DNA of 64,000 bases from Bacteroidales bacterium. GTDB taxonomy: Bacteria > Bacteroidota > Bacteroidia > Bacteroidales > VadinHA17. Made by a program: the position numbers and the translations under genes. The notes under the pieces are model-generated. The model saw only the letters and a program-made list of their open reading frames with translations. It ran no database searches and was not told where the DNA came from. Within the stretch, counting starts at the first letter, position 1. The number at the start of each line of letters is the position of its first letter. This document shows positions 1-64,000 of the stretch, in pieces. Location: positions 3,255,423 through 3,319,422 of the forward strand of contig OY764960.1 of the NCBI GenBank assembly GCA_963668715.1. The letters run 5' to 3'.

Positions 1-793
1 TGATTATTTTGAAACACTGGGAATGAAGATTACCGAAGGTCGCAGTTTTTCCCGTGACTTCCCCTTTGACGGTAATAGTTATATTATTAATGAAACAGCC
101 CTTCAACTTACCGGTTTTAATGAAGCTATTGGCAAGGGCATAGCCCTGGCAAATCGTGAATTAAGTCCAATAATCGGGATCGTTAAGGATTTTCATGGAA
201 CTTCTTTAAGGAATGACATCAGTCCCACAATATTCTTTATGTTTAATTATGCCGCTAAAAGAAATATGTTCGTAAAAGTTTCAGGAGAGGATTTAACTTC
301 TACACTTGACTATATTGAATCTACTATAGAAGAAGTTGTTTCGGGCTCATTTCTTAACTACAGGTTCATGGATGATTAGTTTAACGAGATGTATCAAAGA
401 GAAAGTGTAATTAGTTCCCTGGTTAAATATTTTGCTATTCTTGCGCTTTTTATTGCTTCGATCGGGCTTCTAGGTCTTGCTTCCTTTATGGCACTTCAGC
501 GAACACGGGAATTTGCAGTGCGAAAGGTTCTTGGGGCAAAGCCATGGAGTATCATGTATACTTTTTTCAGGGAATTCATGATCTTAATAATCGTTTCAAA
601 TATAATTGCCTGGCCTGTTTCATATCTCATTATGGATACCTGGTTGTCTTCCTATTCATACAGGGTGAGAATGGGATTCCTTGTATTTATTATATCAGGT
701 TTGTTAGTCATGGCTATTGCTATGCTGGTTACAGCCTGTCATGCATATAAAACCTCGCGGTGTAACATGGTTAAGAGCCTTCAGTATGAATAG
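1..793 (+). pseudogene. FtsX/MacB-type ABC transporter permease, C-terminal half only (5' end outside window), broken by an in-frame TAG at 377-379
   Basis: The frame starting at base 2 is open (DYFETLGMKITEGRSF...). The text aligns with the C-terminal half of the intact permeases at 25196-27601 and 30606-32909, e.g. ...FMDD*FNEMYQRESV... versus ...ALDDLYSEERRFASI.... ORFs 23-379 and 389-793 are in the same frame (both starts = 2 mod 3) and are separated only by the TAG plus three sense codons. The second piece holds the FtsX motif region (VRKVLGAKPWSI). Confidence 0.7.
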
Positions 794-907
794 CTATAAC
801 AGGTTATGTTATCATATATGCCTGGCAGAGAGTCAATCCAAATTCCAGGGCTGATCCCTGAAATCCCGGACTAACAAATAGTATTAATAATATTAAACAC
901 ATTTATC

Positions 908-1411
908 ATGAAAATACTAAACTTATTATTCGTTACACTTTTTTTAGGTAATTATTGTTTGGCGCAAAATGTTTCCCTTAGGGATGAGCTTCGTGTACTG
1001 GAACCTTATTTAGGCAAGAACCGGGAAAGCCAGGATCTGCATCCGGATGGGAACACTGTCCTTCATCATTTCAGGACATGGGAGCCGGGGCATAATGGTA
1101 TGATAATCTGTATTACAAAAGGATGCACAGAACTTGGAACCCGTACCGATGGGTATATGTATTATAATCCGGATAAAGACCAGATTGAGCTGTTCACTCT
1201 TACAAGTAATGGCAATATTGCATCCGGTACAGTAAGTGTCGGGGACGGAAAACTTGTTGTCAGGGGAACTCTTATACTGAAAGACCGTAAGTTGGAATAT
1301 AAAAATATATATGAACTTACTTCTGATGGGACAATAAGTGACAAGTATTACAGGATTGAGAATGGAGACTGGAAACCAGGGCATTCCAGGGTTTGGAAAA
1401 AGCCTTCATAG
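908..1411 (+). CDS. secreted hypothetical protein
   Basis: 167-aa ORF with an N-terminal signal peptide (MKILNLLFVTLFLGNYCLAQ). No motif I can name. Confidence 0.45.
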   Translation: MKILNLLFVTLFLGNYCLAQNVSLRDELRVLEPYLGKNRESQDLHPDGNTVLHHFRTWEPGHNGMIICITKGCTELGTRTDGYMYYNPDKDQIELFTLTSNGNIASGTVSVGDGKLVVRGTLILKDRKLEYKNIYELTSDGTISDKYYRIENGDWKPGHSRVWKKPS

Positions 1412-1481
1412 AATAAGTATGGTAACTCATGCAAATATGTGGGATCACATGTATCAGTTTTCAATTTAACTGCTATAACAA

Positions 1482-2972
1482 ATGAAAAAAATAAGTTTTA
1501 CTATCATGATATTGTGCTTCTTAACAATAACTGTCAGTGCTCAGGATATATTTGAAGCGATCAGAACAGGGGATCTGAATTTAATAGAGGAATTAATAAA
1601 GAAAGATTCCGGGATTGTCAATAAAACCGGAGATAGTCCTTTTACTCCCCTGTTGTTTGCAGTGAATAATCAAAAGTGGGAGATTGCAGAAAACCTGATC
1701 TCAGCCGGCGCCAATGTAAATGCAGTGCTTCTGGCTGATTATTATGGCGACACACCAGTTTCTCTTGCCATAAAAAAAGGTAATCTCGAAATGATAAAGT
1801 TGTTACATTCTAATGGTGCAGATATTCAATACCGGACAAAGCTGGGAGAGAATTACCTTCATTTTGCAGCGGCAATGAATGAGGTTGATATAGCTGAATA
1901 TCTTATTGATAGCGGCATTGATATCAATGCCGGGAAATCAGGGGGGCTTACTCCACTTCATATTGCAGCTATTACAGGCAGTACGGATGTTGCCAGCTTA
2001 CTTATTGATAAAGGTGCCAGCATGGAAATTAGAAGCACCGACGGAGGAACGCCTCTTCATTTTGCCCTGGCTGCACGTAACAGGGAGCTTGTATCGTTAT
2101 TGAGAAAAGCAGGCGCAAGAGATATTCCCAGGGAGTTTCTTGAATACAGAGGCAGGTACCTGGGGCAAAATAGGCCTGGTAATGAACCGGAATTATTCGT
2201 GCCTGAATTATTCAGGGATATATACAGGTCGTACGGCGCACCTGCATTTTCGCCGGACGGGAAAGAGCTTTTATGGTATGGATATTTTATGCCGGGAATA
2301 GGATACAGCAATATCTGGTGGATGAGGGAGGAGAAGGGAAAATGGACTGCCCCGGAACTAGCTCCCTTCTCTGATTATATGTCATTCAGTCCGGCCTTTT
2401 CTCCTGATGGGAAAAGATTCTATTTTGCTTCCCGAAGGCCTTATGGACCGGATAAGAAAACGGATATGAATATCTGGTATGCTGAAAAGGAAGAAGACGG
2501 TAAATGGAGCAAGGCGAAAATGGCCGGATTCCCTCCAAACAGGAGTGAATATCATGAGAGATCACCGGCACCGGCTGAGGATGGGTCCCTGTACTTCACT
2601 GCCAGCGGCCCGGGTGCTGGCGGTACATTCCTGTATAAATCCGGGTTTATTAATGGTGCATACACGAAGCCAGTACCCCTGGAAGAATATATGGATGGAG
2701 GCAAAATGGACCCTTGCCAAAGCATGGATGAGATCTTGTTTTTTAAATACGGAGGACCTCACTATGCTGAGATATCCATCTGCTTTCACAGGCCGGATGG
2801 CAGTTGGTCGAAACCGGTTTATACCGGAGATCTTCTGCATCAGGGCCAGGGCTCATCAGATTCCAAAATCAGTCCCGATGGCAAATATCTGTTCTTTGTG
2901 CAAAATATTGCTCCCTACTGGGTTGATGCTTCATTTATTGAGGAACTGAAGGAGAAAGAATTAAAAGACTGA
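1482..2972 (+). CDS. secreted ankyrin-repeat protein with C-terminal PD40/TolB-like beta-propeller repeats
   Basis: Signal peptide present. The N-terminal half has repeated ankyrin signatures (TPLLFAV..GANVN, LTPLHIAAITGSTDVASLLIDKGA, GTPLHFALAA). The C-terminal half has repeated FSPDGK motifs typical of PD40 repeats. Confidence 0.7.
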   Translation: MKKISFTIMILCFLTITVSAQDIFEAIRTGDLNLIEELIKKDSGIVNKTGDSPFTPLLFAVNNQKWEIAENLISAGANVNAVLLADYYGDTPVSLAIKKGNLEMIKLLHSNGADIQYRTKLGENYLHFAAAMNEVDIAEYLIDSGIDINAGKSGGLTPLHIAAITGSTDVASLLIDKGASMEIRSTDGGTPLHFALAARNRELVSLLRKAGARDIPREFLEYRGRYLGQNRPGNEPELFVPELFRDIYRSYGAPAFSPDGKELLWYGYFMPGIGYSNIWWMREEKGKWTAPELAPFSDYMSFSPAFSPDGKRFYFASRRPYGPDKKTDMNIWYAEKEEDGKWSKAKMAGFPPNRSEYHERSPAPAEDGSLYFTASGPGAGGTFLYKSGFINGAYTKPVPLEEYMDGGKMDPCQSMDEILFFKYGGPHYAEISICFHRPDGSWSKPVYTGDLLHQGQGSSDSKISPDGKYLFFVQNIAPYWVDASFIEELKEKELKD

Positions 2973-3122
2973 TGAAATGTGCGCTGCTTTTAACGAAGAA
3001 GGTAAAGAGTCCTGTTTCAATACCCGTTATGATGGTCAATCCCTCTTTTTTATGCATTATTTGGGTAATACGTTATATATGGAAGTTAAATCATTTATTA
3101 ATCATTACTTAATTTAAAAAAC

Positions 3123-4079
3123 ATGAAAACAAAATTATTTTTATTATTATTTCTTGCTGTCTTTTGTTCTAATATATTTTCACAGGTTGATGAAGATAAA
3201 CAGGTCAGTGGTTCCATAAAGAAAACCATTCAGAATAATGCTTTCCTCGGGACAACTGGTCCAAAATCAGGCTCACTGGTTATAGTAGGTGGCGCAATGA
3301 AAGATACTTCAATAATTAATCGATTTATTTCTTTATGTGGTGGTTTTGACTCTCCTATTATAGTTATCCCAACAGCAAGTGGCAGAAGTACTTTTGATAA
3401 TCAAGAGATAATATCATTCCTTACGTCAGCAGGAGCTACAAGAGTGGAAGTTCTTCATACATACGATCCGGAAATTGCAAATACGGAAGAGTTTGTTAAT
3501 CCGTTAAAAGATGCAAAAGGAATTTGGTTTACCGGAGGAAGACAATGGCGACTGGTTGACGCATATGCAAATACACTTGCAGAAAAAGAATTTAGAAACG
3601 TTTTAAAGCGTGGAGGAGTGATTGGAGGTACTTCTGCGGGAGCATCCATTATGGGGAGTTTTCTGGTTAGAGGAGATACAAGTACAAGTGAAATAATGAT
3701 AGGGGATCATCAAAGAGGATTTAGTTACCTCGCAAATTGTGCTATTGATCAGCATCTCCTGGCCAGGAACAGGCAAAACGATCTTATAGATGTGGTTTCC
3801 TTACATCCGGAGCTTTTAGGAATCGGAATCGATGAAAATATTGCAATTGTTGTTAAGGGAAACGAGTTTGAAGTAATAGGGCATGGATATGTGGCAATAT
3901 ATGATTATAATTTGTGGCGAGGAAATAATATTAAAGGGAAAAAACTACCGAACGGTGTAAAGTATTTTTTTCTACGTAGTGGAGACATATATAATGTAAA
4001 GTCGCGGGAAGTTAAACTTTGGGATAAAGATCCATATAGAAACATTTTTTTTAGTGATCTTCAAGTGAAACTGCAATAA
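3123..4079 (+). CDS. peptidase S51 family protein (cyanophycinase-like)
   Basis: Signal peptide present. The motif order IVIPTASG ... WFTGGRQWRL ... GGTSAGASIMG (GxSAG nucleophile elbow) is characteristic of cyanophycinase/dipeptidase E-type S51 enzymes. Confidence 0.6.
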   Translation: MKTKLFLLLFLAVFCSNIFSQVDEDKQVSGSIKKTIQNNAFLGTTGPKSGSLVIVGGAMKDTSIINRFISLCGGFDSPIIVIPTASGRSTFDNQEIISFLTSAGATRVEVLHTYDPEIANTEEFVNPLKDAKGIWFTGGRQWRLVDAYANTLAEKEFRNVLKRGGVIGGTSAGASIMGSFLVRGDTSTSEIMIGDHQRGFSYLANCAIDQHLLARNRQNDLIDVVSLHPELLGIGIDENIAIVVKGNEFEVIGHGYVAIYDYNLWRGNNIKGKKLPNGVKYFFLRSGDIYNVKSREVKLWDKDPYRNIFFSDLQVKLQ

Positions 4080-4150
4080 TACACCGGACAAATAGAAATA
4101 TATATTGTGCTTAACAGCTTTCTATTCGCAAGAAACCCGGTATCTTTTAG

Positions 4151-4255
4151 CCATTTACAGACAAAACAAGAGTGAGTGACAGATCAGATAATTCAGATAT
4201 CTATTGGGTAGATGCTGGAATTATTGAAGAATTAAAACCGGATTATCTTAAGTAA
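4151..4255 (+). pseudogene. 3' remnant of a PD40-repeat protein gene
   Basis: The short open frame ends ...SDIYWVDAGIIEELKPDYLK*. This parallels the C-terminus of the 1482-2972 product (...APYWVDASFIEELKEKELKD*). There is no upstream coding body; a stop lies at 4148-4150. Confidence 0.45.
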
Positions 4256-4266
4256 AAAGGACAAGT

Positions 4267-4580
4267 ATGAAAACAAAATAATCACAATCGCTTTTATCAT
4301 TTTTATGCTCGCATTTGCCGGCTGTCAGATGCAAAACGAAAAGAATGATAGCAACGACTTTCCGATATTAATGGGCCCTTACCTCGGTCAGACTCCTCCG
4401 GGTGCAACACCCGAACTATTTGCTCCCGGAATAATCTCGTATGGATTTCACGAGTTAAGAATAACTTTTTCACCTGACGGGAACAGAGTATTTTTTGCTT
4501 CGAACAGGGATAACCCGGAAATAATATTGGATGGCTCCGGGTCCTCCGTGGGGAAATGGATTTTTTGTTTAAAAGTTTAA
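4267..4580 (+). pseudogene. 5' fragment of a PD40-repeat lipoprotein gene, frameshifted in the signal peptide and truncated
   Basis: ATG at 4267 reads MKTK then TAA. One base further on, the frame reads ...IITIAFIIFMLAFAGCQ (lipobox) and continues into ...ITFSPDGNRVFFASNR. The ORF stops after 91 aa without a propeller body. Confidence 0.55.
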
Positions 4581-4730
4581 GTGTTTAATTGTTTAAGCGG
4601 CCTGGAATGTAGTCCGGTCTTTGGTAATATTATCCAAACGAGGGAGACTCAACCCTGAAATTTTAAAAGACGGAATACTTTCATGTATTCCATATTCAGA
4701 TAATCAGTATTAATTTATAAGACCAATACA

Positions 4731-5231
4731 ATGAAAACTGTAACCGGGATAATTGTTCCTGTTTTATTTTCAATCTGTTTACTCACAATAGTATCATGTG
4801 GTAACAGATCCACTAAGATGCCTGCAGTGGATACGAATGCTGAAAAAGCGATTGTTGAACAGACGATCCGTAACAACCTTGGCTGGGCCAAAAACAAGGA
4901 TTTTGATCTTCTCAGGTCAACCATCAAGCTTGATTCAACCTACCTTGTTGTGAACCCTACCGACAGGGTTGCTGTCGGAGAGGGGGATTTCAGGCTTACA
5001 GAGGAGTTCTTCAGGAGTCCTGATTTTCAGGCAGTAGGCTTTGAAATTTCAGATCTCAGGGTATATTTCTCAAAAGGAGGGGATGTTGCATGGTTTTATT
5101 GCCATCTTAACGACTGGAATACATGGAAAGGCCAGCCGGCCAACTGGGAAAATGCACGCTGGACTGGTGTCCTGGAAAAGATTGATGGACAATGGAGGAT
5201 CAGGCAGCAACATTTTTCATATGCACAATAA
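4731..5231 (+). CDS. SnoaL/NTF2-like fold lipoprotein
   Basis: Lipoprotein signal (LLTIVSCG). The C-terminal pattern GDVAWFYCHLNDW...RWTGVLEKIDGQWRIRQQHFS is typical of SnoaL-like/DUF4440 cone-fold proteins. Confidence 0.5.
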   Translation: MKTVTGIIVPVLFSICLLTIVSCGNRSTKMPAVDTNAEKAIVEQTIRNNLGWAKNKDFDLLRSTIKLDSTYLVVNPTDRVAVGEGDFRLTEEFFRSPDFQAVGFEISDLRVYFSKGGDVAWFYCHLNDWNTWKGQPANWENARWTGVLEKIDGQWRIRQQHFSYAQ

Positions 5232-5277
5232 CAGGTGAACTGACCCGAACAATAATTAAATTCTAAAGATTAATATT

Positions 5278-5757
5278 ATGAAACTTCAAACTATAAGAAT
5301 TTACTTACTGCTTTTCGCAGTTGCAGCCGGAAATTCAACCGGTTGCCTCTCCCGGGGTTTTCCTTCAACTCCGGCAGACTGTGTTTCTGTTACGGAACAT
5401 CAAACAAAATCAGTAAGGAAGAAGACAGAAATAACACAGGAGCAATTGAAACAGGTGAAAGATTTCCTTTCGGAACAGACGGAAATAGGTCGTTTATCCG
5501 GTGCGGTTATTGTAAGCAGGGACGGGGTCCCTGTTTTGAATCATGTTGCAGGATATGCCTGTAAGGGATTAAAGGTAGCTAATAGGATTGATACCAAATT
5601 CAACCTCGGATCAATTAATAAAAGTTTTACAGCTGTTGCAATTCTTCAACTGGTAGAGAATGGGAAAATAGGAATTGATGATCCTATTGGAAAATATCTT
5701 GACCAGTTTCCGGCAGCGATCGCCAATGCAAATCCGATTAAACATCTGAGAATATAA
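5278..5757 (+). pseudogene. N-terminal fragment of a beta-lactamase-fold serine hydrolase
   Basis: Contains a signal peptide and the SxxK motif region (FNLGSINKSFTAVAILQLVENGKIGIDDPIGKYL). It stops at 159 aa, less than half the usual domain length. A full-length paralogous domain is present in 7138-9504. Confidence 0.5.
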
Positions 5758-5833
5758 TAATAGAGACTTGAAAATTTAGATGATTCTTAATGAAACAGAA
5801 ATAAGCAATTACCCTAATTATAAATTTTATGCT

Positions 5834-7141
5834 ATGAAAACAAAGAAAGAAAACAAAGAAAGAAATATTAAGGTGCGACAGGTTCTGCTAATATCTATTT
5901 TTCTGGCTTATGAAATATTCTTCTCCACATTATTTGCTCAAAACAATGGTTCTGATAAAATAAACCAAGAAGAAGTTAAGGAGCTTGTTGAAAGCATATC
6001 TGAGCTTCTTGGCGAATGGTATATCTATCCAGATGTAGCAAAAGAAATGGTGAGTTTAATAAATAGAAACCTAAAGAGAGGTATTTATAATAAAAGCGAA
6101 AGCTTAGCTTCCCTCGCAAAATCATTGACTGATGATCTTCGTAGTGTTTGTAATGACAAGCATCTGGTAATTGAATATGACCCGGTTACTGTAAATAGTA
6201 TGAAAGTAAGAGAGAATGCAAAAAGTGCTGATAAAAAGGTGGTTGACCCCATGATTGAAAATTTTAGGCAGCAGAATTTTGGATTCAATAAAATTGAGAT
6301 TTTACCTGGAAATGTTGGTTATGTTGATATCAGGATGTTTGCCCATACCCGTGAGGCAGGTTTGACGGCAGTTTCAGCAATGAACTTCTTAGCCAACAGC
6401 AAGGCGGTTATTATGGATCTGCGTAATAATAATGGTGGGGATAATGCCATGCTACAGCTTGTTGCAAGCTATTTCCTCGGTCAGGATGATGAGAAATTGA
6501 TTTTCATGCTTGAAAAACCGGAGGGAGTTATATTTGAGGAATTCTGGACACTTCCTTTTGTCCCGGGCAAGAGTATGGAAGAAACTCCCCTTTATATTCT
6601 TACAAGTAAAAGTACATTTTCAGCGGCAGAGGCTTTTGTCTCTATGATGAAAAGCTATGGTAGGGCAAAAATTGTAGGAGAAACAACCAAAGGAGGTTCT
6701 CATGGAACCAAATATCTGGTTGCAAATGACAACTTTTACATTGGTGTTCCACACCTTCAGGGGGTAGATCCTGTTACTCGGCGCAGTTGGGAGGAAGTGG
6801 GTATTGAACCTGATATTGAGTGCGATGCAGAAGATGCATTTGATATGGTTTATGAAGATATTCTGGATAGTCTGATATCACAAAATAGCAGTGTCGGCTA
6901 CGTTAATTCTTTGGGTTATCAGCTATTTGTAAATAACAGGACTGAACTGGCCATAAAAACTTTCGAAACGAATGTGGAGTTACACCCAGACTTTGCTGTT
7001 GGATTTGCTAACCTTGGTGAAGTCTACAAAAAAAACGGGCAGCCTGAACTGGCATTGAAATGCTTTCGGCGGTCTCTGGAGTTAGATCCTGGCAATACAA
7101 GAATTAAAGAGAAAATCGACCAATTAACATTAATAAAATGA
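5834..7141 (+). CDS. S41 family peptidase with C-terminal TPR repeats
   Basis: S41 motif order is present (ILPGNVGYVDIRMF ... VIMDLRNNNGG ... LTSKSTFSAAEAF). The C-terminal TPR-like text is ELHPDFAVGFANLGEVYKKNGQPELALKCFRRSLELDP. The start is placed at MKTKKENK (signal-anchor follows); the ORF is open from 5780. Confidence 0.65.
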   Translation: MKTKKENKERNIKVRQVLLISIFLAYEIFFSTLFAQNNGSDKINQEEVKELVESISELLGEWYIYPDVAKEMVSLINRNLKRGIYNKSESLASLAKSLTDDLRSVCNDKHLVIEYDPVTVNSMKVRENAKSADKKVVDPMIENFRQQNFGFNKIEILPGNVGYVDIRMFAHTREAGLTAVSAMNFLANSKAVIMDLRNNNGGDNAMLQLVASYFLGQDDEKLIFMLEKPEGVIFEEFWTLPFVPGKSMEETPLYILTSKSTFSAAEAFVSMMKSYGRAKIVGETTKGGSHGTKYLVANDNFYIGVPHLQGVDPVTRRSWEEVGIEPDIECDAEDAFDMVYEDILDSLISQNSSVGYVNSLGYQLFVNNRTELAIKTFETNVELHPDFAVGFANLGEVYKKNGQPELALKCFRRSLELDPGNTRIKEKIDQLTLIK

Positions 7142-9504
7142 ATAACTTAAACCTGATAACTGGGAGTATTTTTTTGATACTGGTATTTCTATCCGCATCA
7201 TGTGGTTTTACAAAGACATCAGAAAGTAAATATGACGTAGGAATTAAAGTAGAACTTTATCACCCTGAGGAAGAAGACTCTTATTTGCTAATAAATGTAC
7301 GGTCGGGACCGGATGCAGTTTTCCCGGTTATGAGACAAATTAAACCCGGAACCACTTTTACCGCGATTGCCCGTGACGGACAGACCGGTTGGCTAAAGCT
7401 TGCTGAAGGGGGGTGGATCAGTGGAAGTATTGGTAGAGGTATTGTGGTCGGGGGAGATATTAAGACCTTACCAATCATTGACAATACACTGGAGATGGAA
7501 CTGCGGACTTTTGATACTGGGAGAGAAGCAGTAGTGCAGTATTTCAATACTTTGGAAGATAAAGGTTTGTTTAATGGTTGTGTTCTGTTTGAGAAGGACG
7601 GGGAAATAATTATTAACAGAGCGTTTGGATATGCAGACTTTGCAAATAAAGTTGCTCTGGACAGTAATTCACTGTTTGATATAGGATCCATTACAAAGAC
7701 ATTCACTGCAATGGGTATTATGATTCTGAAAGAAAGGGGAGAGATCAGCTACGAAGATAAACTGAGCCTCTTTTTTCCTGAATTTCCATCTTATGCGGAT
7801 GATATAACCATCAGACATTTGTTGACTCATACTTCAGGTATCCGGGATTACATCAATGAAATATCTTTGTTTAACAGGCAATTATTGACACATGAAAGTG
7901 TTCTTAATATTCTTCGGTCACAGGAAAGCCTCCATTGTCAGCCTGGCGAAAAATATGCATACTCAAACAGTGGCTATTGGCTTTTAGGGGCTATAATTGA
8001 AAAAGTTTCAAAGACTACGTATTCAGATTTCCTCAGGAAAAATATTCTCACTCCATTGAACATGAGTAACACCTATGTTATTGATGAACTTGATGCCTCA
8101 AATTCTAAACTTACGACAGGATTTCGTTTTGAAGATTTTATGGAGCAGCGGGTGGGGGACGACTCTTATTATTATACCGGTGGTGATGGTGGAATATTTT
8201 CCTGTTCCGAAGATTTGTATAAATGGCTCCGTTCTTTTGTTAATCCGAAATTAATAGCACAAAGCACATTAAATAAAGCACTTAATGTTAATAGTAAAGA
8301 CAGGATTCCTGGGTCACACAGGGGCTTCTCATGGAATATAGGAAAGAGAGGGGATCATTTATGGGTGTCTCATGGAGGGTATACTCAGTTCTTTATTAGT
8401 TGGATCGGTTTTGTTCCGGATAAAGAAATCAGATTGGTGTTGCTATCCAATAATGCCTCACCCTCCACCATTGACAAAATTATTGATAACATTGATGATA
8501 TTTACACCTCCAGATCATTCAGAGAGCCTGTTGGTCTTCTGTCAAATAAATTATTTAAAATGATTGTTGATGATGGTCCCGAAGGTCTAAAAGATAGTTA
8601 CCGGCAATTAAAGAAAAATGAAAGTGACGGTTACCATATTTCTGTCAGTATGTTTTTGCATGTTGCCAGGAATTTCTTCCTTGCAGGGAAGACCAACGAA
8701 GCATTCGCTGTATTGAATCTGGCTGAGAATGAATTTCCTGAATCATCTGAAGTTTACTATTATATTGGGCTCGCTTACAGCAGAACGGGAGATAAGGAAA
8801 AGGCAAGGTTAGCCCTGGAAAAGGCGCTCCAACTTGACCCTGACAACAAGGATACCAGACAGGAACTCAATGAAGAATCTGAGCCTGGTCAGTTCGTTAC
8901 CGATATCGACAGTAATATTTATCATACGGTGCATATTGGCGATCAGGTCTGGATGGCGGAGAACCTGAGAGTCCGAAGGCTAAATGATAGCTCTGAAATA
9001 CCTTTAATTATCAGCAATGATCAGTGGACCGGAATAGATAGTGTAGCATGCAGCATTTATGATAACGATGAAGATCATTGTGAGAAATACGGTGTGCTTT
9101 ATAACTGGTATACGGTGAATACGGGAAAACTATGTCCTGCGGGCTGGCATGTACCTTCAGATGAAGAATGGAATGATCTTGAGGAATATGCTGTTAATCA
9201 TGCAATTCATACTGATTCGAAGTACAGACCTGCTAATTCCGGGACAATACTCAAGTCAAAAGCAGGATGGCATTACGGCGGAAACGGCACTGATGATTTC
9301 GGTTTCAAGGCCTTGCCGGGAGGGGAGAGGCTCAAAGACGGCAGGTTTTTGCTTAGAGCTCAGAACGGCTTTTGGTGGAGCAGCACAGGTACTGATAAAA
9401 AACAGGCAATATACCGAAGCATGCTTTATCATGTAAATCATGTATATCGCGATAAACATCCAAAATCAGCAGGCTTCTCTGTAAGATGTATGAGAAATGA
9501 GTAA
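7138..9504 (+). CDS. multidomain secreted protein: SH3-like + beta-lactamase-fold serine hydrolase + TPR + C-terminal FISUMP (Fibrobacter succinogenes major paralogous) domain
   Basis: ATGA overlap with the preceding gene. Four domain signatures are visible: SH3b-like text (GQTGWLKLAEGGWISG), the SxxK motif (FDIGSITKTFTA), TPR text (YYIGLAYSRTGDKEKARLALEKALQLDP), and C-terminal FISUMP hallmarks (VWMAENLRV, YGVLYNWYTV, CPAGWHVPSDEEW, FWWSST, GFSVRCMRNE). Confidence 0.7.
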   Translation: MNNLNLITGSIFLILVFLSASCGFTKTSESKYDVGIKVELYHPEEEDSYLLINVRSGPDAVFPVMRQIKPGTTFTAIARDGQTGWLKLAEGGWISGSIGRGIVVGGDIKTLPIIDNTLEMELRTFDTGREAVVQYFNTLEDKGLFNGCVLFEKDGEIIINRAFGYADFANKVALDSNSLFDIGSITKTFTAMGIMILKERGEISYEDKLSLFFPEFPSYADDITIRHLLTHTSGIRDYINEISLFNRQLLTHESVLNILRSQESLHCQPGEKYAYSNSGYWLLGAIIEKVSKTTYSDFLRKNILTPLNMSNTYVIDELDASNSKLTTGFRFEDFMEQRVGDDSYYYTGGDGGIFSCSEDLYKWLRSFVNPKLIAQSTLNKALNVNSKDRIPGSHRGFSWNIGKRGDHLWVSHGGYTQFFISWIGFVPDKEIRLVLLSNNASPSTIDKIIDNIDDIYTSRSFREPVGLLSNKLFKMIVDDGPEGLKDSYRQLKKNESDGYHISVSMFLHVARNFFLAGKTNEAFAVLNLAENEFPESSEVYYYIGLAYSRTGDKEKARLALEKALQLDPDNKDTRQELNEESEPGQFVTDIDSNIYHTVHIGDQVWMAENLRVRRLNDSSEIPLIISNDQWTGIDSVACSIYDNDEDHCEKYGVLYNWYTVNTGKLCPAGWHVPSDEEWNDLEEYAVNHAIHTDSKYRPANSGTILKSKAGWHYGGNGTDDFGFKALPGGERLKDGRFLLRAQNGFWWSSTGTDKKQAIYRSMLYHVNHVYRDKHPKSAGFSVRCMRNE

Positions 9505-9734
9505 TAATTCATTACGGTTATGGTTCTGATTGTGACATTGCCTTTATCCGGGATTATGCTAAGATGATACGATTTGTTTGTTGAAATAGTGAAGAAGGCA
9601 ATTCACTTCGGTAACTGATCAGTTAAATTGACTTCTCGCAGATAAATAGTGCGGCTTGCAGAATACCTGACTAATCCGGTAACAAATAACAAGACCTGAT
9701 CGTCTGGTAAATACAAATCACAAAAATAGATGTT

Positions 9735-18250: not shown

Positions 18251-19744
18251 ATGTATCTGTTAGGCCTGGATATTGGTAGCTCATCCGTGAAAGCATCTCT
18301 GCTTGATGCTGAGACAGGTAGAAATATATCTTCCTGTTTTTATCCGAAAAAGGAGATGCCAATAAGATCTGAAAAGGCCGGCTTTTCCGAACAGGATCCG
18401 GAAATGTGGTGGAAGTATACCATAAAAGCTGTCAGAAAAACTATTAAACAGTCAGGTGTGTCACCGGAAGGGGTAGGGGCGGTAGGTATATCTTACCAGA
18501 TGCATGGATTGGTAATGGTCGATAGAAACCTTAATATTATTCGCCCCTCAATAATCTGGTGCGACAGCAGGGCGACAACAATAGGAGAGAGGGCTTTTAA
18601 TGATATTGGCAGGGGAAAATGCCTTGAACATCTGCTTAATTCTCCCGGCAATTTTACAGCTTCAAAACTGAAGTGGGTAAAGGATAACCAGCCTGACCTG
18701 TATGAAAGGGCTTACAGGATAATGCTTCCCGGTGATTATATAGGGATGAAAATCACAGGAGAGATAAGGACTACAATATCAGGCATGTCAGAAGGTGTTT
18801 TATGGGATTTCAAAAATAATGAAGCAGCTTCTTTTCTATTAGACTATTACGGGCTGGATAGCTCTCTTCTGCCTGAGATAGTGCCGGCATTTGCCGAACA
18901 GGGAGCAGTAACAAAAAAGGCTTCCGAATTGCTTGGGATACCCGAAGGTGTCCCCTTAGCTTACCGTGCCGGAGACCAGCCCAATAACGCATTCTCACTT
19001 AATGTGCTTAACCCGGGAGAGATAGCTGCTGTAGCCGGTACCTCCGGTGTCGTATATGGTGTCAGCGATGAGATACGATATGATCCTTTATCCCGTATCA
19101 ATACTTTCGCACATGTTAATCATAATAGCGATAAAACAAGACTCGGGGTTCTGTTATGCATTAACGGGACAGGGATATTAAACTCCTGGCTAAGGACAAA
19201 TATATCATGCGGCGGATCTTATGAAAAGATCAATAATGAAGCCGCATCGATAAGGACAGGATCGGACGGGTTGGTAGTGTTACCATTCGGGAACGGTGCT
19301 GAAAGAATGTTGGGTAATATAAACAAGGGGGCAGGGATATGCAATCTTGATCTCAATATTCATACATATAAACATATATTAAGGGCTGCACATGAAGGTA
19401 TCGCCTTCTCATTCAGGTATGGTATGGATATTATGAAGGAAACGGGGATTCACCCTGTAATAATAAGGGCTGGTTACGGAAATATGTTTCTGAGCAAAGT
19501 ATTCAGGGAGACGCTTTCCGGTATTTCGGGTGCAGTTATCGAATTATACAATACCGATGGAGCGCAGGGCGCCGCAAGGGCTGCAGGAATAGGGGCGGGT
19601 GTATATAAAAGCGATGCGGAAGCATTCCGCGGACTTGCTGTTGTTGACAGGATTGAACCTGATCGTTCCGGGCGGGAAGAATATGCTGCGGCATATGAAA
19701 AGTGGAAAAATGAATTAAATAAATATCTTAAAGAAAAAATATGA
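18251..19744 (+). CDS. xylB: xylulokinase (FGGY carbohydrate kinase)
   Basis: FGGY N-terminal text ([17 protein letters not shown]) and FGGY C-terminal text. It is translationally coupled (ATGA overlap) to xylose isomerase. Confidence 0.8.
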
Positions 19745-21072
19745 CAGTGATTAAAGGAGACAGAGAGTTTTTTCCGGGTATCGGGAAGATAAAATACGAG
19801 GGGCGCGAATCGGATAATCCCATGGCGTTTAAGTTTTATGATGAAAACAGGAAAGTAGGCGGCAAAACGCTCAGGGATATCATGAGATTTGCTGTAGCAT
19901 ACTGGCATACATTCTGCGGAACCGGTGATGATCCGTTCGGACAGGATACCAAAGTTTTTCCATGGGACAGACAAAAAGATATTTTAAAAAGAGCCAAAGA
20001 TAAGATGGATGCTGCATTTGAGTTTTTTACCAAGCTGGGCGTGCCATATTATTGTTTTCATGATACAGATCTTGCAGATGAAGCCGGTACTATAGCCGGC
20101 TATGAGAAAAATCTGCAAATAATGGTCGATTATGCAAAGCAGAAGCAGAAAGATTCCGGTGTAAAGCTTTTATGGGGGACTGCAAATGTTTTTGGCCATC
20201 CACGGTATATGAACGGGGCCGGTTCCAATCCTGATTTCAATGTTATTACCAGGGCAGGGACACAACTTATGAATGCCCTGAATGCTACGATAGAACTGGG
20301 AGGAGAAAATTATGTTTTCTGGGGAGGCCGTGAAGGATATATGTCTTTACTTAATACCGATATGAAGAGGGAACAGGAGCATATTGCCATACTTATGCAT
20401 ATGGCAAAAGACTATGCGCGGAAAAACGGTTTTAAGGGACCCTTCCTTATTGAGCCCAAACCTATGGAGCCGACAAAGCACCAGTATGATTATGACGCTG
20501 CTACAGTTGCAGGCTTTCTGAACAAATATGATCTTCAGGACGATTTCAAACTGAATATAGAAGTAAATCATGCTACTCTTGCAGGACATACATTCCAACA
20601 TGAACTACAGGTTGCTGCCGATAACGGAATGTTTGCAAGCATAGATGCCAACAGGGGGGATTACCAGAACGGATGGGATACAGACCAGTTTCCGGTTAAT
20701 ATTTACGAACTGGTTGAGGCAATGCTCGTAATAATTGAGGAAGGAGGATTTACAACAGGCGGAGTCAATTTTGACGCTAAAACAAGGCGTAACTCAACCG
20801 ACCTTGAAGATATATTTATAGCCCATATAGCAGGTATGGATGCATTTGCCAGGGCATATGAAACAGCATATGACATACTTGAAAAATCACCGTATAGAAA
20901 AATGCGTAAGGAAAGATATGCTTCCTTTGATACAGGCTGTGGCAGAGATTTTGAAAAATCCGGACTCAGCCTCGAAGACTTACGTGAACTGGCTGTTAAA
21001 AATGGCGAACCTGAACAGATTAGCGGCAAACAGGAACTGTATGAGGCGATCATAAATCAGTATATCAGATAA
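19741..21072 (+). CDS. xylA: xylose isomerase
   Basis: Diagnostic text is present: [59 protein letters not shown]. Confidence 0.92.
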
Positions 21073-21260
21073 CACAAGACAAAAGGCAAAAGACGAACGA
21101 CAAACGACAAAAGGAGGAAGGCGGGAAAAGAGTTGAGAGAAGTTTATGTGAGTTTATAAAGGGTTTAGAGTAAGTTTGTAAAAGTTTAGAATGGGTTTAG
21201 AATAGGTTTGATAGGGGTTATTTTACTTTGCTCTGTGCTCTGCGCTCTGCGCCCTGCCTG
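21071..21260. repeat. three abutting one-base-excluded low-complexity modules (T-free, C-free, A-free)
   Basis: 21071-21132 has no T (GACAAAA-type heptamers). 21123-21225 has no C (NNNNGTTTAG words at ~10-11 nt). 21226-21260 has no A (CTCTGCG heptamers). Confidence 0.9.
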
Positions 21261-21324
21261 ATGATTGGGAATATATGAATGAAATTTGCTTAAAATAAGT
21301 ATTTACTATTCAATAACTTAAAAC

Positions 21325-22188
21325 ATGAAGAAAACATTGATCATGTTATTATTAACACATTTTGCAATTTGCAGTTCATTTGGACAGTCAGGCCAGATTT
21401 TTGATAACCTGAGTATAAAAAGTGAAATTTTGAACTGTGAACGGAATTATTCAGTATATCTTCCACCTGACTATAATACATCACAAAGAAGTTATGCAGT
21501 ATTGTATCTTCTTCACGGAGCCTATGAGGATCATACGGGCTGGGTTCAGCATGGCGAGGTGCTGTATATTGCAGATAAGGCTATCAGGGAAGGTAAATGC
21601 ACTCCGATGATAATAGTCATGCCTGACGCTGAAACAGTAAGAAGGGGATATTTTAACCAGTTGGACGGAAACTGGCAATATGAGGATTTCTTCTTTAAGG
21701 AATTCATCCCGTATATTGAGTCAAAATACCGTATACGCGGCTCAAAAACATATCGTGCAGTTGCCGGTCTTTCCATGGGAGGGGGAGGAACATTCATGTA
21801 TGCACTTCATCATCCTGAGATGTTTTCATCAGCATGTCCCCTGAGTGCAGCTACAGGCGAGCTTACGTTTGACAGCTTTAAGGAAAGGTATGCCGAAGAA
21901 AGCAAAAAATATTCAGAATCTGTTCTGAAGGATTATTATGAGAAGCATAATGCCCTGTCGCTTATCGCGAATACTCCGAAAGAAAAAATTTCGTCGGTAC
22001 GCTGGTATATCGATTGTGGTGACGATGATTTTCTTTATGAAGGGAACTGTCTGGTTCATATAGCTATGCGGAAGAAAGAAATACCTCATGAATTCAGGGT
22101 GCGCGACGGTGCACACAGGTGGCCCTACTGGAGAGAAGCTCTTCCTGAAGTGCTGGAATTTGTGTCTATGGATTTTCACCAGTATTAG
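21325..22188 (+). CDS. secreted alpha/beta-hydrolase esterase (esterase D / putative-esterase family)
   Basis: Signal peptide present. It has YAVLYLLHG and the nucleophile elbow AGLSMGGGG. The location next to xylose genes suggests a xylan-associated esterase (inference). Confidence 0.65.
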   Translation: MKKTLIMLLLTHFAICSSFGQSGQIFDNLSIKSEILNCERNYSVYLPPDYNTSQRSYAVLYLLHGAYEDHTGWVQHGEVLYIADKAIREGKCTPMIIVMPDAETVRRGYFNQLDGNWQYEDFFFKEFIPYIESKYRIRGSKTYRAVAGLSMGGGGTFMYALHHPEMFSSACPLSAATGELTFDSFKERYAEESKKYSESVLKDYYEKHNALSLIANTPKEKISSVRWYIDCGDDDFLYEGNCLVHIAMRKKEIPHEFRVRDGAHRWPYWREALPEVLEFVSMDFHQY

Positions 22189-22229
22189 TAACCTGATTTA
22201 GTATTCAACATAAGGGAGAGGGATATTTT

Positions 22230-23576
22230 TTAAAACTCCAGAATAAACTGAGTCCTGATGTACGGTTCGGAGTTTACTCTTACTGAGCCGTTATGTTTAC
22301 TCATTATCTGCCTGACAACTGAAAGTCCTATACCTGATCCTTCCTTTCTTGTTGTGAAGAAAGGAATGAATATCTTATCTGTCAGATCAGGAGATATCCC
22401 TTTCCCGTTATCTGAAACGATAATGAATTTTTTGCCATTACTGCTTTCCCCGGCAGAAAGCTCTACTGTTGCACCGGGGATATCTTCAAGTGCATATATG
22501 GAATTTTGAACAAGGTTTATAAGAGCCTGGATGATTAGCTTTTCGTCCAGATTGATCTTCAAATCAGGCGGATTAATATCTGATATAACAAGGTTTATGT
22601 CTTTCTTTTGCCTGTCGGAAAGCAGATCGACCGTATCCTTAAATAAGACATCTACCGGTGTTTCACTTAAAACCGGCCCGGGGATCCTTGACAGCCTTTT
22701 ATATGATTCAACGAATTGAATAAGCCCCTTGCTACGTTTATCTATTGCACCAAGACCAGAAATCAGATCATTATACGTATCATTAGTCTTAAGACTTACA
22801 AAAGATCCGGATAACTTACCCGCGAGCCTGACGAGGGTTCCGCTGAGCGATTTTATAGGAGATACCGAATTTACTATCTCATGAGTAAGGACGCTTGTCA
22901 GGTTTTGCCATACCTTTATTTCTTCATCGCCCAGGACATTGCTTATGTCCTGAACAGATACCAGGTATATTTCACTGTTTCTTTTAATGAGTACTGTTTT
23001 ACGCGTTACAATACTTTTCATTTCGTTACGTATAACTGTCCTGAAGAGTGTGTCGGTATCGGGCTTAAGAGTATTTAAATGTCCGGAGAAACCATCGGCA
23101 AAACTGTCAAATCCCGTAATATTACTTACGTCGCCGGAACCAAGGATTTCCTTTGCAGAGCGGTTCACAAGATCAATTGCTCCTGAAGGCTCATACGACA
23201 GCAAACCTACGGATGCATTATCAAACAGGTATCTGAAATACAGATACTCTGACTCCCCGGAGGCTCTGATCTCATTTATTGAATTAATGATCTCCTTATA
23301 TTTTTCACCTAATATATCCCCTGATGATCTTTTCCCGGTAAAAACAGGAATAGTGAGATCAGGGTTCTTCAGGGTCAGGATAAAATTCATAAGATCCCTG
23401 TTGCTTCTGTTTACATATGAGGCAAATGATATTATGAATGTCAGCCATAAGAAAGCCGACGTGAACTTTGCTACTATGATATGGTCCTGCAATAAAGTCC
23501 ATATAAAGAGCATGCCCGATAATGCAATAAAGACTGAAAAAAGCAATACACGAAAAGTGAATTTATTGAATATCAT
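22230..23576 (-). CDS. sensor histidine kinase, two N-terminal TM helices with a minimal loop (intramembrane-type), PAS-like + HisKA + HATPase_c
   Basis: The TM pair is ...SGMLFIWTLL-QDH-IIVAKFTSAFLWLTFII.... The H-box is LTHEIVNSVSPI and the ATPase motifs are DNGKGI...GSGIGLS. It overlaps the upstream RR gene by 14 nt. Confidence 0.8.
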   Translation of the reverse strand: MIFNKFTFRVLLFSVFIALSGMLFIWTLLQDHIIVAKFTSAFLWLTFIISFASYVNRSNRDLMNFILTLKNPDLTIPVFTGKRSSGDILGEKYKEIINSINEIRASGESEYLYFRYLFDNASVGLLSYEPSGAIDLVNRSAKEILGSGDVSNITGFDSFADGFSGHLNTLKPDTDTLFRTVIRNEMKSIVTRKTVLIKRNSEIYLVSVQDISNVLGDEEIKVWQNLTSVLTHEIVNSVSPIKSLSGTLVRLAGKLSGSFVSLKTNDTYNDLISGLGAIDKRSKGLIQFVESYKRLSRIPGPVLSETPVDVLFKDTVDLLSDRQKKDINLVISDINPPDLKINLDEKLIIQALINLVQNSIYALEDIPGATVELSAGESSNGKKFIIVSDNGKGISPDLTDKIFIPFFTTRKEGSGIGLSVVRQIMSKHNGSVRVNSEPYIRTQFILEF

Positions 23577-24936
23577 ATTTAAGTATTTTGTTGTAAAGTG
23601 TTTTTCTGCTTATACCAAGTTCCTTACAGGCTCTTGATTGATTATAGTTATTGTTTTGCAGAGCCATTATTATCAGTTTTTTTTCATTATACTCCAGGTT
23701 AAGGATACTGGATTCGGTACGTGTTTTATGAGTGATGCCGTTAATGCATATATCTTCAGGACCAATATCACTGCCTTCAGATAAAATGACGGCTTTTTCA
23801 ATCATATGTTCCAGTTCACGTACATTCCCGGGATAGCTGTAATTCATCAGTGCTTTTAATCCTTTAGAGCTGAGGCTTAAAAAAGGTTTATTGTATTTTT
23901 TACCGTATTCGTTGAGAAACAGGGCAGCCAGAACAGGAATGTCATCGACTCTTTCCCTTAAAGGAGGTATGGTTATCTGAATAGTATTCAATCTGTAAAA
24001 CAGGTCTTCACGTAATAGTCCCATGGAAATCATTTCGGCAGGATTAGAATTGGTTGCCGAGATGAGCCTGATGTCTGTTTTAACAGGAATTGATGATCCC
24101 AGTCTTGTTATTTGCCTGCTTTGAAGAACCCTTAATAGTTTAGGCTGTATTCCCGGAGGCATGTTTCCTATCTCGTCAAGAAATAATGTTCCTCCTGAAG
24201 CTACCTCAATTTTTCCTGCCTTTTCTTCTTTAGCATCAGTGAAAGCCCCTTTAACATAGCCGAACATCTCACTTTCAAACAGATTTTCAGGTATAGCGCC
24301 TGAATCCACATCGACAAACAACTCACAGGATCTTTCGGAAAGCCTGTGTATTTCCCTGGCCAGCAGTTCCTTTCCTGTGCCGCTTTCTCCAAGTATAAGT
24401 ATGCTGGCATCTGTCGGAGCTACTTTTCTTATTGTTTTTATCAGTTGCTCCATGACCGCAGACACTCCAACGATTTTTTTAACTGGCTCTTCTATTCTCT
24501 TGTTGAGATGTAATTGTTTTATCTTTAGATTGTTAACTTCGAGTTTGGATTTTCTCAGACTATATGCTGAGTGTACAGTGGCAATAAGCCTGTCATCTTC
24601 CCAGGGCTTCTGGATAAAATCAGTCGCTCCTTCCTGCAGCGACCTTACTGCAAGCTCAACAGTCGCATAGGCTGTAAGCATAAGAATAATAGCATTGGGG
24701 TCTGTCCTGATGATCTCGTTCATCCAGAATATCCCCTCATTACCTGAATTTATCCCGGTAGAATAATTCATGTCGAGTATATATACATCGAATAATCCTG
24801 TTGATATCCGGTCATGTATATACTTAGGATCTGATAATGTTATTATCTCATTATAATGAGGTGAAAGCAATAACCTGAGAGCTGTTAATATATCCTCATT
24901 ATCATCAACAATTAATATCCTGGCTTCTTTTTTCAT
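23563..24936 (-). CDS. sigma54-dependent response regulator (receiver + AAA+ + Fis-type HTH; NtrC family)
   Basis: The receiver is ILIVDDNEDIL...DMNY. The AAA+ motifs are GESGTGKELLAREIH, GAFTDA and ESEMFGY. The C-terminal HTH is ACKELGISRKTLYNKI. Confidence 0.88.
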   Translation of the reverse strand: MKKEARILIVDDNEDILTALRLLLSPHYNEIITLSDPKYIHDRISTGLFDVYILDMNYSTGINSGNEGIFWMNEIIRTDPNAIILMLTAYATVELAVRSLQEGATDFIQKPWEDDRLIATVHSAYSLRKSKLEVNNLKIKQLHLNKRIEEPVKKIVGVSAVMEQLIKTIRKVAPTDASILILGESGTGKELLAREIHRLSERSCELFVDVDSGAIPENLFESEMFGYVKGAFTDAKEEKAGKIEVASGGTLFLDEIGNMPPGIQPKLLRVLQSRQITRLGSSIPVKTDIRLISATNSNPAEMISMGLLREDLFYRLNTIQITIPPLRERVDDIPVLAALFLNEYGKKYNKPFLSLSSKGLKALMNYSYPGNVRELEHMIEKAVILSEGSDIGPEDICINGITHKTRTESSILNLEYNEKKLIIMALQNNNYNQSRACKELGISRKTLYNKILKYDIQ

Positions 24937-25134
24937 CTGATTATTCTTAATTTTTAATCCCCTGCGCGTTCCGCTCCGGTCGTCGAAGTCATATTATGGC
25001 CGATGGCAGCGGCGGACGGTTCGTAATATCAAAAATAGTAAATGGGAAATAATTACACAATTAACATGGTAAAAAATACACATAAAGAAAATGTGTAAAT
25101 TGTTAAATAGCATCTATACAGCCATATAGTAAAA

Positions 25135-25150
25135 TGGCATTAAAATAGTA
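25135..25150 (+). promoter_or_regulatory. sigma54 -24/-12-like box upstream of permease 25196
   Basis: TGGCATTAAAATAGTA has GG then 10 nt then GT (consensus GC). It lies 45 nt before the ATG and next to a sigma54 activator gene. Confidence 0.35.
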
Positions 25151-25195
25151 TAGTATAAGCAAAGATTTATTAACTTAAATAATTTATTTGTTCTC

Positions 25196-27601
25196 ATGAA
25201 CAGGCTTTTTTTTAGAATATCGTTAAGGAATGCACAAAAGCAGGGTTACATAAGCATTATAAATCCGCTTGGGCTGGCTATAGGTTTTGCCGGTGCATTT
25301 ATACTGTTATTATATGTGTTTAATGAACTGGGATATGATTCTGATATCAAATCGTCTGACGGAGTATATCGTATTAATACTGAAAGCAGGCTTTTTAACC
25401 TTCAGTATGCCAGAACTCCTTTTGTATTAGGTACGGTACTTAAGGACGATCTAGGGCATATGATATTATTATCGAGAGTTTTTAATCTTAGTAAGTCAGG
25501 CATAAGAAAAGGGGAGCAAATGATAAAAGAAGATGGAATTTTTTGTGCAGAGAACCAGATATTTAAAATAATGAACCTTGAAATTGTCGCGGGCAATCCT
25601 GACGATTTACTGAACAGTCCTGACGATGCTGTCCTCACCAGAAATGCGGCAAAGAAATATTTCGGGGAAGAAATGCCTCTCGGTAAAACACTTGAAATAG
25701 AGAATAACGGGGATATATTTTATTTTCAGGTGAAAGGTATAATCAATAATATAAGGGAAAATTCAAGTTTCAGACCGGAGATTTTAGTCCCTGTTCAGCT
25801 TTCAATTGATCAGATGGACAAAATGGTAACGTCATCAAGCGAGGAGCCTCTTGGTGCTGATTATTACAGGAATAACTGGAACCTTTTCTTTTTTTATTCA
25901 ACATACCTTAAACTGGAACCCGGATTATCGGAAGATGACCTTCAGATGCATATCGATAGCTACGAAGGTAAACACTATAGTGAAGATCTTAGGCTGGGTT
26001 TTCATCTTCAGAAATATCGTGATATTTATTTCAATTCATCTCACCTGGTATCGGCTTATAACGGCGGCGATATCAAAACTGTTATTATCTATTCAATGGT
26101 AGCTTTTCTGCTTCTGTTAACAAGCTCTCTAAACTATATACTATTATCGACGGCCGGCCTGGTAAAAAGGAGGAAAGAAATTGCAGTTAAAATAGTTAGC
26201 GGAGCATCTCACAGATCAATAGTCAGGCAAACCATGATGGAAACAATAGGCCTCTCTTATATTGCTGCTTTAGCAGGATTGTCCATAGCTGAGATAGTTC
26301 TTCCCATGGTAAGTGATACACTTTTTGGTAAAAATATCTCAATTGAATACCTTAGAGACTGGCAGTTTACGGTTTCAGTACTTCTGATACCTCTTGCAGT
26401 TGGGTTGTTGTCAGGGATTTACCTTTCGGTCAGAATTACTTCTAAGGATGCCTTTACAGTCCTGACGCATACCGGTGATGAAAATAAGGGCAGCACAGGA
26501 TTTGTAACTGTCCTCAGTACTGTACAACTGATTATCTGTATGACGCTTATTGCATGCACAGGAGTTATTTACAGACAGATTCATTACTTCAGGAATACAG
26601 ACCCCGGCTTTGATATTAAAAATATTATTAGCATAGATTTCAGTGATGATGATATAAGAAAGAATTACGATGTTTTCAAAGACGAATTATTAAAACAGCA
26701 TGTAATAAAAAGTGTTTCCGGTGCAATGTGGTCTCCTCCGACGAGAAGTAATATGGTGATGAACCTGTCTAAAATTGATAACCCGGATGAAAAGGTAACA
26801 GTACAGGGTCTTATGGTCGATTATGATTTTGCCGGAACACTTGGGCTGAACCTGATAGAGGGTAGTGATTTTATTGAAACTGAATCCGGCTCAGGAGAAA
26901 GACTGATCATAAGCAGAAAAGCAATTAATGCACTTGGGATAAAGGGATCCCCTGTTGGGATAGAAACGGCATTTGGCAGAATAACAGGAGTAGTGGAGGA
27001 TTTTCATATTCATTCATTTCACAGTGAGGTGCCCCCGATGATTATTCAACTGACACCTGCAGGTGTGAGAACCATGCTGGTTCGTACCGAACCCGGAAAC
27101 ACTGAAGCTGCCATCAACAGGATTAATGAGATATGGGAAGAAATGCATTTTACCAAACCACCTGAATATAAACTGCTGAGTGATGCCCTTGACGATCTGT
27201 ACAGTGAAGAAAGGAGATTTGCCAGTATTCTGACCATATTTTGTGCTCTTACACTAATCGTTTCTGTTATGGGAATTTTAGGGATGGCAGTTTTAAATAC
27301 GAGAAATAAAACCAAGGAAGTAGGCATACGAAAAGTGCTTGGAGCGGAATCATCAGGATTGATGGGCAAATTTATGGGCAGATATGCATTAATGATCCTG
27401 ACTTCTGCTGCAATTGCTTTCCCTTTAGCCTGGTTGTTAATGATCAGATGGTTGGAGAACTTTGAGTATCACGATACTGTAAATATATTTGCTTTTGCCG
27501 GCTCTCTGCTGATAACGGTCATTGTTGTACTGTCATCTGTTGCAGCACAGATCATTAGGCTTGCCGATACAAATCCGGTCGACTCACTCAGATATGAATA
27601 G
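25196..27601 (+). CDS. double-FtsX / MacB-type ABC transporter permease (~800 aa)
   Basis: The N-terminal TM (INPLGLAIGFAGAFILLLYV) is followed by a large extracytoplasmic domain, an FtsX block, a second extracytoplasmic domain and a second FtsX block (GIRKVLGAESSGL...), ending ...PVDSLRYE. Confidence 0.85.
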   Translation: MNRLFFRISLRNAQKQGYISIINPLGLAIGFAGAFILLLYVFNELGYDSDIKSSDGVYRINTESRLFNLQYARTPFVLGTVLKDDLGHMILLSRVFNLSKSGIRKGEQMIKEDGIFCAENQIFKIMNLEIVAGNPDDLLNSPDDAVLTRNAAKKYFGEEMPLGKTLEIENNGDIFYFQVKGIINNIRENSSFRPEILVPVQLSIDQMDKMVTSSSEEPLGADYYRNNWNLFFFYSTYLKLEPGLSEDDLQMHIDSYEGKHYSEDLRLGFHLQKYRDIYFNSSHLVSAYNGGDIKTVIIYSMVAFLLLLTSSLNYILLSTAGLVKRRKEIAVKIVSGASHRSIVRQTMMETIGLSYIAALAGLSIAEIVLPMVSDTLFGKNISIEYLRDWQFTVSVLLIPLAVGLLSGIYLSVRITSKDAFTVLTHTGDENKGSTGFVTVLSTVQLIICMTLIACTGVIYRQIHYFRNTDPGFDIKNIISIDFSDDDIRKNYDVFKDELLKQHVIKSVSGAMWSPPTRSNMVMNLSKIDNPDEKVTVQGLMVDYDFAGTLGLNLIEGSDFIETESGSGERLIISRKAINALGIKGSPVGIETAFGRITGVVEDFHIHSFHSEVPPMIIQLTPAGVRTMLVRTEPGNTEAAINRINEIWEEMHFTKPPEYKLLSDALDDLYSEERRFASILTIFCALTLIVSVMGILGMAVLNTRNKTKEVGIRKVLGAESSGLMGKFMGRYALMILTSAAIAFPLAWLLMIRWLENFEYHDTVNIFAFAGSLLITVIVVLSSVAAQIIRLADTNPVDSLRYE

Positions 27602-27764
27602 ATAAACAGAGACGCTATTCTGAAATTTTGATTACCGTTAGTCAGCTCAGGCGTTTCTTTTTTTGAGATATTTTATCTCAGCTTAAATAGGTTTTTGTCG
27701 GATTTTACGACACTCTCTTTTGTGTTTTCGGATTTCTTTTCGTTTTTTGCAGTAAAGTAAGATT

Positions 27765-29138
27765 ATGGTCAAGAATGGAAAAGTACTGATTGTAGATGAT
27801 AATCGCGAATTGCTTTCAGCACTTAAAATATGTCTGGCACCTTATTTTTATGCAATCGACCTTTTGCACGATCCTAACCGTATACCTGAGTATATGAGTC
27901 AGGCCGTATACGACCTGATATTGCTGGATATGAACTTCAGTCGTGGTCAGACCACCGGAAATGAAGGGATCTTCTGGATGAACAGGATCAGGGAGATCAG
28001 CCCTTATTCAGGTATTGTCCTTATAACAGCTTACGGTGATGTTTCCCTGGCTGTAAAAGCAATGCGTGAAGGAGCTGTCGATTTTATCCTGAAGAGCTGG
28101 GATGAAAGTAAGATAATATCGACTATTCTGGCTTCATTAAAGATACAGGAATCTCAGAAAGAGATAAGATCGCTGAAAGAAAAAGGTTCACAACTGAAAA
28201 GTATAATTGATGACCAGCATAAGCTTTATTATGGCAGTTCATCTGCCATGAAAAATATAAAAAAGCTTATTGACAAAGTTGCGGGTACCGATGCCAATAT
28301 TTTGATACTGGGTGAAAATGGTACCGGCAAGGAGCTGGTCGCAAGAGAGATACACCGTCTCTCAAAAAGATCTGATGATATTTTTGTGAAGATTGACCTT
28401 GGGTCGGTTACGGAAAGCCTTTTCGAAAGTGAGTTATTCGGTTACCGTAAGGGTGCGTTTACCGACGCCAGGGATGATAAAGCGGGAAGGCTGGAAGTTG
28501 CATCGGGTGGTACCGTTTTTTTAGATGAAATAGGAAACCTGAGCCTTGATATGCAGACCAAATTATTAGGCACACTTCAAAATAAGGAAATTGTAAGAGT
28601 AGGTGATAATAACCCTGTTCCTGTGGATATAAGAATTGTATCGGCAACTAACAGCGACCTGCATGCTGCTGTTGAAGATTTGACATTCCGGGAAGATCTT
28701 TTCTACAGACTTAATACTATTATAATAAATCTTCCGCCTTTAAGAGAACGGAAGGAGGATATTATTTTCCTTACAGGATTATTCCTGCAGGAACTGAACA
28801 ATGAATATGGCCGTGATGTGAAGCTGACAAAAGAATCGGAACGATATCTTATCGATCATAGCTGGCCGGGTAATATAAGAGAGTTAAGGCATGTTATTGA
28901 AAAAGGGGTGATACTTGCCGAAAATGACAGGATAAGAGAATCGGATCTTACTACCGGTTCATCAGGCAGGAAGTTCAATAGTATGGGATCTTATAACCTG
29001 TCTGACAACGAAAAGATGATAATAATTTCAGCCCTTGAGAGTTTTAACTGGAACATCAGCAGGACTGCCAGGGAACTTGGTATTAACAGGTCTACACTTT
29101 ATGAGAAAATATCCAAATATGAAATCTCACAGGATTGA
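27765..29138 (+). CDS. sigma54-dependent response regulator (NtrC family), paralogue of 23563-24936
   Basis: Same architecture and length (457 aa): VLIVDDNRELL, GENGTGKELVAREIH, GAFTDA, ESELFGY, and HTH TARELGINRSTLYEKI. Confidence 0.88.
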   Translation: MVKNGKVLIVDDNRELLSALKICLAPYFYAIDLLHDPNRIPEYMSQAVYDLILLDMNFSRGQTTGNEGIFWMNRIREISPYSGIVLITAYGDVSLAVKAMREGAVDFILKSWDESKIISTILASLKIQESQKEIRSLKEKGSQLKSIIDDQHKLYYGSSSAMKNIKKLIDKVAGTDANILILGENGTGKELVAREIHRLSKRSDDIFVKIDLGSVTESLFESELFGYRKGAFTDARDDKAGRLEVASGGTVFLDEIGNLSLDMQTKLLGTLQNKEIVRVGDNNPVPVDIRIVSATNSDLHAAVEDLTFREDLFYRLNTIIINLPPLRERKEDIIFLTGLFLQELNNEYGRDVKLTKESERYLIDHSWPGNIRELRHVIEKGVILAENDRIRESDLTTGSSGRKFNSMGSYNLSDNEKMIIISALESFNWNISRTARELGINRSTLYEKISKYEISQD

Positions 29139-30498
29139 CCTGACAGTTCTCCTTCAGGTCGTGTTACTTGCTGTTACTCCTGCCTTATTTATATTAACGC
29201 TTGATATAGAGGCTCTTATAATAACCAGGATCACACTTGCTATTATCTGGCTGATTCAGATGGCGCTTCTTTACAGATATCTTAAAAGATCGGAAAACAG
29301 CCTGAGGCAGGCAGTTAAAATAATAAGCAGTGGGGATGAATCCCATTTTTTAAGGAACAGGCATTTATCAAGGGTTCATGAAGATGTCCTTGATGAGATT
29401 AACAATGCCATATCAGTATTCCGGGATCTGAAAATTGAGAACGAAGCTAATCTCCGTTTTTTTCAACAGGTTATGCAGCATGTGCCGGCCGGTGTTTTTG
29501 TGGTGAATTCTGACGAGACAATTGAATTTATTAACAGCTCGGCTAAAGACTTGTTCGGATCCGTCAACCTGAGGATACTGAAAGACCTTGATTCTGTAAA
29601 GAAGGGACTTACGTCATGGTTCAGGGATATAAAAGGAGCTCATAATGTTATGGATATCGATTTTCCTGACAGGTCGTATAAGATATCTGTTTCAGTAAGG
29701 CAAATAAGGGTTAGGGAAGAGACGCAGACAATATACTCATTTAAGGACATTAAAAAGGAGGTGGATATAAGGGAACTGGAGACCTGGCATAATATGCTCA
29801 GGATACTATCTCATGAGGTTGTTAATTCAGTAAGCCCGATTACTCTTTCTGCAATGGGTATGCAGAGGAATATTGCTGATTTGAAAGGTATTACACCTGA
29901 AAATGATGATTACAAAAGGATACTGTCCGAAATAGATACCGGGCTGTCAGCTATAAGCGAAAGGGGTAAAGGGCTTAATGAATTTGTCGAGTCGGTGCAG
30001 AGGCTTACCAGGATCCCTGAGCCTTCTGTCGGGCCAATAAGCCTGAGGCAGCTTGCAGGAGAATCAGTTGAAATAATGAAAACAAACCTCCGGGAAAATA
30101 ATATCAGGCTTGAAGAAGATTTGGCTGATATCAAAATATACTGTGATAAAAGATTAATAAGCCATGTTATGATCAATCTGGTGAAAAACAGTATTGAATC
30201 CTTTTCATCCCAAACAGATAAAACAATCAGGATATCCGGAAAAAAGACAGATGCCGTTATTATAATTCAGGTGGAAGATAATGGTCCGGGGATCCCCGGC
30301 AATATAAGGAACCAGGTATTCTCGCCATTTTTCAGTACAAAAAGAAGGGGATCAGGCCTCGGTTTAAGCTTTTCACGACAGGTGATGCAATTACACAAAG
30401 GTAACATAAATGTATGGTCGGAACCCGGAAAAACTATTTTTACCCTGACATTGCCTGTAAATCCTGATGCCGGAATTTCCGGCATCAGTGTCGTATAA
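29119..30498 (+). CDS. sensor histidine kinase (intramembrane-type), paralogue of 22230-23576
   Basis: The start is placed at MKSHRIDLTV, overlapping the RR stop by 20 nt; the ORF is open from 29035 inside the RR gene. The two TM helices are joined by DIEAL. The H-box is LSHEVVNSVSPI, with DNGPGI...GSGLGLS. Confidence 0.8.
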   Translation: MKSHRIDLTVLLQVVLLAVTPALFILTLDIEALIITRITLAIIWLIQMALLYRYLKRSENSLRQAVKIISSGDESHFLRNRHLSRVHEDVLDEINNAISVFRDLKIENEANLRFFQQVMQHVPAGVFVVNSDETIEFINSSAKDLFGSVNLRILKDLDSVKKGLTSWFRDIKGAHNVMDIDFPDRSYKISVSVRQIRVREETQTIYSFKDIKKEVDIRELETWHNMLRILSHEVVNSVSPITLSAMGMQRNIADLKGITPENDDYKRILSEIDTGLSAISERGKGLNEFVESVQRLTRIPEPSVGPISLRQLAGESVEIMKTNLRENNIRLEEDLADIKIYCDKRLISHVMINLVKNSIESFSSQTDKTIRISGKKTDAVIIIQVEDNGPGIPGNIRNQVFSPFFSTKRRGSGLGLSFSRQVMQLHKGNINVWSEPGKTIFTLTLPVNPDAGISGISVV

Positions 30499-30559
30499 AC
30501 CAACGGTTATGAATAATTTTTATATACGTAATATGCATATATACAGTAATTTATATAAT

Positions 30560-30575
30560 TGGCATATATATAGCA
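30560..30575 (+). promoter_or_regulatory. sigma54 -24/-12-like box upstream of permease 30606
   Basis: TGGCATATATATAGCA has GG-N10-GC spacing matching TGGCAC-N5-TTGCA. It lies 30 nt before the ATG. Confidence 0.5.
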
Positions 30576-30605
30576 GACGGTTGGTGAATATTAATTAACT
30601 GTATT

Positions 30606-32909
30606 ATGGGATCGTCTGCATTTTTAAGAAGATTTTTTACGCTTTTGAAAGAAAATATTCTATCTGTCGCAGGTTTATCATTAGGTATGATGATAACCGT
30701 TTTTTCAGTAACATATATCGTTTTTGAGTCATCATATGACCGGTTTCATAAGAATTCGGAAAGGATATGTCTTGTATCAACCCTTATAGAAATAGAGTCG
30801 GGCAATGAAGTTGTTATGAGCAGTTCTCATCATAATATGAAAGACTATATCGACTCTCATGTACCTCAGGTTGAGATGGCTTGCAGGATAAGGGACAGCA
30901 CAGATCCTCTGATAATTGACGATGTGGAATTCAGGAACCAAAAGGGACTGTTTGTCGATGAAGATTTTTTTTCAATTTTCAAATTCGGTATGTTGCTAGG
31001 TGAAGGGTCTGTGTTAGAAGATCCGGGCAGTATTATCCTGACCCGTGACCTGGCAGAAAAGTTATACGGAGATATAAATTGTCTGGGGGAGAATCTTCAG
31101 ATAAATGACAATATTTATACCGTCAGGGGAGTGGCGGAGACACCGCCGGGAAATACGAGCATCAGGTTTGAATACCTGATCCCTATGTCTGTCTTTCTGG
31201 GAACACTGGAGAGTTACAGTTCCATTAGTGTCGAGACATACATCTTAACTCCTGTTGCATATGACGATTATACGTCAGTTTCAGAATCTATAAATGGTTT
31301 TTATGAGGCTTATGATGTTAAAGGCAAAGACAGGTATAAAGTCAGTATTTCAAAACTGACTGATCAGTATCAGTATTATTATAAAACTTCAAAAAACTTT
31401 ATCCTGTTTGCCACGATATCCATACTGGCGTTGTTGGTGTCTGTTGTAAATTTCATTAACGCATTTGCGGCAGGTAGTGAGCTCAGGATCCGTGATACAG
31501 GTATCAGAAAGGCTATGGGAGCAACCAGGGTAATGCTTATGAGGGATATGCTTCTTACATCAGTCATCATATCATTGATATCGGCTTTGTTTGGGTTGAT
31601 TTTGTCTGAAATATTTATTGGTACTTTCAGGGAATTGTCAGGAGTAGATGTCAGGCAATACGGGCCGGGACTGTGGAAGATACAGGTATCCGTATTACTT
31701 ATTGCCGTTTTCACCGGTTTGCTGGCCGGAGCGTTTCCCGCGATCAGGTATTCATCTCCCAATGTGCTGGCGATGATAACAGGAAGGGGGCTGTTCAGGA
31801 ACAGGTCATTCACCCTGAGAAAAGTGCTGGTGCTTGTTCAATACATAATATCGGGAGGCCTCCTTATAAGCCTTTTTATTTTTTTCTATCAGATCAGATA
31901 CCTGAATAATAAATATCCGGGATTCGATGTTGAAAGCAGGATGCTTGTAAGAGTATCCGGGGATCTTGAATTTAAGTATGCAGCATATATCAGTGAACTG
32001 GAAAAGATCCCGGGCATAATTTCTGTCTCCGGGAATGGTTCCGAATTCGGAGGTACTGTTGGATTTGGCTTTAAACGTATTAATAGTGAAGAGGGCATGC
32101 CGGCAATGGGATATTTTGTTGAGGATGGGTTTTTCAGGACTTATGGTATAAAACTGATCAGGGGAAAAACATTTGAAGAAACGAGCGGAAGGGATTCAAG
32201 CAAAGTATTGATAGATGCTTCAACATCTGAAATATTGGGTTACAATGACCCTGTCGGTGAACGTTTCATATTATCCGGCAGGGAAGTTGAAATAATAGGC
32301 CTTGTTGAAGATGCCGATCTGATAGCTTTAAAAGGAGAAAGAGAGCCGTTTGTTTATACCCAGTTCTATGATCTATGTGCCGAACTTATAGTGAACTATG
32401 AAGGAGATCCGTCCGTAATTGCCGACAGAATAGCAGAAAAGATGACTGAATTTGATCCTGATTTTGAGTATAACTACAGGATGCTTGAAGAAGCCAGGGG
32501 TGAATTGTATAAAAAAGAAGCAAACCAGGTTAAAATAGTCCTTCTTGTAGGTTTGGTGGCTGTATTAATGACAATAGTCGGAGCTTATTCCCTGGCATCC
32601 TATATGGCAGAACGCAGGGCAAAGCAGGTCAGTATAAGAAAAGTGATGGGAGCTACGGTAGCTGAGGTAATACAATTATCTGTGAAAGAAATGACATGGA
32701 TGATAATAATTGCTTTTATTATTGCTTCTCCTTTAGCATATTTTGTCAGTATCAAATGGTTGCAGAATTTTACACAGAAAATATCCATTGGTCCTTTACC
32801 ATTTATACTGGCGCTGGTGGTTCTTTCTGTTCTTATATTAATAACAGTATATTTCAAGGAAAGAAAGGCTGCGTTGGCCAATCCTGTTAAGCATCTTCGT
32901 CAGGAGTAG
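30606..32909 (+). CDS. double-FtsX / MacB-type ABC transporter permease
   Basis: Same architecture as 25196-27601. The FtsX blocks are GIRKAMGATRVML and SIRKVMGATVAEV. It ends ...PVKHLRQE. Confidence 0.85.
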   Translation: MGSSAFLRRFFTLLKENILSVAGLSLGMMITVFSVTYIVFESSYDRFHKNSERICLVSTLIEIESGNEVVMSSSHHNMKDYIDSHVPQVEMACRIRDSTDPLIIDDVEFRNQKGLFVDEDFFSIFKFGMLLGEGSVLEDPGSIILTRDLAEKLYGDINCLGENLQINDNIYTVRGVAETPPGNTSIRFEYLIPMSVFLGTLESYSSISVETYILTPVAYDDYTSVSESINGFYEAYDVKGKDRYKVSISKLTDQYQYYYKTSKNFILFATISILALLVSVVNFINAFAAGSELRIRDTGIRKAMGATRVMLMRDMLLTSVIISLISALFGLILSEIFIGTFRELSGVDVRQYGPGLWKIQVSVLLIAVFTGLLAGAFPAIRYSSPNVLAMITGRGLFRNRSFTLRKVLVLVQYIISGGLLISLFIFFYQIRYLNNKYPGFDVESRMLVRVSGDLEFKYAAYISELEKIPGIISVSGNGSEFGGTVGFGFKRINSEEGMPAMGYFVEDGFFRTYGIKLIRGKTFEETSGRDSSKVLIDASTSEILGYNDPVGERFILSGREVEIIGLVEDADLIALKGEREPFVYTQFYDLCAELIVNYEGDPSVIADRIAEKMTEFDPDFEYNYRMLEEARGELYKKEANQVKIVLLVGLVAVLMTIVGAYSLASYMAERRAKQVSIRKVMGATVAEVIQLSVKEMTWMIIIAFIIASPLAYFVSIKWLQNFTQKISIGPLPFILALVVLSVLILITVYFKERKAALANPVKHLRQE

Positions 32910-33325
32910 CTACTGCCATGGTTTTTATTACTGTCCTGATCCGGCCATGAATCTTCAGTTTCGTAATAGATTCGTAGCATTTTATCCCGGTTGGTATATT
33001 CAATAACTGTTGTCTTACCTGATTCTATTCTCCTGAATAGCTTCTTCATCCATGGACTGGAAGAAGTATATATAATCCATTTCAGGCTGCTTTGTTCGTT
33101 GATATACTGGCAATCCTCAGCGGAATAACGGCCAAAATCTGCATTGAACCCGGTAGCATCAACAAACAGTATCCTGCTGGATCTTACGTCAATAAGATTG
33201 TTCAGAGCATTTATATGCTCGTTCATATCTTCGCCTGACATGTTCACAGATGACGGAAGCCAGTTAAGAAAGATAATTGAACTATGGGCTTTCCATTTCA
33301 ACTCATAGAATTTATGCTTGATCAT
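32900..33325 (-). CDS. hypothetical protein, last gene of the RND operon
   Basis: 141-aa ORF 49 nt downstream of the P-II-like gene on the same strand. No motif I can name. Its 3' end overlaps the convergent permease gene by 10 nt. Confidence 0.4.
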   Translation of the reverse strand: MIKHKFYELKWKAHSSIIFLNWLPSSVNMSGEDMNEHINALNNLIDVRSSRILFVDATGFNADFGRYSAEDCQYINEQSSLKWIIYTSSSPWMKKLFRRIESGKTTVIEYTNRDKMLRIYYETEDSWPDQDSNKNHGSSYS

Positions 33326-33374
33326 TTTATTTTTTTGTCTCTATACTCAACATCCGCGTATTAAATAAGTATGG

Positions 33375-33668
33375 TTATACTGTTGATTCAATATTCCATG
33401 TGAATGCACGTACTCCTATTTCCTTATTTCGCCTGTCAAGTTTATTTACGGCTTTAAGGATATTATCAACCATTTCATCATTTACTACAGTAAGAACAGC
33501 CGAATTCAACTCCGGCCATGTATGTGTCCCCCTGCGTGGTTCACCGCTTGTACTTCCACGTCCCTGAACCTGTTCAAAGAAAGTAAAACCGCGAATGCCC
33601 ATTTGATCGAGCATATATTCCACCCGTTCTGTATTTGCCTGATTATATACTATGAATACTGCTTTCAT
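33375..33668 (-). CDS. small P-II (GlnB)-like fold protein attached to the RND pump gene
   Basis: 97 aa, starting 2 nt after the RND stop. The pattern MKAVFIVY...GIRGFTFFEQVQGRGSTSG...SAVLTVVNDEMVDNILKAV resembles the beta-alpha-beta duplication and T-loop position of P-II proteins. Confidence 0.5.
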   Translation of the reverse strand: MKAVFIVYNQANTERVEYMLDQMGIRGFTFFEQVQGRGSTSGEPRRGTHTWPELNSAVLTVVNDEMVDNILKAVNKLDRRNKEIGVRAFTWNIESTV

Positions 33669-33670
33669 TA

Positions 33671-36600
33671 TTACTTTTCATTGATTTTATTGCTGTTATT
33701 ATCAGAAAGTTGCATGAATATAAATTCCTTTTTGTCCTTTCTTTCTTTCTTTTTCTCTTCACGGTTTGATAAGGCGCCATACAATACAGGCACTACAATC
33801 AGGGTTATCATTGTTGATACTAATAGTCCGCCAACAACTACGATACCCATAGGCCTCCATAATTCAGAGCCATCTCCCTGGCTTAATACCATTGGAACCA
33901 TGGCAAGTATTGTGGTAATGGCTGTCATCAGTACAGGTCTTAAACGTGCCATACCGGATAGAGCGATCGCTTCGTTAAGTTTGTGTCCGCGGCTTCGCAT
34001 AAGATTGATATAATCGACAAGCACGATACCGTTTTTCACAACTATTCCTACAAGCATAATAGCACCGAGTGCCCCGATCATATCCAATGTGGTCCCGGTA
34101 ATAAAAAGGGCTAATATTACTCCGCTAAATGCGAAGGGGACAGACATCATAATGATAAACGGTTTTTTAAACGACTCAAACTGGGATGCCATTACGATAT
34201 ATACAAGTAAAATAATCATCAATGCCAGGGTACCCATGTCTCCGAATGTTTCCTGTTGATCTTCATAGTCGCCTGCCAAACGTATACTAACACCCTGAGG
34301 AATATCTATATCAGATATAGCACTTTCTATTTCCGTAGCCAGTTCCCCGAGTGAAGTGCGGTAAGGCATTGTTTTTACTGTTACAATACGCTGACGGCTT
34401 TTGCGTTCAATAGCAGGCAGCGACCAGAATTCATCCACTGATCCTACTTCACGTAGCTTTATTTCCTTTCCTGTTGCTGTCGGGATTGTCAGGTTTTCTA
34501 CCTCACTAATCGAATTTCTGTTTTCTTCCTTTATGCGGACGATAATAGGATATTCATCGCCTTCTTCTTTAAGATATCCTGCCATCATTCCGCTTACACG
34601 GTTTTGTACATAAGCAGATACTGATGCTGATGTCATACCCAGCATAGCCAGTTTTTCCTTATCGACTGATACCTTAAGCTCTGCCCTGTCCCTGTCGCGG
34701 CTTATCATAACATTACGTGCTCCTCCGACCTTATCCTTAATGGTATTCTGAATCGTCTCAGCCATTACACTTGTAGCATCAAAATCATAGCCGTAAATTT
34801 CAACGTCAACTGTAGAAATACCACCGCCGGGCCCCATCCCTGAAGGCTGTGCCTGGAAAGTGATTATTTCAGGATATTTCGCCATTTCCTGTCGTATTAC
34901 TTCTGCAATTTCAAGAATTGAACGTTCCCGCTCATATTTCTTACTACATACTATATTCATTTCTATTTTGTTGTTGGAGGTAGAAGAGAACATAGCTGCA
35001 ATACCTGCATCTTCTGTGGAGCCGGCTGTAGTGCTTAACATTCTTATCTCAGGTGCCAGTTCCATAAAACGGCTCTCCAGCCTGCGGGCGGTTTTTAGTG
35101 TTTCTTCAATTCGCATGCCTGTGTTAAGTTCAGCGCTTACAGATAACCGTCCACTGTCGCTTTGTTGCATAAAATCGGTTCCTATATAGCCCAGTATAAA
35201 CGGCAGCAAAGAAGCGACAAAGAATATCACTGCAATACTCATGGTGACAGCCTTATGATTGAGACAGAGTCTTAAAACATTGGCGTACCATTTATCAATT
35301 TTGTCCAGAAGAGCAACTATGCTTTTTTCATACCAGTTCTTTTTGGACCTTACTTCCACGAGATTACCTGATTCGTCGACCTTAATCTTTTTGGATTTTA
35401 ATAATTTGGAAGCCAGCATAGGGGTAAGAGAAATTGCCACTACTGTTGAGGTGCTTACAACAATAGCAACGATCCATCCTAATTCCTTAAACATAACGCC
35501 GGCCATACCTTTCAGAAAGGTAAGAGGTACAAACACTGCAACTATAACCAGGGTAGTGGCAATAACAGCAGTCCATACTTCATTGGTCGCGTATTTGGCC
35601 GCTTCACGGGGCGAAGATCCCCGTTCTACGTGCCTGGTGATATTTTCCAGAACGACAATGGCATCGTCCACCACCATTCCTATAGCCACAGTCAGCGAGC
35701 TAAGTGATATGATGTTCAGCGAACTGCCGGTAATCGCCAGGTAGATAAATGAAACGATCAGAGCAATAGGGATAGTAACGGCAATGATAAGGGTTGCCCG
35801 CCACCTGCCCAGGAAGAAAAGCACTACTATTACTACAAATAAAAGAGCATATAGAATGGAGTTTTGAAGGCTTTTGATAGAATTAACAATATTATCGGAT
35901 GAGTCATATATTACTTCAATATTGACGTCAGCGGGAAGAGTATTTTTAATCTTCTCCATTTCTTTTTTTACCTCACGGCAAATTTCTACCGAGTTGGCTC
36001 CTGATTGCTTTGAGATTACTATACGAACCCCGTCCTGCCCGTTTGTTTTTTCATCTAATGACAAGTCCTTTATTGTATCACGAACTGTAGCAATATCACG
36101 GAGAAAGACCTTTTGCCCGTCGGCAGTAGTGGCTACCACAAGGTCATTTAATTCAGAGCTTTCCTTAAATTCGGTGCGTGTCTGCAACTGGTATTGTTCC
36201 TTATCCATTTTAACTGTCCCTGAAGACAGGTTCAGGTTGTTATTGCTTATTACGCTCCCTACCGTTTCCAGAGGCAGATTGAAAGCGTCCAGTTTTTCCT
36301 GATCGAGGTCTACATAGATATAGCGTTCCGGTGATCCTGAAAGGGATATATTTCCTATCCCGTCTACACGGTTAAGCTCTGGAATAATCTCATTATTCAG
36401 CATTTTGTCAAGGCCTGCATAACTTTCCCTGGCAGTAACGGCATACTGAATGATAGGCATGGAGCTGGAACTGAGTTTAAAGATAATCGGGGTGGAGCAA
36501 CCACTTGGCAGGTTATCTTTGGTCATATCTATGAATGAGCGCACATCATTGGTTACTTCATCGATATTAATCCCCCATTCCATCTCCAGGGCAATGACTG

Positions 36601-36865
36601 ATATGTTATCCCTTGATGTGGATGTCAGTTCTTTAAGTCCGTCTACTGAGTTAAGACTATTCTCAAGTAACCGGGTGACATTAGTTTCAATCTCACTTGC
36701 ATTGGCTCCGGGATAGGAAGTCATCACGGTAATAAACGGGGGATCCATCTCCGGGAACTGGTCAATAGGGAGTCTCTGATATGAATAAATTCCTATGATC
36801 AGAACAGCCACAAATATCAGTAATGTTGTGACAGGTTTTTCTATTGCTGTCTTATATATACTCAT
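33671..36865 (-). CDS. RND efflux transporter permease (AcrB/HAE1-type, 1064 aa)
   Basis: Full-length 12-TM/2-porter-domain layout. Family text is present: AVDDAIVVLENI, SQFESFKKPFIIMMSVPFAF, VVKNGIVLVDYIN. Confidence 0.9.
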   Translation of the reverse strand: MSIYKTAIEKPVTTLLIFVAVLIIGIYSYQRLPIDQFPEMDPPFITVMTSYPGANASEIETNVTRLLENSLNSVDGLKELTSTSRDNISVIALEMEWGINIDEVTNDVRSFIDMTKDNLPSGCSTPIIFKLSSSSMPIIQYAVTARESYAGLDKMLNNEIIPELNRVDGIGNISLSGSPERYIYVDLDQEKLDAFNLPLETVGSVISNNNLNLSSGTVKMDKEQYQLQTRTEFKESSELNDLVVATTADGQKVFLRDIATVRDTIKDLSLDEKTNGQDGVRIVISKQSGANSVEICREVKKEMEKIKNTLPADVNIEVIYDSSDNIVNSIKSLQNSILYALLFVVIVVLFFLGRWRATLIIAVTIPIALIVSFIYLAITGSSLNIISLSSLTVAIGMVVDDAIVVLENITRHVERGSSPREAAKYATNEVWTAVIATTLVIVAVFVPLTFLKGMAGVMFKELGWIVAIVVSTSTVVAISLTPMLASKLLKSKKIKVDESGNLVEVRSKKNWYEKSIVALLDKIDKWYANVLRLCLNHKAVTMSIAVIFFVASLLPFILGYIGTDFMQQSDSGRLSVSAELNTGMRIEETLKTARRLESRFMELAPEIRMLSTTAGSTEDAGIAAMFSSTSNNKIEMNIVCSKKYERERSILEIAEVIRQEMAKYPEIITFQAQPSGMGPGGGISTVDVEIYGYDFDATSVMAETIQNTIKDKVGGARNVMISRDRDRAELKVSVDKEKLAMLGMTSASVSAYVQNRVSGMMAGYLKEEGDEYPIIVRIKEENRNSISEVENLTIPTATGKEIKLREVGSVDEFWSLPAIERKSRQRIVTVKTMPYRTSLGELATEIESAISDIDIPQGVSIRLAGDYEDQQETFGDMGTLALMIILLVYIVMASQFESFKKPFIIMMSVPFAFSGVILALFITGTTLDMIGALGAIMLVGIVVKNGIVLVDYINLMRSRGHKLNEAIALSGMARLRPVLMTAITTILAMVPMVLSQGDGSELWRPMGIVVVGGLLVSTMITLIVVPVLYGALSNREEKKKERKDKKEFIFMQLSDNNSNKINEK

Positions 36866-36878
36866 ACTATTTATCTTT

Positions 36879-37904
36879 TTATTCTACCACGTTCATTTTC
36901 ATCCCATCTATCAGCTTTTCCTGCCCGACTGTTACAAGCAGGTCGCCGCTTGTTAATTTGTCGGAGACGATCTCTACCATTTCGTCATAACGCTGACCGA
37001 GGCTAACACTTATTCGCCTGGCTACCCCGGTTTCATTGATAAAGACATAACGTTCGTTCGAGCCTGTAAGTCTCAGTACGGATTGATATGGTACCATAAA
37101 GGCATTGATCTCGCCCAGTTCAAGAGTGGTACGTATAAACATTCCGGGACGTAATAACTCAGCTTGATTAGGAATCTTTAGCCTGGCTTTAAAAGTATGA
37201 GTTGCTTCGTCAATAATGGGATATACAATTTCGATGATAGCAGGAAAGGTTTGTTCCGGATAGATGTCTGAGCGGATATTCAGTTTCATTCCTTCTTCAA
37301 CAAGAGGAAAATATGTTTCGGGAATACTAATGATAGCTTTAAGATGTCTTATCTGTGTAAGTGTCAGTATCGGATTTCCGCTGAACAGTTCACCGTCTTC
37401 GTAATTTTTAGCTGTAATAACACCGGGCATGTCTGCTTTAACAAAGGTGTTCTGGGTTAAGAAGCTCAGGTTTTCTTTGGTTTGTTTATAGCTCAGCTCG
37501 GTCTGGTCATAAGTCTGCTGTGAAACGGTCTCTGTTTCATAAAGCTCCCTGATGCGTTCATATTCAATACTAAGATTTGTATAAGCCAGTTTTGTTGTTT
37601 TATACTGGTTTTGATCCATGCGAACGAGTGTGTCGCCCGGGTTAATGCGGGAGCCAATGTCTACGTAGATGTGTTCTATATTACCTGAAACAGAAGGAGC
37701 AATATTTTTTGTTTCATATCCTTTCAGTGTGGCAGAAAGGTCTATCTTTTGTGCTATTTTCTGTATCTTCAGAGGCGTTACTTCAACTGTTGCAACAGAC
37801 ATTAAACCCATTGCTCCGGGATCAGGTTGGTCTGATTTTGAAACACAGCCTGTTATACTTAAAATCAGACTGTAAAACAATATTATATATAATACTTTTT
37901 TCAT
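36879..37904 (-). CDS. RND efflux periplasmic adaptor (membrane fusion) lipoprotein
   Basis: Lipobox (LILSITGC) present. It has a biotinyl/lipoyl-like hairpin (GNIEHIYVDIGSRINPGDTLVRMD) and a beta-barrel C-terminal part. It sits upstream of the RND gene. Confidence 0.85.
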   Translation of the reverse strand: MKKVLYIILFYSLILSITGCVSKSDQPDPGAMGLMSVATVEVTPLKIQKIAQKIDLSATLKGYETKNIAPSVSGNIEHIYVDIGSRINPGDTLVRMDQNQYKTTKLAYTNLSIEYERIRELYETETVSQQTYDQTELSYKQTKENLSFLTQNTFVKADMPGVITAKNYEDGELFSGNPILTLTQIRHLKAIISIPETYFPLVEEGMKLNIRSDIYPEQTFPAIIEIVYPIIDEATHTFKARLKIPNQAELLRPGMFIRTTLELGEINAFMVPYQSVLRLTGSNERYVFINETGVARRISVSLGQRYDEMVEIVSDKLTSGDLLVTVGQEKLIDGMKMNVVE

Positions 37905-37919
37905 GGTCTTATTTTTGTT

Positions 37920-39278
37920 CTATTTATTATCGTTATTTAGTAATTCTTCTAATTGTAACTGTGCCTCTACCAGATCCATCAATGATTGTACATAATTATT
38001 TTGAGCGTTTAGTAAATTAGTCCCCGAATCAGTTACATCGAGACTTGAAGCAATACCTTTTTCGTATTTTCTTGTAATATTGCTGAAGACATCCCGGGCA
38101 ACCTCCGTATTCTTTTTCTGTACTTCAAAACTCTCATAGGCTGAGCTTAGATTGAAACATAACTGACGGTGCTGGATAAGCAGCGATTCTTTGGTGTCAG
38201 CAAGAGTATTCATTTGTTGTTGATAGTCTAATTTTGCTTCCTGTACTGCCTTGTAACGGCTGCCGCTTGAAAAGATCGGAATACTTAAAGTCAGCCCCAC
38301 CATATTCGGAGGTGTCATATTCATAGTTGCTTCATCACTGAAATATTTTTTTGCGGAGTACTGGTGGTAACCGTTAATAGTAGGAGCATAAGCCCACTTC
38401 TTTATGTCAACCTGTTTCTGCGCAAGTACAATATTTTCCATTAAAAGCCGGTAATCGAGATTCTTATCCATGATAAAATCATAGGATAGCAACGATAATG
38501 TTTTATCAATATTTAAAAGCTCTTCGATTGACTGTGTTAACTTAATTTCCTTATCGGCGTCAAAACCCAACTGAAGCCTTAGCGAGTTATAAAGCATTTC
38601 CAGCGACCTGTCGATTGAGTTACAGTTGGCTTCCATAGAGGCTACCTGTACGGCAATCTGGTTAGCTTCGGTTTCTTCTGTAACACCTGCTTTTACCATC
38701 TGTAATGTATGCTGCAATAATTCATTAAGATTATCCAGGCTTCTTTTTGTCAGATCAGACGTTTCTTCCATAACCAGGGTAGAGTAGTATAACGATTTTA
38801 CCTGTTGTATCAGTTGGAGCTCGGATTGCTCATATGTCAGATCAGCCATTTTAGATGAAATTTTTTCCATCTGGATACCTATAACCTGAGAGGCGCTTAC
38901 TGATACAGACGTCGTTAATGACAGTGTTCCGTACGGTGGCATGGAAATATTGAAACCTGGCATTTCCATTTTGTAACCCATCATGTTGGCATAATCGACC
39001 GTTGCATTTATCTGAGGCAGAATGGATGCAATAGCCTGCCAGCGACTGGCTTCTGTTTTTTGAATATCTATGGAGGCATTTTTTAACTGGCGATTATGCT
39101 CCAGTGCATACTCCTGTGCCTCCTCCATAGTAAAGCTTATTTCCTCCTGAGAGAAAATATCTGTGTTTAGGCATAATATTGAGAGCAAAATTATAAGGAT
39201 GTATTTCATAAACCTGTTTATTTTAATCATATAATTAAGTGCCTTTTTTTGTAAGTCGGACGCAAATGTCCGGAGCAT
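37920..39278 (-). CDS. TolC-family outer-membrane efflux protein
   Basis: Two OEP repeats with characteristic coiled-coil text. The signal peptide begins at the internal MKYILIILLSILCL, so the likely true start is 39209. Confidence 0.8.
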   Translation of the reverse strand: MLRTFASDLQKKALNYMIKINRFMKYILIILLSILCLNTDIFSQEEISFTMEEAQEYALEHNRQLKNASIDIQKTEASRWQAIASILPQINATVDYANMMGYKMEMPGFNISMPPYGTLSLTTSVSVSASQVIGIQMEKISSKMADLTYEQSELQLIQQVKSLYYSTLVMEETSDLTKRSLDNLNELLQHTLQMVKAGVTEETEANQIAVQVASMEANCNSIDRSLEMLYNSLRLQLGFDADKEIKLTQSIEELLNIDKTLSLLSYDFIMDKNLDYRLLMENIVLAQKQVDIKKWAYAPTINGYHQYSAKKYFSDEATMNMTPPNMVGLTLSIPIFSSGSRYKAVQEAKLDYQQQMNTLADTKESLLIQHRQLCFNLSSAYESFEVQKKNTEVARDVFSNITRKYEKGIASSLDVTDSGTNLLNAQNNYVQSLMDLVEAQLQLEELLNNDNK

Positions 39279-39465
39279 TTATGTGATTATGAAAAATATT
39301 AAAGCATGGCCTTTGATATTTCAATGAATCAACGGTATTATCACTATATTATATGAAATTGAAGAAATATGCCTGGTGGTTGATCCGAAAGTCCTTTGAT
39401 TGAAAAAAGTGAAGCTGCTGTAGATTAAATACTACATTTGTAATTTAAGACTGATTACCGCTACA

Positions 39466-40497
39466 ATGATCAAAGCTGAGAACAGGCTGTTTGTTTTGTT
39501 AAAGCCGTATGTATTATGGGTAGTCCTTCCCATGTTGTATTTTACTATTGGGGCAAGAGGATCATGGCAGATTGCACTGGTCACAGCATTGCTTTATACG
39601 GCAGCTCAGTATATAATTTTTATACTGAATCTTAAACAATGGATCCCAAAGTATTTTGAACCGTACAGATCAAAGTTTTTTAATTACAATCTGTTGCTGG
39701 TCCTGTTGATTTCTGCTTTATTGACAGTTCTTATTCATATTGCTTTTAAGATACTGCCGGTTGAATTTGCTCCTGACCATAAGTCTAATATTTTATTCCC
39801 GATGTTTTTACATGTCGTGATTTGCGCTATATCTGTCTGGGCAAGCATATTTATTTACCTTATTGATAAAGAGAAAGAGACACAGGCACAAATAGAAACC
39901 TTAAAACGCGATAAGGCAGAGAGTGAACTTAAATATCTTAAAACACAGATAAACCCTCATTTTTTATTTAATGCTTTGAACAATATTTATTCCATGGCTT
40001 ATTCTGTCGATAAGAAAGTTTCCGAAAAGATCTCCATGCTTTCCGATATGCTTCGCTATGTGCTTTACGATTGTGAATCGGATTATATTCCCCTTGAGAT
40101 GGAGATTGAATATATCAGGAGTTTCGTTGAGTTTCAGCAATTGAAGACAGAAAAGAAGCAAAATATTAACTTTGTTATTTCTGTGATAGATCAGAATAAA
40201 AGTATTGCCCCTATGCTACTGGCCCCTTTGGTAGAAAACGGGTTTAAACACAGCGGCATAGAGAAAGATAGTTCAGGTTTTGTTGATATTAACCTTAGCC
40301 AGGAAGGTGACAGGCTGTTTTTTAAGGTGAGCAATAGTATATCAACAGGATTGAATGTTCAACAGCCTGAAAAAGGAAAAGGTATTGGTATTGATAATGT
40401 TAAAAACAGACTTAAATTATTGTATCCTAAGAAATATAATTTTACTATTGATAAGACATCTGATATTCATACCGTTATTTTGGAACTTGTTGGGTAA
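39466..40497 (+). CDS. LytS/YehU-type sensor histidine kinase (His_kinase PF06580-type)
   Basis: Multiple N-terminal TM helices are followed by the diagnostic NPHFLFNALNNIYSMA box and a HATPase region (LVENGFKHS...GKGIGIDNV). Confidence 0.8.
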   Translation: MIKAENRLFVLLKPYVLWVVLPMLYFTIGARGSWQIALVTALLYTAAQYIIFILNLKQWIPKYFEPYRSKFFNYNLLLVLLISALLTVLIHIAFKILPVEFAPDHKSNILFPMFLHVVICAISVWASIFIYLIDKEKETQAQIETLKRDKAESELKYLKTQINPHFLFNALNNIYSMAYSVDKKVSEKISMLSDMLRYVLYDCESDYIPLEMEIEYIRSFVEFQQLKTEKKQNINFVISVIDQNKSIAPMLLAPLVENGFKHSGIEKDSSGFVDINLSQEGDRLFFKVSNSISTGLNVQQPEKGKGIGIDNVKNRLKLLYPKKYNFTIDKTSDIHTVILELVG

Positions 40498-41241
40498 ATG
40501 GAAAAGAATAAATACAACTGTATAATCATTGATGATGAATATCTTGCACGAAAGCTGATTGCCGACTATGTCTCAAAGATACATCATCTGAACCTTGCCG
40601 GTTGTTTCGACAGTCCTATAAATGCTATTGATACAATAACTAACGGAAGCATTGATGTTATCTTTACCGATATCGAAATGTCGGATATGACAGGTATAGA
40701 TTTTATAAAAAATCTCTCGATCCATAACAGACCTATAGTGGTATTTATCACAGCTTACCCTCAGTATGCCGTTCAGGGCTTTGAAATAGATGCTGTTGAA
40801 TACCTGTTAAAACCCGTTTCGTTCCCAAGGTTCGTCAAGGCAGTTAATAAAGTTACCAATATCCTGAAGATCAGAGATCAGCTTATCTCGTTCAGAAACA
40901 ATAAATGGCAGTCAGAAGATGTAAGTAGCGATAAGGATTATATTATTGTTAAAACCGAAAGAAGAATTGTAAAGCTCCTCTATAGCGAAATATATTTTAT
41001 TGAGGGAGCCTTGGAATATGTAACTTTTCAGACCGTAAACAGGCGGATTATGGGCCTTTTTTCTCTTAAGAAACTCGAAGAAGAATTGCCCGGTGACAGG
41101 TTCATGAGGATACATAAGTCATATATAGTTGCCCTGGATAAGATCAGCGAGATCAAGGGTAACCAGGTCCAGGTCGGGCAATGGACAATAAATGTAAGCA
41201 AGGCCATGAAATCAAAATTGCTTAAATCATTCGGAAGTTAA
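40498..41241 (+). CDS. LytTR-family response regulator
   Basis: The start directly abuts the kinase stop (TAAATG). It has a receiver (CIIIDDEYLARKL...DIEMSDMTG) and a LytTR domain (FMRIHKSYIVALDKI). Confidence 0.85.
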   Translation: MEKNKYNCIIIDDEYLARKLIADYVSKIHHLNLAGCFDSPINAIDTITNGSIDVIFTDIEMSDMTGIDFIKNLSIHNRPIVVFITAYPQYAVQGFEIDAVEYLLKPVSFPRFVKAVNKVTNILKIRDQLISFRNNKWQSEDVSSDKDYIIVKTERRIVKLLYSEIYFIEGALEYVTFQTVNRRIMGLFSLKKLEEELPGDRFMRIHKSYIVALDKISEIKGNQVQVGQWTINVSKAMKSKLLKSFGS

Positions 41242-42300
41242 TTGCCTTTTCCGTTTATTGTTCATTTTTACTGTAATATTGTCAAATATCAGGTAAACCA
41301 CCGGCACTACAACCAGCGTCAGTATCATTGAGCTTAATAATCCGCCGATGATTACCCAGGCCATTCCTGTTTTAAGTTCGGCACCGTTACCCGTTGCAAG
41401 AGCGATAGGAAGCATCCCGAAAATCATAGCGAACGTAGTCATCAATATCGGTCTTAATCTTTCTTTACCTGCCTCGATAAGGGCTTCAAACGTATTCATC
41501 CCTTCTTCGCGGTGTAGCCTGTTAGCAAAATCCACCAGCAGGATAGCGTTTTTGGCCACCAGTCCGATTAATACAATCAGGCCTATAATGCTAAAAAGAG
41601 TTAAATCGTTCATTGTCAGTGCCAGTGCCAGGAAAGCACCGATCATTGATAAGGGTATGGAAAAAAGTATTATTACAGGATCCAGCAGTGAGTTGTAAAG
41701 CACTACCATTATCAGGTATATAAGAACCAGGGCAGCAATAAAGGAAAAGGCTAAACTGCCAAAGGCATCAGACTGTACTTCTAACATGCCACCCTCTTTT
41801 ATACTTACGCCGGCAGGAATTTTATCTTCGAATTTAGCGCGAATCTCAGCGCCAACCGTTCCTGTAGCACGTCCTGAAACGTTGGATTTTACGGTTATTG
41901 AAGGCACCCGGTCGCAACGCTCTAACGCTGAAGCTCCTATGCCGTAGCTGATATCGGCTATCTGGTTCAGTTCTATGATGTTGCCCTTTTTGTTTACAAA
42001 AGTGAGCTTTGAAACATCTTCGGGACTGTTACGGTCGAAATTATCAACCCCAATGCGGATTTTGTACTCGTAATTTTTTTCTGTAAACTTTGAGTCATCA
42101 TTGCCATTAAAAGCTACACGCATTGTAGAGCCTACATCGGCAGTTGAAAGTCCTAGTTGAGACATCTTTTCCCGGTTTAATTTTACCTGTACTTCCTGTG
42201 AAGGGTCTTCGACCGAAAATTTAGGATCAACGGCGTCTGTATGGTAATTTATATATTTTTCAAAACCTGATTTTATATGCCGGACAATTCCCTTTTTGAA
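41227..42300 (-). pseudogene. 3' fragment (~last third) of an RND efflux permease gene
   Basis: The translation matches only the C-terminal porter/TM7-12 part of RND pumps (...VQVKLNREKMSQLGLS...AKNAILLVDFAN...). RND-like text continues upstream of the first ATG to about 42300. There it meets the opposing fragment, and no N-terminal two thirds exist. Confidence 0.65.
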
Positions 42301-42308
42301 ACTGTCAA

Positions 42309-42662
42309 TTGATGTCCCGTGTGAAAGCGCTGGCTGAACGTATATATAATCCTGTTGAAGAAGAAAAGATATATAAATTCGGCTCTTTTACCTTCGACAC
42401 TATTGAATGGACGCTTGTTAACGGTGACAGTTCCGAAACGTTATCGAGTCGTGAAGCCCGGATATTGCATCATTTATGCAGGAAAATGAATGAAGTAGTG
42501 CCGGCACAAACCTTGTTGATAGATATATGGGGCGATGATGACTATTATATGTCACGCAGCCTTATTGTTTTTATCACGCATCTTCGTCACAAACTGGCCC
42601 CTGACCCTTCTGTTCAGATAGTTAATGTGAGAGGGGTGGGGTATAAGCTGGTCTGTAAATGA
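42309..42662 (+). pseudogene. 3' fragment of an OmpR/PhoB-type response regulator (winged-helix domain only, no receiver)
   Basis: The text SRVKALAERI...YKFGSFTFDTIEWTL...LSSREARILHHL...IDIWGDD...FITHLRHKL...NVRGVGYKLV corresponds to the linker plus Trans_reg_C domain. The frame is closed by TGA at 42297-42299, so the receiver domain is absent. Confidence 0.6.
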
Positions 42663-42745
42663 CAGAACGGGGCCAGTCCCAGTCCCAGGATATCTTATTT
42701 TTTAATAACAGGCTTTGAAATATGTTTTATTAAAGAAAAAATATT

Positions 42746-42783
42746 AAGTTTGCTTGTAAATTAATTTAAGTATGCTTAAACTA
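42746..42783. promoter_or_regulatory. AT-rich palindromes upstream of the DtxR-family gene (candidate auto-operator)
   Basis: Perfect palindrome TAAATTAATTTA (42758-42769) and adjacent TTTAAG-TATG-CTTAAA (42765-42780), lying 20-55 nt before the ATG. Confidence 0.3.
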
Positions 42784-42802
42784 ATATTGTAAAAAGAATG
42801 AT

Positions 42803-43468
42803 ATGACTGTTTCAGTTGACGATTTTATAAAAACAATTTATAAGCAAAGTATTCTTGCAAAGGCCGACACCAAACTTAGTACTATATCCGGGCTGCTCAA
42901 TATTTCTAATGCAGCAACAACAGATATGGCACGAAGACTGGCCCGAAAAGGATTAGTCATTTACATTAAATACAAACCGTTGTCATTAACTACAGCAGGA
43001 AACAAGCTTGCATTAAATGTATTACGCAAACATCGGTTATGGGAAGCATTCCTGTATCAGACGCTCAGTCTTTCTTTATACGAGGTTCACCGGGAGGCTG
43101 AAAATTTAGAACATTTTACTTCTGATTATCTTGCCGGTAAAATAGAAGAATATTTAGGAAATCCGGAAACGACACCACATGGGGCTCCTATTCCATCGTT
43201 TAATGGCAATGTCCATACCGACAGCTCCCAAATATTGCTATCGGAGGCAGGGGCCGGAAATATATATGAAGTATCCCGGTTGTCCGGCTCAGGAAAAGAT
43301 TTCTTTGATTTATGTAAATCAGGCGGTATTATAATTGGAGCCCGAATATGGGTTGAAAAACAATACCGATTGAAGAAGATGACCGAAATTAAGATTAACA
43401 AAAATAAAATTTTCCTTAATGAGGACATTGCAAATGCTATTTATGTTAAGAAGTTAAATAATAATTAA
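42803..43468 (+). CDS. DtxR/MntR-family metal-dependent transcriptional repressor with C-terminal FeoA/SH3-like domain
   Basis: It has an N-terminal wHTH (ISGLLNISNAATTDMARRLARKGLV) and a dimerisation/metal-site region (LRKHRLWEAFLYQTL...VHREAENLEHF...PHGAPIP). Confidence 0.75.
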   Translation: MTVSVDDFIKTIYKQSILAKADTKLSTISGLLNISNAATTDMARRLARKGLVIYIKYKPLSLTTAGNKLALNVLRKHRLWEAFLYQTLSLSLYEVHREAENLEHFTSDYLAGKIEEYLGNPETTPHGAPIPSFNGNVHTDSSQILLSEAGAGNIYEVSRLSGSGKDFFDLCKSGGIIIGARIWVEKQYRLKKMTEIKINKNKIFLNEDIANAIYVKKLNNN

Positions 43469-43525
43469 TCGTCGTAAGCCAGGGGAAGGAAGAAAACTTT
43501 TGGATTTAGGACTAAAATTTTACAT

Positions 43526-44203
43526 ATGGCAAAATTAATTTTAATAAGACACGGGCAATCTGTTTGGAACCTGAAAAATGTGTTTACAGGTTGGGTTGAT
43601 GTACCTCTTTCACCTAATGGGATAAACGAGGCTATCGAAGCAGGAAAACAGTTGGCAAATATTAATCTGGATGTGGTTTATACCTCAGTGCAGGTACGTG
43701 CTATTGAGACGGCAATGTTGGCTCTGGTACAAAATAATAGCGAAAAAACACCTGTCGTAATCCACTCAGAAGATAAAATGAAAGACAGGACAACTATTTA
43801 CAGCGATTTAATGAATGAAAGCATTATTCCTGTTTATCACGACTGGCATCTTAACGAACGTTATTACGGTGAGTTACAAGGAAAGAACAAAGCTGAAACC
43901 GCCAAAGAATATGGAGATGAACAAGTTCACCAGTGGCGCCGCAGTTATGATGTTCCACCACCAAATGGCGAATGCCTGAAAGATACTGCCGAACGAACCA
44001 TCCCTTTTTTCAGGGAAAACATCATTCCGCAATTGGAACAAGGGAAAAACGTATTGATTTCGGCACATGGTAACAGCCTTCGGTCAATTGTGATGTATAT
44101 CGAAGATTTGAATAAAGAAGAAGTTTTGAAATTGGAGATTCCAACGGGAAAACCTCTTATATATCAATATGAAGAAAGAATTTTTGAAAAAATAAAAAAA
44201 TGA
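43526..44203 (+). CDS. gpmA: 2,3-bisphosphoglycerate-dependent phosphoglycerate mutase
   Basis: It has LILIRHGQSVWNLKNVFTGWVDVPLS, ERYYGELQG and SAHGNSLRS, which are the histidine phosphatase catalytic motifs of dPGM. Confidence 0.85.
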   Translation: MAKLILIRHGQSVWNLKNVFTGWVDVPLSPNGINEAIEAGKQLANINLDVVYTSVQVRAIETAMLALVQNNSEKTPVVIHSEDKMKDRTTIYSDLMNESIIPVYHDWHLNERYYGELQGKNKAETAKEYGDEQVHQWRRSYDVPPPNGECLKDTAERTIPFFRENIIPQLEQGKNVLISAHGNSLRSIVMYIEDLNKEEVLKLEIPTGKPLIYQYEERIFEKIKK

Positions 44204-44469
44204 AGGGGCATTATGGCTTTATTCTTTTTTTGCAAACTTTAAATATTTTTTAGCAATACATTGTTTCCGTGCTGGAAAGAAAGCCGGAGAAAAAGCATCA
44301 TTCGCGGAATTTTTTATTCGTCAGACTTTAAATTTTATGAATTTATGAAGAGAGGGGCCAGTGCTTGCCTTGGTTTCTTTACCCTTTATTAGTCTAATAC
44401 CGCCAAAGGCGGGACTGAAAGCGGGTGCGATGGTAAATACTGTTTCTTACAGCTACAAATGATTAATTT

Positions 44470-45693
44470 ATGATACGTGACATTTTTGAAATAATTTTTT
44501 CCTGTGCCGAAAATGCATTTTTGCAGGTAAGCGTTTTTGTCGGAGCAGTACTTTTGCTTTTCGGGTATATCAATTACAAGCGACAGGGGAAATTTGTACA
44601 ATCGCTCGAAAATTCGAAAAAGTGGCAACCCGTTTTCGGCTCTTTGCTGGGGCTTTCGCCAGGTTGCGGAGGGGCAATTTTTGTAATGCCACTATATATG
44701 AAAGGAACCGTTACTTTCGGGACGGTAATCGCTACACTTATTGCTACAATGGGTGATTCTGCCTTCGTGCTTATGTCGACTCTGCCTAAGGAATACCTTA
44801 TTGTGTCTGCCGTAAGTATTGTGGTTGCTGTTGCAAGCGGCTATATAGTTGACAAAATGAAAATAGATAACCGTTTTAACAAAAGGAAGCAGAAATTGTT
44901 GACCGAATTGGATAAAACGAAAAAGGAACATGCCAAATTAGAAAATGAACTGGTGGCTAAAGGCTTGCATTCGGAATGTATGTGTCATATCGGTCATACC
45001 GAAGGCGATGAGATTGATATGCTCCTTCATCATAAGATCGATCCGCGGGAAAAAGAATCGTCGTATGCACATATATTTACCCACAAAATTGCATACAAAA
45101 TTTTTTGGGTCTTAGTGACCATCGGACTTGTCCTCGGTATACTGATGCTTTTTCAGATAGATGTAAATGCGAACCTGAAAATTCCGCATATTGGTACGAT
45201 ATTGGGCATTGGAGGAACTGTGTTTTCGATTATTTATATGATTGTAAACAAAAAGGTACTGAAAAGCGATAGCCATAGTGAAGAGGAAAGCAAAGTTTTC
45301 TCTTTAAAAGAAACATTGGTACATAATGCTGAAGATACTGCTTTTGTAAATGTCTGGGTGTTTGTTGCCTATGTTATTTATGAAATTGCAGTTTATGCAG
45401 TAGGCGGCGAAGCGGTAGTTAAAGATTGGATGTTGTCTACCGGCATGACATCGGTATTTATAGGGGCAGCCATAGGGTTGATTCCCGGGTGCGGTCCACA
45501 GATTATTTTTGTTACCCTTTACACTAAAGGAATGTTACCGTTTGCTGCCTTGTTAGCCAATGCGCTTTCGCAGGACGGCGATGCCCTGTTTCCGTTGTTG
45601 GCTATCGACAAAAAATCGTCATTGATTGCGACTGTGATAACAACCATACCGGCATTGATAGTAGGAATAGTGGTTTATTTAATTTTTAGTTAA
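44470..45693 (+). CDS. polytopic membrane transporter, ArsP_2-like 'putative 10-TM metal (Mn) transporter' family
   Basis: 407 aa and about 10 hydrophobic segments. The duplicated motif GLSPGCGGAIF / GLIPGCGPQIIF and a central His/Cys-rich loop (HSECMCHIGHTEGDEIDMLLHH) are present. It is close to a DtxR-type regulator. Confidence 0.5.
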   Translation: MIRDIFEIIFSCAENAFLQVSVFVGAVLLLFGYINYKRQGKFVQSLENSKKWQPVFGSLLGLSPGCGGAIFVMPLYMKGTVTFGTVIATLIATMGDSAFVLMSTLPKEYLIVSAVSIVVAVASGYIVDKMKIDNRFNKRKQKLLTELDKTKKEHAKLENELVAKGLHSECMCHIGHTEGDEIDMLLHHKIDPREKESSYAHIFTHKIAYKIFWVLVTIGLVLGILMLFQIDVNANLKIPHIGTILGIGGTVFSIIYMIVNKKVLKSDSHSEEESKVFSLKETLVHNAEDTAFVNVWVFVAYVIYEIAVYAVGGEAVVKDWMLSTGMTSVFIGAAIGLIPGCGPQIIFVTLYTKGMLPFAALLANALSQDGDALFPLLAIDKKSSLIATVITTIPALIVGIVVYLIFS

Positions 45694-45734
45694 GGCTTTT
45701 GTCCTGCTTCCGGCTAAACGGATTTATTGCTTTA

Positions 45735-46787
45735 TCAAAACTTTTTCTTTCCCCAAATGATTATCCCCGACACAGCAAGGAAAGACCCGGCAAGCCCTGT
45801 GAAAAAGGTTACTGATTTTCCGAACCATCCCAGCCAGTCGCCTATATGTAGTTTGCGGAAGGTGTTCCGTATTTTCAGGTCTTTCAGGATTTGAGCATCT
45901 TCGGTTTTCTTCCCGGTATATTTATTAATCAGGTAGGGCGTGCCGGTAAAGGTAACCATTCCGATTTTTGTGCCTGCGATACATTGTATCCGGGACGATT
46001 GATCCATATCCCATAATTCGGTTTTCACCATTCTTACACCGGGATTTTGCATTAACGGATTGATGATTGAGGCAAGCGGCAGGGGGTGTCGTGTAGTATC
46101 TGTTTTAACCATCGGTTGTCCGTGTTTTTGTGCTTCGATGCCCTGTTTGGGAAGATAGAACAAGGCGACACCGCTGACAGAAAGCAGAAGCATTACCAGG
46201 ACAAAATATAAGCCGAAAACCCGGTGCAGATCAATCATCCTGCGTAAAAACGGTACATTATGTTTTATTGTAAGCGAATTTTTGAGGTATTTTTTACTCT
46301 TGTTCTTCGGCCACCACATAATAAGTCCCGTAACAAGTTCTATTACAAAAATAACGGAAGCAACCAGAACAACCCATGCTCCTGTTTTTTTCAAGAGCAA
46401 TTGTTTATGGAAATGTGCCGTCATCGAAAACAGACCAACCAGCCGGCTTTCACCGGTGATTTGTCCCGTATGCGGGTTTACATATACATAGCTTTTCCCT
46501 GTTTTTTTACTGCCTACGATAAACAATGTTGCTTTATCCTTTTTTTTATACGTAAAACATTCTAATATAATATGTTCTGGGTAGGCTTTTTTTACTGTTT
46601 TGAGCATTGCATCGATGGAAATCTGCCAGTTTTGTGGCCTTACCGTTGATATATTATGGTTGGCGAGGTTTAATATTTCATCGGAGAAGACGAATAAACT
46701 GCCACTCAAACAGATAAAAAATACGATAACGGCACTTGGGAGCCCCAGCCATAAATGGAGCTTATAATTAATTTTTTTGAAGTTCAT
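45735..46787 (-). CDS. PepSY-associated TM-helix protein (PiuB/FoxB-like putative ferric-siderophore reductase)
   Basis: N-terminal text KLHLWLGLPSAVIVFFICLSGS, the recurring HR/HK..LL TM signatures (FHKQLLL, LHRVFGL, LHIGDWLG) and the size are typical of the family. Confidence 0.7.
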   Translation of the reverse strand: MNFKKINYKLHLWLGLPSAVIVFFICLSGSLFVFSDEILNLANHNISTVRPQNWQISIDAMLKTVKKAYPEHIILECFTYKKKDKATLFIVGSKKTGKSYVYVNPHTGQITGESRLVGLFSMTAHFHKQLLLKKTGAWVVLVASVIFVIELVTGLIMWWPKNKSKKYLKNSLTIKHNVPFLRRMIDLHRVFGLYFVLVMLLLSVSGVALFYLPKQGIEAQKHGQPMVKTDTTRHPLPLASIINPLMQNPGVRMVKTELWDMDQSSRIQCIAGTKIGMVTFTGTPYLINKYTGKKTEDAQILKDLKIRNTFRKLHIGDWLGWFGKSVTFFTGLAGSFLAVSGIIIWGKKKF

Positions 46788-46829
46788 TTTATTAAATAGT
46801 ATTAGAGTAATAGTGTTGGCTGTTGCCCT

Positions 46830-47438
46830 TTAGCTGTCGGCCCTGAACAGCATCATATAATAATAGCCTAAATCGACATACTCTTGCTTGAGAAAGCCAT
46901 ACCCTGCTAAGGCTTCTTCTAATTCTTCAGGCGATATACGCATACCCAGGGGAGGGCCGAAGGGCATTTCTTCTTTTTTGCATTCGATGACGGACAACTG
47001 TCCCCCGGCTTTCAGTATTCTTACTATTTCGGGATAAAGATTTTTGCATTCTTCTGACATCTTATTAGCATGCATAACGGTTGCCAGCAGGCATTGGTCT
47101 GCACAATTGTCACCAATGGTTACAGTCAGGCAAATATCGCTTTCAACCGTTTCTATATTGGTGAGATGTAGCCTGAGGGCTTCCTCATTAATCCCATCTA
47201 ACATTTTTGTCCATACATCCACGGCATATACTTTTCCCTGAAGCCCGATAATTTCAGCGGCACGCAAGGAGTAATCACCTGCGCCACAGCCCAGATCCAC
47301 GAAAATATCTCCCTTTTCCAGGTTCATTTTTTCAAAGACCAGGCTTGAATCAAGCTTATAAAAGCTGCTCGGGCCGCGATTACCGTGTTTTTTTCCTTTG
47401 TTAAAGCCCCCCTGATGTTCTTCTCTGCATTTTTTCAT
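46830..47438 (-). CDS. class I SAM-dependent methyltransferase
   Basis: Motif I is VDLGCGAGDYS. An acidic post-I residue (VYAVDV) and motif IV/V spacing are present. Confidence 0.75.
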   Translation of the reverse strand: MKKCREEHQGGFNKGKKHGNRGPSSFYKLDSSLVFEKMNLEKGDIFVDLGCGAGDYSLRAAEIIGLQGKVYAVDVWTKMLDGINEEALRLHLTNIETVESDICLTVTIGDNCADQCLLATVMHANKMSEECKNLYPEIVRILKAGGQLSVIECKKEEMPFGPPLGMRISPEELEEALAGYGFLKQEYVDLGYYYMMLFRADS

Positions 47439-47457
47439 AATTCGGTTATATTTTTTG

Positions 47458-47880
47458 TCAGATAACTGCCATTCTTAAGTATATTCCCCTGTTTCGTAAT
47501 TCTTTATTCAGAAGAATTATAAAAGAACCATATTCTTTTACAGTAGGGTTATATATACCGCAAACCGGCGAACCTTTTATGCCGATAAGTCCGGTTATCT
47601 CGAAATCCATCTGTTTATATTTTTCTATTTGAATAAGCAATGGGTTTATTATTCCGGCATACAGGTTCCGGGGATTTTTTTTTATTATATGTTCTGCTTT
47701 TTTTTTATCATCTTCATTCATAAGAGATACCAGGTGCGGGCAGGGCATTTGCACAATACCCGTTTTGAAGTCGAACAACACTTTCAGGACTTCTTCAGTA
47801 CTGTTTCTGGCTTCCGGAGTAAATCCTTTTGTCATAAAGCAATATGGCACGAGTATTATTTTTCTCCCGGTATTTTCCAT
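47458..47880 (-). CDS. small cytoplasmic Cys-containing hypothetical protein
   Basis: 140 aa with conserved-looking Cys contexts (VPYCF, MPCPHL, KGSPVCG). Family not recognised. It is in an operon position between the TonB receptor and the methyltransferase. Confidence 0.45.
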   Translation of the reverse strand: MENTGRKIILVPYCFMTKGFTPEARNSTEEVLKVLFDFKTGIVQMPCPHLVSLMNEDDKKKAEHIIKKNPRNLYAGIINPLLIQIEKYKQMDFEITGLIGIKGSPVCGIYNPTVKEYGSFIILLNKELRNRGIYLRMAVI

Positions 47881-47901
47881 TGTTATTATTATTTTGATAG
47901 A

Positions 47902-50130
47902 TTATTTTATCCCGAAAGGAACTTTTATACTCAGACATATATTCCGTCCGGGATTATAAAAATGCATCTGTTTTAAGGTTGAGAGATGGTCAACATATTT
48001 TTTGTCAAAAATATTATTAGCCGATAGTCCTATCATTATAAACTGATTGCTGATTTTTATTTTGGCATAAGCTTTTACATTAAAAATGGTATAACCGTCT
48101 GTTGCTGTTTCTTTTTGAGCCGGATTATCCTGTGGTAACGCGGTTACGGCAGAAAAATATAAGCCAGGGTTGGTAAATATCCACAGGGATTTTTTTTCAA
48201 ATCCTGCTTCGTAGCTGAATTTATGTGCAGGAATATATGGCAGGTATTCACTGTGCTCCCGCTTTCCTGTTACCGCTGAATATGTACCTTTCAGGTGTAG
48301 CCACGGAATAAATTGGGGATGGTAATGAATTCCTGCTTCGCCGCCGTACAAATTGGCATTGTCCTGTGAAATATTGTAAATATAGACCCCGTTTGAAGTT
48401 GTGTCTCCTGTGGGAGCAAGGTAAATATAGTTGTTGATATGATTGTAAAACAGGGCGGCATCTATCGAAAGGCTGGCAGATTGATAATGAAAGCTTATAT
48501 CGGATTCGTAGGCATCTTCCGGGTTCAAATTTTTACCGGCCACTTCGTATATGTTTCCTTTTAAGCCGGTAAACAGAAGTTCGCGGAGGTTAGGCATACG
48601 GCAGGCTTTTGCAAAATTTGCCCGCAGGGTTGTTTTGTCTGTCAGGCGATAGGTGGCACCGAGTGAACCGTTGGGGCTTACAAAGTTGTCAGAAACGGCA
48701 GCACGGTAATTCTGAGCCTCTTCTTCGCCACTGGCTTTGGAATCTATTGAACTGAAATCTATACGTATACCTCCCTGAAGTTTTAACTTATCGATACGAT
48801 ATGAGGCAAAAGCCATTGCACCGATACGGTTGACACCGGCATCGGGAATCCCTTGTTGCATCCGGTTGTTGAGGTTTTTATGCGCCTGACTCATCCCCTG
48901 AACGCCAATGATGTAATCCGATTTTTCATTGGAAGGCAGATGTATTTTTGTTTCGTAGGTAAATGTGTTGAGTTGCATTTCCACAAATGGGACATCAGTA
49001 GTTTGATAGGCACTTCTCAGGTTGTTTTGCCAGGCGGCATTTATTTCGCAGCGTACCCGGTCGAGAAATAATTTATTGTGCGATGAAATGAGATGATGGT
49101 GCGGATCCTGGTACCATATTTCATTTTTCCTGCCCCGTTCTTTTATAAGTGGCATAGCTTGTGGCATTGTCAGTCCGACTTGTTGCTTATAATAATAATA
49201 TGAGAGTTTAAATGTCCCGATTTTGGAATTATATCCTGTGTTTATACTGGTTGACCATTCGTTAAAGCGGGAATTCGGCAAATAGTCACCGCCGCCTTGT
49301 TTATAATCAGCAAAAGTTTTATAATCGACCCGGCATCCTGCAAAAAAATGTTTTGAAGCCCCTTTCAGTCCAAGGCTATTACTGGAACCCAAGGTATTTG
49401 AATGGAACTGTGTATTGTAATCGCCGGTTATTTTTCCCTGCGGGGCAGGTGTCTCGCTGATAAAATTAATCACCCCGCCCACGGCATCGGAACCGTACAA
49501 TAACGAAGCTGGTCCTTTAATGATTTCCACACTACCTGCTCCGTTATTATCAATTCCGGCAGGATGTCCATCGCTATATTGATAGTTTTCTATCCGTGTG
49601 CCGTCTTTTGTAATGAGAATACCGTTCATCGAAAGTCCACGGATAACAGGTTTTGACATTCCCGGCCCCCGCGAGATCATATCCACACCCGGCACAACGG
49701 TAAGTGCTTCCATCAGGTTAGGAGTACCGGATACCTGAATGATTTCGGGTTTTAAGACATCTATCTTTACTGCATTATCACGCTGTGACGATACTGTTCC
49801 TGCGGAAACGACAACCTCCTGTATTTCAATGGTTGCTTCCGTCAGCGAAATATTTAAATCGTTCATCCCCGGTAGTATAATAAGGGATTTAATCTCGGGA
49901 TTGTATCCCAAATAAGAAAACTGCACTGAGATTTTTCCTATTGGTATATTTTCAATTATGTATTCCCCGTCCTTGTTACAAAGTACGCCTTTGTTCTGAT
50001 CGGGCATATAAACCGATACTCCTGCCAGTGGGTTGCTTTTGTCGTCGGTTACCTTTCCTTTAATAAATGTTTGTGCATTGATCGTAATGTAAAAAAGAAA
50101 AAATAAAATTGTTAAAATTGAATGCTTCAT
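47902..50130 (-). CDS. TonB-dependent outer-membrane receptor (siderophore/metallophore type) with carboxypeptidase-regulatory N-domain
   Basis: Signal peptide from MKHSILTILFF present. It has a CarboxypepD_reg domain (IKGKVTDDKSNPLAGVSVYM...), a plug (SGTPNLMEALTVVPGVD, GLSMNGILITKDG, IEIIKGPASLLYGSDAVGGVINF) and a 22-strand-size barrel. The ORF is open from 50184. Confidence 0.85.
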   Translation of the reverse strand: MKHSILTILFFLFYITINAQTFIKGKVTDDKSNPLAGVSVYMPDQNKGVLCNKDGEYIIENIPIGKISVQFSYLGYNPEIKSLIILPGMNDLNISLTEATIEIQEVVVSAGTVSSQRDNAVKIDVLKPEIIQVSGTPNLMEALTVVPGVDMISRGPGMSKPVIRGLSMNGILITKDGTRIENYQYSDGHPAGIDNNGAGSVEIIKGPASLLYGSDAVGGVINFISETPAPQGKITGDYNTQFHSNTLGSSNSLGLKGASKHFFAGCRVDYKTFADYKQGGGDYLPNSRFNEWSTSINTGYNSKIGTFKLSYYYYKQQVGLTMPQAMPLIKERGRKNEIWYQDPHHHLISSHNKLFLDRVRCEINAAWQNNLRSAYQTTDVPFVEMQLNTFTYETKIHLPSNEKSDYIIGVQGMSQAHKNLNNRMQQGIPDAGVNRIGAMAFASYRIDKLKLQGGIRIDFSSIDSKASGEEEAQNYRAAVSDNFVSPNGSLGATYRLTDKTTLRANFAKACRMPNLRELLFTGLKGNIYEVAGKNLNPEDAYESDISFHYQSASLSIDAALFYNHINNYIYLAPTGDTTSNGVYIYNISQDNANLYGGEAGIHYHPQFIPWLHLKGTYSAVTGKREHSEYLPYIPAHKFSYEAGFEKKSLWIFTNPGLYFSAVTALPQDNPAQKETATDGYTIFNVKAYAKIKISNQFIMIGLSANNIFDKKYVDHLSTLKQMHFYNPGRNICLSIKVPFGIK

Positions 50131-50283
50131 ATTTGTAATAATTAAATGACTATTTATATGAAGCAAAGGAAAAGAAATAGTCATACGGGACTGTAACGCG
50201 AAAAGGTCCTTTTGTTTAATGTAACGGCGGAAATAAATCCGGTAGATACTGTGTTTAGCCGGGTCCGCCGGGAATAAAAATAT

Positions 50284-52011
50284 CTAATTAGCTATTTTCC
50301 AGCCGACAGCATTTTCTTGTGCTTGCCACATCTCGTAGTATAAGCCTTGCTTTTTTAATAGTTCGTTATGTGTTCCTTCTTCCCGGATTTTTTTATTGTT
50401 AAGCACGATTATTTTACCGGCATCTTTTATGGTTTTCAGACGGTGTGCAATTACGATAACCGTTTTCTTTTGCAGCAGGTTGGAAATAGCTTCCTGTATG
50501 AAAAACTCGTTTTCAGGGTCGAGAGACGAGGTTGCTTCATCAAGCAGAACAACAGGGGCATCTTTCAGCATTGCCCGGGCAATGGAAAGCCGTAGCTGCT
50601 CGCCACCCGACAGGTTACTGCCGTTTTCATCGACCATCGTATCGTATCCATCGGGTAATTTTGAGATAAACCCGTGGCAATTTGCTTTCCTGGCAGCGTC
50701 AAGCACTTCTTCACGTGTGGCATTTTGATTTCCTGTCCGGATGTTATTGTAAATGGTATCCTTAAAAAGAATGACTTTCTGAAAGACCATACTTACATTT
50801 TTCAGAAGCTTTTCGGGAGCGATATTCTTCAGCTTATCTTCCCCGATAGAGATACTGCCATTGTCCACATCGTAAAATCGTGCGATCAGGTTAGCCATTG
50901 TCGATTTACCTGAACCGGAAGGGCCAACTAAAGCTGTCATCGTATTTCCGGGAATGGTGACATTAATATCATCCAGCACTATTGAGCCGTTATACCCAAA
51001 TGAAACATTTTTAAAAATAATATCCTGCTTTTGAGCGTTTAATTCCTGTTTTTCCCCGTCAAGCTGTTTTTCGTTGAACAGATCGCGGATGGTTTGCCCT
51101 GCAATTAAAAGGTAGCGTATTTTTATATAATTGAGCGAAATAGCTTTCAGGTTCTCAAAAAAACGGGAACTGATAATAATGAAAATGATAAATGTTTTTC
51201 CGGTCAGGCTACCCCCAACCATAAAATACGAGCCCATCAGTATGAGCATCACCAGTCCGAAGTCGATGGAGATGCCCGATAGTGTCATCACGGGGCTTAG
51301 TGTGCCTTCGGCTTTCAGGCTTTTTACTTTGAAATCGGCCATTTTTTCAACCAGGTCGTCAAACTTTTTTTGTGAATTATTAAACGATTTAATGAACTTG
51401 ATACCGCTTACAAATTCGATAATGCTATTGGCTAAATCCGACGACGACCGGTACAAGGCTTTACCCTTGTTGTTCATTATTTTTTTTGCCCATACCAGTA
51501 ATCCTAATGCCAGCGGCATTGTTATCACGGTGGCTATTGCCATACGGTAGTCGATGTAAAACAGTCCTGCCGCGACCAGCATACTCAGCACAAATGTTGA
51601 AATAAATTCGGGCAGAAGCATTGTAATGATTTGTTCTACCTTGTTTACATTGTCAAGTGTTTTATTGGACAGCTCCCCGGTGTCGTGACTGCTGAAAAAA
51701 CCCAATGGAAGTTTCCTTATATGTTCCCCCAGCCTTAGCCTTAAATCTTTTACCATTATGGTTCCGTCGGCACGCGAAAGGGTTATGCCCAGATACGAGA
51801 ACAACATCCTGACGACGGCACTGCCGGCAATGATGTAAATGTATGTCCATAATTTTTGCAGGGTAAATGTATGGTCGATGATATTGCACAAGAGAAAATA
51901 CACTACCACAAAGGGTACTGCCCCGAAAAAGGCTTCCAGTACCGAGATAAGGGCTACCCTCACCATCCGTATCCGGTATTTTCCGGCTATTAATTTCAGT
52001 ACTTCTAACAT
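50284..52011 (-). CDS. ABC transporter, fused TMD-NBD half transporter (exporter fold; YbtQ/IrtB-like position)
   Basis: 6-TM N-domain. Walker A is GPSGSGKST, the signature is LSGGEQLRLSIARA and Walker B is VVLLDEATSSLD. Confidence 0.85.
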   Translation of the reverse strand: MLEVLKLIAGKYRIRMVRVALISVLEAFFGAVPFVVVYFLLCNIIDHTFTLQKLWTYIYIIAGSAVVRMLFSYLGITLSRADGTIMVKDLRLRLGEHIRKLPLGFFSSHDTGELSNKTLDNVNKVEQIITMLLPEFISTFVLSMLVAAGLFYIDYRMAIATVITMPLALGLLVWAKKIMNNKGKALYRSSSDLANSIIEFVSGIKFIKSFNNSQKKFDDLVEKMADFKVKSLKAEGTLSPVMTLSGISIDFGLVMLILMGSYFMVGGSLTGKTFIIFIIISSRFFENLKAISLNYIKIRYLLIAGQTIRDLFNEKQLDGEKQELNAQKQDIIFKNVSFGYNGSIVLDDINVTIPGNTMTALVGPSGSGKSTMANLIARFYDVDNGSISIGEDKLKNIAPEKLLKNVSMVFQKVILFKDTIYNNIRTGNQNATREEVLDAARKANCHGFISKLPDGYDTMVDENGSNLSGGEQLRLSIARAMLKDAPVVLLDEATSSLDPENEFFIQEAISNLLQKKTVIVIAHRLKTIKDAGKIIVLNNKKIREEGTHNELLKKQGLYYEMWQAQENAVGWKIAN

Positions 52012-52066
52012 ATTATGCCAGTTAAAGTTTTTATTTTGTTTTTGTAATTTGTTTTGTCAGGAGAGT

Positions 52067-52157
52067 GAAGTCAGAAGACGGAAGTAAAAAAAAATACAAT
52101 TATGACTCTACAGCTTCCGACTCCCGACTTCTTATTCCCGACCCCCGGCTTCTGATT
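52067..52157 (-). repeat. heptamer-built inverted repeat forming an intercistronic hairpin and encoding the C-terminal tail of the upstream ABC gene
   Basis: GAAGTCAGAAGACGGAAGT (52067-52085) is near-complementary to CTTCCGACTCCCGACTTC (52114-52131). The heptamers CTTCCGA CTCCCGA CTTCTTA TTCCCGA CCCCCGG CTTCTGA run across the stop codon at 52132-52134. Confidence 0.7.
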
Positions 52158-53898
52158 TTTTTCCAATTTTCCAACGGGATGCATCCATATGTAAATTCCA
52201 CATTTGTTTATACTGACCACCTGAGTCTATTAATCGTTCGTGAGTGCCGCTTTCCACAATTTTGCCTTTATTGATATACAGTATCTGGTTGGCATTTTTA
52301 ATGGTCGAAAGCCTGTGTGCAATAACAATCACGGTTTTATCTTTTAACAGGGCATTTAATGCCTTCTGGATTTTATCTTCGTTTTCGGTATCGGCATAAC
52401 TGGTTGCCTCGTCCAGCACTATTACGGGTGCATTTTTTGCCAGGGCCCGTGCAATAGCAATCCGTTGTTGTTCGCCGCCGCTCAGGTGAACGCCGGCCGG
52501 CCCGATGATGGTATGATAACCGTCAGGCAGCTTTCGGATAAACTCATCGGCCTGTGCCTGTCTGGCGGTTTCGACTACTTTTTCTTCTGAAATGGAAGTA
52601 TCGCCCATACGGATATTCTCAATCACCGTATCGTTGAACATAAAAATATCCTGGAACACAAAACTTATATGTCTCATCAGCACATCGCCCCTGATGGATT
52701 TGATGTTATACCCGCCAATGGTAATATTTCCGTCTGTAACATCCCAGAACCGGGGGATTAACCTCGCTACGGTTGTTTTTCCTGCTCCCGAGGGCCCGAC
52801 CAGTGCTGTAATGGTTCCTTGTTTTAATCTGAAGTTTACATCATCGAGCACACGGGTATTCCCATAGGCAAACGAAACGCGGTTGAATTCAATATCGTAA
52901 TTATCGAGATTTGTGATTGTGCCATTGTCGTCGATTTCTTTAGCGTCCATTACTTCCCGGAGTTCATCCACACCTTTGAAAATTTGTGTCAGATTCGAGC
53001 CGAAGCTTGTTAGTTGCTTCATAAAGCGGGTAAGCCCTATGCCGATGAACAGAAACATCAGGAAGGTGGATAACGTAATTTTTCCAACAGCATACATATA
53101 ACCGCCTACGGGAAGCAATGCCAACACCCCGCAGTCCATCAGCAGGGCATAAGTGGCAAAAAAAACGGCTGCTTTCCTGTTCATATTAATCCAGTACTGA
53201 CTGTATTTGTCGGCTTCATCCTTGTATTTCTTAAACGAGAATACCGACAGGTTAAAGGCTTTTATCACGGGCATGCCGCGGATAAAATCAATAATCGTAG
53301 TGTTCATATCCGATTTTATTTTAAAGAATGTACTAATGTTTTCCGCTTCGAGTTTTATCCGGAACCGTTGCAGCCCAACGCCCAGGAAGACAGGCATAAT
53401 ACTCAACAGGGCAAGCCAAAGGTTAAACGATGCCAGCCACGAAAAGATGATAACAGGCAGGAAAACAACCGATACCAAATCGACCAGATTATGAGCCACA
53501 AACTCTTCAATGGCTTCTATATTACCCATCATAATTTTTTTTATGGAGCCGGAACTGGTGTCGGAATAATAACCGAGAGGCAGTCTGGTAAGTTTTTTTG
53601 CAAGTGTCACACGCAGATCGAACAGGATGTTGTACGCAGCAATGTGCGACTGGGTCATTGCAATGCCCGAGAAAATCATCTGTCCGGCAATAAACAGGGC
53701 AGCGATTCCGCCGAGCATTAGCAGGTCGTCCATAATAAACGGAGGATGTATGATTTTTTCGATAATCAAATAGGTTATGTAATACGGCCCAAGCGAACAT
53801 ATCGAACTGAAAAAGATGAGTACACCGGCAATCCCCAAACGGTATTTTCCTTTTTTTGAGATATCTATCAGAAATTTTAATGATTTGTTTTTGATCAT
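52132..53898 (-). CDS. ABC transporter, fused TMD-NBD half transporter (exporter fold; YbtP/IrtA-like position)
   Basis: 6-TM N-domain. Walker A is GPSGAGKTT, the signature is LSGGEQQRIAIARA and Walker B is VIVLDEATSYAD. Confidence 0.85.
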   Translation of the reverse strand: MIKNKSLKFLIDISKKGKYRLGIAGVLIFFSSICSLGPYYITYLIIEKIIHPPFIMDDLLMLGGIAALFIAGQMIFSGIAMTQSHIAAYNILFDLRVTLAKKLTRLPLGYYSDTSSGSIKKIMMGNIEAIEEFVAHNLVDLVSVVFLPVIIFSWLASFNLWLALLSIMPVFLGVGLQRFRIKLEAENISTFFKIKSDMNTTIIDFIRGMPVIKAFNLSVFSFKKYKDEADKYSQYWINMNRKAAVFFATYALLMDCGVLALLPVGGYMYAVGKITLSTFLMFLFIGIGLTRFMKQLTSFGSNLTQIFKGVDELREVMDAKEIDDNGTITNLDNYDIEFNRVSFAYGNTRVLDDVNFRLKQGTITALVGPSGAGKTTVARLIPRFWDVTDGNITIGGYNIKSIRGDVLMRHISFVFQDIFMFNDTVIENIRMGDTSISEEKVVETARQAQADEFIRKLPDGYHTIIGPAGVHLSGGEQQRIAIARALAKNAPVIVLDEATSYADTENEDKIQKALNALLKDKTVIVIAHRLSTIKNANQILYINKGKIVESGTHERLIDSGGQYKQMWNLHMDASRWKIGKKSEAGGRE

Positions 53899-53923
53899 TT
53901 TATTCTATCGTTAAAGCTTATAT

Positions 53924-54433
53924 TTAAAACTTTACCCATGAAAATAACAGTTTTGCAATCAGTCCGCCGATTACTGGCAGTGTTAGTATGCAACACCATT
54001 TTACGAGGACATACTTCCATCCCATAAAGCCAATTTCGAACGGGGTGCGGGTAAGATCCCATGTCGAATAAGCAATGATATAGGCGACAACAGAGCCTAT
54101 TCCTGCTCCTGATTTTAAAAGAGTTCCTCCAACCGACAGGGCAACAAATGTCCCGCCGGGGGTGAGCATGCCAGCCAGTGAAGCCGTAGCAATTCCCGCG
54201 ATCCCCGTATCGTTCCCGAAGATTTTCCGGATGTTGTCGCTTAAATCAAGACTGTTGATCATCCCGATGATGATAAAAGCAAAGAGCAGGACAGGTAATA
54301 TGTTGAGGCCCATTTTCAGAGCATTGCCGAGGCCGTTGATATGAACACCCCTTGTGTATGAATATATCGACAGGCACAGGGCCAGTAAGCCCATTATGAT
54401 TGTTGTTGCTAACATTGTTTTTTGTTTTTGCAT
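53924..54433 (-). CDS. small (169 aa) polytopic membrane protein, half-size permease-like
   Basis: Four to five hydrophobic helices with Gly-rich segments (ASLAGMLTPGGTFVALSVGGTLLKSGAGIG). It starts 5 nt after the upstream gene's stop. Confidence 0.5.
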   Translation of the reverse strand: MQKQKTMLATTIIMGLLALCLSIYSYTRGVHINGLGNALKMGLNILPVLLFAFIIIGMINSLDLSDNIRKIFGNDTGIAGIATASLAGMLTPGGTFVALSVGGTLLKSGAGIGSVVAYIIAYSTWDLTRTPFEIGFMGWKYVLVKWCCILTLPVIGGLIAKLLFSWVKF

Positions 54434-54438
54434 ATCCT

Positions 54439-57400
54439 TTACAGATAATAAATGAACGACTCGACCTTGTCCCGGTCATTTTCATTCCTGTTTCCGTCGA
54501 AAGTCAGGTTCAGTATGGGCTTTGTGTCCGGACCGGAAAATCCTTTGTGCAAAATACTGAGTGAAACGCCGGTATTCTCGTAGAGGGATGCCGCGGTAAT
54601 AATCCCGTCAATATTTGCCGGATTACACAGTACCTTAGCCTGCCTGTAACGGGCAAATGCCCCGGCATAATACCCGATGGTTGTATCGGCTTTCTCTACC
54701 AGATTCCCAATGCCGGGCGTAAACGGACCTTCTTCTTTTAACCGGTATGACACCTGCTCGATGTCTTCTTTTAAACCTGCCAGCTTTTTATTCAGAGCAT
54801 CCTGATTCAATTGGCTGTTTTGCGTTACATAGTCTTTCCAGAAAACCCATACCGCTTCGGAGAGTACGCCATAAACCACTTTATTATCCTGCTCTTCGAG
54901 TGTTCTGAAGGTGAAATCATTCAGAAAGTCGTTGAAAACAATCACAGGCTCGCCAATAGCCATTACCTGTTTTTTGTAATGATGGTTTTTCAGGACATCA
55001 TAAATAGTCCCGGCAATTGTTTTAAGCGCGGAAATATCCAGCTTTTTATCCCGGATCAGTTTCCTGAATTGTAACAGGTATTTAACTCTGTCGCCGTAAG
55101 GTGCTGCATTAATAATATCGCCGGCAATAATGCAGTAGAATATGGATTTTAAGCTGCTTTCATTTAGTGAAATAACATCTTCCAGAAAAGGAGCGATGAT
55201 TTCAACATCTTTGTATTTACAGGCATCGAACTTTGTTCTTAAAATACGGTTGTATTGTCCTTCCACTTCGGCCCCTTCTGTTTGTGGAATCAGAAACGCG
55301 ACATTCTTTTCTTCTTTATCCTGTTCCAGGGCATTAAAGCAACTGCCGAGAAGTGAGGCCAGCGAATAATATTCGTTGGTTAAGGTGTGTTGCCTGCCCG
55401 TATTAATGGCTTTTGCATTTGTTTCAAGAATTTCTGCCTTAAAACCTTTTTGTTGCAACAGTTCTTTGAACAACCCGGAATAAGGATAAAGATTGGGAAT
55501 GTACATTTTTGTCCCCGGATTTACCGCATCCGGAGAGGATTTGATGTTGGGCTTCTTATAATTTATTTTCTTTATATAATAGTTTAAATCCTTCAGGGCT
55601 GCATCTTTATTGACTTTCAGACTATTCACAAAAGCTTCGAGGCGTGTGGTTACGCCGATTTTCGATGCATGTTCGTCAACCTCGATATTCAGGTACGGTT
55701 TATTGCCCATTATTTCTTTGAAGTAATGCAACAATACCGAATCGGGACCGCAGCCGTGATGCGTTAGCAGCACGGGATACATATTCGGATGTTCCCGGAT
55801 GAGGTAGGCCGGTTCAAGGATGTGTTGTCCGAACGGCCAGAACATATTGGGATGTTCACTGGCAATATCAATTCCTTCGGGCAGGTCGAAAAACGGCAAC
55901 ACCTGGTAGCCCATATCCTGTAACTTGTCGGGAACACCGAGGTTCAGAACCGGGTCGGCAATGCCGTACATTTTGGAGATAATGACAAATGTTAATTTAT
56001 TGGGGTCGAGTTTTTCATTCGTTTTCTGCCCGTTTTTGCCCATTCGTTCTTCGAAACGCAAGGCGGCTTCCATTCCCTTTTGGAGGGCACGACCTGTTTC
56101 TTCCTTGCTTTTGCCGAGCAAGCCTCCCAAATTGGAGAACGACTGCTGCATAAATTTTCCGCCCATGCTAAAAGCAAAGGTCGGTGCCACTAACTTTATA
56201 CCTTTCTTTTCGAGCTCCATCGTGTGATTTACAATTTTGAAAGCCAGTTGCATATAGGCACATCCGAAATCTTTCCGCGATTTGGAGCCCGGGTGGTCAA
56301 CAGTATATAAATCGGGGAAAAAAATGTAATCGACCTTTTTGGAAACCAGTTCGGCAACGTGCCCCAGAATCAGTTTTACAGGGAAGCAGGTTTCTTCCAT
56401 CGCGTATTCCTGTCCGAGTTTTATTGTATTTTCGTTGCTCCAGTCTGACAGCAACACATTGAACCCTAAGTTTTTGAAAATGGCGTCGAACATCGGGAAC
56501 ATACCGTAGGTGAATAAGGCCCGCGGAATCCCCACGGTTTTTTTATCCGGGTCTAAAACTCTGTCATAGTCTTCAAAAATGGTCTTTTCTATTCTCTTGT
56601 TGAATTCACCCGTATTATCGTTGTTGTTTTTCCGTATTTGTTTTTTCCCGTATTGCGAAATATGACGCAGGTTTTCTATCCCGATGAAGGTCGTTTCTTT
56701 ACCTTTCATTTCTTCCCGGGTTATAAGAGCGGCCCCGTAAGCCCCGGTAACGCTGAAAAACGGGGTAGTGTTTATTTGTTTGCCGGTTAAGATACGGAAC
56801 GCGTTAGCCACACCCCGGTTAAATGCTATCCCTCCTTGCAGCATTATTTTATTCCCAATCTTTTTTTGCCCGGCAACACGGTGCAGGTAATTTTTTGCGA
56901 TGGAGTAGCATAAGCCGGCTACTATATCTTCTTTTTTTTCTCCTCCCGACAGGCCGGAAACTATTGCCGATTTTATAAAGACCGTACAGCGTTCACCGAG
57001 TGAAGCAGGATGTTTTCCCTGAAAAGCGAGCTGTTCGAGTTCTTCTACAGGGATATTAAATTCCTGTGCCTGTTCGTCAAGGAATGAACCGGTACCGGCG
57101 GCACAGACCTTATTCATCTGAAAATCGGTAACAGCACCGTTGGTTATGCTGATGAATTTTGAATCCTGTCCCCCGATCTCGAAAATGGTATCCACTTCCG
57201 GGTTTATTTTTATGGCGGCCTTTGCCTGTGCCGTAATCTCATCCCTGATAATATCGGCGCCTATCTGCTGACCGATCAGATTTCGTCCGGAGCCGGTTAT
57301 CCCTACGCCCGCGATGCTGAAATTACCTTTCCTTTCCCGGTCGATCTCTTCCATTCCGTTCTGAACGGCTTTCAACGGGTTTCCCTTTGTGCGGATGTAT

Positions 57401-58464
57401 TTATAGGTAACAATTTCCGATCCGGAATTTATTAAAACCAGGTTGGTACTGGTCGAGCCGATGTCAATCCCCAGGAAAAAGGCCGGATTGTCCCTTTCGG
57501 GCATTGAACACTGAATAAGATGTTTTTCTGATATATCTTCGTTTTTTATTCGCGACAGCGGAGGTAATTCCTCTTCTTCCGCATCTTTTATATCGTTTTG
57601 TTCGCTCAGTAAATCCTTCGACATTTTTTGAAAATCCAACGTCAGATTTTCTTTTTTGGCAATAAGGGCCGCCCCAATTGCACTAACAATATCTGAATGT
57701 TCCGGCACCAGCAGTTCCTGTTCATTTTTGTTCAGCACATCCCGCATGGTATCAATAATTGCCCTGTTATTGCTTACTCCCCCGATAAACACTAGCGGCA
57801 CTTCCACCGGCAAACGGCGGATAACAGCTCCTTTGTAATTTTTGACAATGGCGTATGCCACTCCTTTTAGAATATCTTCGGGCGGAACCCCTTCCTGTTG
57901 ATTATGAATGATGTCGGTTTTGGCAAACACACTGCACCGTCCGGCAATTCGGGGAATGGATTGTGCTTTCTCCACATAGTCGGCATAGTCTTCTATCCTG
58001 ATATTCAGTCGCGAAGCCTGTTCTTCCAAAAACGAACCGGTACCGGCCGCACAATCGGAGTTGGTGGATATTTGCAGCATGTTTTTTTGCGGAGCTTCTG
58101 AATTATCCTGATTTTGAATATTAAATCCGGTATAGTACCGGGCATTTTGTCCCCCGATTTCGATCACCGATCTGGCTTCAGGAACTAAAAATTTGACTCC
58201 CTCAATGGCTGCCGCCACATCGTTTACCCCTTGTATTTTCTTGTTCTTCGATAATTTTTTGCCAATGGTACCTGTAATTGCTCCGTGAGTAATATAATTG
58301 GGAGAGAAATCATTATTGATTTGATTCAGAATGGCTTCAAGTGTCTTTTTTATCTTTCCCCTGTGTGGCTGATACTGTGCAAAAACCACTTTTTTTTCAT
58401 TATCGGTAATTGCAGCTTTAACAGCGGAATAGCCGATGTCGATACCTAAACTATATGCTTTCAT
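54439..58464 (-). CDS. 1341-aa fusion: two BcrAD/BadFG (HgdC-type) activator ATPase domains + 2-hydroxyacyl-CoA-dehydratase/DUF2229-like Fe-S domains
   Basis: Two ASKHA ATPase units each carry the cluster-Cys contexts (SLGIDIGYSAVK...DCAAGTGSFLEE...AGRCSVFAKTD; FLGIDIGSTSTN...VCAAGTGSFLDE...GERCTVFIKSA). They are followed by GIPRALFTYGMFPMF...EETCFPVKL...FGCAYMQ...HHGCGPD, typical of the activase-associated dehydratase-like module. Confidence 0.8.
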   Translation of the reverse strand: MKAYSLGIDIGYSAVKAAITDNEKKVVFAQYQPHRGKIKKTLEAILNQINNDFSPNYITHGAITGTIGKKLSKNKKIQGVNDVAAAIEGVKFLVPEARSVIEIGGQNARYYTGFNIQNQDNSEAPQKNMLQISTNSDCAAGTGSFLEEQASRLNIRIEDYADYVEKAQSIPRIAGRCSVFAKTDIIHNQQEGVPPEDILKGVAYAIVKNYKGAVIRRLPVEVPLVFIGGVSNNRAIIDTMRDVLNKNEQELLVPEHSDIVSAIGAALIAKKENLTLDFQKMSKDLLSEQNDIKDAEEEELPPLSRIKNEDISEKHLIQCSMPERDNPAFFLGIDIGSTSTNLVLINSGSEIVTYKYIRTKGNPLKAVQNGMEEIDRERKGNFSIAGVGITGSGRNLIGQQIGADIIRDEITAQAKAAIKINPEVDTIFEIGGQDSKFISITNGAVTDFQMNKVCAAGTGSFLDEQAQEFNIPVEELEQLAFQGKHPASLGERCTVFIKSAIVSGLSGGEKKEDIVAGLCYSIAKNYLHRVAGQKKIGNKIMLQGGIAFNRGVANAFRILTGKQINTTPFFSVTGAYGAALITREEMKGKETTFIGIENLRHISQYGKKQIRKNNNDNTGEFNKRIEKTIFEDYDRVLDPDKKTVGIPRALFTYGMFPMFDAIFKNLGFNVLLSDWSNENTIKLGQEYAMEETCFPVKLILGHVAELVSKKVDYIFFPDLYTVDHPGSKSRKDFGCAYMQLAFKIVNHTMELEKKGIKLVAPTFAFSMGGKFMQQSFSNLGGLLGKSKEETGRALQKGMEAALRFEERMGKNGQKTNEKLDPNKLTFVIISKMYGIADPVLNLGVPDKLQDMGYQVLPFFDLPEGIDIASEHPNMFWPFGQHILEPAYLIREHPNMYPVLLTHHGCGPDSVLLHYFKEIMGNKPYLNIEVDEHASKIGVTTRLEAFVNSLKVNKDAALKDLNYYIKKINYKKPNIKSSPDAVNPGTKMYIPNLYPYSGLFKELLQQKGFKAEILETNAKAINTGRQHTLTNEYYSLASLLGSCFNALEQDKEEKNVAFLIPQTEGAEVEGQYNRILRTKFDACKYKDVEIIAPFLEDVISLNESSLKSIFYCIIAGDIINAAPYGDRVKYLLQFRKLIRDKKLDISALKTIAGTIYDVLKNHHYKKQVMAIGEPVIVFNDFLNDFTFRTLEEQDNKVVYGVLSEAVWVFWKDYVTQNSQLNQDALNKKLAGLKEDIEQVSYRLKEEGPFTPGIGNLVEKADTTIGYYAGAFARYRQAKVLCNPANIDGIITAASLYENTGVSLSILHKGFSGPDTKPILNLTFDGNRNENDRDKVESFIYYL

Positions 58465-58765
58465 TTATAAACTTTTTAATTCTTTTTTCTGATCTCAAAG
58501 GGAACTATTACCAGAAAAATATATGTCTTGCCCAAGTGTTTCATGTTATTAATCGTTTACTTACCTTTTTGAATCTCTTCCGGTTAAAATCCCCATTTAT
58601 AGGGATTGACTTCTGCATTATCCCTGACTATTTTTGTATGATTAAATTTTTCTATAAAAGTATAGTGGTATGCAAGTAATGAGGTAACGCTAAACGGTTA
58701 GTTTCTTTAACCTCACGACGGTAATATCATGGGATATATTTTTTTGATAATTCGGACAGGTTATT

Positions 58766-59740
58766 ATGGAATATTCAATAACAAGCAGTGAATTAGGACA
58801 GTTTTACAATAATCGACACACCCAAAATTGTACGGATAAAATGTGTTTTTATACACGGGACGAAATAGATACAGATTTTCTGAGAATGTCTGTAAGCGAA
58901 TGGAAAACACATGATATAAAGGCTCATCTGATTCGCACGAAGGCACAACATGACGTTCATATAAAGGGTGGAATACGCGGGGAATTTGCCGTGCTTCATT
59001 TTGTTTGTGAAGGAGAGACAAAGATTGATAAGACTAAGGCTTTGCCATCTGTTATTAACAAAAACACGAATAATTTTTTCTGTTCAATTACTGAAGATAT
59101 CGGACATTCGTTTAAGCAAGGCAGAAACAATATTTATTTCAGGGTTTTTCTTCCGTACAGTTATATCAATGCCAGGGCAGAACAACATCCTAATGTCTTT
59201 GGGGCATTACAAATGATGATAGCAAACAGGTGTCCTGTTTTGCGGGAGAGCAATCTGACAACTACCCTTGAAATGAAAACGGTTATAGAGCAAATAAAGA
59301 ATGCCCATGATATGGGAACACTTGCATCTTTTTATTTTGAGACTAAGGTTCAGGAACTCTTAACCCTCCAATTACAGCAAATAAATAAGATTGATTGTTT
59401 GGAATGCAAATATCATATCTATTATCAGAAACAGCTAAACGAGGCAAGAAACCTTATTGAAGCCTGTTACCAAACACCTCCGACTATTGCCCAACTGGCA
59501 CAGGAAGTGGGAATGAGCGAAACGGTGCTGAAAACGAATTTTAAGAATTGTTTTGGTACAACGATATACGGTTATTTATTCGAGTACCGTATGAATATCG
59601 CCAAAAAACTTTTATCAGACAGCAGCATGACTATTGCCGAAATAGGAGATCAGACCGGCTATAGACATCCATCGCATTTTACTACTGCTTTTAAACGGAA
59701 ATTTGGGCTTAATCCCGTGGAGTATAGGAGAAGGGCATAG
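58766..59740 (+). CDS. AraC/XylS-family transcriptional regulator (YbtA/PchR-like size and position)
   Basis: The C-terminal double HTH is TIAQLAQEVGMSETVLKTNFKNCFG ... TIAEIGDQTGYRHPSHFTTAFKRKFGLNP. It is divergent from the uptake operon. Confidence 0.85.
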   Translation: MEYSITSSELGQFYNNRHTQNCTDKMCFYTRDEIDTDFLRMSVSEWKTHDIKAHLIRTKAQHDVHIKGGIRGEFAVLHFVCEGETKIDKTKALPSVINKNTNNFFCSITEDIGHSFKQGRNNIYFRVFLPYSYINARAEQHPNVFGALQMMIANRCPVLRESNLTTTLEMKTVIEQIKNAHDMGTLASFYFETKVQELLTLQLQQINKIDCLECKYHIYYQKQLNEARNLIEACYQTPPTIAQLAQEVGMSETVLKTNFKNCFGTTIYGYLFEYRMNIAKKLLSDSSMTIAEIGDQTGYRHPSHFTTAFKRKFGLNPVEYRRRA

Positions 59741-60530
59741 AGAGAAGTCTTTCTCCGGATCAGGAGATTGCTTCGCTTCGCTCAGCGATCTCCTTTGGGA
59801 GTGATTCAAAGAAAAAAGATCTTTCACCGGATCAGGAGATTGCTTCGCTTCGCTCAGCGATCTCCTTTGGGAGTGATTCAAAGAGAAAAGACCTTTCACC
59901 GGATCAGGAGATTGCTTCGCTTCGCTCAGCGATCTCCTTTGGGAGTGATTCAAAGAGAAAAGACCTTTCACCGGATCAGGAGATTGCTTCGCTTCGCTCA
60001 GCGATCTCCTTTGGGAGTGATTCAAAGAGAAAAGACCTTTCACCGGATCAGGAGATTGCTTCGCTTCGCTCAGCGATCTCCTTTGGGAGTGATTCAAAGA
60101 GAAAAGACCTTTCACCGGATCAGGAGATTGCTTCGCTTCGCTCAGCGATCTCCTTTGGGAGTGATTCAAAGAAAAAAGATCTTTCACCGGATCAGGAGAT
60201 TGCTTCGCTTCGCTCAGCGATCTCCTTTGGGAGTGATTCAAAGAAAAAAGATCTTTCACCGGATCAGGAGATTGCTTCGCTTCGCTCAGCGATCTCCTTT
60301 GGGAGTGATTCAAAGAGAAAAGACCTTTCACCGGATCAGGAGATTGCTTCGCTTCGCTCAGCGATCTCCTTTGGGAGTGATTCAAAAAGAAAAGACCTTT
60401 CACCGGATCAGGAGATTGCTTCGCTTCGCTCAGCGATCTCCTTTGGGAGTGATTCAAAGAGAAAAGATCTTTCACCGGATCAGGAGATTGCTTCGCTTCG
60501 CTCAGCGATCTCCTTTGGGAGTGATTCAAA
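59741..60530. repeat. tandem array of a 72-bp unit (~10.8 copies, near-identical), each unit containing a 9-bp-stem hairpin
   Basis: Unit starts are at 59755, 59827, 59899 ... 60475, spaced exactly 72 nt. The unit is CCGGATCAGGAGATTGCTTCGCTTCGCTCAGCGATCTCCTTTGGGAGTGATTCAAAGAGAAAAGACCTTTCA. GGAGATTGC / GCGATCTCC forms a stem with one G-U. Variation is confined to three positions in the A-rich tail. Confidence 0.95.
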
Positions 60531-60610
60531 CATAAAAAGCCTGTCATTCACTTCGTTCATTTACGGATTTTATTTTTATGTCACTTACAAAAACAAGTTT
60601 TTGACGCTCC

Positions 60611-60652
60611 ATAAAAAGTAAAACCCGACACCTTACGGTGTCAGGCTTTTTG
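60611..60652 (-). terminator. rho-independent terminator after tRNA-Pro (bidirectional shape)
   Basis: The minus-strand stem-loop CCUGACACC-GUAA-GGUGUCGGG is followed by UUUUACUUUUU. The plus strand also has a T-run after the stem. Confidence 0.65.
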
Positions 60653-60658
60653 TGTTTG

Positions 60659-60733
60659 TCGGGATGGGGAGATTTGAACTCCCGGCCCCTCGCCCCCCAG
60701 ACGAGTACTCTAACCGGACTGAGCTACATCCCG
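60659..60733 (-). tRNA. tRNA-Pro (anticodon GGG)
   Basis: Manual cloverleaf, 75 nt with no encoded CCA. Acceptor stem CGGGATG/CATCCCG, D stem GCTC/GAGT, anticodon stem CTCGT/GCGAG, anticodon loop CTGGGGG. Variable loop GGGCC, T arm GGGAG-TTCAAAT-CTCCC, discriminator A. Confidence 0.85.
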
Positions 60734-60790
60734 CTCTGTTCTCCGTAGCCCCGATGTCTCGGGACGAAGGAGGGCTGTAATAAGCTTCGC

Positions 60791-60846
60791 AAAAATAGTA
60801 AGAAAAGATAAAAGACAAAAGTAAAAAGATAAAAGAGAGCAGAGTG
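60791..60846. repeat. AAAGANA heptamer module upstream of tRNA-Pro
   Basis: AGTAAGA AAAGATA AAAGACA AAAGTAA AAAGATA AAAGAGA is the purine-rich equivalent of the TTTTGTC module. On the tRNA strand it ends in TATTTTTG, which fits a Bacteroidota -7 box. Confidence 0.7.
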
Positions 60847-60951
60847 TTAATAATTTGCCCACCGGGCAAATTTATCGCCACCTTTGACAAATCTTCGGTG
60901 GTCAGTGGAGTAGCCGGACAAAGGGAAGATACAAAGGAAAAAGTCATTTAA

Positions 60952-60973
60952 GTAGAAGAAAAGAAACTTCTAC
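60952..60973 (-). terminator. hairpin just downstream of the third permease gene
   Basis: Perfect 7-bp stem GTAGAAG / CTTCTAC with an 8-nt loop, 17 nt after the stop. A weak T-rich tail follows on the minus strand. Confidence 0.4.
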
Positions 60974-60989
60974 TGCTTGATATGCCTGA

Positions 60990-63344
60990 TTATTCAGATC
61001 TGAGGGTTTCCGCCGGATTACGGCTGGCTTCACGGAATGTGGCAAGTACGATGGAGATAAGGCCGGTTAATAATGTAATTAGTCCGGCAGCAATTATGAT
61101 CCATGCCCTGATACCCGCTTTATATTCAAAGTTGGTGAGCCAGCTTTTCATTATAAGTATTGTGGGTGGAGTAGCCAGTACAATTGCTATTGCTATCCAG
61201 ATAAGAAGCTCACCTGAAAACCTTGTGATTATAGTACTGATCAAAGCGCCATTGACCTTTCGTACTCCTATTTCCTTCTTTCTGCTTTGTGATGAAAAAG
61301 TTGCCAGCCCGAAAAGCCCCAGTCCCGAAATGATTATTGCCAGAAGAGATAGAACAAGAAAAATTGTATTAAGATTACGCTCGGTATAATACTGGCTTCT
61401 TAATGATTCATCCAGTGATATTATATTATGGGGATTACCGGGATCTTCGCCGGAAAATATCTGCTCAATCCGGGACCTGATATTATTATTAAGAGGACTG
61501 TCCAGTCTGATTATCATTATTTCATCACCTCCGGATTTATTATACTGAGAGATAAAGATAGGCTGTATCTTGTTATGAACAGAACCTGTATGAAAGTCCT
61601 GTAACACTCCTGTCACTTCGTACTCCCTGCCGTTTCTTTTAATAGTTTTACCTAAAGGGTCCTTCCATCCGGCGGTATTAACAAAGGTTTTGTTTATTAT
61701 AGCTTTAAGTCTACCTTCTGTTTCATCTGTAAAATCACGACCGCTTTCCAGTTTCATCCCCAGGGTGCCTATATAGTCCTTGTCTACATATACTGCATTA
61801 GACATCATTGGCTTATCCATACCTTCAACCATGTATCCGTTTGAAGTGAATCCCATGCCAGGCATACCCCCTGTCGCCGTGCTGACAGAGCTTATGCCAG
61901 GTACTGAAAGAAGCTCTTCCTTGATTATGCCTGACCTTTGGGCAGACTGTTCGCTCAAATATGAATACAATAGATTTTTATCTGAAAAACCGCGGTCTAT
62001 GTTTTGAATAAACTTCATTTGTGAATAAATAACAAGACAGATAATAATAAGGCTTATTGATAAGGCAAACTGAAAGGTTACGAGAATATTTCTTGACAAC
62101 TGCCGCCGTTTGCCCCCTGCAATAGTCCTTAATATTGACATTGGAGGAATTGCTGAAAGATACCAGGAGGAATAGAAGCTGGCAAGAAATACGCATGTTG
62201 ACCATAACAACACAACAATCAGGAACCATTCAAAACCCGGGATTAAAGAGAAGCTTAGTTCAGAGCCAATAAGGATATTGAAGTACTTAAGCAGGGCTTT
62301 GGCAAGCAAAAGAGAAAAAATAATTGAAATAAGTATGGAAAGGCCCGATTCGGATATGAATAATATAATAAGCCTCTTCCTTTCCGAACCGTATATCTTC
62401 CTGATACTTACCTCCTTTGACCTTTTTATTGAAAGAGCAGTGCTTATATTAACAAAGTTAAAGCAGGCAGTCATCAATATAAGCAGCCCGACAAGTGAGA
62501 ATGATACTATACGCTTCCAACTACCGGTATCGCTGTAATCGAAGTCCGTATCGGATCCTAAATGAATGTCTCTCAGCGGCTGGAAATACGGGACAATCTC
62601 AAAACCGCCTTTAAGATAACTCTCGTTGATCACTTCAAATAAATATGCCTTAATATCTGATAGTAATTTATCAACAGATGAGCCTGGTATTAACTTCAGA
62701 AAAGTCTGGCATTCAAGTCCCCCGTCCCATCCGACATACCGTTCCTGTTCAAGAATCGACATTAAAGCCACTGTTTCGAATTGAATACTGCTGTTTACAG
62801 GAGGATCAGCAGCTATTGCGCTGACAACAAATTCTCTGTTATTGATCTCGATTATCTTATTAACCGGATTTTCCCCGGCAAATATCCTGGTTGCTGTAGA
62901 ATGTGAAAGAACTATCATGTCAGGCGCTGAGAGGCAGGTTAATTTATTTCCTGTAATTAACGGGAAATTAAGCATATTGAAGAAGTTGCTGTCGGCATAG
63001 ACTATGTCAACATGATAGAAGTTATTATTATATTTGATGTCAGCTTTTAAAGGCCTTACCCTGAGATAATCTTCAATAACCGGAAAATTAGCCTTGAATT
63101 CAGGGCCTGCAGGTGCATTTATTGAACCCATATTAATATCCCTGTTAGGTGTTTTCATTATATGGTTTACCCTGTAGATATTTTCATATCCGGTGTGAAA
63201 ACGGTCGTAACCGGTTTCAGCTTTAACCCATAAAAGTATAAGTATAACAAAGGTCAGTCCAGTGGCAAGTCCAATAATGTTTATTAATGAATATGGCCGG
63301 TGATTAATAATTGACCGGTAACTGGTTTTTAAGATATTAAACAT
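60990..63344 (-). CDS. double-FtsX / MacB-type ABC transporter permease (third intact paralogue)
   Basis: The start is placed at MFNILKTSYRSIINHRPYSLINIIGLATGL (canonical family N-terminus); the ORF is open from 63386. The FtsX blocks are SIRKIYGSERKRL and GVRKVNGALISTI. It ends ...PAETLRSE. Confidence 0.85.
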   Translation of the reverse strand: MFNILKTSYRSIINHRPYSLINIIGLATGLTFVILILLWVKAETGYDRFHTGYENIYRVNHIMKTPNRDINMGSINAPAGPEFKANFPVIEDYLRVRPLKADIKYNNNFYHVDIVYADSNFFNMLNFPLITGNKLTCLSAPDMIVLSHSTATRIFAGENPVNKIIEINNREFVVSAIAADPPVNSSIQFETVALMSILEQERYVGWDGGLECQTFLKLIPGSSVDKLLSDIKAYLFEVINESYLKGGFEIVPYFQPLRDIHLGSDTDFDYSDTGSWKRIVSFSLVGLLILMTACFNFVNISTALSIKRSKEVSIRKIYGSERKRLIILFISESGLSILISIIFSLLLAKALLKYFNILIGSELSFSLIPGFEWFLIVVLLWSTCVFLASFYSSWYLSAIPPMSILRTIAGGKRRQLSRNILVTFQFALSISLIIICLVIYSQMKFIQNIDRGFSDKNLLYSYLSEQSAQRSGIIKEELLSVPGISSVSTATGGMPGMGFTSNGYMVEGMDKPMMSNAVYVDKDYIGTLGMKLESGRDFTDETEGRLKAIINKTFVNTAGWKDPLGKTIKRNGREYEVTGVLQDFHTGSVHNKIQPIFISQYNKSGGDEIMIIRLDSPLNNNIRSRIEQIFSGEDPGNPHNIISLDESLRSQYYTERNLNTIFLVLSLLAIIISGLGLFGLATFSSQSRKKEIGVRKVNGALISTIITRFSGELLIWIAIAIVLATPPTILIMKSWLTNFEYKAGIRAWIIIAAGLITLLTGLISIVLATFREASRNPAETLRSE

Positions 63345-63369
63345 TGAGGTTCTGATTTTAAAACAGCCA

Positions 63370-63385
63370 TCCAATTTATTTGCCA
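63370..63385 (-). promoter_or_regulatory. sigma54 -24/-12-like box upstream of the third permease
   Basis: The minus-strand sequence is TGGCAAATAAATTGGA (GG-N10-GG; consensus GC). It lies 25 nt before the preferred ATG and inside the N-terminal extension of the raw ORF. Confidence 0.3.
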
Positions 63386-63499
63386 AAAAACGTAAGTTGT
63401 TTATAATTATCTGCTTAACAATAAATAAGTAACATCAAATAATCCTGTTGTGTAATGAATCTGTACACATGTGTAGCTTTTTAATACTGGAATGATGGG

Positions 63500-63704
63500 C
63501 AGTCCGCAGTCCACAGTCAGCAGTCCGCAGTCCGCAGTCCACAGTCAGCAGTCCGCAGTCCGCAGTCCACAGTCCGCAGTCACAGTCCACAGTCACAGTC
63601 CACAGTCCGCAGTCCGCAGTCCACAGTCAGCAGTCCGCAGTCCGCAGTCCACAGTCCGCAGTCACAGTCCACAGTCACAGTCCACAGTCCGCAGTCCGCA
63701 GTCC
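63500..63704. repeat. array of ~29 NNCAGTC heptamers
   Basis: CAGTCCG / CAGTCCA / CAGTCAG words run uninterrupted for ~205 nt. The array ends in the 18-mer TCCACAATGTTAATTGGT, which also occurs at 11400-11417. Confidence 0.9.
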
Positions 63705-63788
63705 ACAATGTTAATTGGTGTATTAGTATATGAAAAGCTAAACGTTTTGTTAACTAATCAATTAAAAATTAATATTGCAGACAGAATT

Positions 63789-63825
63789 GACTGAAGACTG
63801 AGGACTGAAGACTGAGGACTTTTTT
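63789..63825. repeat. inverted short array of the same heptamer (GACTGAA/GACTGAG x4.5) followed by a T-run
   Basis: GACTGAAGACTGAGGACTGAAGACTGAGGACT is the reverse-complement type of the CAGTC heptamers 85 nt upstream. A hand-paired 13-nt segment (CAGUCCGCAGUCC with GGACUGAGGACUG) gives 12 of 13 pairs. Confidence 0.85.
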
Positions 63826-63846
63826 CTGCTTCCATCGTTCCAGTAT

Positions 63847-64000
63847 TTAGATACTTATGATCATAGTTGTTCCTTCTTCCGGTGATGATTTCACCGTTAT
63901 GCTTCCCTTGTGCATATTGATGATCTGCCGCGACAGGCTGAGCCCTATGCCGTTTCCTTTTGTTCTGGTAGTGAAAAACGGGATGAAAATTCTTTCAAGA
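63847..64000 (-). CDS. C-terminal end of a sensor histidine kinase (5' part outside window)
   Basis: The minus-strand translation is ...LERIFIPFFTTRTKGNGIGLSLSRQIINMHKGSITVKSSPEEGTTMIISI*. This parallels the C-termini of the kinases at 22230 and 29119 (...FIPFFTTRKEGSGIGLSVVRQIMSKHNGSVRVNSEP...). Confidence 0.75.
   Translation of the reverse strand, partial: LERIFIPFFTTRTKGNGIGLSLSRQIINMHKGSITVKSSPEEGTTMIISI

Follow-up and report, generated by a model that had tools for sequence, protein, structure and literature searches.

A mosaic of three decayed short-unit arrays, each free of one base, in the spacer between xylA and an esterase gene of a presumed Bacteroidales-like bacterium

The stretch of DNA analysed here (64 kb in length, hereafter the window) carries the xylose isomerase gene xylA, followed on the same strand by an esterase-family gene, and the spacer between the two is occupied in large part by three abutting modules, each of which lacks one base altogether (Table 1). 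The product of xylA is 83–86% identical to xylose isomerases of Bacteroidales (best match, 86%), and the host appears to be a Bacteroidales-like bacterium; exact-protein look-ups with the xylA and esterase products returned no identical record, the closest xylA being the one at 86%. The T-free run is 62 nt long and 84% purine (A34, G18, C10, T0), the C-free run 103 nt (T37, A34, G32, C0) and the A-free run 35 nt (C14, T12, G9, A0). These base counts agree exactly with the lengths and coordinates given in a preliminary description of this DNA. The first two runs are the longest of their kind in the window. With the window's composition, only 2.7 × 10–6 T-free and 4.5 × 10–6 C-free runs of such length would be expected; the tandem words described below bear out the earlier claim that the modules are not a product of drift. 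The A-free run is the second-longest in the window, where a 36-nt run occupies positions 33725–33760; taken alone, it is unremarkable. It ends 64 nt before the start of the esterase ORF, and its complement is purine-rich, with the 5′-end facing the esterase gene.

Table 1. Genes, base-free modules and other short-word features of the 64-kb window
Feature	Position	Strand	Remarks
Array, unit TGTTTAAA	4566–4596		
Word arrays CAGTCGG, TTAATTGG/TTGATTAG, CACTATT	11205–11445	+	81-nt C-free run (TTAATTGG/TTGATTAG); 44-nt G-free run
Continuation of GTTTAR module beyond the IS insertion	11446–11470	-	
IS110-family insertion sequence	11471–12915	-	PF01548 and PF02371; boundaries approximate; ATCTAAAC on both sides
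Second composite, word types as in the xylA–esterase spacer	12916–12990	-	On the minus strand, CGACAAAAGAC...GGTCAACAAAAGG, then GTTTAAAAAGTTTAG
xylA (xylose isomerase) ORF	19741–21072	+	TAA stop at 21070–21072, within the T-free run
T-free purine-rich module	21071–21132	+	Period-7 GRCRAAM heptamers at 21078–21119, then GGCGGGAAAAGAG
C-free module	21123–21225	+	About nine diverged units beginning GTTT(A/G), period 10–11 nt
A-free pyrimidine-rich module	21226–21260	+	CTCTGYG heptamers, period 7, 4 copies, 90%
AT-rich spacer without repeats	21261–21324	+	Precedes the esterase start
Esterase-family ORF (PF00756)	21325–22188	+	Downstream of xylA, same strand
Short-word array	42670–42690		
Short-word array site	52027–52160		
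Hairpin with purine arm and pyrimidine arm, short words	52056–52142	-	Fold z = –3.9
Short-word array	60803–60836		
(CAGTCCR)x30 array, CACAATG-TTAATTGG linker, inverted (GACTGAR)x4.6	63499–63820	+	Hairpin-type

The modules are built of short words repeated head to tail. Read from position 21078, the T-free module is exactly GACAAAA, GGCAAAA, GACGAAC, GACAAAC, GACAAAA, GGAGGAA. In the C-free module, words beginning GTTT(A/G) start at 21142, 21152, 21163, 21174, 21184, 21195 and 21206, the spacings being 10, 11, 11, 10, 11 and 11 nt (mean, 10.7), and from 21231 the A-free module reads CTCTGTG, CTCTGCG, CTCTGCG, CCCTGCC. Tandem Repeats Finder reported period 7 for the first (21072–21113, 6 copies, 80%), period 11 for the second (21163–21209, 4.4 copies, 72%) and period 7 for the third (21230–21257, 4 copies, 90%), so that both the words and the ~10.5-nt periodicity of the preliminary description were recovered. 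The periods of 7 and ~10.7 nt are not multiples of three, as had been pointed out earlier for the heptamers; they speak against a coding origin, which found no support. Positions 21071–21260 are thus a mosaic of three degenerate, decayed tandem arrays in the xylA–esterase spacer. Of the features that characterize the class of long-unit simple sequence repeats, head-to-tail units of 5–11 nt, an intergenic position and periods that are not multiples of three were found there.

The absence of one base had earlier been read as the mark of constructed, base-excluding modules. This overstated the case, since short-unit arrays largely give such runs by themselves. When arrays of period 5–12 were counted in a sample made up of 89 Bacteroidota xylA loci and the window, 84 were found; 64 of these were intergenic, and 34 of the 64 lacked one base entirely. 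Base-free arrays are indeed to be expected, since roughly half of all random heptamers already lack a base. Many of the Bacteroidota arrays begin 0–10 nt past a stop codon. The modules are not unique to their locus: short-word arrays of the same style are present at eight or more sites within the window itself, in many Bacteroidota loci and in metagenome contigs.

The xylA flanks of relatives indicate how such arrays arise and change. Two loci from different samples (L085 and L086) encode one and the same xylA protein, which shares 86% identity with that of the window. Two arrays lie in their xylB–xylA spacer, one C-free (103 nt) and the other, (CAATCAAA)n, G-free, and the sole difference between the two spacers is one 8-nt unit of (CAATCAAA)n, which points to slippage as a well supported mode of growth. 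No strain-level relative of the window was found (best xylA, 86%), so that the case for slippage at its own xylA–esterase spacer is drawn from these relatives. In loci L081–L083, two hairpins and then GCAGGGR, CAACAATT and CTAAAC words lie 3′ of xylA; L084 encodes the same protein as these three, and the nucleotide match is lost where the arrays begin. Elsewhere, (TGGAATWA)n immediately follows the TAG stop of xylA (L330), (CTGGAATA)n is found at the xylA flank (L334), or the xylA flank has no array (L331). At the same flank, relatives with 83–86% xylA identity therefore carry differing arrays, with no specific word conserved. This behaviour is that of locally generated, slippage-prone simple-sequence arrays rather than of a conserved element.

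The composition of the seed words does not account for everything. Among array substitutions, 11 of 83 were towards the base absent from the consensus, against 25.9 expected (P = 1.3 × 10–4), a count in which inherited changes were scored as if independent. In the C-free module, ~30 differences can be read among the nine units, and none of them is to C. Since diverged copies avoid the missing base, a pure seed-word effect is insufficient, and some constraint or mutational bias appears to act on the substitutions. A stronger reading is that the three-letter composition is actively maintained, either by selection or by transcription-driven mutation, rather than merely inherited from the seeds, and that the arrays act as strand-polar spacers. 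We regard this as unlikely. Were it true, an array behind a stop codon would lack structure and go unnoticed by Rho in the sense direction but load it strongly in antisense, and heptamer-type repeats would be general, orientation-dependent insulators of transcription units in Bacteroidota and other phyla.

Elsewhere in the window, an IS110-family element splits a TAAAC/GTTTAG module (12916–12990 plus 11446–11470). If this element is taken out, GTTTAR words come after GACAAAAG-like words on the minus strand, in the same order as downstream of xylA. The preliminary description had placed a recurrence of the same module types, in the same relative order and opposite orientation, at 11321–11461 plus 12925–12997. 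The word types and their order do recur in reverse, at the two segments flanking the IS element, while most of 11321–11461 consists of other words. Composites with a fixed module order are not limited to this case, since three copies of such composites are present in L010 and a CACAATG-(TTAATTGG)n-...TTTAAAC composite occurs three times in the window. These recurrences, together with the reappearance of the spacer's word order at 12990–11446 on the minus strand, could suggest that the three modules were copied from a mobile or dispersed composite, similar to MITE, BIME or BOX elements. A k-mer search, however, found no 10-mers outside the repeat words common to the xylA–esterase spacer and either the rest of the window or the other loci. 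Lacking non-repeat sequence in common with the second composite or other sites, the three modules do not behave as a copy of a dispersed element. They also lack terminal inverted repeats and target duplications, all of which makes this origin very improbable.

Arrays of this kind do trouble assemblers, as three contigs from metagenome-assembled genomes (L003, L070 and L001) end inside them, and an assembly or chimeric artefact at the xylA–esterase spacer might be suspected on that account. The arrays are nonetheless imperfect and unique enough to assemble, the ORFs on either side are intact, and equivalent arrays appear in independent assemblies, two of them identical save for one unit (L085 and L086). 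An artefact is hardly credible.

The modules may be compared with repeats known from other bacteria. Heptanucleotide repeats of the STRR type, mentioned in PMC4692102, were reportedly described by Mazel et al. in 1990 in the cyanobacteria Calothrix and Nostoc, and heterocystous cyanobacteria carry the STRR units CCCCAGT, TTGGTCA and CAACAGT. As in these, several types of intergenic tandem heptamer lie side by side in the xylA–esterase spacer. Its units (GRCAAAA and CTCTGYG) and phylum (Bacteroidota) are different, however; the sole STRR1-like site in the window is the (CAGTCCR)30 array at 63499, one base from (CCCCAGT)n. Bidirectional intrinsic terminators and mosaic repeat elements (REP/BIME of enterobacteria, BOX of pneumococci) resemble the present modules in lying past stop codons, in opening with purine/A-rich and closing with pyrimidine/U-rich sequence, and in a modular build with a variable number of modules. 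Unlike all of them, the modules have no complementarity, stem, U-tract or conserved dispersed sequence.

TAACTGA heptamer arrays have been described in Beggiatoaceae, Cyanobacteria and five Bacteroidetes (MacGregor 2015; PMC4679880). In Gramella and Aequorivita these share their spacers with other heptamer arrays, which are missing from close relatives (PMC4679880), and most TAACTGA sets are forward-oriented and lie a few nucleotides before a start codon (PMC4679880). The likeness to the xylA–esterase spacer is that of intergenic heptamer arrays in a group that includes Bacteroidetes, whereas the unit is different (no TAACTGA unit is present in 21071–21260) and the mosaic begins at a stop codon, not before a start. 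The G-rich heptamers GGGAATC of Xanthomonas and GGGGAYT of Nostoc (Rehm et al. 2015; PMC4692102) are ~90% intergenic, are separated by ~28 nt from the ORF on their 5′ side and, in Xanthomonas, are transcribed (PMC4692102). According to the same authors, the G/purine-rich strand coincides with the coding strand where an array is at a stop codon or just past it, and with the opposite strand close to the next start (PMC4692102). The xylA–esterase spacer obeys both halves of this rule, with its purine module, whose C-poor strand is the coding one, at the stop and its pyrimidine module towards the next start. It also resembles these repeats and the long-unit simple sequence repeats (LSSRs) of Mrazek et al. 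(2007), the latter as cited in PMC4679880 and PMC4692102, in having tandem 7-nt units, intergenic, with the array overlapping the stop codon or 0–50 nt from it; in both, the coding strand is the G/purine-rich one at the stop, and the orientation is complementary near starts. Inverted pairs occur within that class, and length and sequence vary among close relatives. The differences are the want of units able to form G-quadruplexes, the abutting of three arrays, the ~10.7-nt period of one of them and the Bacteroidales-like host. A full-text literature search for the literal strings (GGCAAAA)2 and (GACAAAA)2 returned unrelated primers only. Since both halves of the Rehm rule are followed, the mosaic is filed within the known class of intergenic heptamer/LSSR repeats of cyanobacteria, Xanthomonas and some Bacteroidetes, an assignment that is well supported. 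Intergenic heptamer arrays having already been described (PMC4679880, PMC4692102), the phenomenon itself was known before.

The orientation of such arrays was followed in wider samples. A metagenome scan for GRCAAAAGRCAAAAGRC yielded at least 120 loci, with a contig GC content of 33–69% among the matches listed. Among these listed matches, the neighbours of the GRCAAAAGRCAAAAGRC arrays were other heptamers (CAGCAGT, AATCCGC, CACTATT and GAGGCAG), and (GRCAAAR)n arrays located no more than 60 nt past a stop codon were purine-rich in the sense strand in 35–38 cases and pyrimidine-rich in 6–7 (P ~ 3 × 10–6). The bias was stable across ORF-length cut-offs and, still among the matches listed, held for orphan arrays with no hairpin partner (26 versus 5) and for tandem intergenic regions (22 versus 8). 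Unselected Bacteroidota arrays past stop codons likewise had more G than C in the sense strand (17 versus 5). A scan of viral contigs for GTTTAG-N4-5-GTTTAG-N4-5-GTTT recovered mostly plain (GTTTA)n pentamer repeats, and an orientation bias was absent from these GTTTAG-type arrays (18 versus 29). Given that the viral matches are mostly (GTTTA)n and show no bias, the GTTTAG word is not a specific marker of a family.

A strongly complementary arm was found within 150 nt downstream of 31 of the 122 arrays among the matches listed. Paired arrays of this sort, which are common past stop codons, are terminator-like, of the form (GGCAAAA)n-loop-(UUUUGCC)n; the majority of the listed arrays, and with them the one downstream of xylA, are unpaired. 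Purine-first pairs outnumbered pyrimidine-first pairs 20 to 1 among the matches listed, which is also the chirality of the xylA–esterase spacer. Two members of the window are of the hairpin type as well (63499–63820 and 52056–52142), and in the former the array at 63499–63704 pairs with 63789–63820 (duplex z = –7.0). It might be supposed from this that the T-free and A-free modules are the worn arms of a purine-loop-pyrimidine hairpin, that is, a decayed terminator. Their pairing, however, is worse than that of 99.6% of shuffles (z = +2.15), and the T-free array does not pair with the 150 nt downstream of it (duplex z = +0.37), so that it is of the orphan type, with no complementary arm; no terminator-like site was detected in 20500–22500. 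A decayed hairpin is largely refuted for the present sequence and seems most unlikely. The remaining module pairs were unremarkable (duplex z = +1.07 and –0.6), and no inverted repeats were found in the three modules. Of 200 dinucleotide shuffles, 199 folded more strongly than the RNA of 21060–21330 itself (z = +2.06). The fold and duplex statistics thus rule out a hairpin, terminator or cruciform at this site. A known RNA family was ruled out too, as Rfam 15 gave no match at the locus: at the gathering score, the sole match in the window was a tRNA at 60659, and in 20900–21450 the matches were at chance level (E > 1).

Utilization sites for Rho-dependent termination extend over ~80 nt or more of unstructured sequence with much C, little G and YC dimers. 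No YC-free stretch of the window is longer than the one on the sense strand from 21066 (167 nt), and 21071–21225 contains no YC dimer. The antisense strand contains C45 and G10 with 31 YC dimers, and its C–G excess (+27 per 80 nt) is the second highest in the window, so that by composition it could be a candidate Rho-utilization site. These figures fit a survival of arrays only where the RNA past the stop codon is unstructured and would escape Rho. They are not independent evidence, since they follow automatically from the modules being T-free and C-free. One could go further and suppose the spacer to be a polar insulator, its composition selected so that sense RNA past the xylA stop cannot load Rho and read-through into the esterase gene is kept, while the antisense RNA would be a strong Rho-utilization site that keeps antisense transcription out of xylA. 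The YC counts, the lack of structure (z = +2.06) and the class-wide trend towards G over C in the sense strand past stops (our own counts and PMC4692102) agree with such an arrangement. That the composition is an automatic outcome of base exclusion weakens it, as does the xylB–xylA operon of L085, which holds a C-rich, G-free array in the sense strand, and no obvious antisense promoter lies nearby. We find selection for such an insulator improbable.

A different role would be that of a binding platform, in which the phased words would repeatedly bind an abundant protein, either a nucleoid protein or one that recognizes single-stranded RNA or DNA, with S1, cold-shock and RRM-type proteins (6–7 nt per domain) as candidates. 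The 7-nt periodicity, the unstructured strand and the polarity with respect to genes speak for such a platform, and candidates of this kind have been proposed for the TAACTGA repeats (PMC4679880). The words are wholly different among relatives at the xylA flank, and between the modules themselves; copy number is variable (L085/L086), and there is no known partner. A platform of this sort seems decidedly improbable.

The preliminary description had also predicted that the C-free module would be curved, and the GTTT words, phased at ~10.7 bp, might accordingly serve the esterase gene as curved DNA or an upstream promoter element, bending the DNA ahead of its promoter. The 10–11-nt spacing does extend over seven words, and in a wedge model the predicted curvature of the module averaged 16.7 degrees, compared with 9.6 for the window, its maximum lying at the 98.4th percentile of the window. 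Even so, shuffling the mononucleotides of the module gives curvature as high in 24.5% of cases, more than 15 other sites in the window are higher, and a phased A6-tract control gave 39 degrees versus 23 for the module; a TTT followed by a TpA step makes a poor A-tract. Strong intrinsic curvature is not favoured, the predicted value not rising above those of shuffles, and the original prediction is accordingly a weak one. With respect to a promoter, the Bacteroidetes consensus has 19–21 nt between a TTTG-type word and the –7 box. Perfect TAnnTTTG boxes, which are scarce upstream of genes in the window, are present at 21171 and 21203, both inside the C-free module. The TTTG/TTTA words upstream lie 14 or 24 nt from these boxes, a departure from the consensus that led us to reject a promoter built from the GTTTAG words. 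Curved DNA or a promoter element made of these words is thus a rather remote prospect.

The explanation that we consider probable is that the spacer holds three independent, slippage-grown and partly decayed arrays, derived from three-letter seeds and passed by a filter of harmlessness, with no word-specific function. The arrays (units of 7, ~10.7 and 7 nt) would have grown by slipped-strand mispairing in a dispensable part of the spacer, bounded by the xylA stop on one side and by the sequence immediately ahead of the esterase gene on the other, and the want of one base in each seed word would have become that of the whole module. The spacer is most likely transcribed, as a xylA 3′ UTR or as an intercistronic spacer, since there is no terminator between xylA and the esterase gene. 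The orientation rule might then reflect tolerance rather than a sequence-specific function, arrays persisting at positions and in orientations that leave their RNA without structure and without a C-rich site for Rho to land on. Several observations count against this account. Diverged copies avoid the missing base, the viral GTTTAG-type arrays have no orientation bias, and the (CAATCAAA)n array of L085, located immediately 5′ of xylA inside an operon, is C-rich in the sense strand, contrary to a simple anti-Rho filter.

Intergenic repeats of the heptamer type abound in several phyla, and ever since their first description no function has been accepted for them. The xylA–esterase spacer adds nothing new in kind. 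The analysis does sharpen the question of function in three respects: the rule of a purine-rich coding strand after stop codons extends to (GRCAAAA)n in very diverse metagenome contigs, orphan arrays included; diverged copies avoid a unit's missing base; and an IS110-family element has inserted precisely into one repeat word. If the orientation rule does reflect avoidance of Rho or of RNA decay, such arrays would be cheap natural reporters of which untranslated RNA is harmless to bacteria.

Two minor features of the spacer may be added. The frame that continues past the xylA stop would encode a 28-residue polybasic tail ending at a TAA at 21157, with no sign of use. Downstream of the modules, GAAATTTG at 21283–21290 differs by one mismatch from the Bacteroidetes –7 box TAnnTTTG and, judged by this resemblance, is a candidate –7 box.

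The point at which the IS110-family element entered the window lies exactly within the TAAAC/GTTTAG repeat word, and the sequence ATCTAAAC flanks the element on both sides (11463-11470 and 12908-12915). Its 3' non-coding part, read on the minus strand (11472-11777), folds strongly (z = -4.6; z compares fold or duplex energy with that of shuffled sequence, negative values being more structured) and contains both CUAAACUC and GUUUAGAC. Judged by its sequence, this part fits what would be expected of a candidate bridge-type guide RNA targeting the repeat word.

The element and repeat arrays lie between the two copies of a direct repeat of ∼185 nt, which carries the conserved stem GGATGGGAAAC...GTTTCCCATCC and had no match in Rfam at gathering scores. 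The second copy is found ∼125 nt upstream of a SusC-like gene (13361). A composite that begins with CACAATG occurs three times in the window. At the right-hand array pair, the CAGTCCR array is predicted to pair with the inverted GACTGAR array (z = -7.0); its unit differs by one base from that of the cyanobacterial STRR1.

Coordinates of the arrays, repeats and hairpins (window positions unless a locus is named)
Feature	Position	Details
∼185-nt direct repeat	10927-11111; 13051-13235	copies 76-92% identical
CACAATG-(TTAATTGG)n-TAGTAG..TTTAAAC composite	11233-11338; 11390-11455; about 63700-63745	
IS110-family element	11471-12915	transposase 11778-12833, minus strand
Long imperfect hairpin, purine-word arm + pyrimidine-word arm	52056-52142	minus strand; z = -3.9
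72-bp unit	59749-60537	11 repeats, 98% identity; adjoins tRNA gene 60659-60733, minus strand
(CAGTCCR)x30, CACAATG-TTAATTGG linker, inverted (GACTGAR) array	63499-63820	
(GGTTTGARAT)n-(CAACAAAT)n-CACAGATT words-GCAAATCCG words	L010: 7367-7660; 13074-13385; 14797-15008	
Arrays within the xylB-xylA operon	L085: 1608-1816; L086: 75-275; L333: 2895-2995	

Composites of fixed module order are also present in locus L010, from a Bacteroidales MAG, in which one such composite is present in three copies within 8 kb and in both orientations. Among the matches listed for the metagenome loci with GRCAAAA-type arrays (at least 120), the same heptamers (GGCAAAA, CACTATT, CAGCAGT/CAGTCAG and AATCCGC) stand side by side in contigs with GC contents of 33-69%; in one of these loci (L210), GACAAAA/GAACAAA units make up a T-free run of 323 nt.

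In the window, xylB and xylA overlap by 4 nt. In the closest relatives the xylB-xylA operon holds internal arrays. In L085 and L086, two samples with the same xylA protein (86% identical to that of the window), the (CAATCAAA)n array lacks G and stops 7 nt short of the start codon of xylA; one of the two samples has one unit more than the other. Since a T-free stretch cannot hold a stop codon, read-through of the xylA TAA in the window would add a polybasic tail of 28 residues, HKTKGKRRTTNDKRRKAGKELREVYVSL (21073-21159). Downstream of xylA, three relatives (L087-L089) carry GAGATTGCTTCGC...GCTCAGCGATCTC, which resembles the hairpin motif GGAGATTGCTTCGCTTCGCTCAGCGATCTCC found inside each 72-bp unit. 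The long minus-strand hairpin overlaps the stop of the ORF at 52132-53898.

Follow-up and report, generated by a model that had tools for sequence, protein, structure and literature searches.

Bce modules of Firmicutes (BceRS-BceAB) consist of a two-transmembrane (TM) kinase with a minimal extracellular loop, encoded beside a permease of the FtsX superfamily that is the target of the regulator. The permease of these modules, BceB, has 10 TM helices, and a single large extracellular domain separates TM7 from TM8. Permeases built of MacB_PCD and FtsX units occur in MacAB-TolC pumps, which belong to the MacB/FtsX (type VII) ABC superfamily together with LolCDE and YbbAP; the reported MacAB regulators (such as PhoPQ) are not known to depend on sigma-54. 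[quoted passage not shown] For Bacteroidia, Opitutia and gamma-Proteobacteria, an in silico survey found sigma-54 promoters enriched 5' of COG0577 FtsX-like permeases (PMC12316311, PLoS One 2025). A flavobacterium has sigma-54, and its -24/-12 promoters proved active in experiments (PMC9723704).

In the window analysed here, a stretch of 64,000 nucleotides from a Bacteroidales bacterium, a conserved cassette occurs three times: a membrane-anchored kinase and a sigma-54-dependent regulator adjoin a large MacB-type permease, which they almost certainly induce. From the sequence comparisons described below, each module probably acts as a two-component switch dedicated to a MacB-type ABC exporter (probability roughly 0.75).

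Gene organization of the modules

The genes of the modules are as follows.

22230-23576 (-): HK1, histidine kinase ORF with a 2-TM hairpin, HAMP-like linker, divergent PAS, DHp and HATPase_c (Pfam HATPase_c, hydropathy, family alignment)
23563-24936 (-): RR1, NtrC-type sigma-54 enhancer-binding response regulator (Pfam REC + AAA+ + HTH_8; GAFTDA loop)
25196-27601 (+): PERM1, duplicated MacB-type permease, (MacB_PCD + FtsX) x2, 8 TM (Pfam, NCBIfam, TM count)
27765-29138 (+): RR2, NtrC-type sigma-54 enhancer-binding response regulator (Pfam; GAFTDA, ESELFGY)
29119-30498 (+): HK2, histidine kinase with a 2-TM hairpin (3-residue turn), HAMP-like linker, PAS, DHp and CA (Pfam PAS_8 + HATPase_c; AF2 model)
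30606-32909 (+): PERM2, duplicated MacB-type permease, 8 TM (Pfam; PDB relatives; orthologs)
60990-63344 (-): PERM3, duplicated MacB-type permease; likely start at ATG 63344, 3' of the promoter box, the mechanical ORF opening at TTG 63386
63847-64000 (-): HK3, third member of the HK1/HK2 kinase family, truncated by the window edge to its C-terminal end (translation); cognate regulator off-window
1-793 (+): PERM0, C-terminal portion of a fourth double-FtsX permease, interrupted by a single in-frame TAG (377-379); 5' context off-window

The positions of both complete sets (HK1, RR1, PERM1 and RR2, HK2, PERM2) agreed with the original prediction, as did the overlaps of the regulator and kinase genes (14 nt for RR1/HK1 and 20 nt for RR2/HK2). 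A third set had been placed at the end of the window. Its PERM3 ORF (60990-63386, minus strand) and a kinase C terminus, 53-55% identical to the C-termini of HK1 and HK2, are present; the regulator lies beyond the window, and the probable start of PERM3 is the internal ATG. The "decay" that had been ascribed to PERM0 amounts to its single TAG. Identities between paralogs (HK1/HK2, 29%; RR1/RR2, 49%; permeases, 26-28%) indicate old duplicates, and the view of the modules as a diversified paralogous family was supported.

Co-localization of the two-component system with permeases

For comparison, a set of 80 genomes carrying this kinase family was used. The 6 kb upstream of the regulator contained a double-FtsX permease in 32/52 loci, compared with 1/56 for the side downstream of the kinase (p = 1.7e-12), confirming by neighbourhood statistics that co-localization is enriched. 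A divergent operon with a permease was found in 31/57 kinase-family loci. The partner genes in related permease operons were HlyD, OEP and ABC_tran: an ATPase was present in 20 of these 31 and HlyD/OEP in many, and in the modules of the window a search for an ATPase, a HlyD-type adaptor and a TolC-like outer-membrane factor (OMF) found none. In the commoner cassette, which occurs in several phyla (Bacteroidota and related), the two-component system is divergent from genes for a TolC-like OMF, a HlyD adaptor, one or more double-FtsX permeases and an ABC ATPase, together a tripartite pump of the MacAB-TolC kind. The modules had been called self-contained, which did not hold: because the commoner form carries an adjoining ABC ATPase, HlyD adaptor and TolC-like protein, the permease-only modules of the window are best read as a reduced, derived form, in Bacteroidota, that most likely borrows its ATPase. 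In the wider permease family, only ~6/80 loci centred on members showed this two-component system, which therefore controls a subset of permeases.

Kinase topology and lineage

Hydropathy, family alignment and an AF2 model agreed on the originally predicted N terminus of the two kinases, a pair of hydrophobic helices joined by a minimal loop. Loop insertions between the two helices were seen in 0 of the 33 aligned kinase homologs, and in the AF2 model of HK2 (mean pLDDT 81) TM1 spans residues 8-27 and is followed by a 3-residue turn, with TM2 starting at residue 31. The topology predicted for the kinases is a two-helix hairpin without a periplasmic domain, and the hairpin with its 3-residue turn is kept throughout the family. 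A PAS domain was matched by Pfam in HK2 and occupies residues 125-210 in the AF2 model; the H-box of HK1 reads THEIVNSVSPI in the family alignment.

In a profile search of the kinase against solved structures, ThkA, ZraS, FixL and NtrB ranked first, and the match to BceS (8g3a) covered the CA domain only (E = 1.5e-9). A BceS lineage was ruled out on the basis of sequence grouping with ZraS/NtrB/ThkA and of the cytoplasmic PAS domain. The NtrY/NtrX label that some sources attach to kinase homologs was likewise rejected, since the NtrX model gave 277-283 bits and has its cutoff at 600. The NtrY model was not among the top NCBIfam matches of the kinases, which have two TM helices only, whereas NtrY has a multi-TM N terminus.

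Kinase and permease are kept as pairs in orthologous modules: kinases at 62% identity go with permeases at 59-60%, and kinases at 40-45% with permeases at 40%, paralogs being at ~25%. Orthologs of PERM1 at 40% identity retain the divergent RR-HK genes, and orthologs of PERM2 at 59-60% come after HK2 orthologs. This inheritance as a pair across genera would suit a Bce-like membrane complex in which the loop-less kinase, unable to sense alone, depends on the double-FtsX permease; the permease would detect its substrate or its own transport, pass this on to the kinase and be both co-sensor and output. So would the lack of a periplasmic domain in the whole kinase family, the tie to MacB-type transporters in several phyla, and the hairpin itself, where polar/aromatic positions (T, W, Q, Y) recur and conservation is close to that of the PAS and HAMP regions (27% vs 29%). 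Linkage alone, however, already predicts the co-inheritance, and the cytoplasmic PAS could itself sense. The structural ranking of the kinase also speaks against such a complex, as do the MacB-like, not BceB-like, character of the permease and the ~45% of kinase-family loci that have no neighbouring permease and show heterogeneous neighbours. On balance we consider a co-sensing permease unlikely.

Permease structure and the partner ATPase

Pfam MacB_PCD and FtsX each matched two stretches of the permeases, equivalent to the MacB periplasmic core and the four-helix FtsX TM domain, and the topology is 8 TM helices arranged (1+3)x2 with two periplasmic MacB_PCD domains. As a fused duplicate, one chain stands for a MacB dimer or a LolC/LolE pair. 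The closest solved relatives of the permease were MacB chains (5lil, 5gko and 5nik), those of PERM2 being MacB 5lil, 3is6 and YtrF; BceB was absent from the PDB matches. The best NCBIfam match was ADOP (TIGR03434), at 223.5, 249.6 and 222.8 bits (PERM1, 223) against a cutoff of 622.3, so that the window permeases are relatives of ADOP, not members.

An absence of ABC ATPases from the window had been claimed. This is correct for a stand-alone MacB/LolD-type ATPase, with four double-FtsX paralogs lying in 64 kb without one, and incorrect for ABC proteins at large, since two fused exporters are present.

50284-52011 (-): fused TMD-NBD ABC exporter with Walker A + LSGGE signatures
52132-53898 (-): fused TMD-NBD ABC exporter with Walker A + LSGGE signatures

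The window permeases keep the cytoplasmic NBD-docking (coupling) motif of the C-half, so they most likely pair with an ATPase encoded elsewhere in the genome; the motif was kept in 14/14 ATPase-less permeases. In many loci one ATPase gene accompanies 3-6 permease paralogs arranged in tandem, indicating that ATPase sharing is normal in this permease family, and these arrays, together with the C-half motif, support an ATPase supplied in trans. An adaptor and an outer-membrane partner may possibly be encoded at unlinked sites as well.

ATPase-less double-FtsX proteins could instead be non-transporters, that is, NBD-free periplasmic scaffolds, mechanotransmission devices or decaying pump remnants. 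The missing pump genes of the window modules and the nonsense codon in PERM0 fit such a role, as does the N-half coupling motif, which is intact less often in ATPase-less members (passing the regex in 5/14, compared with 19/26; p = 0.04). Set against this, PERM1, PERM2 and PERM3 are intact ORFs (767-801 amino acids) and their orthologs at 40-60% identity are intact too, which argues for purifying selection; with the invariant C-half motif and the one-ATPase/several-permease arrays of the same family, this makes a non-transport role very improbable.

Regulators and promoter elements

Both regulators are composed of Response_reg, Sigma54_activat, AAA_lid and HTH_8 (Pfam), each with GAFTDA, as had been predicted, and Sigma54_activat scored 217-221 bits in RR1 and RR2. 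Their best NCBIfam match was PrsR-like (369-390 bits, below the cutoff of 502.6), and the two-component proteins reached no curated NCBIfam family, every match being far below its own cutoff. GAFTDA was found in 67/77 regulators of the family, with Asp replacing Gly at the fifth position of the GAFTGA loop in 76/77; the variant also occurs in D. vulgaris enhancer-binding proteins judged functional (PMC4641369).

The following promoter elements were located (L numbers denote compared loci).

25135-25150 (+): PERM1 sigma-54 -24/-12-like box, TGGCATTAAAATAGTA, 45 nt 5' of ATG; aligns with TGGCATCTGGTTTGT / TGGCACCCCGATTGA in orthologous loci
30560-30575 (+): PERM2 sigma-54 -24/-12-like box, TGGCATATATATAGCA, 30 nt 5' of ATG; aligns with TGGCACAAATATAGT (L081) and TGGCACAAATATGGT (L083)
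63370-63385 (-): PERM3 sigma-54 -24/-12-like box, TGGCAAATAAATTGGA, 25 nt 5' of ATG 63344; fits the family motif
25045-25082 (no strand): candidate enhancer (UAS) of module 1, GAAATAATTAC + second half-site AAATACACA, ~85 nt 5' of the -24 element (phylogenetic footprint)

The boxes originally predicted before PERM1 and PERM2 are present at those distances, and their reality rests on comparative data, the count in the window alone (2 matches vs 0.99 expected) not being significant. The pattern TGGCAY-N5-T-N-G was found before 26/41 target operons, compared with 18 of 786 for other genes, and the opposite strand gave 0/41 (p = 4e-27); this pattern was relaxed and was picked after inspection of the target regions, the controls were scored with the same pattern, and several of the 18 "control" matches are internal permease or ATPase genes themselves. 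Part of the 15/41 target operons without the pattern may be start-codon or operon mis-calls. The -12 element is frequently TAGT, TCGT or TTGG instead of the canonical TTGC, and that of PERM3 is T-T-G-G, as in L001, L006, L032, L046 and L069. Family boxes hold a steady position, ~40-70 nt before the start codon, and are kept in orthologous intergenic regions that have diverged elsewhere. The upstream motif, carried by all three window permeases, is thus enriched, strand-specific and conserved in orthologous modules. It is common to paralogous modules and across phyla, which fits a sigma-factor element and not a regulator-specific operator. In module 1, the UAS footprint shows a palindrome, GTAAT-A-ATTAC, in orthologs (window, L086, L087, L088 and L089 compared), which we infer to be a binding site of the regulator; its placement relative to the box follows the usual arrangement of enhancers. 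These comparisons support a putative -24/-12 promoter at the permease genes, with a candidate upstream enhancer in module 1. Incidental adjacency, with the regulators acting on unlinked genes and the TGGCA boxes arising by chance or serving another factor, would suit the window count and the departures from TTGC but is strongly disfavoured, to the point of being barely credible, given the strong enrichment of box and co-localization, the strand specificity, the retention of the box in otherwise diverged regions and its steady position.

Proposed switch

The first suggestion, that the adjoining two-component system has the permease as its sigma-54-dependent output, is supported by co-localization, by box enrichment and by ortholog conservation. 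In the dedicated switch that we favour, the kinase sits in the inner membrane by its helical hairpin, with no periplasmic domain, followed by a HAMP-like helix pair, PAS, DHp and the catalytic domain. The cue, at best guess envelope- or membrane-associated, would be read via the hairpin/HAMP/PAS unit. From what is known of these families, the kinase would phosphorylate the regulator, the phosphorylated regulator would bind the upstream enhancer, and its ATPase would then drive opening of the sigma-54 promoter that precedes the permease gene, in which case the permease would be made only upon induction.

This architecture had been thought undescribed, which is true of its dedicated two-component system and not of the link between sigma-54 and FtsX permeases, published in the survey cited above (PMC12316311). 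That survey neither ties the permeases to a dedicated two-component system nor mentions efflux-partner genes, and the loop-less kinase family, the conservation of the module and the ATPase-less derived form were not found there; a literature search for a dedicated two-component system of these permeases returned no description. The sigma-54 wiring of MacB-type permeases is real, widespread and only partly new. As an independent in silico link between sigma-54 and COG0577, the survey agrees with the wiring of the modules.

Comparison with known systems

The modules had been proposed as a counterpart of Bce systems, with which they share a loop-less kinase beside an FtsX-superfamily permease that is the target of the regulator. 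Since the kinase belongs with ZraS/NtrB/ThkA and the permease with MacB, the analogy is limited to the loop-less kinase. The regulators are REC + Sigma54_activat + HTH_8 proteins of the NtrC/sigma-54 type, whereas the Bce regulator is OmpR-type; a PAS domain and its grouping with ZraS/NtrB set the kinase apart; and the permease has 8 TM helices and two MacB-type periplasmic domains, compared with 10 and one extracellular domain in BceB. An adjoining ATPase is often missing in the family and absent in the window, and the complete cassette encodes a tripartite pump of the Gram-negative kind.

With MacAB-TolC pumps, the modules share a permease of MacB_PCD + FtsX units, and related loci add genes for a TolC-like OEP, an adaptor of the HlyD type and an ABC ATPase separate from the permease. 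They differ in their permease, which is duplicated within one chain (8 TM, two periplasmic domains) and never fused to an NBD, in the lack of ATPase, adaptor and OMF genes in the window modules, and in sigma-54 two-component control. ADOP proteins resemble the window permeases in size, duplication, number of paralogs and frequent lack of a neighbouring ATPase. Unlike those of the window, ADOP-like genes in the compared loci typically have a small ORF of ~110 amino acids just upstream, which may encode a PadR-type regulator, and others lie in tandem arrays, not beside this two-component system.

ZraSR, AtoSC and NtrBC have the same REC + AAA+ + Fis-type HTH regulator, the kinase DHp/CA region of the modules is nearest to ZraS, AtoS, NtrB and ThkA, and the putative -24/-12 promoter at the target, with its candidate upstream enhancer, follows the same plan. 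ZraS and AtoS have a periplasmic domain, which the kinases of this family lack, and the family is further set apart by its GAFTDA loop and by its target, a MacB-type exporter.

Gene content and architecture of the modules

The genes assigned in the original prediction to the two modules, namely those for the kinase HK1, the NtrC-type regulator RR1 and the double-FtsX permease PERM1 (module 1, 22230–27601) and for RR2, HK2 and PERM2 (module 2, 27765–32909), all had coordinates matching called ORFs. The regulator and kinase genes overlapped by 14 and 20 nt as described, and a domain search returned the domains claimed for the kinases, regulators and permeases. Both regulators consisted of Response_reg, Sigma54_activat, AAA_lid_14 and HTH_8; HATPase_c was found at the C-terminal end of HK1 and HK2, with a PAS domain detectable in HK2, and PERM1 and PERM2 each contained two MacB_PCD and two FtsX stretches. 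The permeases were predicted to have 8 TM helices arranged as (1+3)x2 and two periplasmic domains of ~230–250 residues. Identities between paralogs were 29% (HK1/HK2), 49% (RR1/RR2) and 26–28% (permeases), and the module paralogs are old.

Both kinases had been described as loop-less. By hydropathy, HK1 and HK2 each have two N-terminal hydrophobic helices, and no member of a 33-sequence kinase family alignment carried an insertion between them. In an AlphaFold2 model of HK2 (mean pLDDT 81), TM1 (residues 8–27) is joined by a 3-residue turn to TM2, which begins at residue 31 and runs on as a cytoplasmic helix to residue 71; a connector, a second long helix (85–120), a PAS fold (125–210), the DHp domain (212–297) and the catalytic domain follow. 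On these grounds, the description of the kinases as loop-less holds.

The third set, at the right end of the window, comprised a permease (PERM3, 60990–63386, minus strand) and the C-terminus of a kinase (HK3, 63847–64000, minus strand), as predicted. The "decayed" permease at the left end (PERM0, 1–793) is the C-terminal portion of a fourth double-FtsX permease; it contains a sole in-frame TAG at 377–379 (context ...YRFMDD-stop-FNEMY...) and is otherwise well conserved. Either a nonsense mutation has occurred recently or the TAG is a sequencing error. The observation as a whole proved real, with the exception of the statement that the window contains no ABC ATPase, which is contradicted by two ORFs with Walker A and LSGGE motifs. 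A stand-alone MacB/LolD-type ATPase was not found within the 64-kb window.

ABC exporter genes of the window and the adjoining gene
50284–52011, minus strand: fused TMD–NBD ABC exporter 1, Walker A and LSGGE motifs
52132–53898, minus strand: fused TMD–NBD ABC exporter 2, Walker A and LSGGE motifs
47902–50184: TonB-dependent receptor gene, adjoining the two fused ABC exporter genes

The module genes are followed by an RND tripartite efflux operon with a divergent two-component system (33671–41241). This part of the window is a cluster of efflux genes with two-component partners. A similar LytS/LytTR pair was seen directly upstream of a double-FtsX permease in a related locus (L081).

Neighboring efflux operon and its divergent two-component system
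37920–39278, minus strand: OEP of the RND operon
36879–37904, minus strand: HlyD-type MFP of the RND operon
33671–36865, minus strand: AcrB-like protein of the RND operon
39466–40497, divergent from the RND operon: LytS-type His_kinase
40498–41241, after the LytS-type kinase and divergent from the RND operon: LytTR regulator

Co-localization in related genomes

A kinase-family profile search was carried out with one genome per species, and 80 loci were kept with 10-kb flanks. These were mostly from Bacteroidota, and some were from MAGs labeled Latescibacterota, Zixibacteria, Acidobacteriota, KSB1, Cloacimonadota, Glassbacteria, Kryptonia, Opitutales and Deferribacteres. ORFs were called in all 80 loci and labeled using HMMs made from the window proteins together with an ABC-signature test. 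An NtrC-type regulator preceded the kinase in 74/80 loci. Among the 57 regulator–kinase pairs whose upstream sequence reached 3 kb or more, 31 faced a divergent operon with a double-FtsX permease; 20 of these operons had an ABC ATPase of ~230 aa and 11 did not. The proposed co-localization of permease, NtrC-type regulator and kinase was clearly enriched: the 6 kb upstream of the regulator contained a permease in 32/52 loci, versus 1/56 for the 6 kb downstream of the kinase, which served as an internal control (p = 1.7e-12).

Recurrent operon proteins of ~418 and ~450 aa were HlyD-type adaptors and TolC-like OEPs, and those of ~230 aa were ABC_tran. Given these partners, the common form of the cassette is a two-component system divergent from genes for an OMF, an MFP, an ATPase and double-FtsX permease(s), that is, a MacAB–TolC-like tripartite pump. 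The ATPase-less form was found in records labeled Bacteroidota with one exception, a contig of a "Thiohalospira" MAG whose gene-length pattern closely resembles that of a Bacteroidales locus. The cassette is conserved across several phyla and puts a MacB-type pump under the probable control of a sigma-54 two-component system. The modules of the window are a reduced, permease-only form of it seen in Bacteroidota.

Sigma-54 promoter elements and the regulator family

Within the window alone, the −24/−12-like box gave 2 matches versus 0.99 expected, which is not significant, and the canonical TGGCA-N6-TTGC with one mismatch allowed gave 20 versus a background of 15, no excess. The strict GG-N10-GC form (GC at −12) had only a patchy outcome in related loci. 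Listing everything after TGGYA upstream of the divergent operons yielded a consistent element, TGGCAY-N5-T-N-G, in which the −12 part reads T-N-G-(C/G/T) by inspection and the core of which is the canonical sigma-54 −24 element. It usually lay 40–70 nt before the start codon. Of the genes that lead a permease or ATPase operon, 26/41 carried the element. It preceded 18/786 of the remaining genes in these loci (minimum length 170 aa), and the opposite strand of the target regions gave 0/41 (p = 4e-27). The pattern had been relaxed post hoc, after data inspection, and the controls were scored with the identical pattern. Several of the 18 "control" positives were internal permease or ATPase genes.

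Boxes before the permease genes of the window
PERM1 box, TGGCATTAAAATAGTA: fits the TGGCAY-N5-T-N-G motif
PERM2 box, TGGCATATATATAGCA: fits the TGGCAY-N5-T-N-G motif
63385–63370, minus strand, PERM3 box, TGGCAAATAAATTGGA: fits the motif; missing from the original prediction

Because the PERM3 box sits 25 nt before ATG 63344, this ATG is likely the true start of PERM3. The box was common to modules with regulators sharing only 49% identity and was found across phyla, as would be expected of an element read by a sigma factor and not of an operator specific to one regulator. Sigma-54 wiring of the permeases is well supported by this comparative sequence evidence.

Among 77 regulators of the family (L001–L080, the kinase-family loci), Asp replaced Gly at the fifth position of GAFTGA in 76, with GAFTDA itself in 67; the family is also marked by an ILLDMNF receiver motif. 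Both GAFTDA and GAYTDA are among the activation-compatible variants of Desulfovibrio vulgaris EBPs with defined regulons (PMC4641369), and in Flavobacterium psychrophilum, mutagenesis of reporter constructs has validated sigma-54 −24/−12 promoters (PMC9723704). The nearest NCBIfam models to RR1 and RR2 were PrsR, AtoC and ZraR, all below cutoff; as the cutoff of no curated NCBIfam model was reached, the regulator family is unnamed.

Orthologous modules and a candidate enhancer

On contigs with HK2 orthologs (62% identical), the gene order was regulator, kinase, permease, and the permease was 59–60% identical to PERM2 versus ~25% to PERM1 and PERM3. For module 1, a PERM1 ortholog (L086, 40% identical) was divergent from a regulator–kinase pair, the kinase of which was 40% identical to HK1; another kinase, in L083, was 45% identical to HK1, and the divergent kinase–regulator pair was kept in 3/3 of the closest metagenome relatives of PERM1 (40–41% identical). 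Box conservation at orthologous loci had been put forward as a refutation test in the original prediction, and the permease gene closest to the two-component system did keep the box ahead of it (TGGCACAAATATAGT, TGGCACAAATATGGT and TGGCATCTGGTTTGT). No box was found before the regulator and kinase genes of these ortholog modules, except for a single weak match preceding the kinase gene of L081.

In the alignment of the module-1 intergenic region, which is AT-rich and mostly diverged, two stretches were conserved: the box and, ~85 nt upstream of it, a palindrome, TGTGTAATAATTACTCA in the orthologs and GAAATAATTACACA in the window (~25045–25059), with a second half-site, ATTAC-CA-like, at 25074–25082. 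Palindrome and box together correspond to the standard sigma-54 enhancer-plus-promoter layout, and we infer that the palindrome is a candidate RR1 binding site.

An inverted repeat, GATGCCGGAAATTCCGGCATC, at 30465–30490 overlaps the last HK2 codons just upstream of the PERM2 promoter region and could either act as a terminator between RR2–HK2 and PERM2 or belong to a regulatory site. The interval separating the HK3 stop codon from the PERM3 box, the expected place of an enhancer, holds a tandem 7-nt GCAGTCC repeat (63499–63707, ~30 copies, with a higher-order period of 82 nt) and, at 63789–63820, a short repeat of GACTGAA. The heptamer array was found nowhere else in the window or in 166 fetched loci. 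It is possible that changes in repeat length shift the PERM3 enhancer–promoter spacing, leading to phase variation.

The wider permease family and ATPase coupling

The wider family was sampled as 80 metagenome loci centered on PERM1 relatives, only ~6 of which had this two-component system. Most relatives formed tandem arrays of 3–6 paralogs, many of them flanked on one side by a lone ATPase gene, and ATPase sharing thus looks normal for this family; others were preceded by a small ORF of ~110 aa. The arrays and the ~110-aa ORF pairs are other regulatory contexts of the same permease superfamily, and the sigma-54 two-component system would govern a subset of it. Arrays of 4–6 double-FtsX paralogs with at most one ATPase gene were seen in L094, L099, L104, L119, L127, L129 and others, and repeated pairs of a ~110-aa ORF followed by a ~870-aa permease were reminiscent of ADOP genes.

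From established MacB structures, we take the cytoplasmic motif K-E-[IV]-G-[IV]-R-K-x-x-G-A to be the NBD-docking coupling helix. It was intact in the C-terminal half of 14/14 ATPase-less permeases linked to a two-component system, which was read as evidence that they most likely still work with an ATPase. Among the permeases of L001–L080 together with PERM1 and PERM2, the N-terminal-half motif passed a strict regex in 5/14 ATPase-less versus 19/26 ATPase-linked proteins (p = 0.04), a small-sample and regex-dependent result. This hint of asymmetry could come from an ATPase that docks asymmetrically or from a relaxation of constraint.

Relation to published work

Bacteroidota and Acidobacteria have greatly expanded families of double-FtsX "orphan" permeases. 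ADOP-like clusters of unknown function were noted in a flavobacterium in 2014, and the function and regulation of orphan permeases are described as unknown in the literature found (PMC3914696). The sigma-54/permease link is partly published already: a 2025 in-silico survey of Bacteroidia, Opitutia and gamma-Proteobacteria found sigma-54 promoters enriched before genes for COG0577 FtsX-like permeases, and styles this the first evidence of such a link (PMC12316311). The survey ties no dedicated two-component system to the permeases and does not mention efflux-partner genes. No experimental study of an RpoN regulon involving such pumps in Bacteroidota was found in the literature, and Bacteroidetes, efflux, FtsX and related terms are absent from the main text of Francke et al. 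2011 (PMC3162934). Kinase homologs carried only generic or "NtrY-like" labels. P. gingivalis HaeSR (PMC3764172) was rejected as a counterpart, its 25-kDa regulator being too small for the NtrC type and NtrC never being mentioned, and a Bacteroidetes iron-stimulon paper offered gene lists only.

The cassette would place a definable subset of orphan permeases under a dedicated two-component switch with a recognizable sigma-54 promoter and enhancer, and would extend the roles of sigma-54 in these phyla to inducible MacB-type efflux. The boxes are a practical handle on the large orphan-permease families, as a route to the inducers of box-driven permease expression and hence to substrates.

Comparison with Bce-type systems

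Transporter-assisted sensing is established for Bce systems in Firmicutes, and the modules had been proposed as a self-contained Bacteroidota counterpart. That reading is supported only in part. By sequence, the kinase profile was closest to ThkA, ZraS, FixL chimeras and NtrB, and BceS matched the kinase family via the catalytic domain only (E = 1.5e-9). The closest relatives of PERM2 were MacB chains, YtrF and 3is6, an entry for a periplasmic domain of the P. gingivalis type; BceB was not found among its structural-database relatives. ADOP (TIGR03434) was the nearest NCBIfam model to the permeases, at 223–250 bits versus a cutoff of 622. On these kinase, permease and NCBIfam comparisons, the modules therefore differ from Bce systems in four of five testable features and share only the loop-less kinase. 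They would instead work like a MacB-type pump regulated by a sigma-54 two-component system.

By analogy with Bce systems, the ATPase-less permeases could be dedicated co-sensors complexed in the membrane with the loop-less kinases, an independently evolved sigma-54 analogue of Bce-type flux sensing through the transporter that has spread in Bacteroidota and related phyla; we consider this unlikely. Against an obligate role of the permease in sensing, ~45% of kinase-family loci lack an adjacent permease, and these loci have heterogeneous neighbors (PhoH, nitroreductase, M28 peptidase, glycosyltransferase and others) among which no conserved alternative target was found. Two of them, L009 and L038, have a MacB-type ATPase–permease operon a few kb away, and in L038 the ATPase gene of that operon carries the box. 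If the permeases did act as co-sensors, each paralogous module would recognize a different envelope-active compound, and the expanded orphan-permease families of Bacteroidota would in part be a sensory repertoire. Next to the Bce systems, the sigma-54-regulated MacB-type cassettes are a natural place to ask whether sensing with the help of a transporter has evolved a second time, where the kinase, the regulator and the sigma factor all differ.

Follow-up and report, generated by a model that had tools for sequence, protein, structure and literature searches.

A possible iron-chelate acquisition operon with a 1341-aa ATPase–reductase-like fusion and its methyltransferase partner in a Bacteroidales bacterium

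What might a 1341-aa protein related to ATP-driven Fe–S reductases do in an operon whose other genes resemble those of metal uptake, and with which of these genes does it belong? We examined these points in the window (the whole 64-kb stretch of DNA that was analysed) and in 167 related loci.

Layout of the locus and its transport genes

The minus-strand train at 45735–58464 consists of eight tightly packed genes, from which an AraC gene diverges at 58766–59740 (+). The features are as follows.

58766–59740, plus strand: AraC-family regulator, divergent from the train; 324 aa, HTH_18 (81.6 bits) and HTH_AraC
58465–58765: shared regulatory region with −7 box, palindrome and conserved block
54439–58464, minus strand: fusion of two HgdC/BcrAD-type ATPase domains and a duplicated dehydratase/BCR/DCCP-type core; 1341 aa, BcrAD_BadFG and DUF2229
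53924–54433, minus strand: half-size ArsP_1-type permease; 169 aa, PF03773 (39.2 bits)
52132–53898, minus strand: YbtP-like ABC half transporter (TMD-NBD); 588 aa, ABC_membrane and ABC_tran
50284–52011, minus strand: YbtQ-like ABC half transporter (TMD-NBD); 575 aa, ABC_membrane and ABC_tran
47902–50184, minus strand: TonB-dependent outer-membrane receptor; 760 aa, plug, barrel and N-terminal CarboxypepD_reg (CarbopepD_reg_2)
47458–47880, minus strand: TudS-related (DUF523-like) three-Cys protein; 140 aa, NF045597
46830–47438, minus strand: class I SAM methyltransferase; 202 aa, Methyltransf_31/25/11
45735–46787, minus strand: FoxB-type PepSY_TM protein, putative haem-b ferric-chelate reductase; 350 aa, PF03929
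42803–45693, plus strand: neighbouring trio of a DtxR/MntR-family repressor with FeoA domain, a His_Phos protein and an ArsP_2 10-TM permease (Pfam and NCBIfam)

An ORF check of all nine genes returned the coordinates and strands given in the first-pass annotation, including the train and the divergent AraC gene, and the domain content proposed there agrees with Pfam and NCBIfam profile searches of each protein. Its statement that the window lacks NRPS and PKS genes holds; the other large ORFs tested encode SusC/D, MacB-type, RND efflux and beta-lactamase-domain proteins. Gaps between the train genes, from the 45735 end upward, are 42, 19, 21, 99, 120, 25 and 5 nt, and terminator-like sites on the train strand fall within ORFs only, at a count not above that in shuffles. 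The neighbouring trio is convergent with the train and its membership in the system is uncertain: MntR-like genes sit within the fusion operon in Firmicutes, but in L168, the closest relative, trio and train are not neighbours.

Among solved half transporters, the YbtP-like chain is best matched by YbtP (6P6I_A, 314.6 bits), ahead of IrtA (282), Sav1866 (272) and MsbA (263), and the YbtQ-like chain by YbtQ (8VSI_B/6P6I_B, 312 bits), ahead of PCAT1 (275), Sav1866 (266) and IrtA (261). These matches, in the matching order, support the earlier view of the pair as YbtPQ-type; the YbtP-like chain reaches the cut-off of no NCBIfam model, and no curated model assigns the pair. A Firmicute ABC gene beside the fusion and methyltransferase genes also has YbtP (344 bits) and IrtA (322 bits) as its best matches. 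The PepSY_TM protein matches PF03929 over its full length (179.5 bits), and its sole PDB match is FoxB (7ABW), to which the His-containing motifs in its first three TM helices align, as its earlier designation as FoxB-type would lead one to expect. In B. thetaiotaomicron, the most iron-induced loci are those that pair a TonB receptor with a PepSY protein (PMC10434189).

The receptor of the window has TonB-hemin as its best NCBIfam subfamily (166 bits, under the cut-off of 316.85); its score against the siderophore subfamily is 117 bits. A 77% identical orthologue lies in the same block in L168. The protein previously described only as a Cys protein is indeed present and can now be placed more closely, since it matches NF045597, the CD3072 family of TudS-related putative desulfidases (73.2 bits, below the cut-off of 130), with cysteines at positions 13, 46 and 107; a 44% orthologue lies between receptor and methyltransferase in L168. 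Adjacency of the methyltransferase and PepSY genes is kept in L168 and L169 (81–82% identity). The half-size permease gene, 5 nt after the fusion, encodes profile positions 12–135 of the 294 in PF03773. We rejected its interpretation as a pseudogene, as L001, L003 and L087 each have an orthologue of 163–169 aa (63–65% identity) at this place.

The fusion enzyme and its lipid-enzyme relatives

The fusion matches BcrAD_BadFG in two stretches (254.8 bits) and DUF2229 (192.4 bits) in Pfam, scores 137.8 bits against PDB 1HUX, and has sequence matches also to 4EHT, 9GAI and 7YYL_E. Its ATPase-domain Cys pairs, 138/177 and 454/493, are invariant. The predicted structure of residues 601–1341 (pLDDT 73.4) matches DCCP and BzdNO in Foldseek with a probability of 1.0. 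This core is an internal duplication in which C693 aligns with Y1032; it has one 3-Cys site, C693/C735/C905, and the counterpart site is Tyr1032/Glu1066/Glu1296.

The first-pass annotation had treated the family as an orphan. That is not wholly so, as PlsA and Ger are characterised homologues with the same architecture: the plasmalogen synthase PlsA/PlsR and the glycerol ester reductase Ger likewise carry two N-terminal BcrAD_BadFG domains and a duplicated DUF2229/HGD-D core in one chain, and share with the fusion an anaerobe-only distribution. The 167 related loci comprise clade A (closest, n = 60), clade G (n = 49) and clade B (n = 58, ∼1400 aa). Clades A and G together form the window's clade (109 loci), which is separate from clade B at a distance cut of 0.62. 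From size, taxonomy and context, we presume that clade B represents the PlsA/Ger lipid enzymes. The window fusion is 30–37% identical to this ∼1400-aa clade over its full length and has in common with PlsA/Ger-type proteins the four cysteines of the ATPase cluster and the first of the 3-Cys sites, but it is 60–100 aa shorter. A 4-Cys insert (CxxCxxxC...C) is absent from the window's clade. Where all 58 members of clade B have the second Cys triad, at least 100 of 102 members of the window's clade have Tyr/Glu/Glu. Members of the window's clade measure 1290–1345 aa versus about 1415–1640 aa for verified PlsA.

A conserved partner, metal-linked neighbours and regulation

Gene context also separates the clades. 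Fur, DtxR/MntR, FecCD-type importers, YbtPQ-like pairs, SufCB-like genes or flavodoxin adjoin the fusion in 67 of the 109 loci of the window's clade (clade A, 32/60; clade G, 35/49) and in 1 of 58 clade-B loci, so that the co-conservation with transport genes anticipated earlier is found. Of the gene set then listed, the metal-linked context stands; the TonB receptor, Cys protein and PepSY protein accompany the fusion in its closest relatives only. The methyltransferase, previously taken as a side feature, is instead the gene with which the fusion is conserved: the two are no more than 8 kb apart in 35/60 clade-A loci and in 0/107 other loci, clade G having no methyltransferase. It is present in 24 of 36 clade-A loci with full flanks and in 22 of 38 clusters at 70% identity. 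Orthologues of 36–58% identity occur near the fusion, mostly directly downstream, in Firmicutes, Synergistota, Desulfobacterota and methanogens, and at least 27 of the best 120 relatives are on contigs equal in length to fusion-carrying contigs. Conserved motifs are GPSS, DxC and IEC(K). A flavodoxin gene lies within the fusion operon in Desulfobacterota; flavodoxin is a known electron donor of HgdC-type activators. The literature that we searched contained no paper linking the fusion family to metals, and the fusion–methyltransferase pair, conserved beside iron regulators from anaerobic bacteria to methanogens, may constitute a hitherto undescribed cytoplasmic processing module.

The N-terminal 220 aa of the AraC-family protein have no Pfam match. 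Orthologues with 63–65% identity to it point away from the fusion gene in L001 and L002, and L086, L087 and L091 likewise have a divergent AraC gene there. Alignment of the AraC–fusion regions of the window, L001, L002, L086 and L087 revealed a Bacteroidetes-type −7 box at 58652–58664, a candidate palindrome AATCCC-N7-GGGATT at 58588–58607 and a conserved block at 58681–58722. In 58465–58765, where the first-pass annotation had proposed to look for a Fur box, no sequence comes within two mismatches of one, and no Fur gene lies within the window; the iron responsiveness that we infer for this locus therefore rests on its relatives and on analogy with other AraC-controlled systems. Across the fusion loci, 17 Fur boxes were observed versus 1.15 expected. 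Of these, 16 are intergenic; in relatives' loci, four are placed 27–105 nt upstream of the fusion. Clade-B loci had none across 1.03 Mb. In Firmicutes, the fusion is flanked both by Fur boxes and by genes for Fur itself, and a Fur gene directly upstream overlaps it by 1 nt in L083 and is fused to it in frame in L081. These fusion-adjacent Fur proteins best match the Bacillus-type Fur model of NCBIfam (152 bits versus 89 for PerR and 55 for Zur). MntR-like genes come after the methyltransferase gene in relatives, and MarR and PadR regulators are near the fusion in some phyla.

Weighing the readings against known systems

We consider uptake of an iron chelate, followed by ATP-driven reductive processing in the cytoplasm and then methylation, the best explanation, with a probability of roughly 0.4; iron is the most likely metal. 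The locus would be an AraC-controlled operon for metal-chelate acquisition in a strictly anaerobic Bacteroidales bacterium. Passage of the complex through the outer membrane would be the task of the TonB-dependent receptor; at the periplasmic face, the ferric chelate would be handled by the FoxB-type PepSY_TM protein, and the YbtP/YbtQ-like heterodimer would bring the complex into the cytoplasm. There the fusion could act as a self-contained 'archerase': ferredoxin or flavodoxin would reduce a [4Fe-4S] cluster bridging the two HgdC-type ATPase domains (Cys138/177/454/493), and the core would receive this electron at its only [4Fe-4S] site (Cys693/735/905), ATP hydrolysis having brought it to a very low potential. 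Reduction of the bound substrate, at its metal centre or at a carbonyl-type group of the ligand, would presumably release the metal, after which the 202-aa SAM methyltransferase would methylate the reduced ligand or product, and the half-size ArsP-type permease (MMPL or other transporters in other phyla) might dispose of or recycle the product. Transport direction, substrate (perhaps a xenosiderophore or haem-like), reduced group and methylated group are all inferred in this scheme.

Tight gene packing, the ATPase and core assignments, likeness to YbtPQ and FoxB, Fur boxes and metal-linked neighbours speak for chelate uptake, and a reductase paired with an importer has precedents in the siderophore-interaction domain of IrtAB and in FoxB. 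The earlier interpretation as a piracy locus stands in its uptake-gene likeness and metal context, not in the role it gave the methyltransferase or in its orphan family. Other observations run against chelate uptake. For a cell starved of iron, making an enzyme that needs two or more [4Fe-4S] clusters is expensive, PlsA and Ger act on lipid esters rather than metal complexes, and the window has neither Fur box nor Fur gene. Clade G is without the methyltransferase, the receptor, TudS-like and PepSY genes join the core in the closest relatives only, and regulators alone stand beside the fusion–methyltransferase core in many Firmicutes. Exporter-fold ABC pairs and MMPL pumps could, moreover, be exporters.

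This last possibility would fit biosynthesis, a serious rival that we nevertheless hold to be rather unlikely. Starting from some common precursor, ATP-driven reduction by the fusion and subsequent methylation would yield a metallophore or another iron-mobilising metabolite, small and possibly lipophilic; the ABC pair, half permease or MMPL would export it, and the metal complex would be recaptured by the TonB receptor and PepSY protein or, in Gram-positives and archaea, by FecCD-type importers. In favour of this reading, the two-enzyme core is the sole constant element, L005 holds an exporter-fold ABC pair and FecCD/PBP2 importers in a single locus, and Fur boxes and genes mark relatives' loci as they do siderophore synthesis genes. 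MMPL and LolA-like export genes adjoin a MarR–fusion–methyltransferase–flavodoxin cluster in Desulfobacterota, recalling siderophore export and recycling by MmpL4/5, and the characterised homologues, PlsA and Ger, act in biosynthesis (PMC13159169). Yet two enzymes are few for a chelator of which no candidate is known, methylation usually weakens donor groups, clade G retains importers without the methyltransferase, and the ABC pairs are nearest not to exporters but to YbtPQ and IrtAB, the two importers known to have an exporter fold.

We regard as improbable that the fusion is an iron-starvation metabolic or Fe-S-maintenance enzyme, supplying low-potential electrons for Fe-S assembly or its repair, or releasing iron kept in FeS species or in some internal store, with the transport genes merely fellow members of a Fur regulon. 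In six loci, that of the window's closest relative among them, the fusion operon does contain SufC and SufBD/SmsB-like genes; L087 and L168 have a radical SAM gene, HydG-type or other, further on, and regulon neighbours often cluster without a common pathway. The window, however, has no Suf genes, the methyltransferase would be left without a role, and both the 5-nt spacing to the permease and the fusion–permease–ABC–ABC order, fixed in four Bacteroidota genomes, favour one pathway.

Detoxification by reduction, methylation and efflux of a redox-active xenobiotic or toxic metal(loid) appears very unlikely. It draws on the ArsP_1 and ArsP_2 permeases, on the exporter-fold ABC pair, on AraC, MarR and PadR regulators, on an adjacent integrase or ICE-like element in L083 and L168, and on arsenite methyltransferase (ArsM) as the best NCBIfam match of the methyltransferase, with TehB also matched (L087). 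But the ArsM match (54.7 bits versus a cut-off of 263) covers the SAM-binding fold only, the conserved cysteines seem by eye to lie off the As(III)-binding positions of ArsM, the recurrent regulators are Fur and MntR, with Fur boxes, and TonB receptors, FecCD/PBP2 and PepSY are uptake components. Least credible of all is a plain PlsA/Ger-type ether-lipid enzyme that chances to adjoin an uptake locus: the shared architecture and full-length identity, and a published survey that tallied methanogen homologues as Ger, are outweighed by the separate clade, the missing insert and second Cys triad, the shorter length and a completely different gene context, with a methyltransferase partner in clade A only.

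Among known systems, the yersiniabactin set (YbtA, Psn/FyuA, YbtPQ) shares a divergent AraC gene, a TonB receptor and a heterodimeric exporter-fold ABC pair, which scores about 312–315 bits against YbtPQ; the window differs in lacking NRPS/PKS genes and a Fur box, and adds the fusion, methyltransferase, half permease, TudS-like and PepSY genes. The mycobactin importer IrtAB, of which IrtA is second best for the YbtP-like chain, joins an exporter-fold importer to a cytoplasmic reductase that frees iron, as proposed here, but its reductase is a fused FAD siderophore-interaction domain, whereas that of the window would be a separate ATP-dependent Fe-S enzyme in an anaerobic system with a methylation step. 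FoxA/FoxB of Pseudomonas and XusABC of Bacteroides (BT2063–2065) likewise pair a TonB receptor with a PepSY_TM protein; the window has no XusB-type DUF4374 lipoprotein and places an inner-membrane ABC importer and cytoplasmic enzymes in the same operon. ChuW/HutW–ChuY degrade haem anaerobically under Fur control, freeing iron by methyl transfer and reduction. The TonB-hemin subfamily match, below cut-off, and a radical SAM gene in a relative's operon recall this system, but ChuW is a radical SAM enzyme rather than a class I methyltransferase, the window has no ChuW or ChuY homologue, and its receptor lacks the FRAP/NPNL haem-receptor motif.

Like the HgdC/HgdAB dehydratases, Bcr/Bzd benzoyl-CoA reductases and double-cubane proteins with their activators, the fusion itself would use an ASKHA ATPase dimer, bridged by a [4Fe-4S] cluster, to inject electrons into an Fe-S core at the expense of ATP. 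To our knowledge, these enzymes have no link to iron regulators. No CoA-ligase or CoA-transferase was seen in the context of the fusion, in contrast to HgdAB/Bcr enzymes, and its single 3-Cys cluster site differs from the two clusters or [8Fe-9S] double cubane of its HgdAB/Bcr/DCCP kin, which are built of separate chains, whereas the window enzyme has everything fused in a single polypeptide.

The gene train and its transport components

Pfam and NCBIfam were used for domain calls. The profile searches agree with the domain content given in the first-pass annotation, and our ORF table reproduces exactly its coordinates and strands for the nine ORFs of the locus, which form a train of eight minus-strand genes and an AraC gene divergent from it.

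Genes of the locus (coordinates in the window, strand, assignment; Pfam/NCBIfam calls unless a family is named)
45735-46787, minus: PepSY_TM protein
46830-47438, minus: class I methyltransferase
47458-47880, minus: putative TudS-related three-Cys protein, 140 aa (CD3072 family of putative desulfidases, NF045597, 73.2 bits, below the cut-off of 130)
47902-50184, minus: TonB-dependent receptor with CarboxypepD_reg domain
50284-52011, minus: TMD-NBD ABC half transporter, 575 aa (ABC_membrane and ABC_tran)
52132-53898, minus: TMD-NBD ABC half transporter, 588 aa (ABC_membrane and ABC_tran)
53924-54433, minus: half-length ArsP_1 permease, 169 aa
54439-58464, minus: fusion protein, two BcrAD_BadFG and DUF2229
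58766-59740, plus: AraC HTH regulator, 324 aa

Counted from the end of the fusion gene, the gaps within the train are 5, 25, 120, 99, 21, 19 and 42 nt. Since these gaps are small, and terminator-like sites on the train strand occur only within ORFs and as frequently as in shuffles, one transcription unit is the simplest reading. Neither a sigma-70 promoter scan nor the terminator scan rose above shuffles; the promoters of Bacteroidota differ in type from those of sigma-70. The remaining genes of the window encode SusC/D, MacB-type, RND efflux and beta-lactamase-domain proteins and, in keeping with the first-pass annotation, there are no NRPS or PKS genes in the window. Rfam searches of the window and six related loci returned nothing except a tRNA, and with no riboswitch in any of these sequences a cobalamin link was rejected.

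The ABC half transporters are encoded by two adjacent TMD-NBD genes 120 nt apart. Of the single-chain half transporters with a solved structure, YbtP is the best match for the 588-aa chain (314.6 bits, versus 282 for IrtA, 272 for Sav1866 and 263 for MsbA) and YbtQ for the 575-aa chain (312 bits, versus 275 for PCAT1 and 266 for Sav1866), while NCBIfam gave only MsbA-type matches below cut-off. Because each chain finds its own partner in this way, the pair appears to be the chain-for-chain counterpart of the yersiniabactin importer YbtPQ, by moderate margins, in line with the YbtPQ-type logic of the first-pass annotation. The PepSY_TM protein matches PF03929 at 179.5 bits over profile positions 2-295 of 295. 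Its sole solved relative is FoxB (7ABW; E 3.6e-6), with which three of four His motifs (LH.W.G, FH and DLHR, in TM helices 1-3) align confidently; the C-terminal LH.G motif aligns weakly, in a segment below significance. The full-length match and the aligned transmembrane His residues support the earlier assignment to the FoxB/PiuB-type family, of which the protein would be a putative haem-binding member. The plug and barrel of the receptor were clearly detected and no curated subfamily cut-off was reached, the best match being TonB-hemin at 166 bits (cut-off 316.85), with TonB-siderophore at 117 bits (cut-off 223.5). The FRAP/NPNL haem-receptor motif is absent from the receptor sequence. The 140-aa three-Cys protein aligns to the CD3072 profile over the full length and has no solved relatives by sequence.

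Orthologues of 163-169 aa occupy the equivalent position in three other Bacteroidota genomes, so the 169-aa permease is no gene fragment. BLASTP found no match between it and the full-length ArsP_1 protein of L082, a related locus from Vallitalea. The operon end of L082 (16254-18116) encodes this ArsP_1 protein, which has a CGCGHDHHHDHHHTSH loop, together with a TIGR03943 partner and a YibE/F protein, a hint that the species transported may be a free divalent metal ion. Convergent with the train end in the window (42803-45693) lie three genes: one for a DtxR/MntR-family repressor that has a FeoA domain, one for a member of the histidine-phosphatase family and one for an ArsP_2 "10-TM heavy-metal exporter". 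MntR-like genes occur within the fusion operon in Firmicutes; the DtxR/His_Phos/ArsP_2 trio is not adjacent in L168, the locus of the closest relative of the fusion. At 41227-42662 there are gene remnants. An AcrB-type RND pump is reduced to its C-terminal ∼300 aa (profile positions 725-1020 of 1021), and of another gene there is just a Trans_reg_C domain, which suggests that a rearrangement boundary lies immediately upstream of the trio.

The fusion protein and its relatives

BcrAD_BadFG (PF01869) matches two stretches of the fusion protein at 254.8 bits, TIGR00241 matches at 306.4 bits (cut-off 125.4) and PDB 1HUX at 137.8 bits. Cys138/177 and Cys454/493 are invariant in 163 of 163 full-length relatives, and each pair is spaced by 39 residues, which we take to be the spacing of HgdC Cys127/166. 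In HgdC activator dimers the Cys pair of each ATPase unit bridges one [4Fe-4S] cluster between units. By sequence comparison, the N-terminal half of the fusion is two HgdC/BcrAD-type ATPase units with predicted [4Fe-4S]-bridging Cys. For the core, a structure model of residues 601-1341 (pLDDT 73.4, pTM 0.72) was searched with Foldseek and matched DCCP (6ENO/7YYL) and BzdNO (8S02_B) with probability 1.0 and target TM of 0.40-0.44, pointing to a dehydratase/BCR/DCCP-type fold. Matches to TroA/PsaA-type metal-binding proteins (TM <0.3) were taken as generic alpha/beta similarity. Precomputed HGD-D matches are present in close relatives of the fusion. The core is an internal duplication (E 2.2e-5) in which profile-profile comparison aligns Cys693 with Tyr1032. 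A conserved three-Cys site is formed by Cys693/735/905 only; its equivalents in the second half are Tyr1032 (100/102), Glu1066 (101/102) and Glu1296 (102/102) among full-length members of the window's group. The predicted cluster content of the fusion is a bridging [4Fe-4S] cluster and a catalytic one.

The comparison covered 80 loci from genomes, 80 from metagenomes and several further contexts reached via protein look-ups; ORFs were called at these loci, the neighbours clustered and the cluster representatives annotated. The relatives fall into two deep groups. The window's group, with 102 full-length members, consists of clades A and G. Clade A, to which the window fusion belongs, has proteins of ∼1330-1345 aa at least 42% identical to the window fusion, from Bacteroidota, Firmicutes, Synergistota, Desulfobacterota and Methanomicrobia. 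Cultured carriers include Vallitalea pronyensis/guaymasensis, Desulfonema magnum, Methanospirillum stamsii, Methanolacinia petrolearia DSM 11571 and Marinilabiliaceae JC017. Proteins of clade G are ∼1290 aa long and 39-40% identical; the clade, represented by contigs L123-L167, is very common in human-gut metagenomes. The other group, clade B, comprises 58 loci with proteins of ∼1380-1510 aa, 30-37% identical to the window fusion, in variable neighbourhoods, from hosts including Syntrophales, Planctomycetota (among them anammox bacteria), Armatimonadota, Nitrospirota and Actinomycetota. Clade B proteins have a conserved CxxCxxxC...C insert separating the second ATPase from DUF2229 (seen, for example, in loci L033, L021 and L073) plus two three-Cys triads, whereas the window's group has no such insert and a single triad. 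Membership of the window fusion in this ∼1400-aa clade was rejected: it falls in the other clade at a 0.62 distance cut and has neither insert nor second triad.

The first-pass annotation had called the fusion a member of an orphan family. This no longer holds in full, since the plasmalogen synthase PlsA and the glycerol ester reductase Ger, published with the same overall architecture, leave the family not wholly orphan (PMC13159169; PMC12838417). Verified PlsA genes are 4248-4920 bp long (PMC12838417). Judging by size, taxonomy and context, clade B is probably the Ger/PlsA clade. We found no mention of the CxxCxxxC...C insert in PMC13159169 or PMC12838417. Methanogen homologues of the fusion's kind figure as Ger in a published survey (PMC13159169).

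Gene neighbourhoods and Fur boxes

The first-pass annotation had staked its reading on co-conservation of the fusion gene with transport genes, and this is clearly what the relatives have: at least one metal-linked neighbour family is present at 32/60 clade A loci and 35/49 clade G loci, and at 1/58 loci of the ∼1400-aa clade B. Gene order is characteristic of each lineage.

Gene order around the fusion gene
Firmicutes (usual order): divergent Crp-like, Fur, fusion, methyltransferase, MntR-like
Methanogens: DtxR, fusion, DGC, PadR, TrmO_N, FmdE, methyltransferase
Desulfobacterota: MarR, fusion, methyltransferase, flavodoxin; MMPL/LolA-like genes and TonB receptors close by
Bacteroidota: divergent AraC, fusion, half permease, two ABC, SufC, SufB-like, methyltransferase
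Clade G (constant order): divergent Crp-like, fusion, 273-aa or cupin protein, FecE/FecCD/PBP2 importer; often DUF6061

Often found downstream in Firmicutes are YbtP/IrtA-like ABC pairs, SufC with a SufB-like gene, and a FecCD/PBP2 or NitT/TauT-type importer; in methanogens, FecCD/PBP2 importers and a gene for DUF364 ("heavy-metal chelation") lie on the flanks. The Fur genes beside the fusion match Bacillus-type Fur at 152 bits, versus 89 for PerR and 55 for Zur, and one of them overlaps the fusion gene by 1 nt. On a single Logan contig, L081, a 1485-aa ORF (266-4723) begins with a Fur domain that runs on in frame into the fusion protein, and methyltransferase, MntR-like and YbtP-like ABC genes come next; the joined ORF may be genuine, or else an artefact of assembly or reading frame. 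L168, whose fusion is 87% identical to that of the window, has the Bacteroidota layout with radical SAM and IS genes added, then receptor, TudS-like, methyltransferase and PepSY genes. Its SufC, SufBD-like, 312-aa radical SAM and IS (DDE_Tnp_1) genes lie at 2227-6876, between the YbtQ-like gene and the TonB receptor, and ICE-like genes and an integrase come after the train; the window has none of these Suf, radical SAM, IS or ICE-like genes. The window train is a shortened version of the L168 layout.

The methyltransferase is the constant partner of the fusion. At 35/60 clade A loci an orthologue (36-58% identity) is encoded no more than 8 kb from the fusion, mostly directly downstream; the count is 24/36 for clade A loci with full flanks and 22/38 for clusters at 70% identity. 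Outside clade A there was no orthologue within 8 kb at any of 107 loci, and clade G has no methyltransferase. Among the best 120 methyltransferase relatives, at least 27 are on contigs equal in size to those with fusion relatives. The sole solved relative is 3DH0, an uncharacterised structural-genomics protein. The conserved Cys of the family are an N-terminal Cys, DxC and IEC. The NCBIfam ArsM match (54.7 bits, cut-off 263) covers the SAM-binding region only, and identity as ArsM was rejected, the score being far below cut-off and the Cys, by inspection only, not being at the As(III)-binding positions of ArsM. At a further Bacteroidota locus, L087, a HydG-type radical SAM maturase gene (20904-22430; 436.6 bits, cut-off 312) directly follows the methyltransferase.

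A Fur box was counted where the sequence departed from the 7-1-7 consensus TGATAATNATTATCA at no more than one position, and expectation was estimated from block shuffles. In 1.6 Mb of clade A and G loci we counted 17 boxes against 1.15 expected (shuffle maximum 3), 16 of them intergenic, and in 1.03 Mb of clade B loci none. Four boxes are 27-105 nt upstream of the fusion (at the related loci L012, L113, L116 and L117), and others are upstream of importer operons at the same loci. A search of the AraC-fusion intergenic region had also been proposed earlier. The consensus, which is not Bacteroidota-specific, has no match with up to two mismatches there or anywhere else in the window; the region does have three elements in common with the AraC-fusion intergenic regions of several Bacteroidota loci, and these are candidate regulatory sites. 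They are a TAnnTTTG-type -7 box at 58652-58664, a palindrome AATCCC-N7-GGGATT at 58588-58607 and a block of ∼40 nt at 58681-58722 beside the AraC gene. Were the -7 box used, the fusion transcript would carry the palindrome in its 5' leader. Directly after the AraC stop codon, at 59749-60537, there is a spacer-free tandem array of 11.0 copies (98% identity) of a 72-bp unit that includes an inverted repeat (GGAGATTGC...GCGATCTCC), just before a tRNA-Pro(GGG) gene (60658-60733, minus strand); the "ORFs" at 59615-60547 (minus) and 59768-60535 (plus) are artefacts of this repeat.

Possible roles and comparison with known systems

The general idea of the first-pass annotation, a metal-chelate uptake locus to which the odd enzymes belong, survives in a sharper form. 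The picture that emerges is of fusion and methyltransferase as an iron-regulated module in its own right, found from bacterial phyla to methanogens at 45-55% identity, to which each lineage added its own uptake hardware. We favour, at a probability of roughly two in five, a role in which an imported iron chelate undergoes ATP-driven reductive processing in the cytoplasm and the ligand or product is then methylated. For this reading, which species is reduced and which methylated, which way the ABC pair transports and whether iron controls the window locus are matters of inference. The siderophore-interaction domain of IrtAB and FoxB are precedents for pairing a reductase with an importer. Flavodoxin is among the known electron donors of HgdC-type activators, and the flavodoxin genes in the operon fit this.

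The main rival reading, synthesis by the two enzymes of a small metallophore for export through ABC/MMPL systems, we consider unlikely: MMPL neighbours and the frequent occurrence of the core without transporters speak for it, but the ABC pairs are close to YbtPQ and IrtAB, and clade G does without the methyltransferase. A role in Fe-S maintenance, which the Suf-like neighbours would suit, seems improbable. We give little credence to metal(loid) detoxification, as the likeness of the methyltransferase to ArsM is that of the SAM fold only, and we think a plain ether-lipid enzyme very improbable.

Extending the reductive-processing reading, we tentatively suggest, while thinking it rather doubtful, that the fusion and its methyltransferase are the core of an ancient, horizontally spread system under Fur/DtxR control. 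Anaerobic bacteria and methanogens would spend ATP on a very low-potential electron for an imported chelate or its precursor, freeing iron without oxygen-dependent or hydrolytic chemistry, and the invariant Tyr/Glu/Glu site, replacing an Fe-S cluster, might be the binding place for a hard metal ion or ligand. In the literature searched, no paper connects the family of the fusion protein with iron, with Fur or with siderophores. While each component belongs to a known kind, the fusion subfamily is new, as is its link to a regulon. To our knowledge, acquisition of chelate iron by strict anaerobes (gut Firmicutes, sediment Bacteroidota, sulfate reducers, methanogens) is poorly understood, and we know of no enzyme for release in the cytoplasm after YbtPQ-type import. 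An ATP-driven Fe-S reductase that is conserved, iron-regulated and paired with its own methyltransferase would be a concrete, testable candidate for this role. If true, this would give the archerase (BCR/HAD) enzyme class a new physiological role and split a large family now annotated uniformly as "acyl-CoA dehydratase activase". The Cys-to-Tyr/Glu/Glu signature offers a simple sequence rule separating the two clades, and the counting of methanogen homologues as Ger matters for what is inferred about lipid biomarkers and the "lipid divide".

The same signature sets the fusion apart from the known systems. The HgdC/HgdAB, BCR and DCCP cores have an Fe-S site in both halves, either as two three-Cys clusters or as a six-Cys double cubane, whereas the fusion has one three-Cys site only and Tyr/Glu/Glu in the second half. 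In its organisation it is like PlsA and Ger, with two BcrAD_BadFG, DUF2229 and HGD-D segments in one protein.
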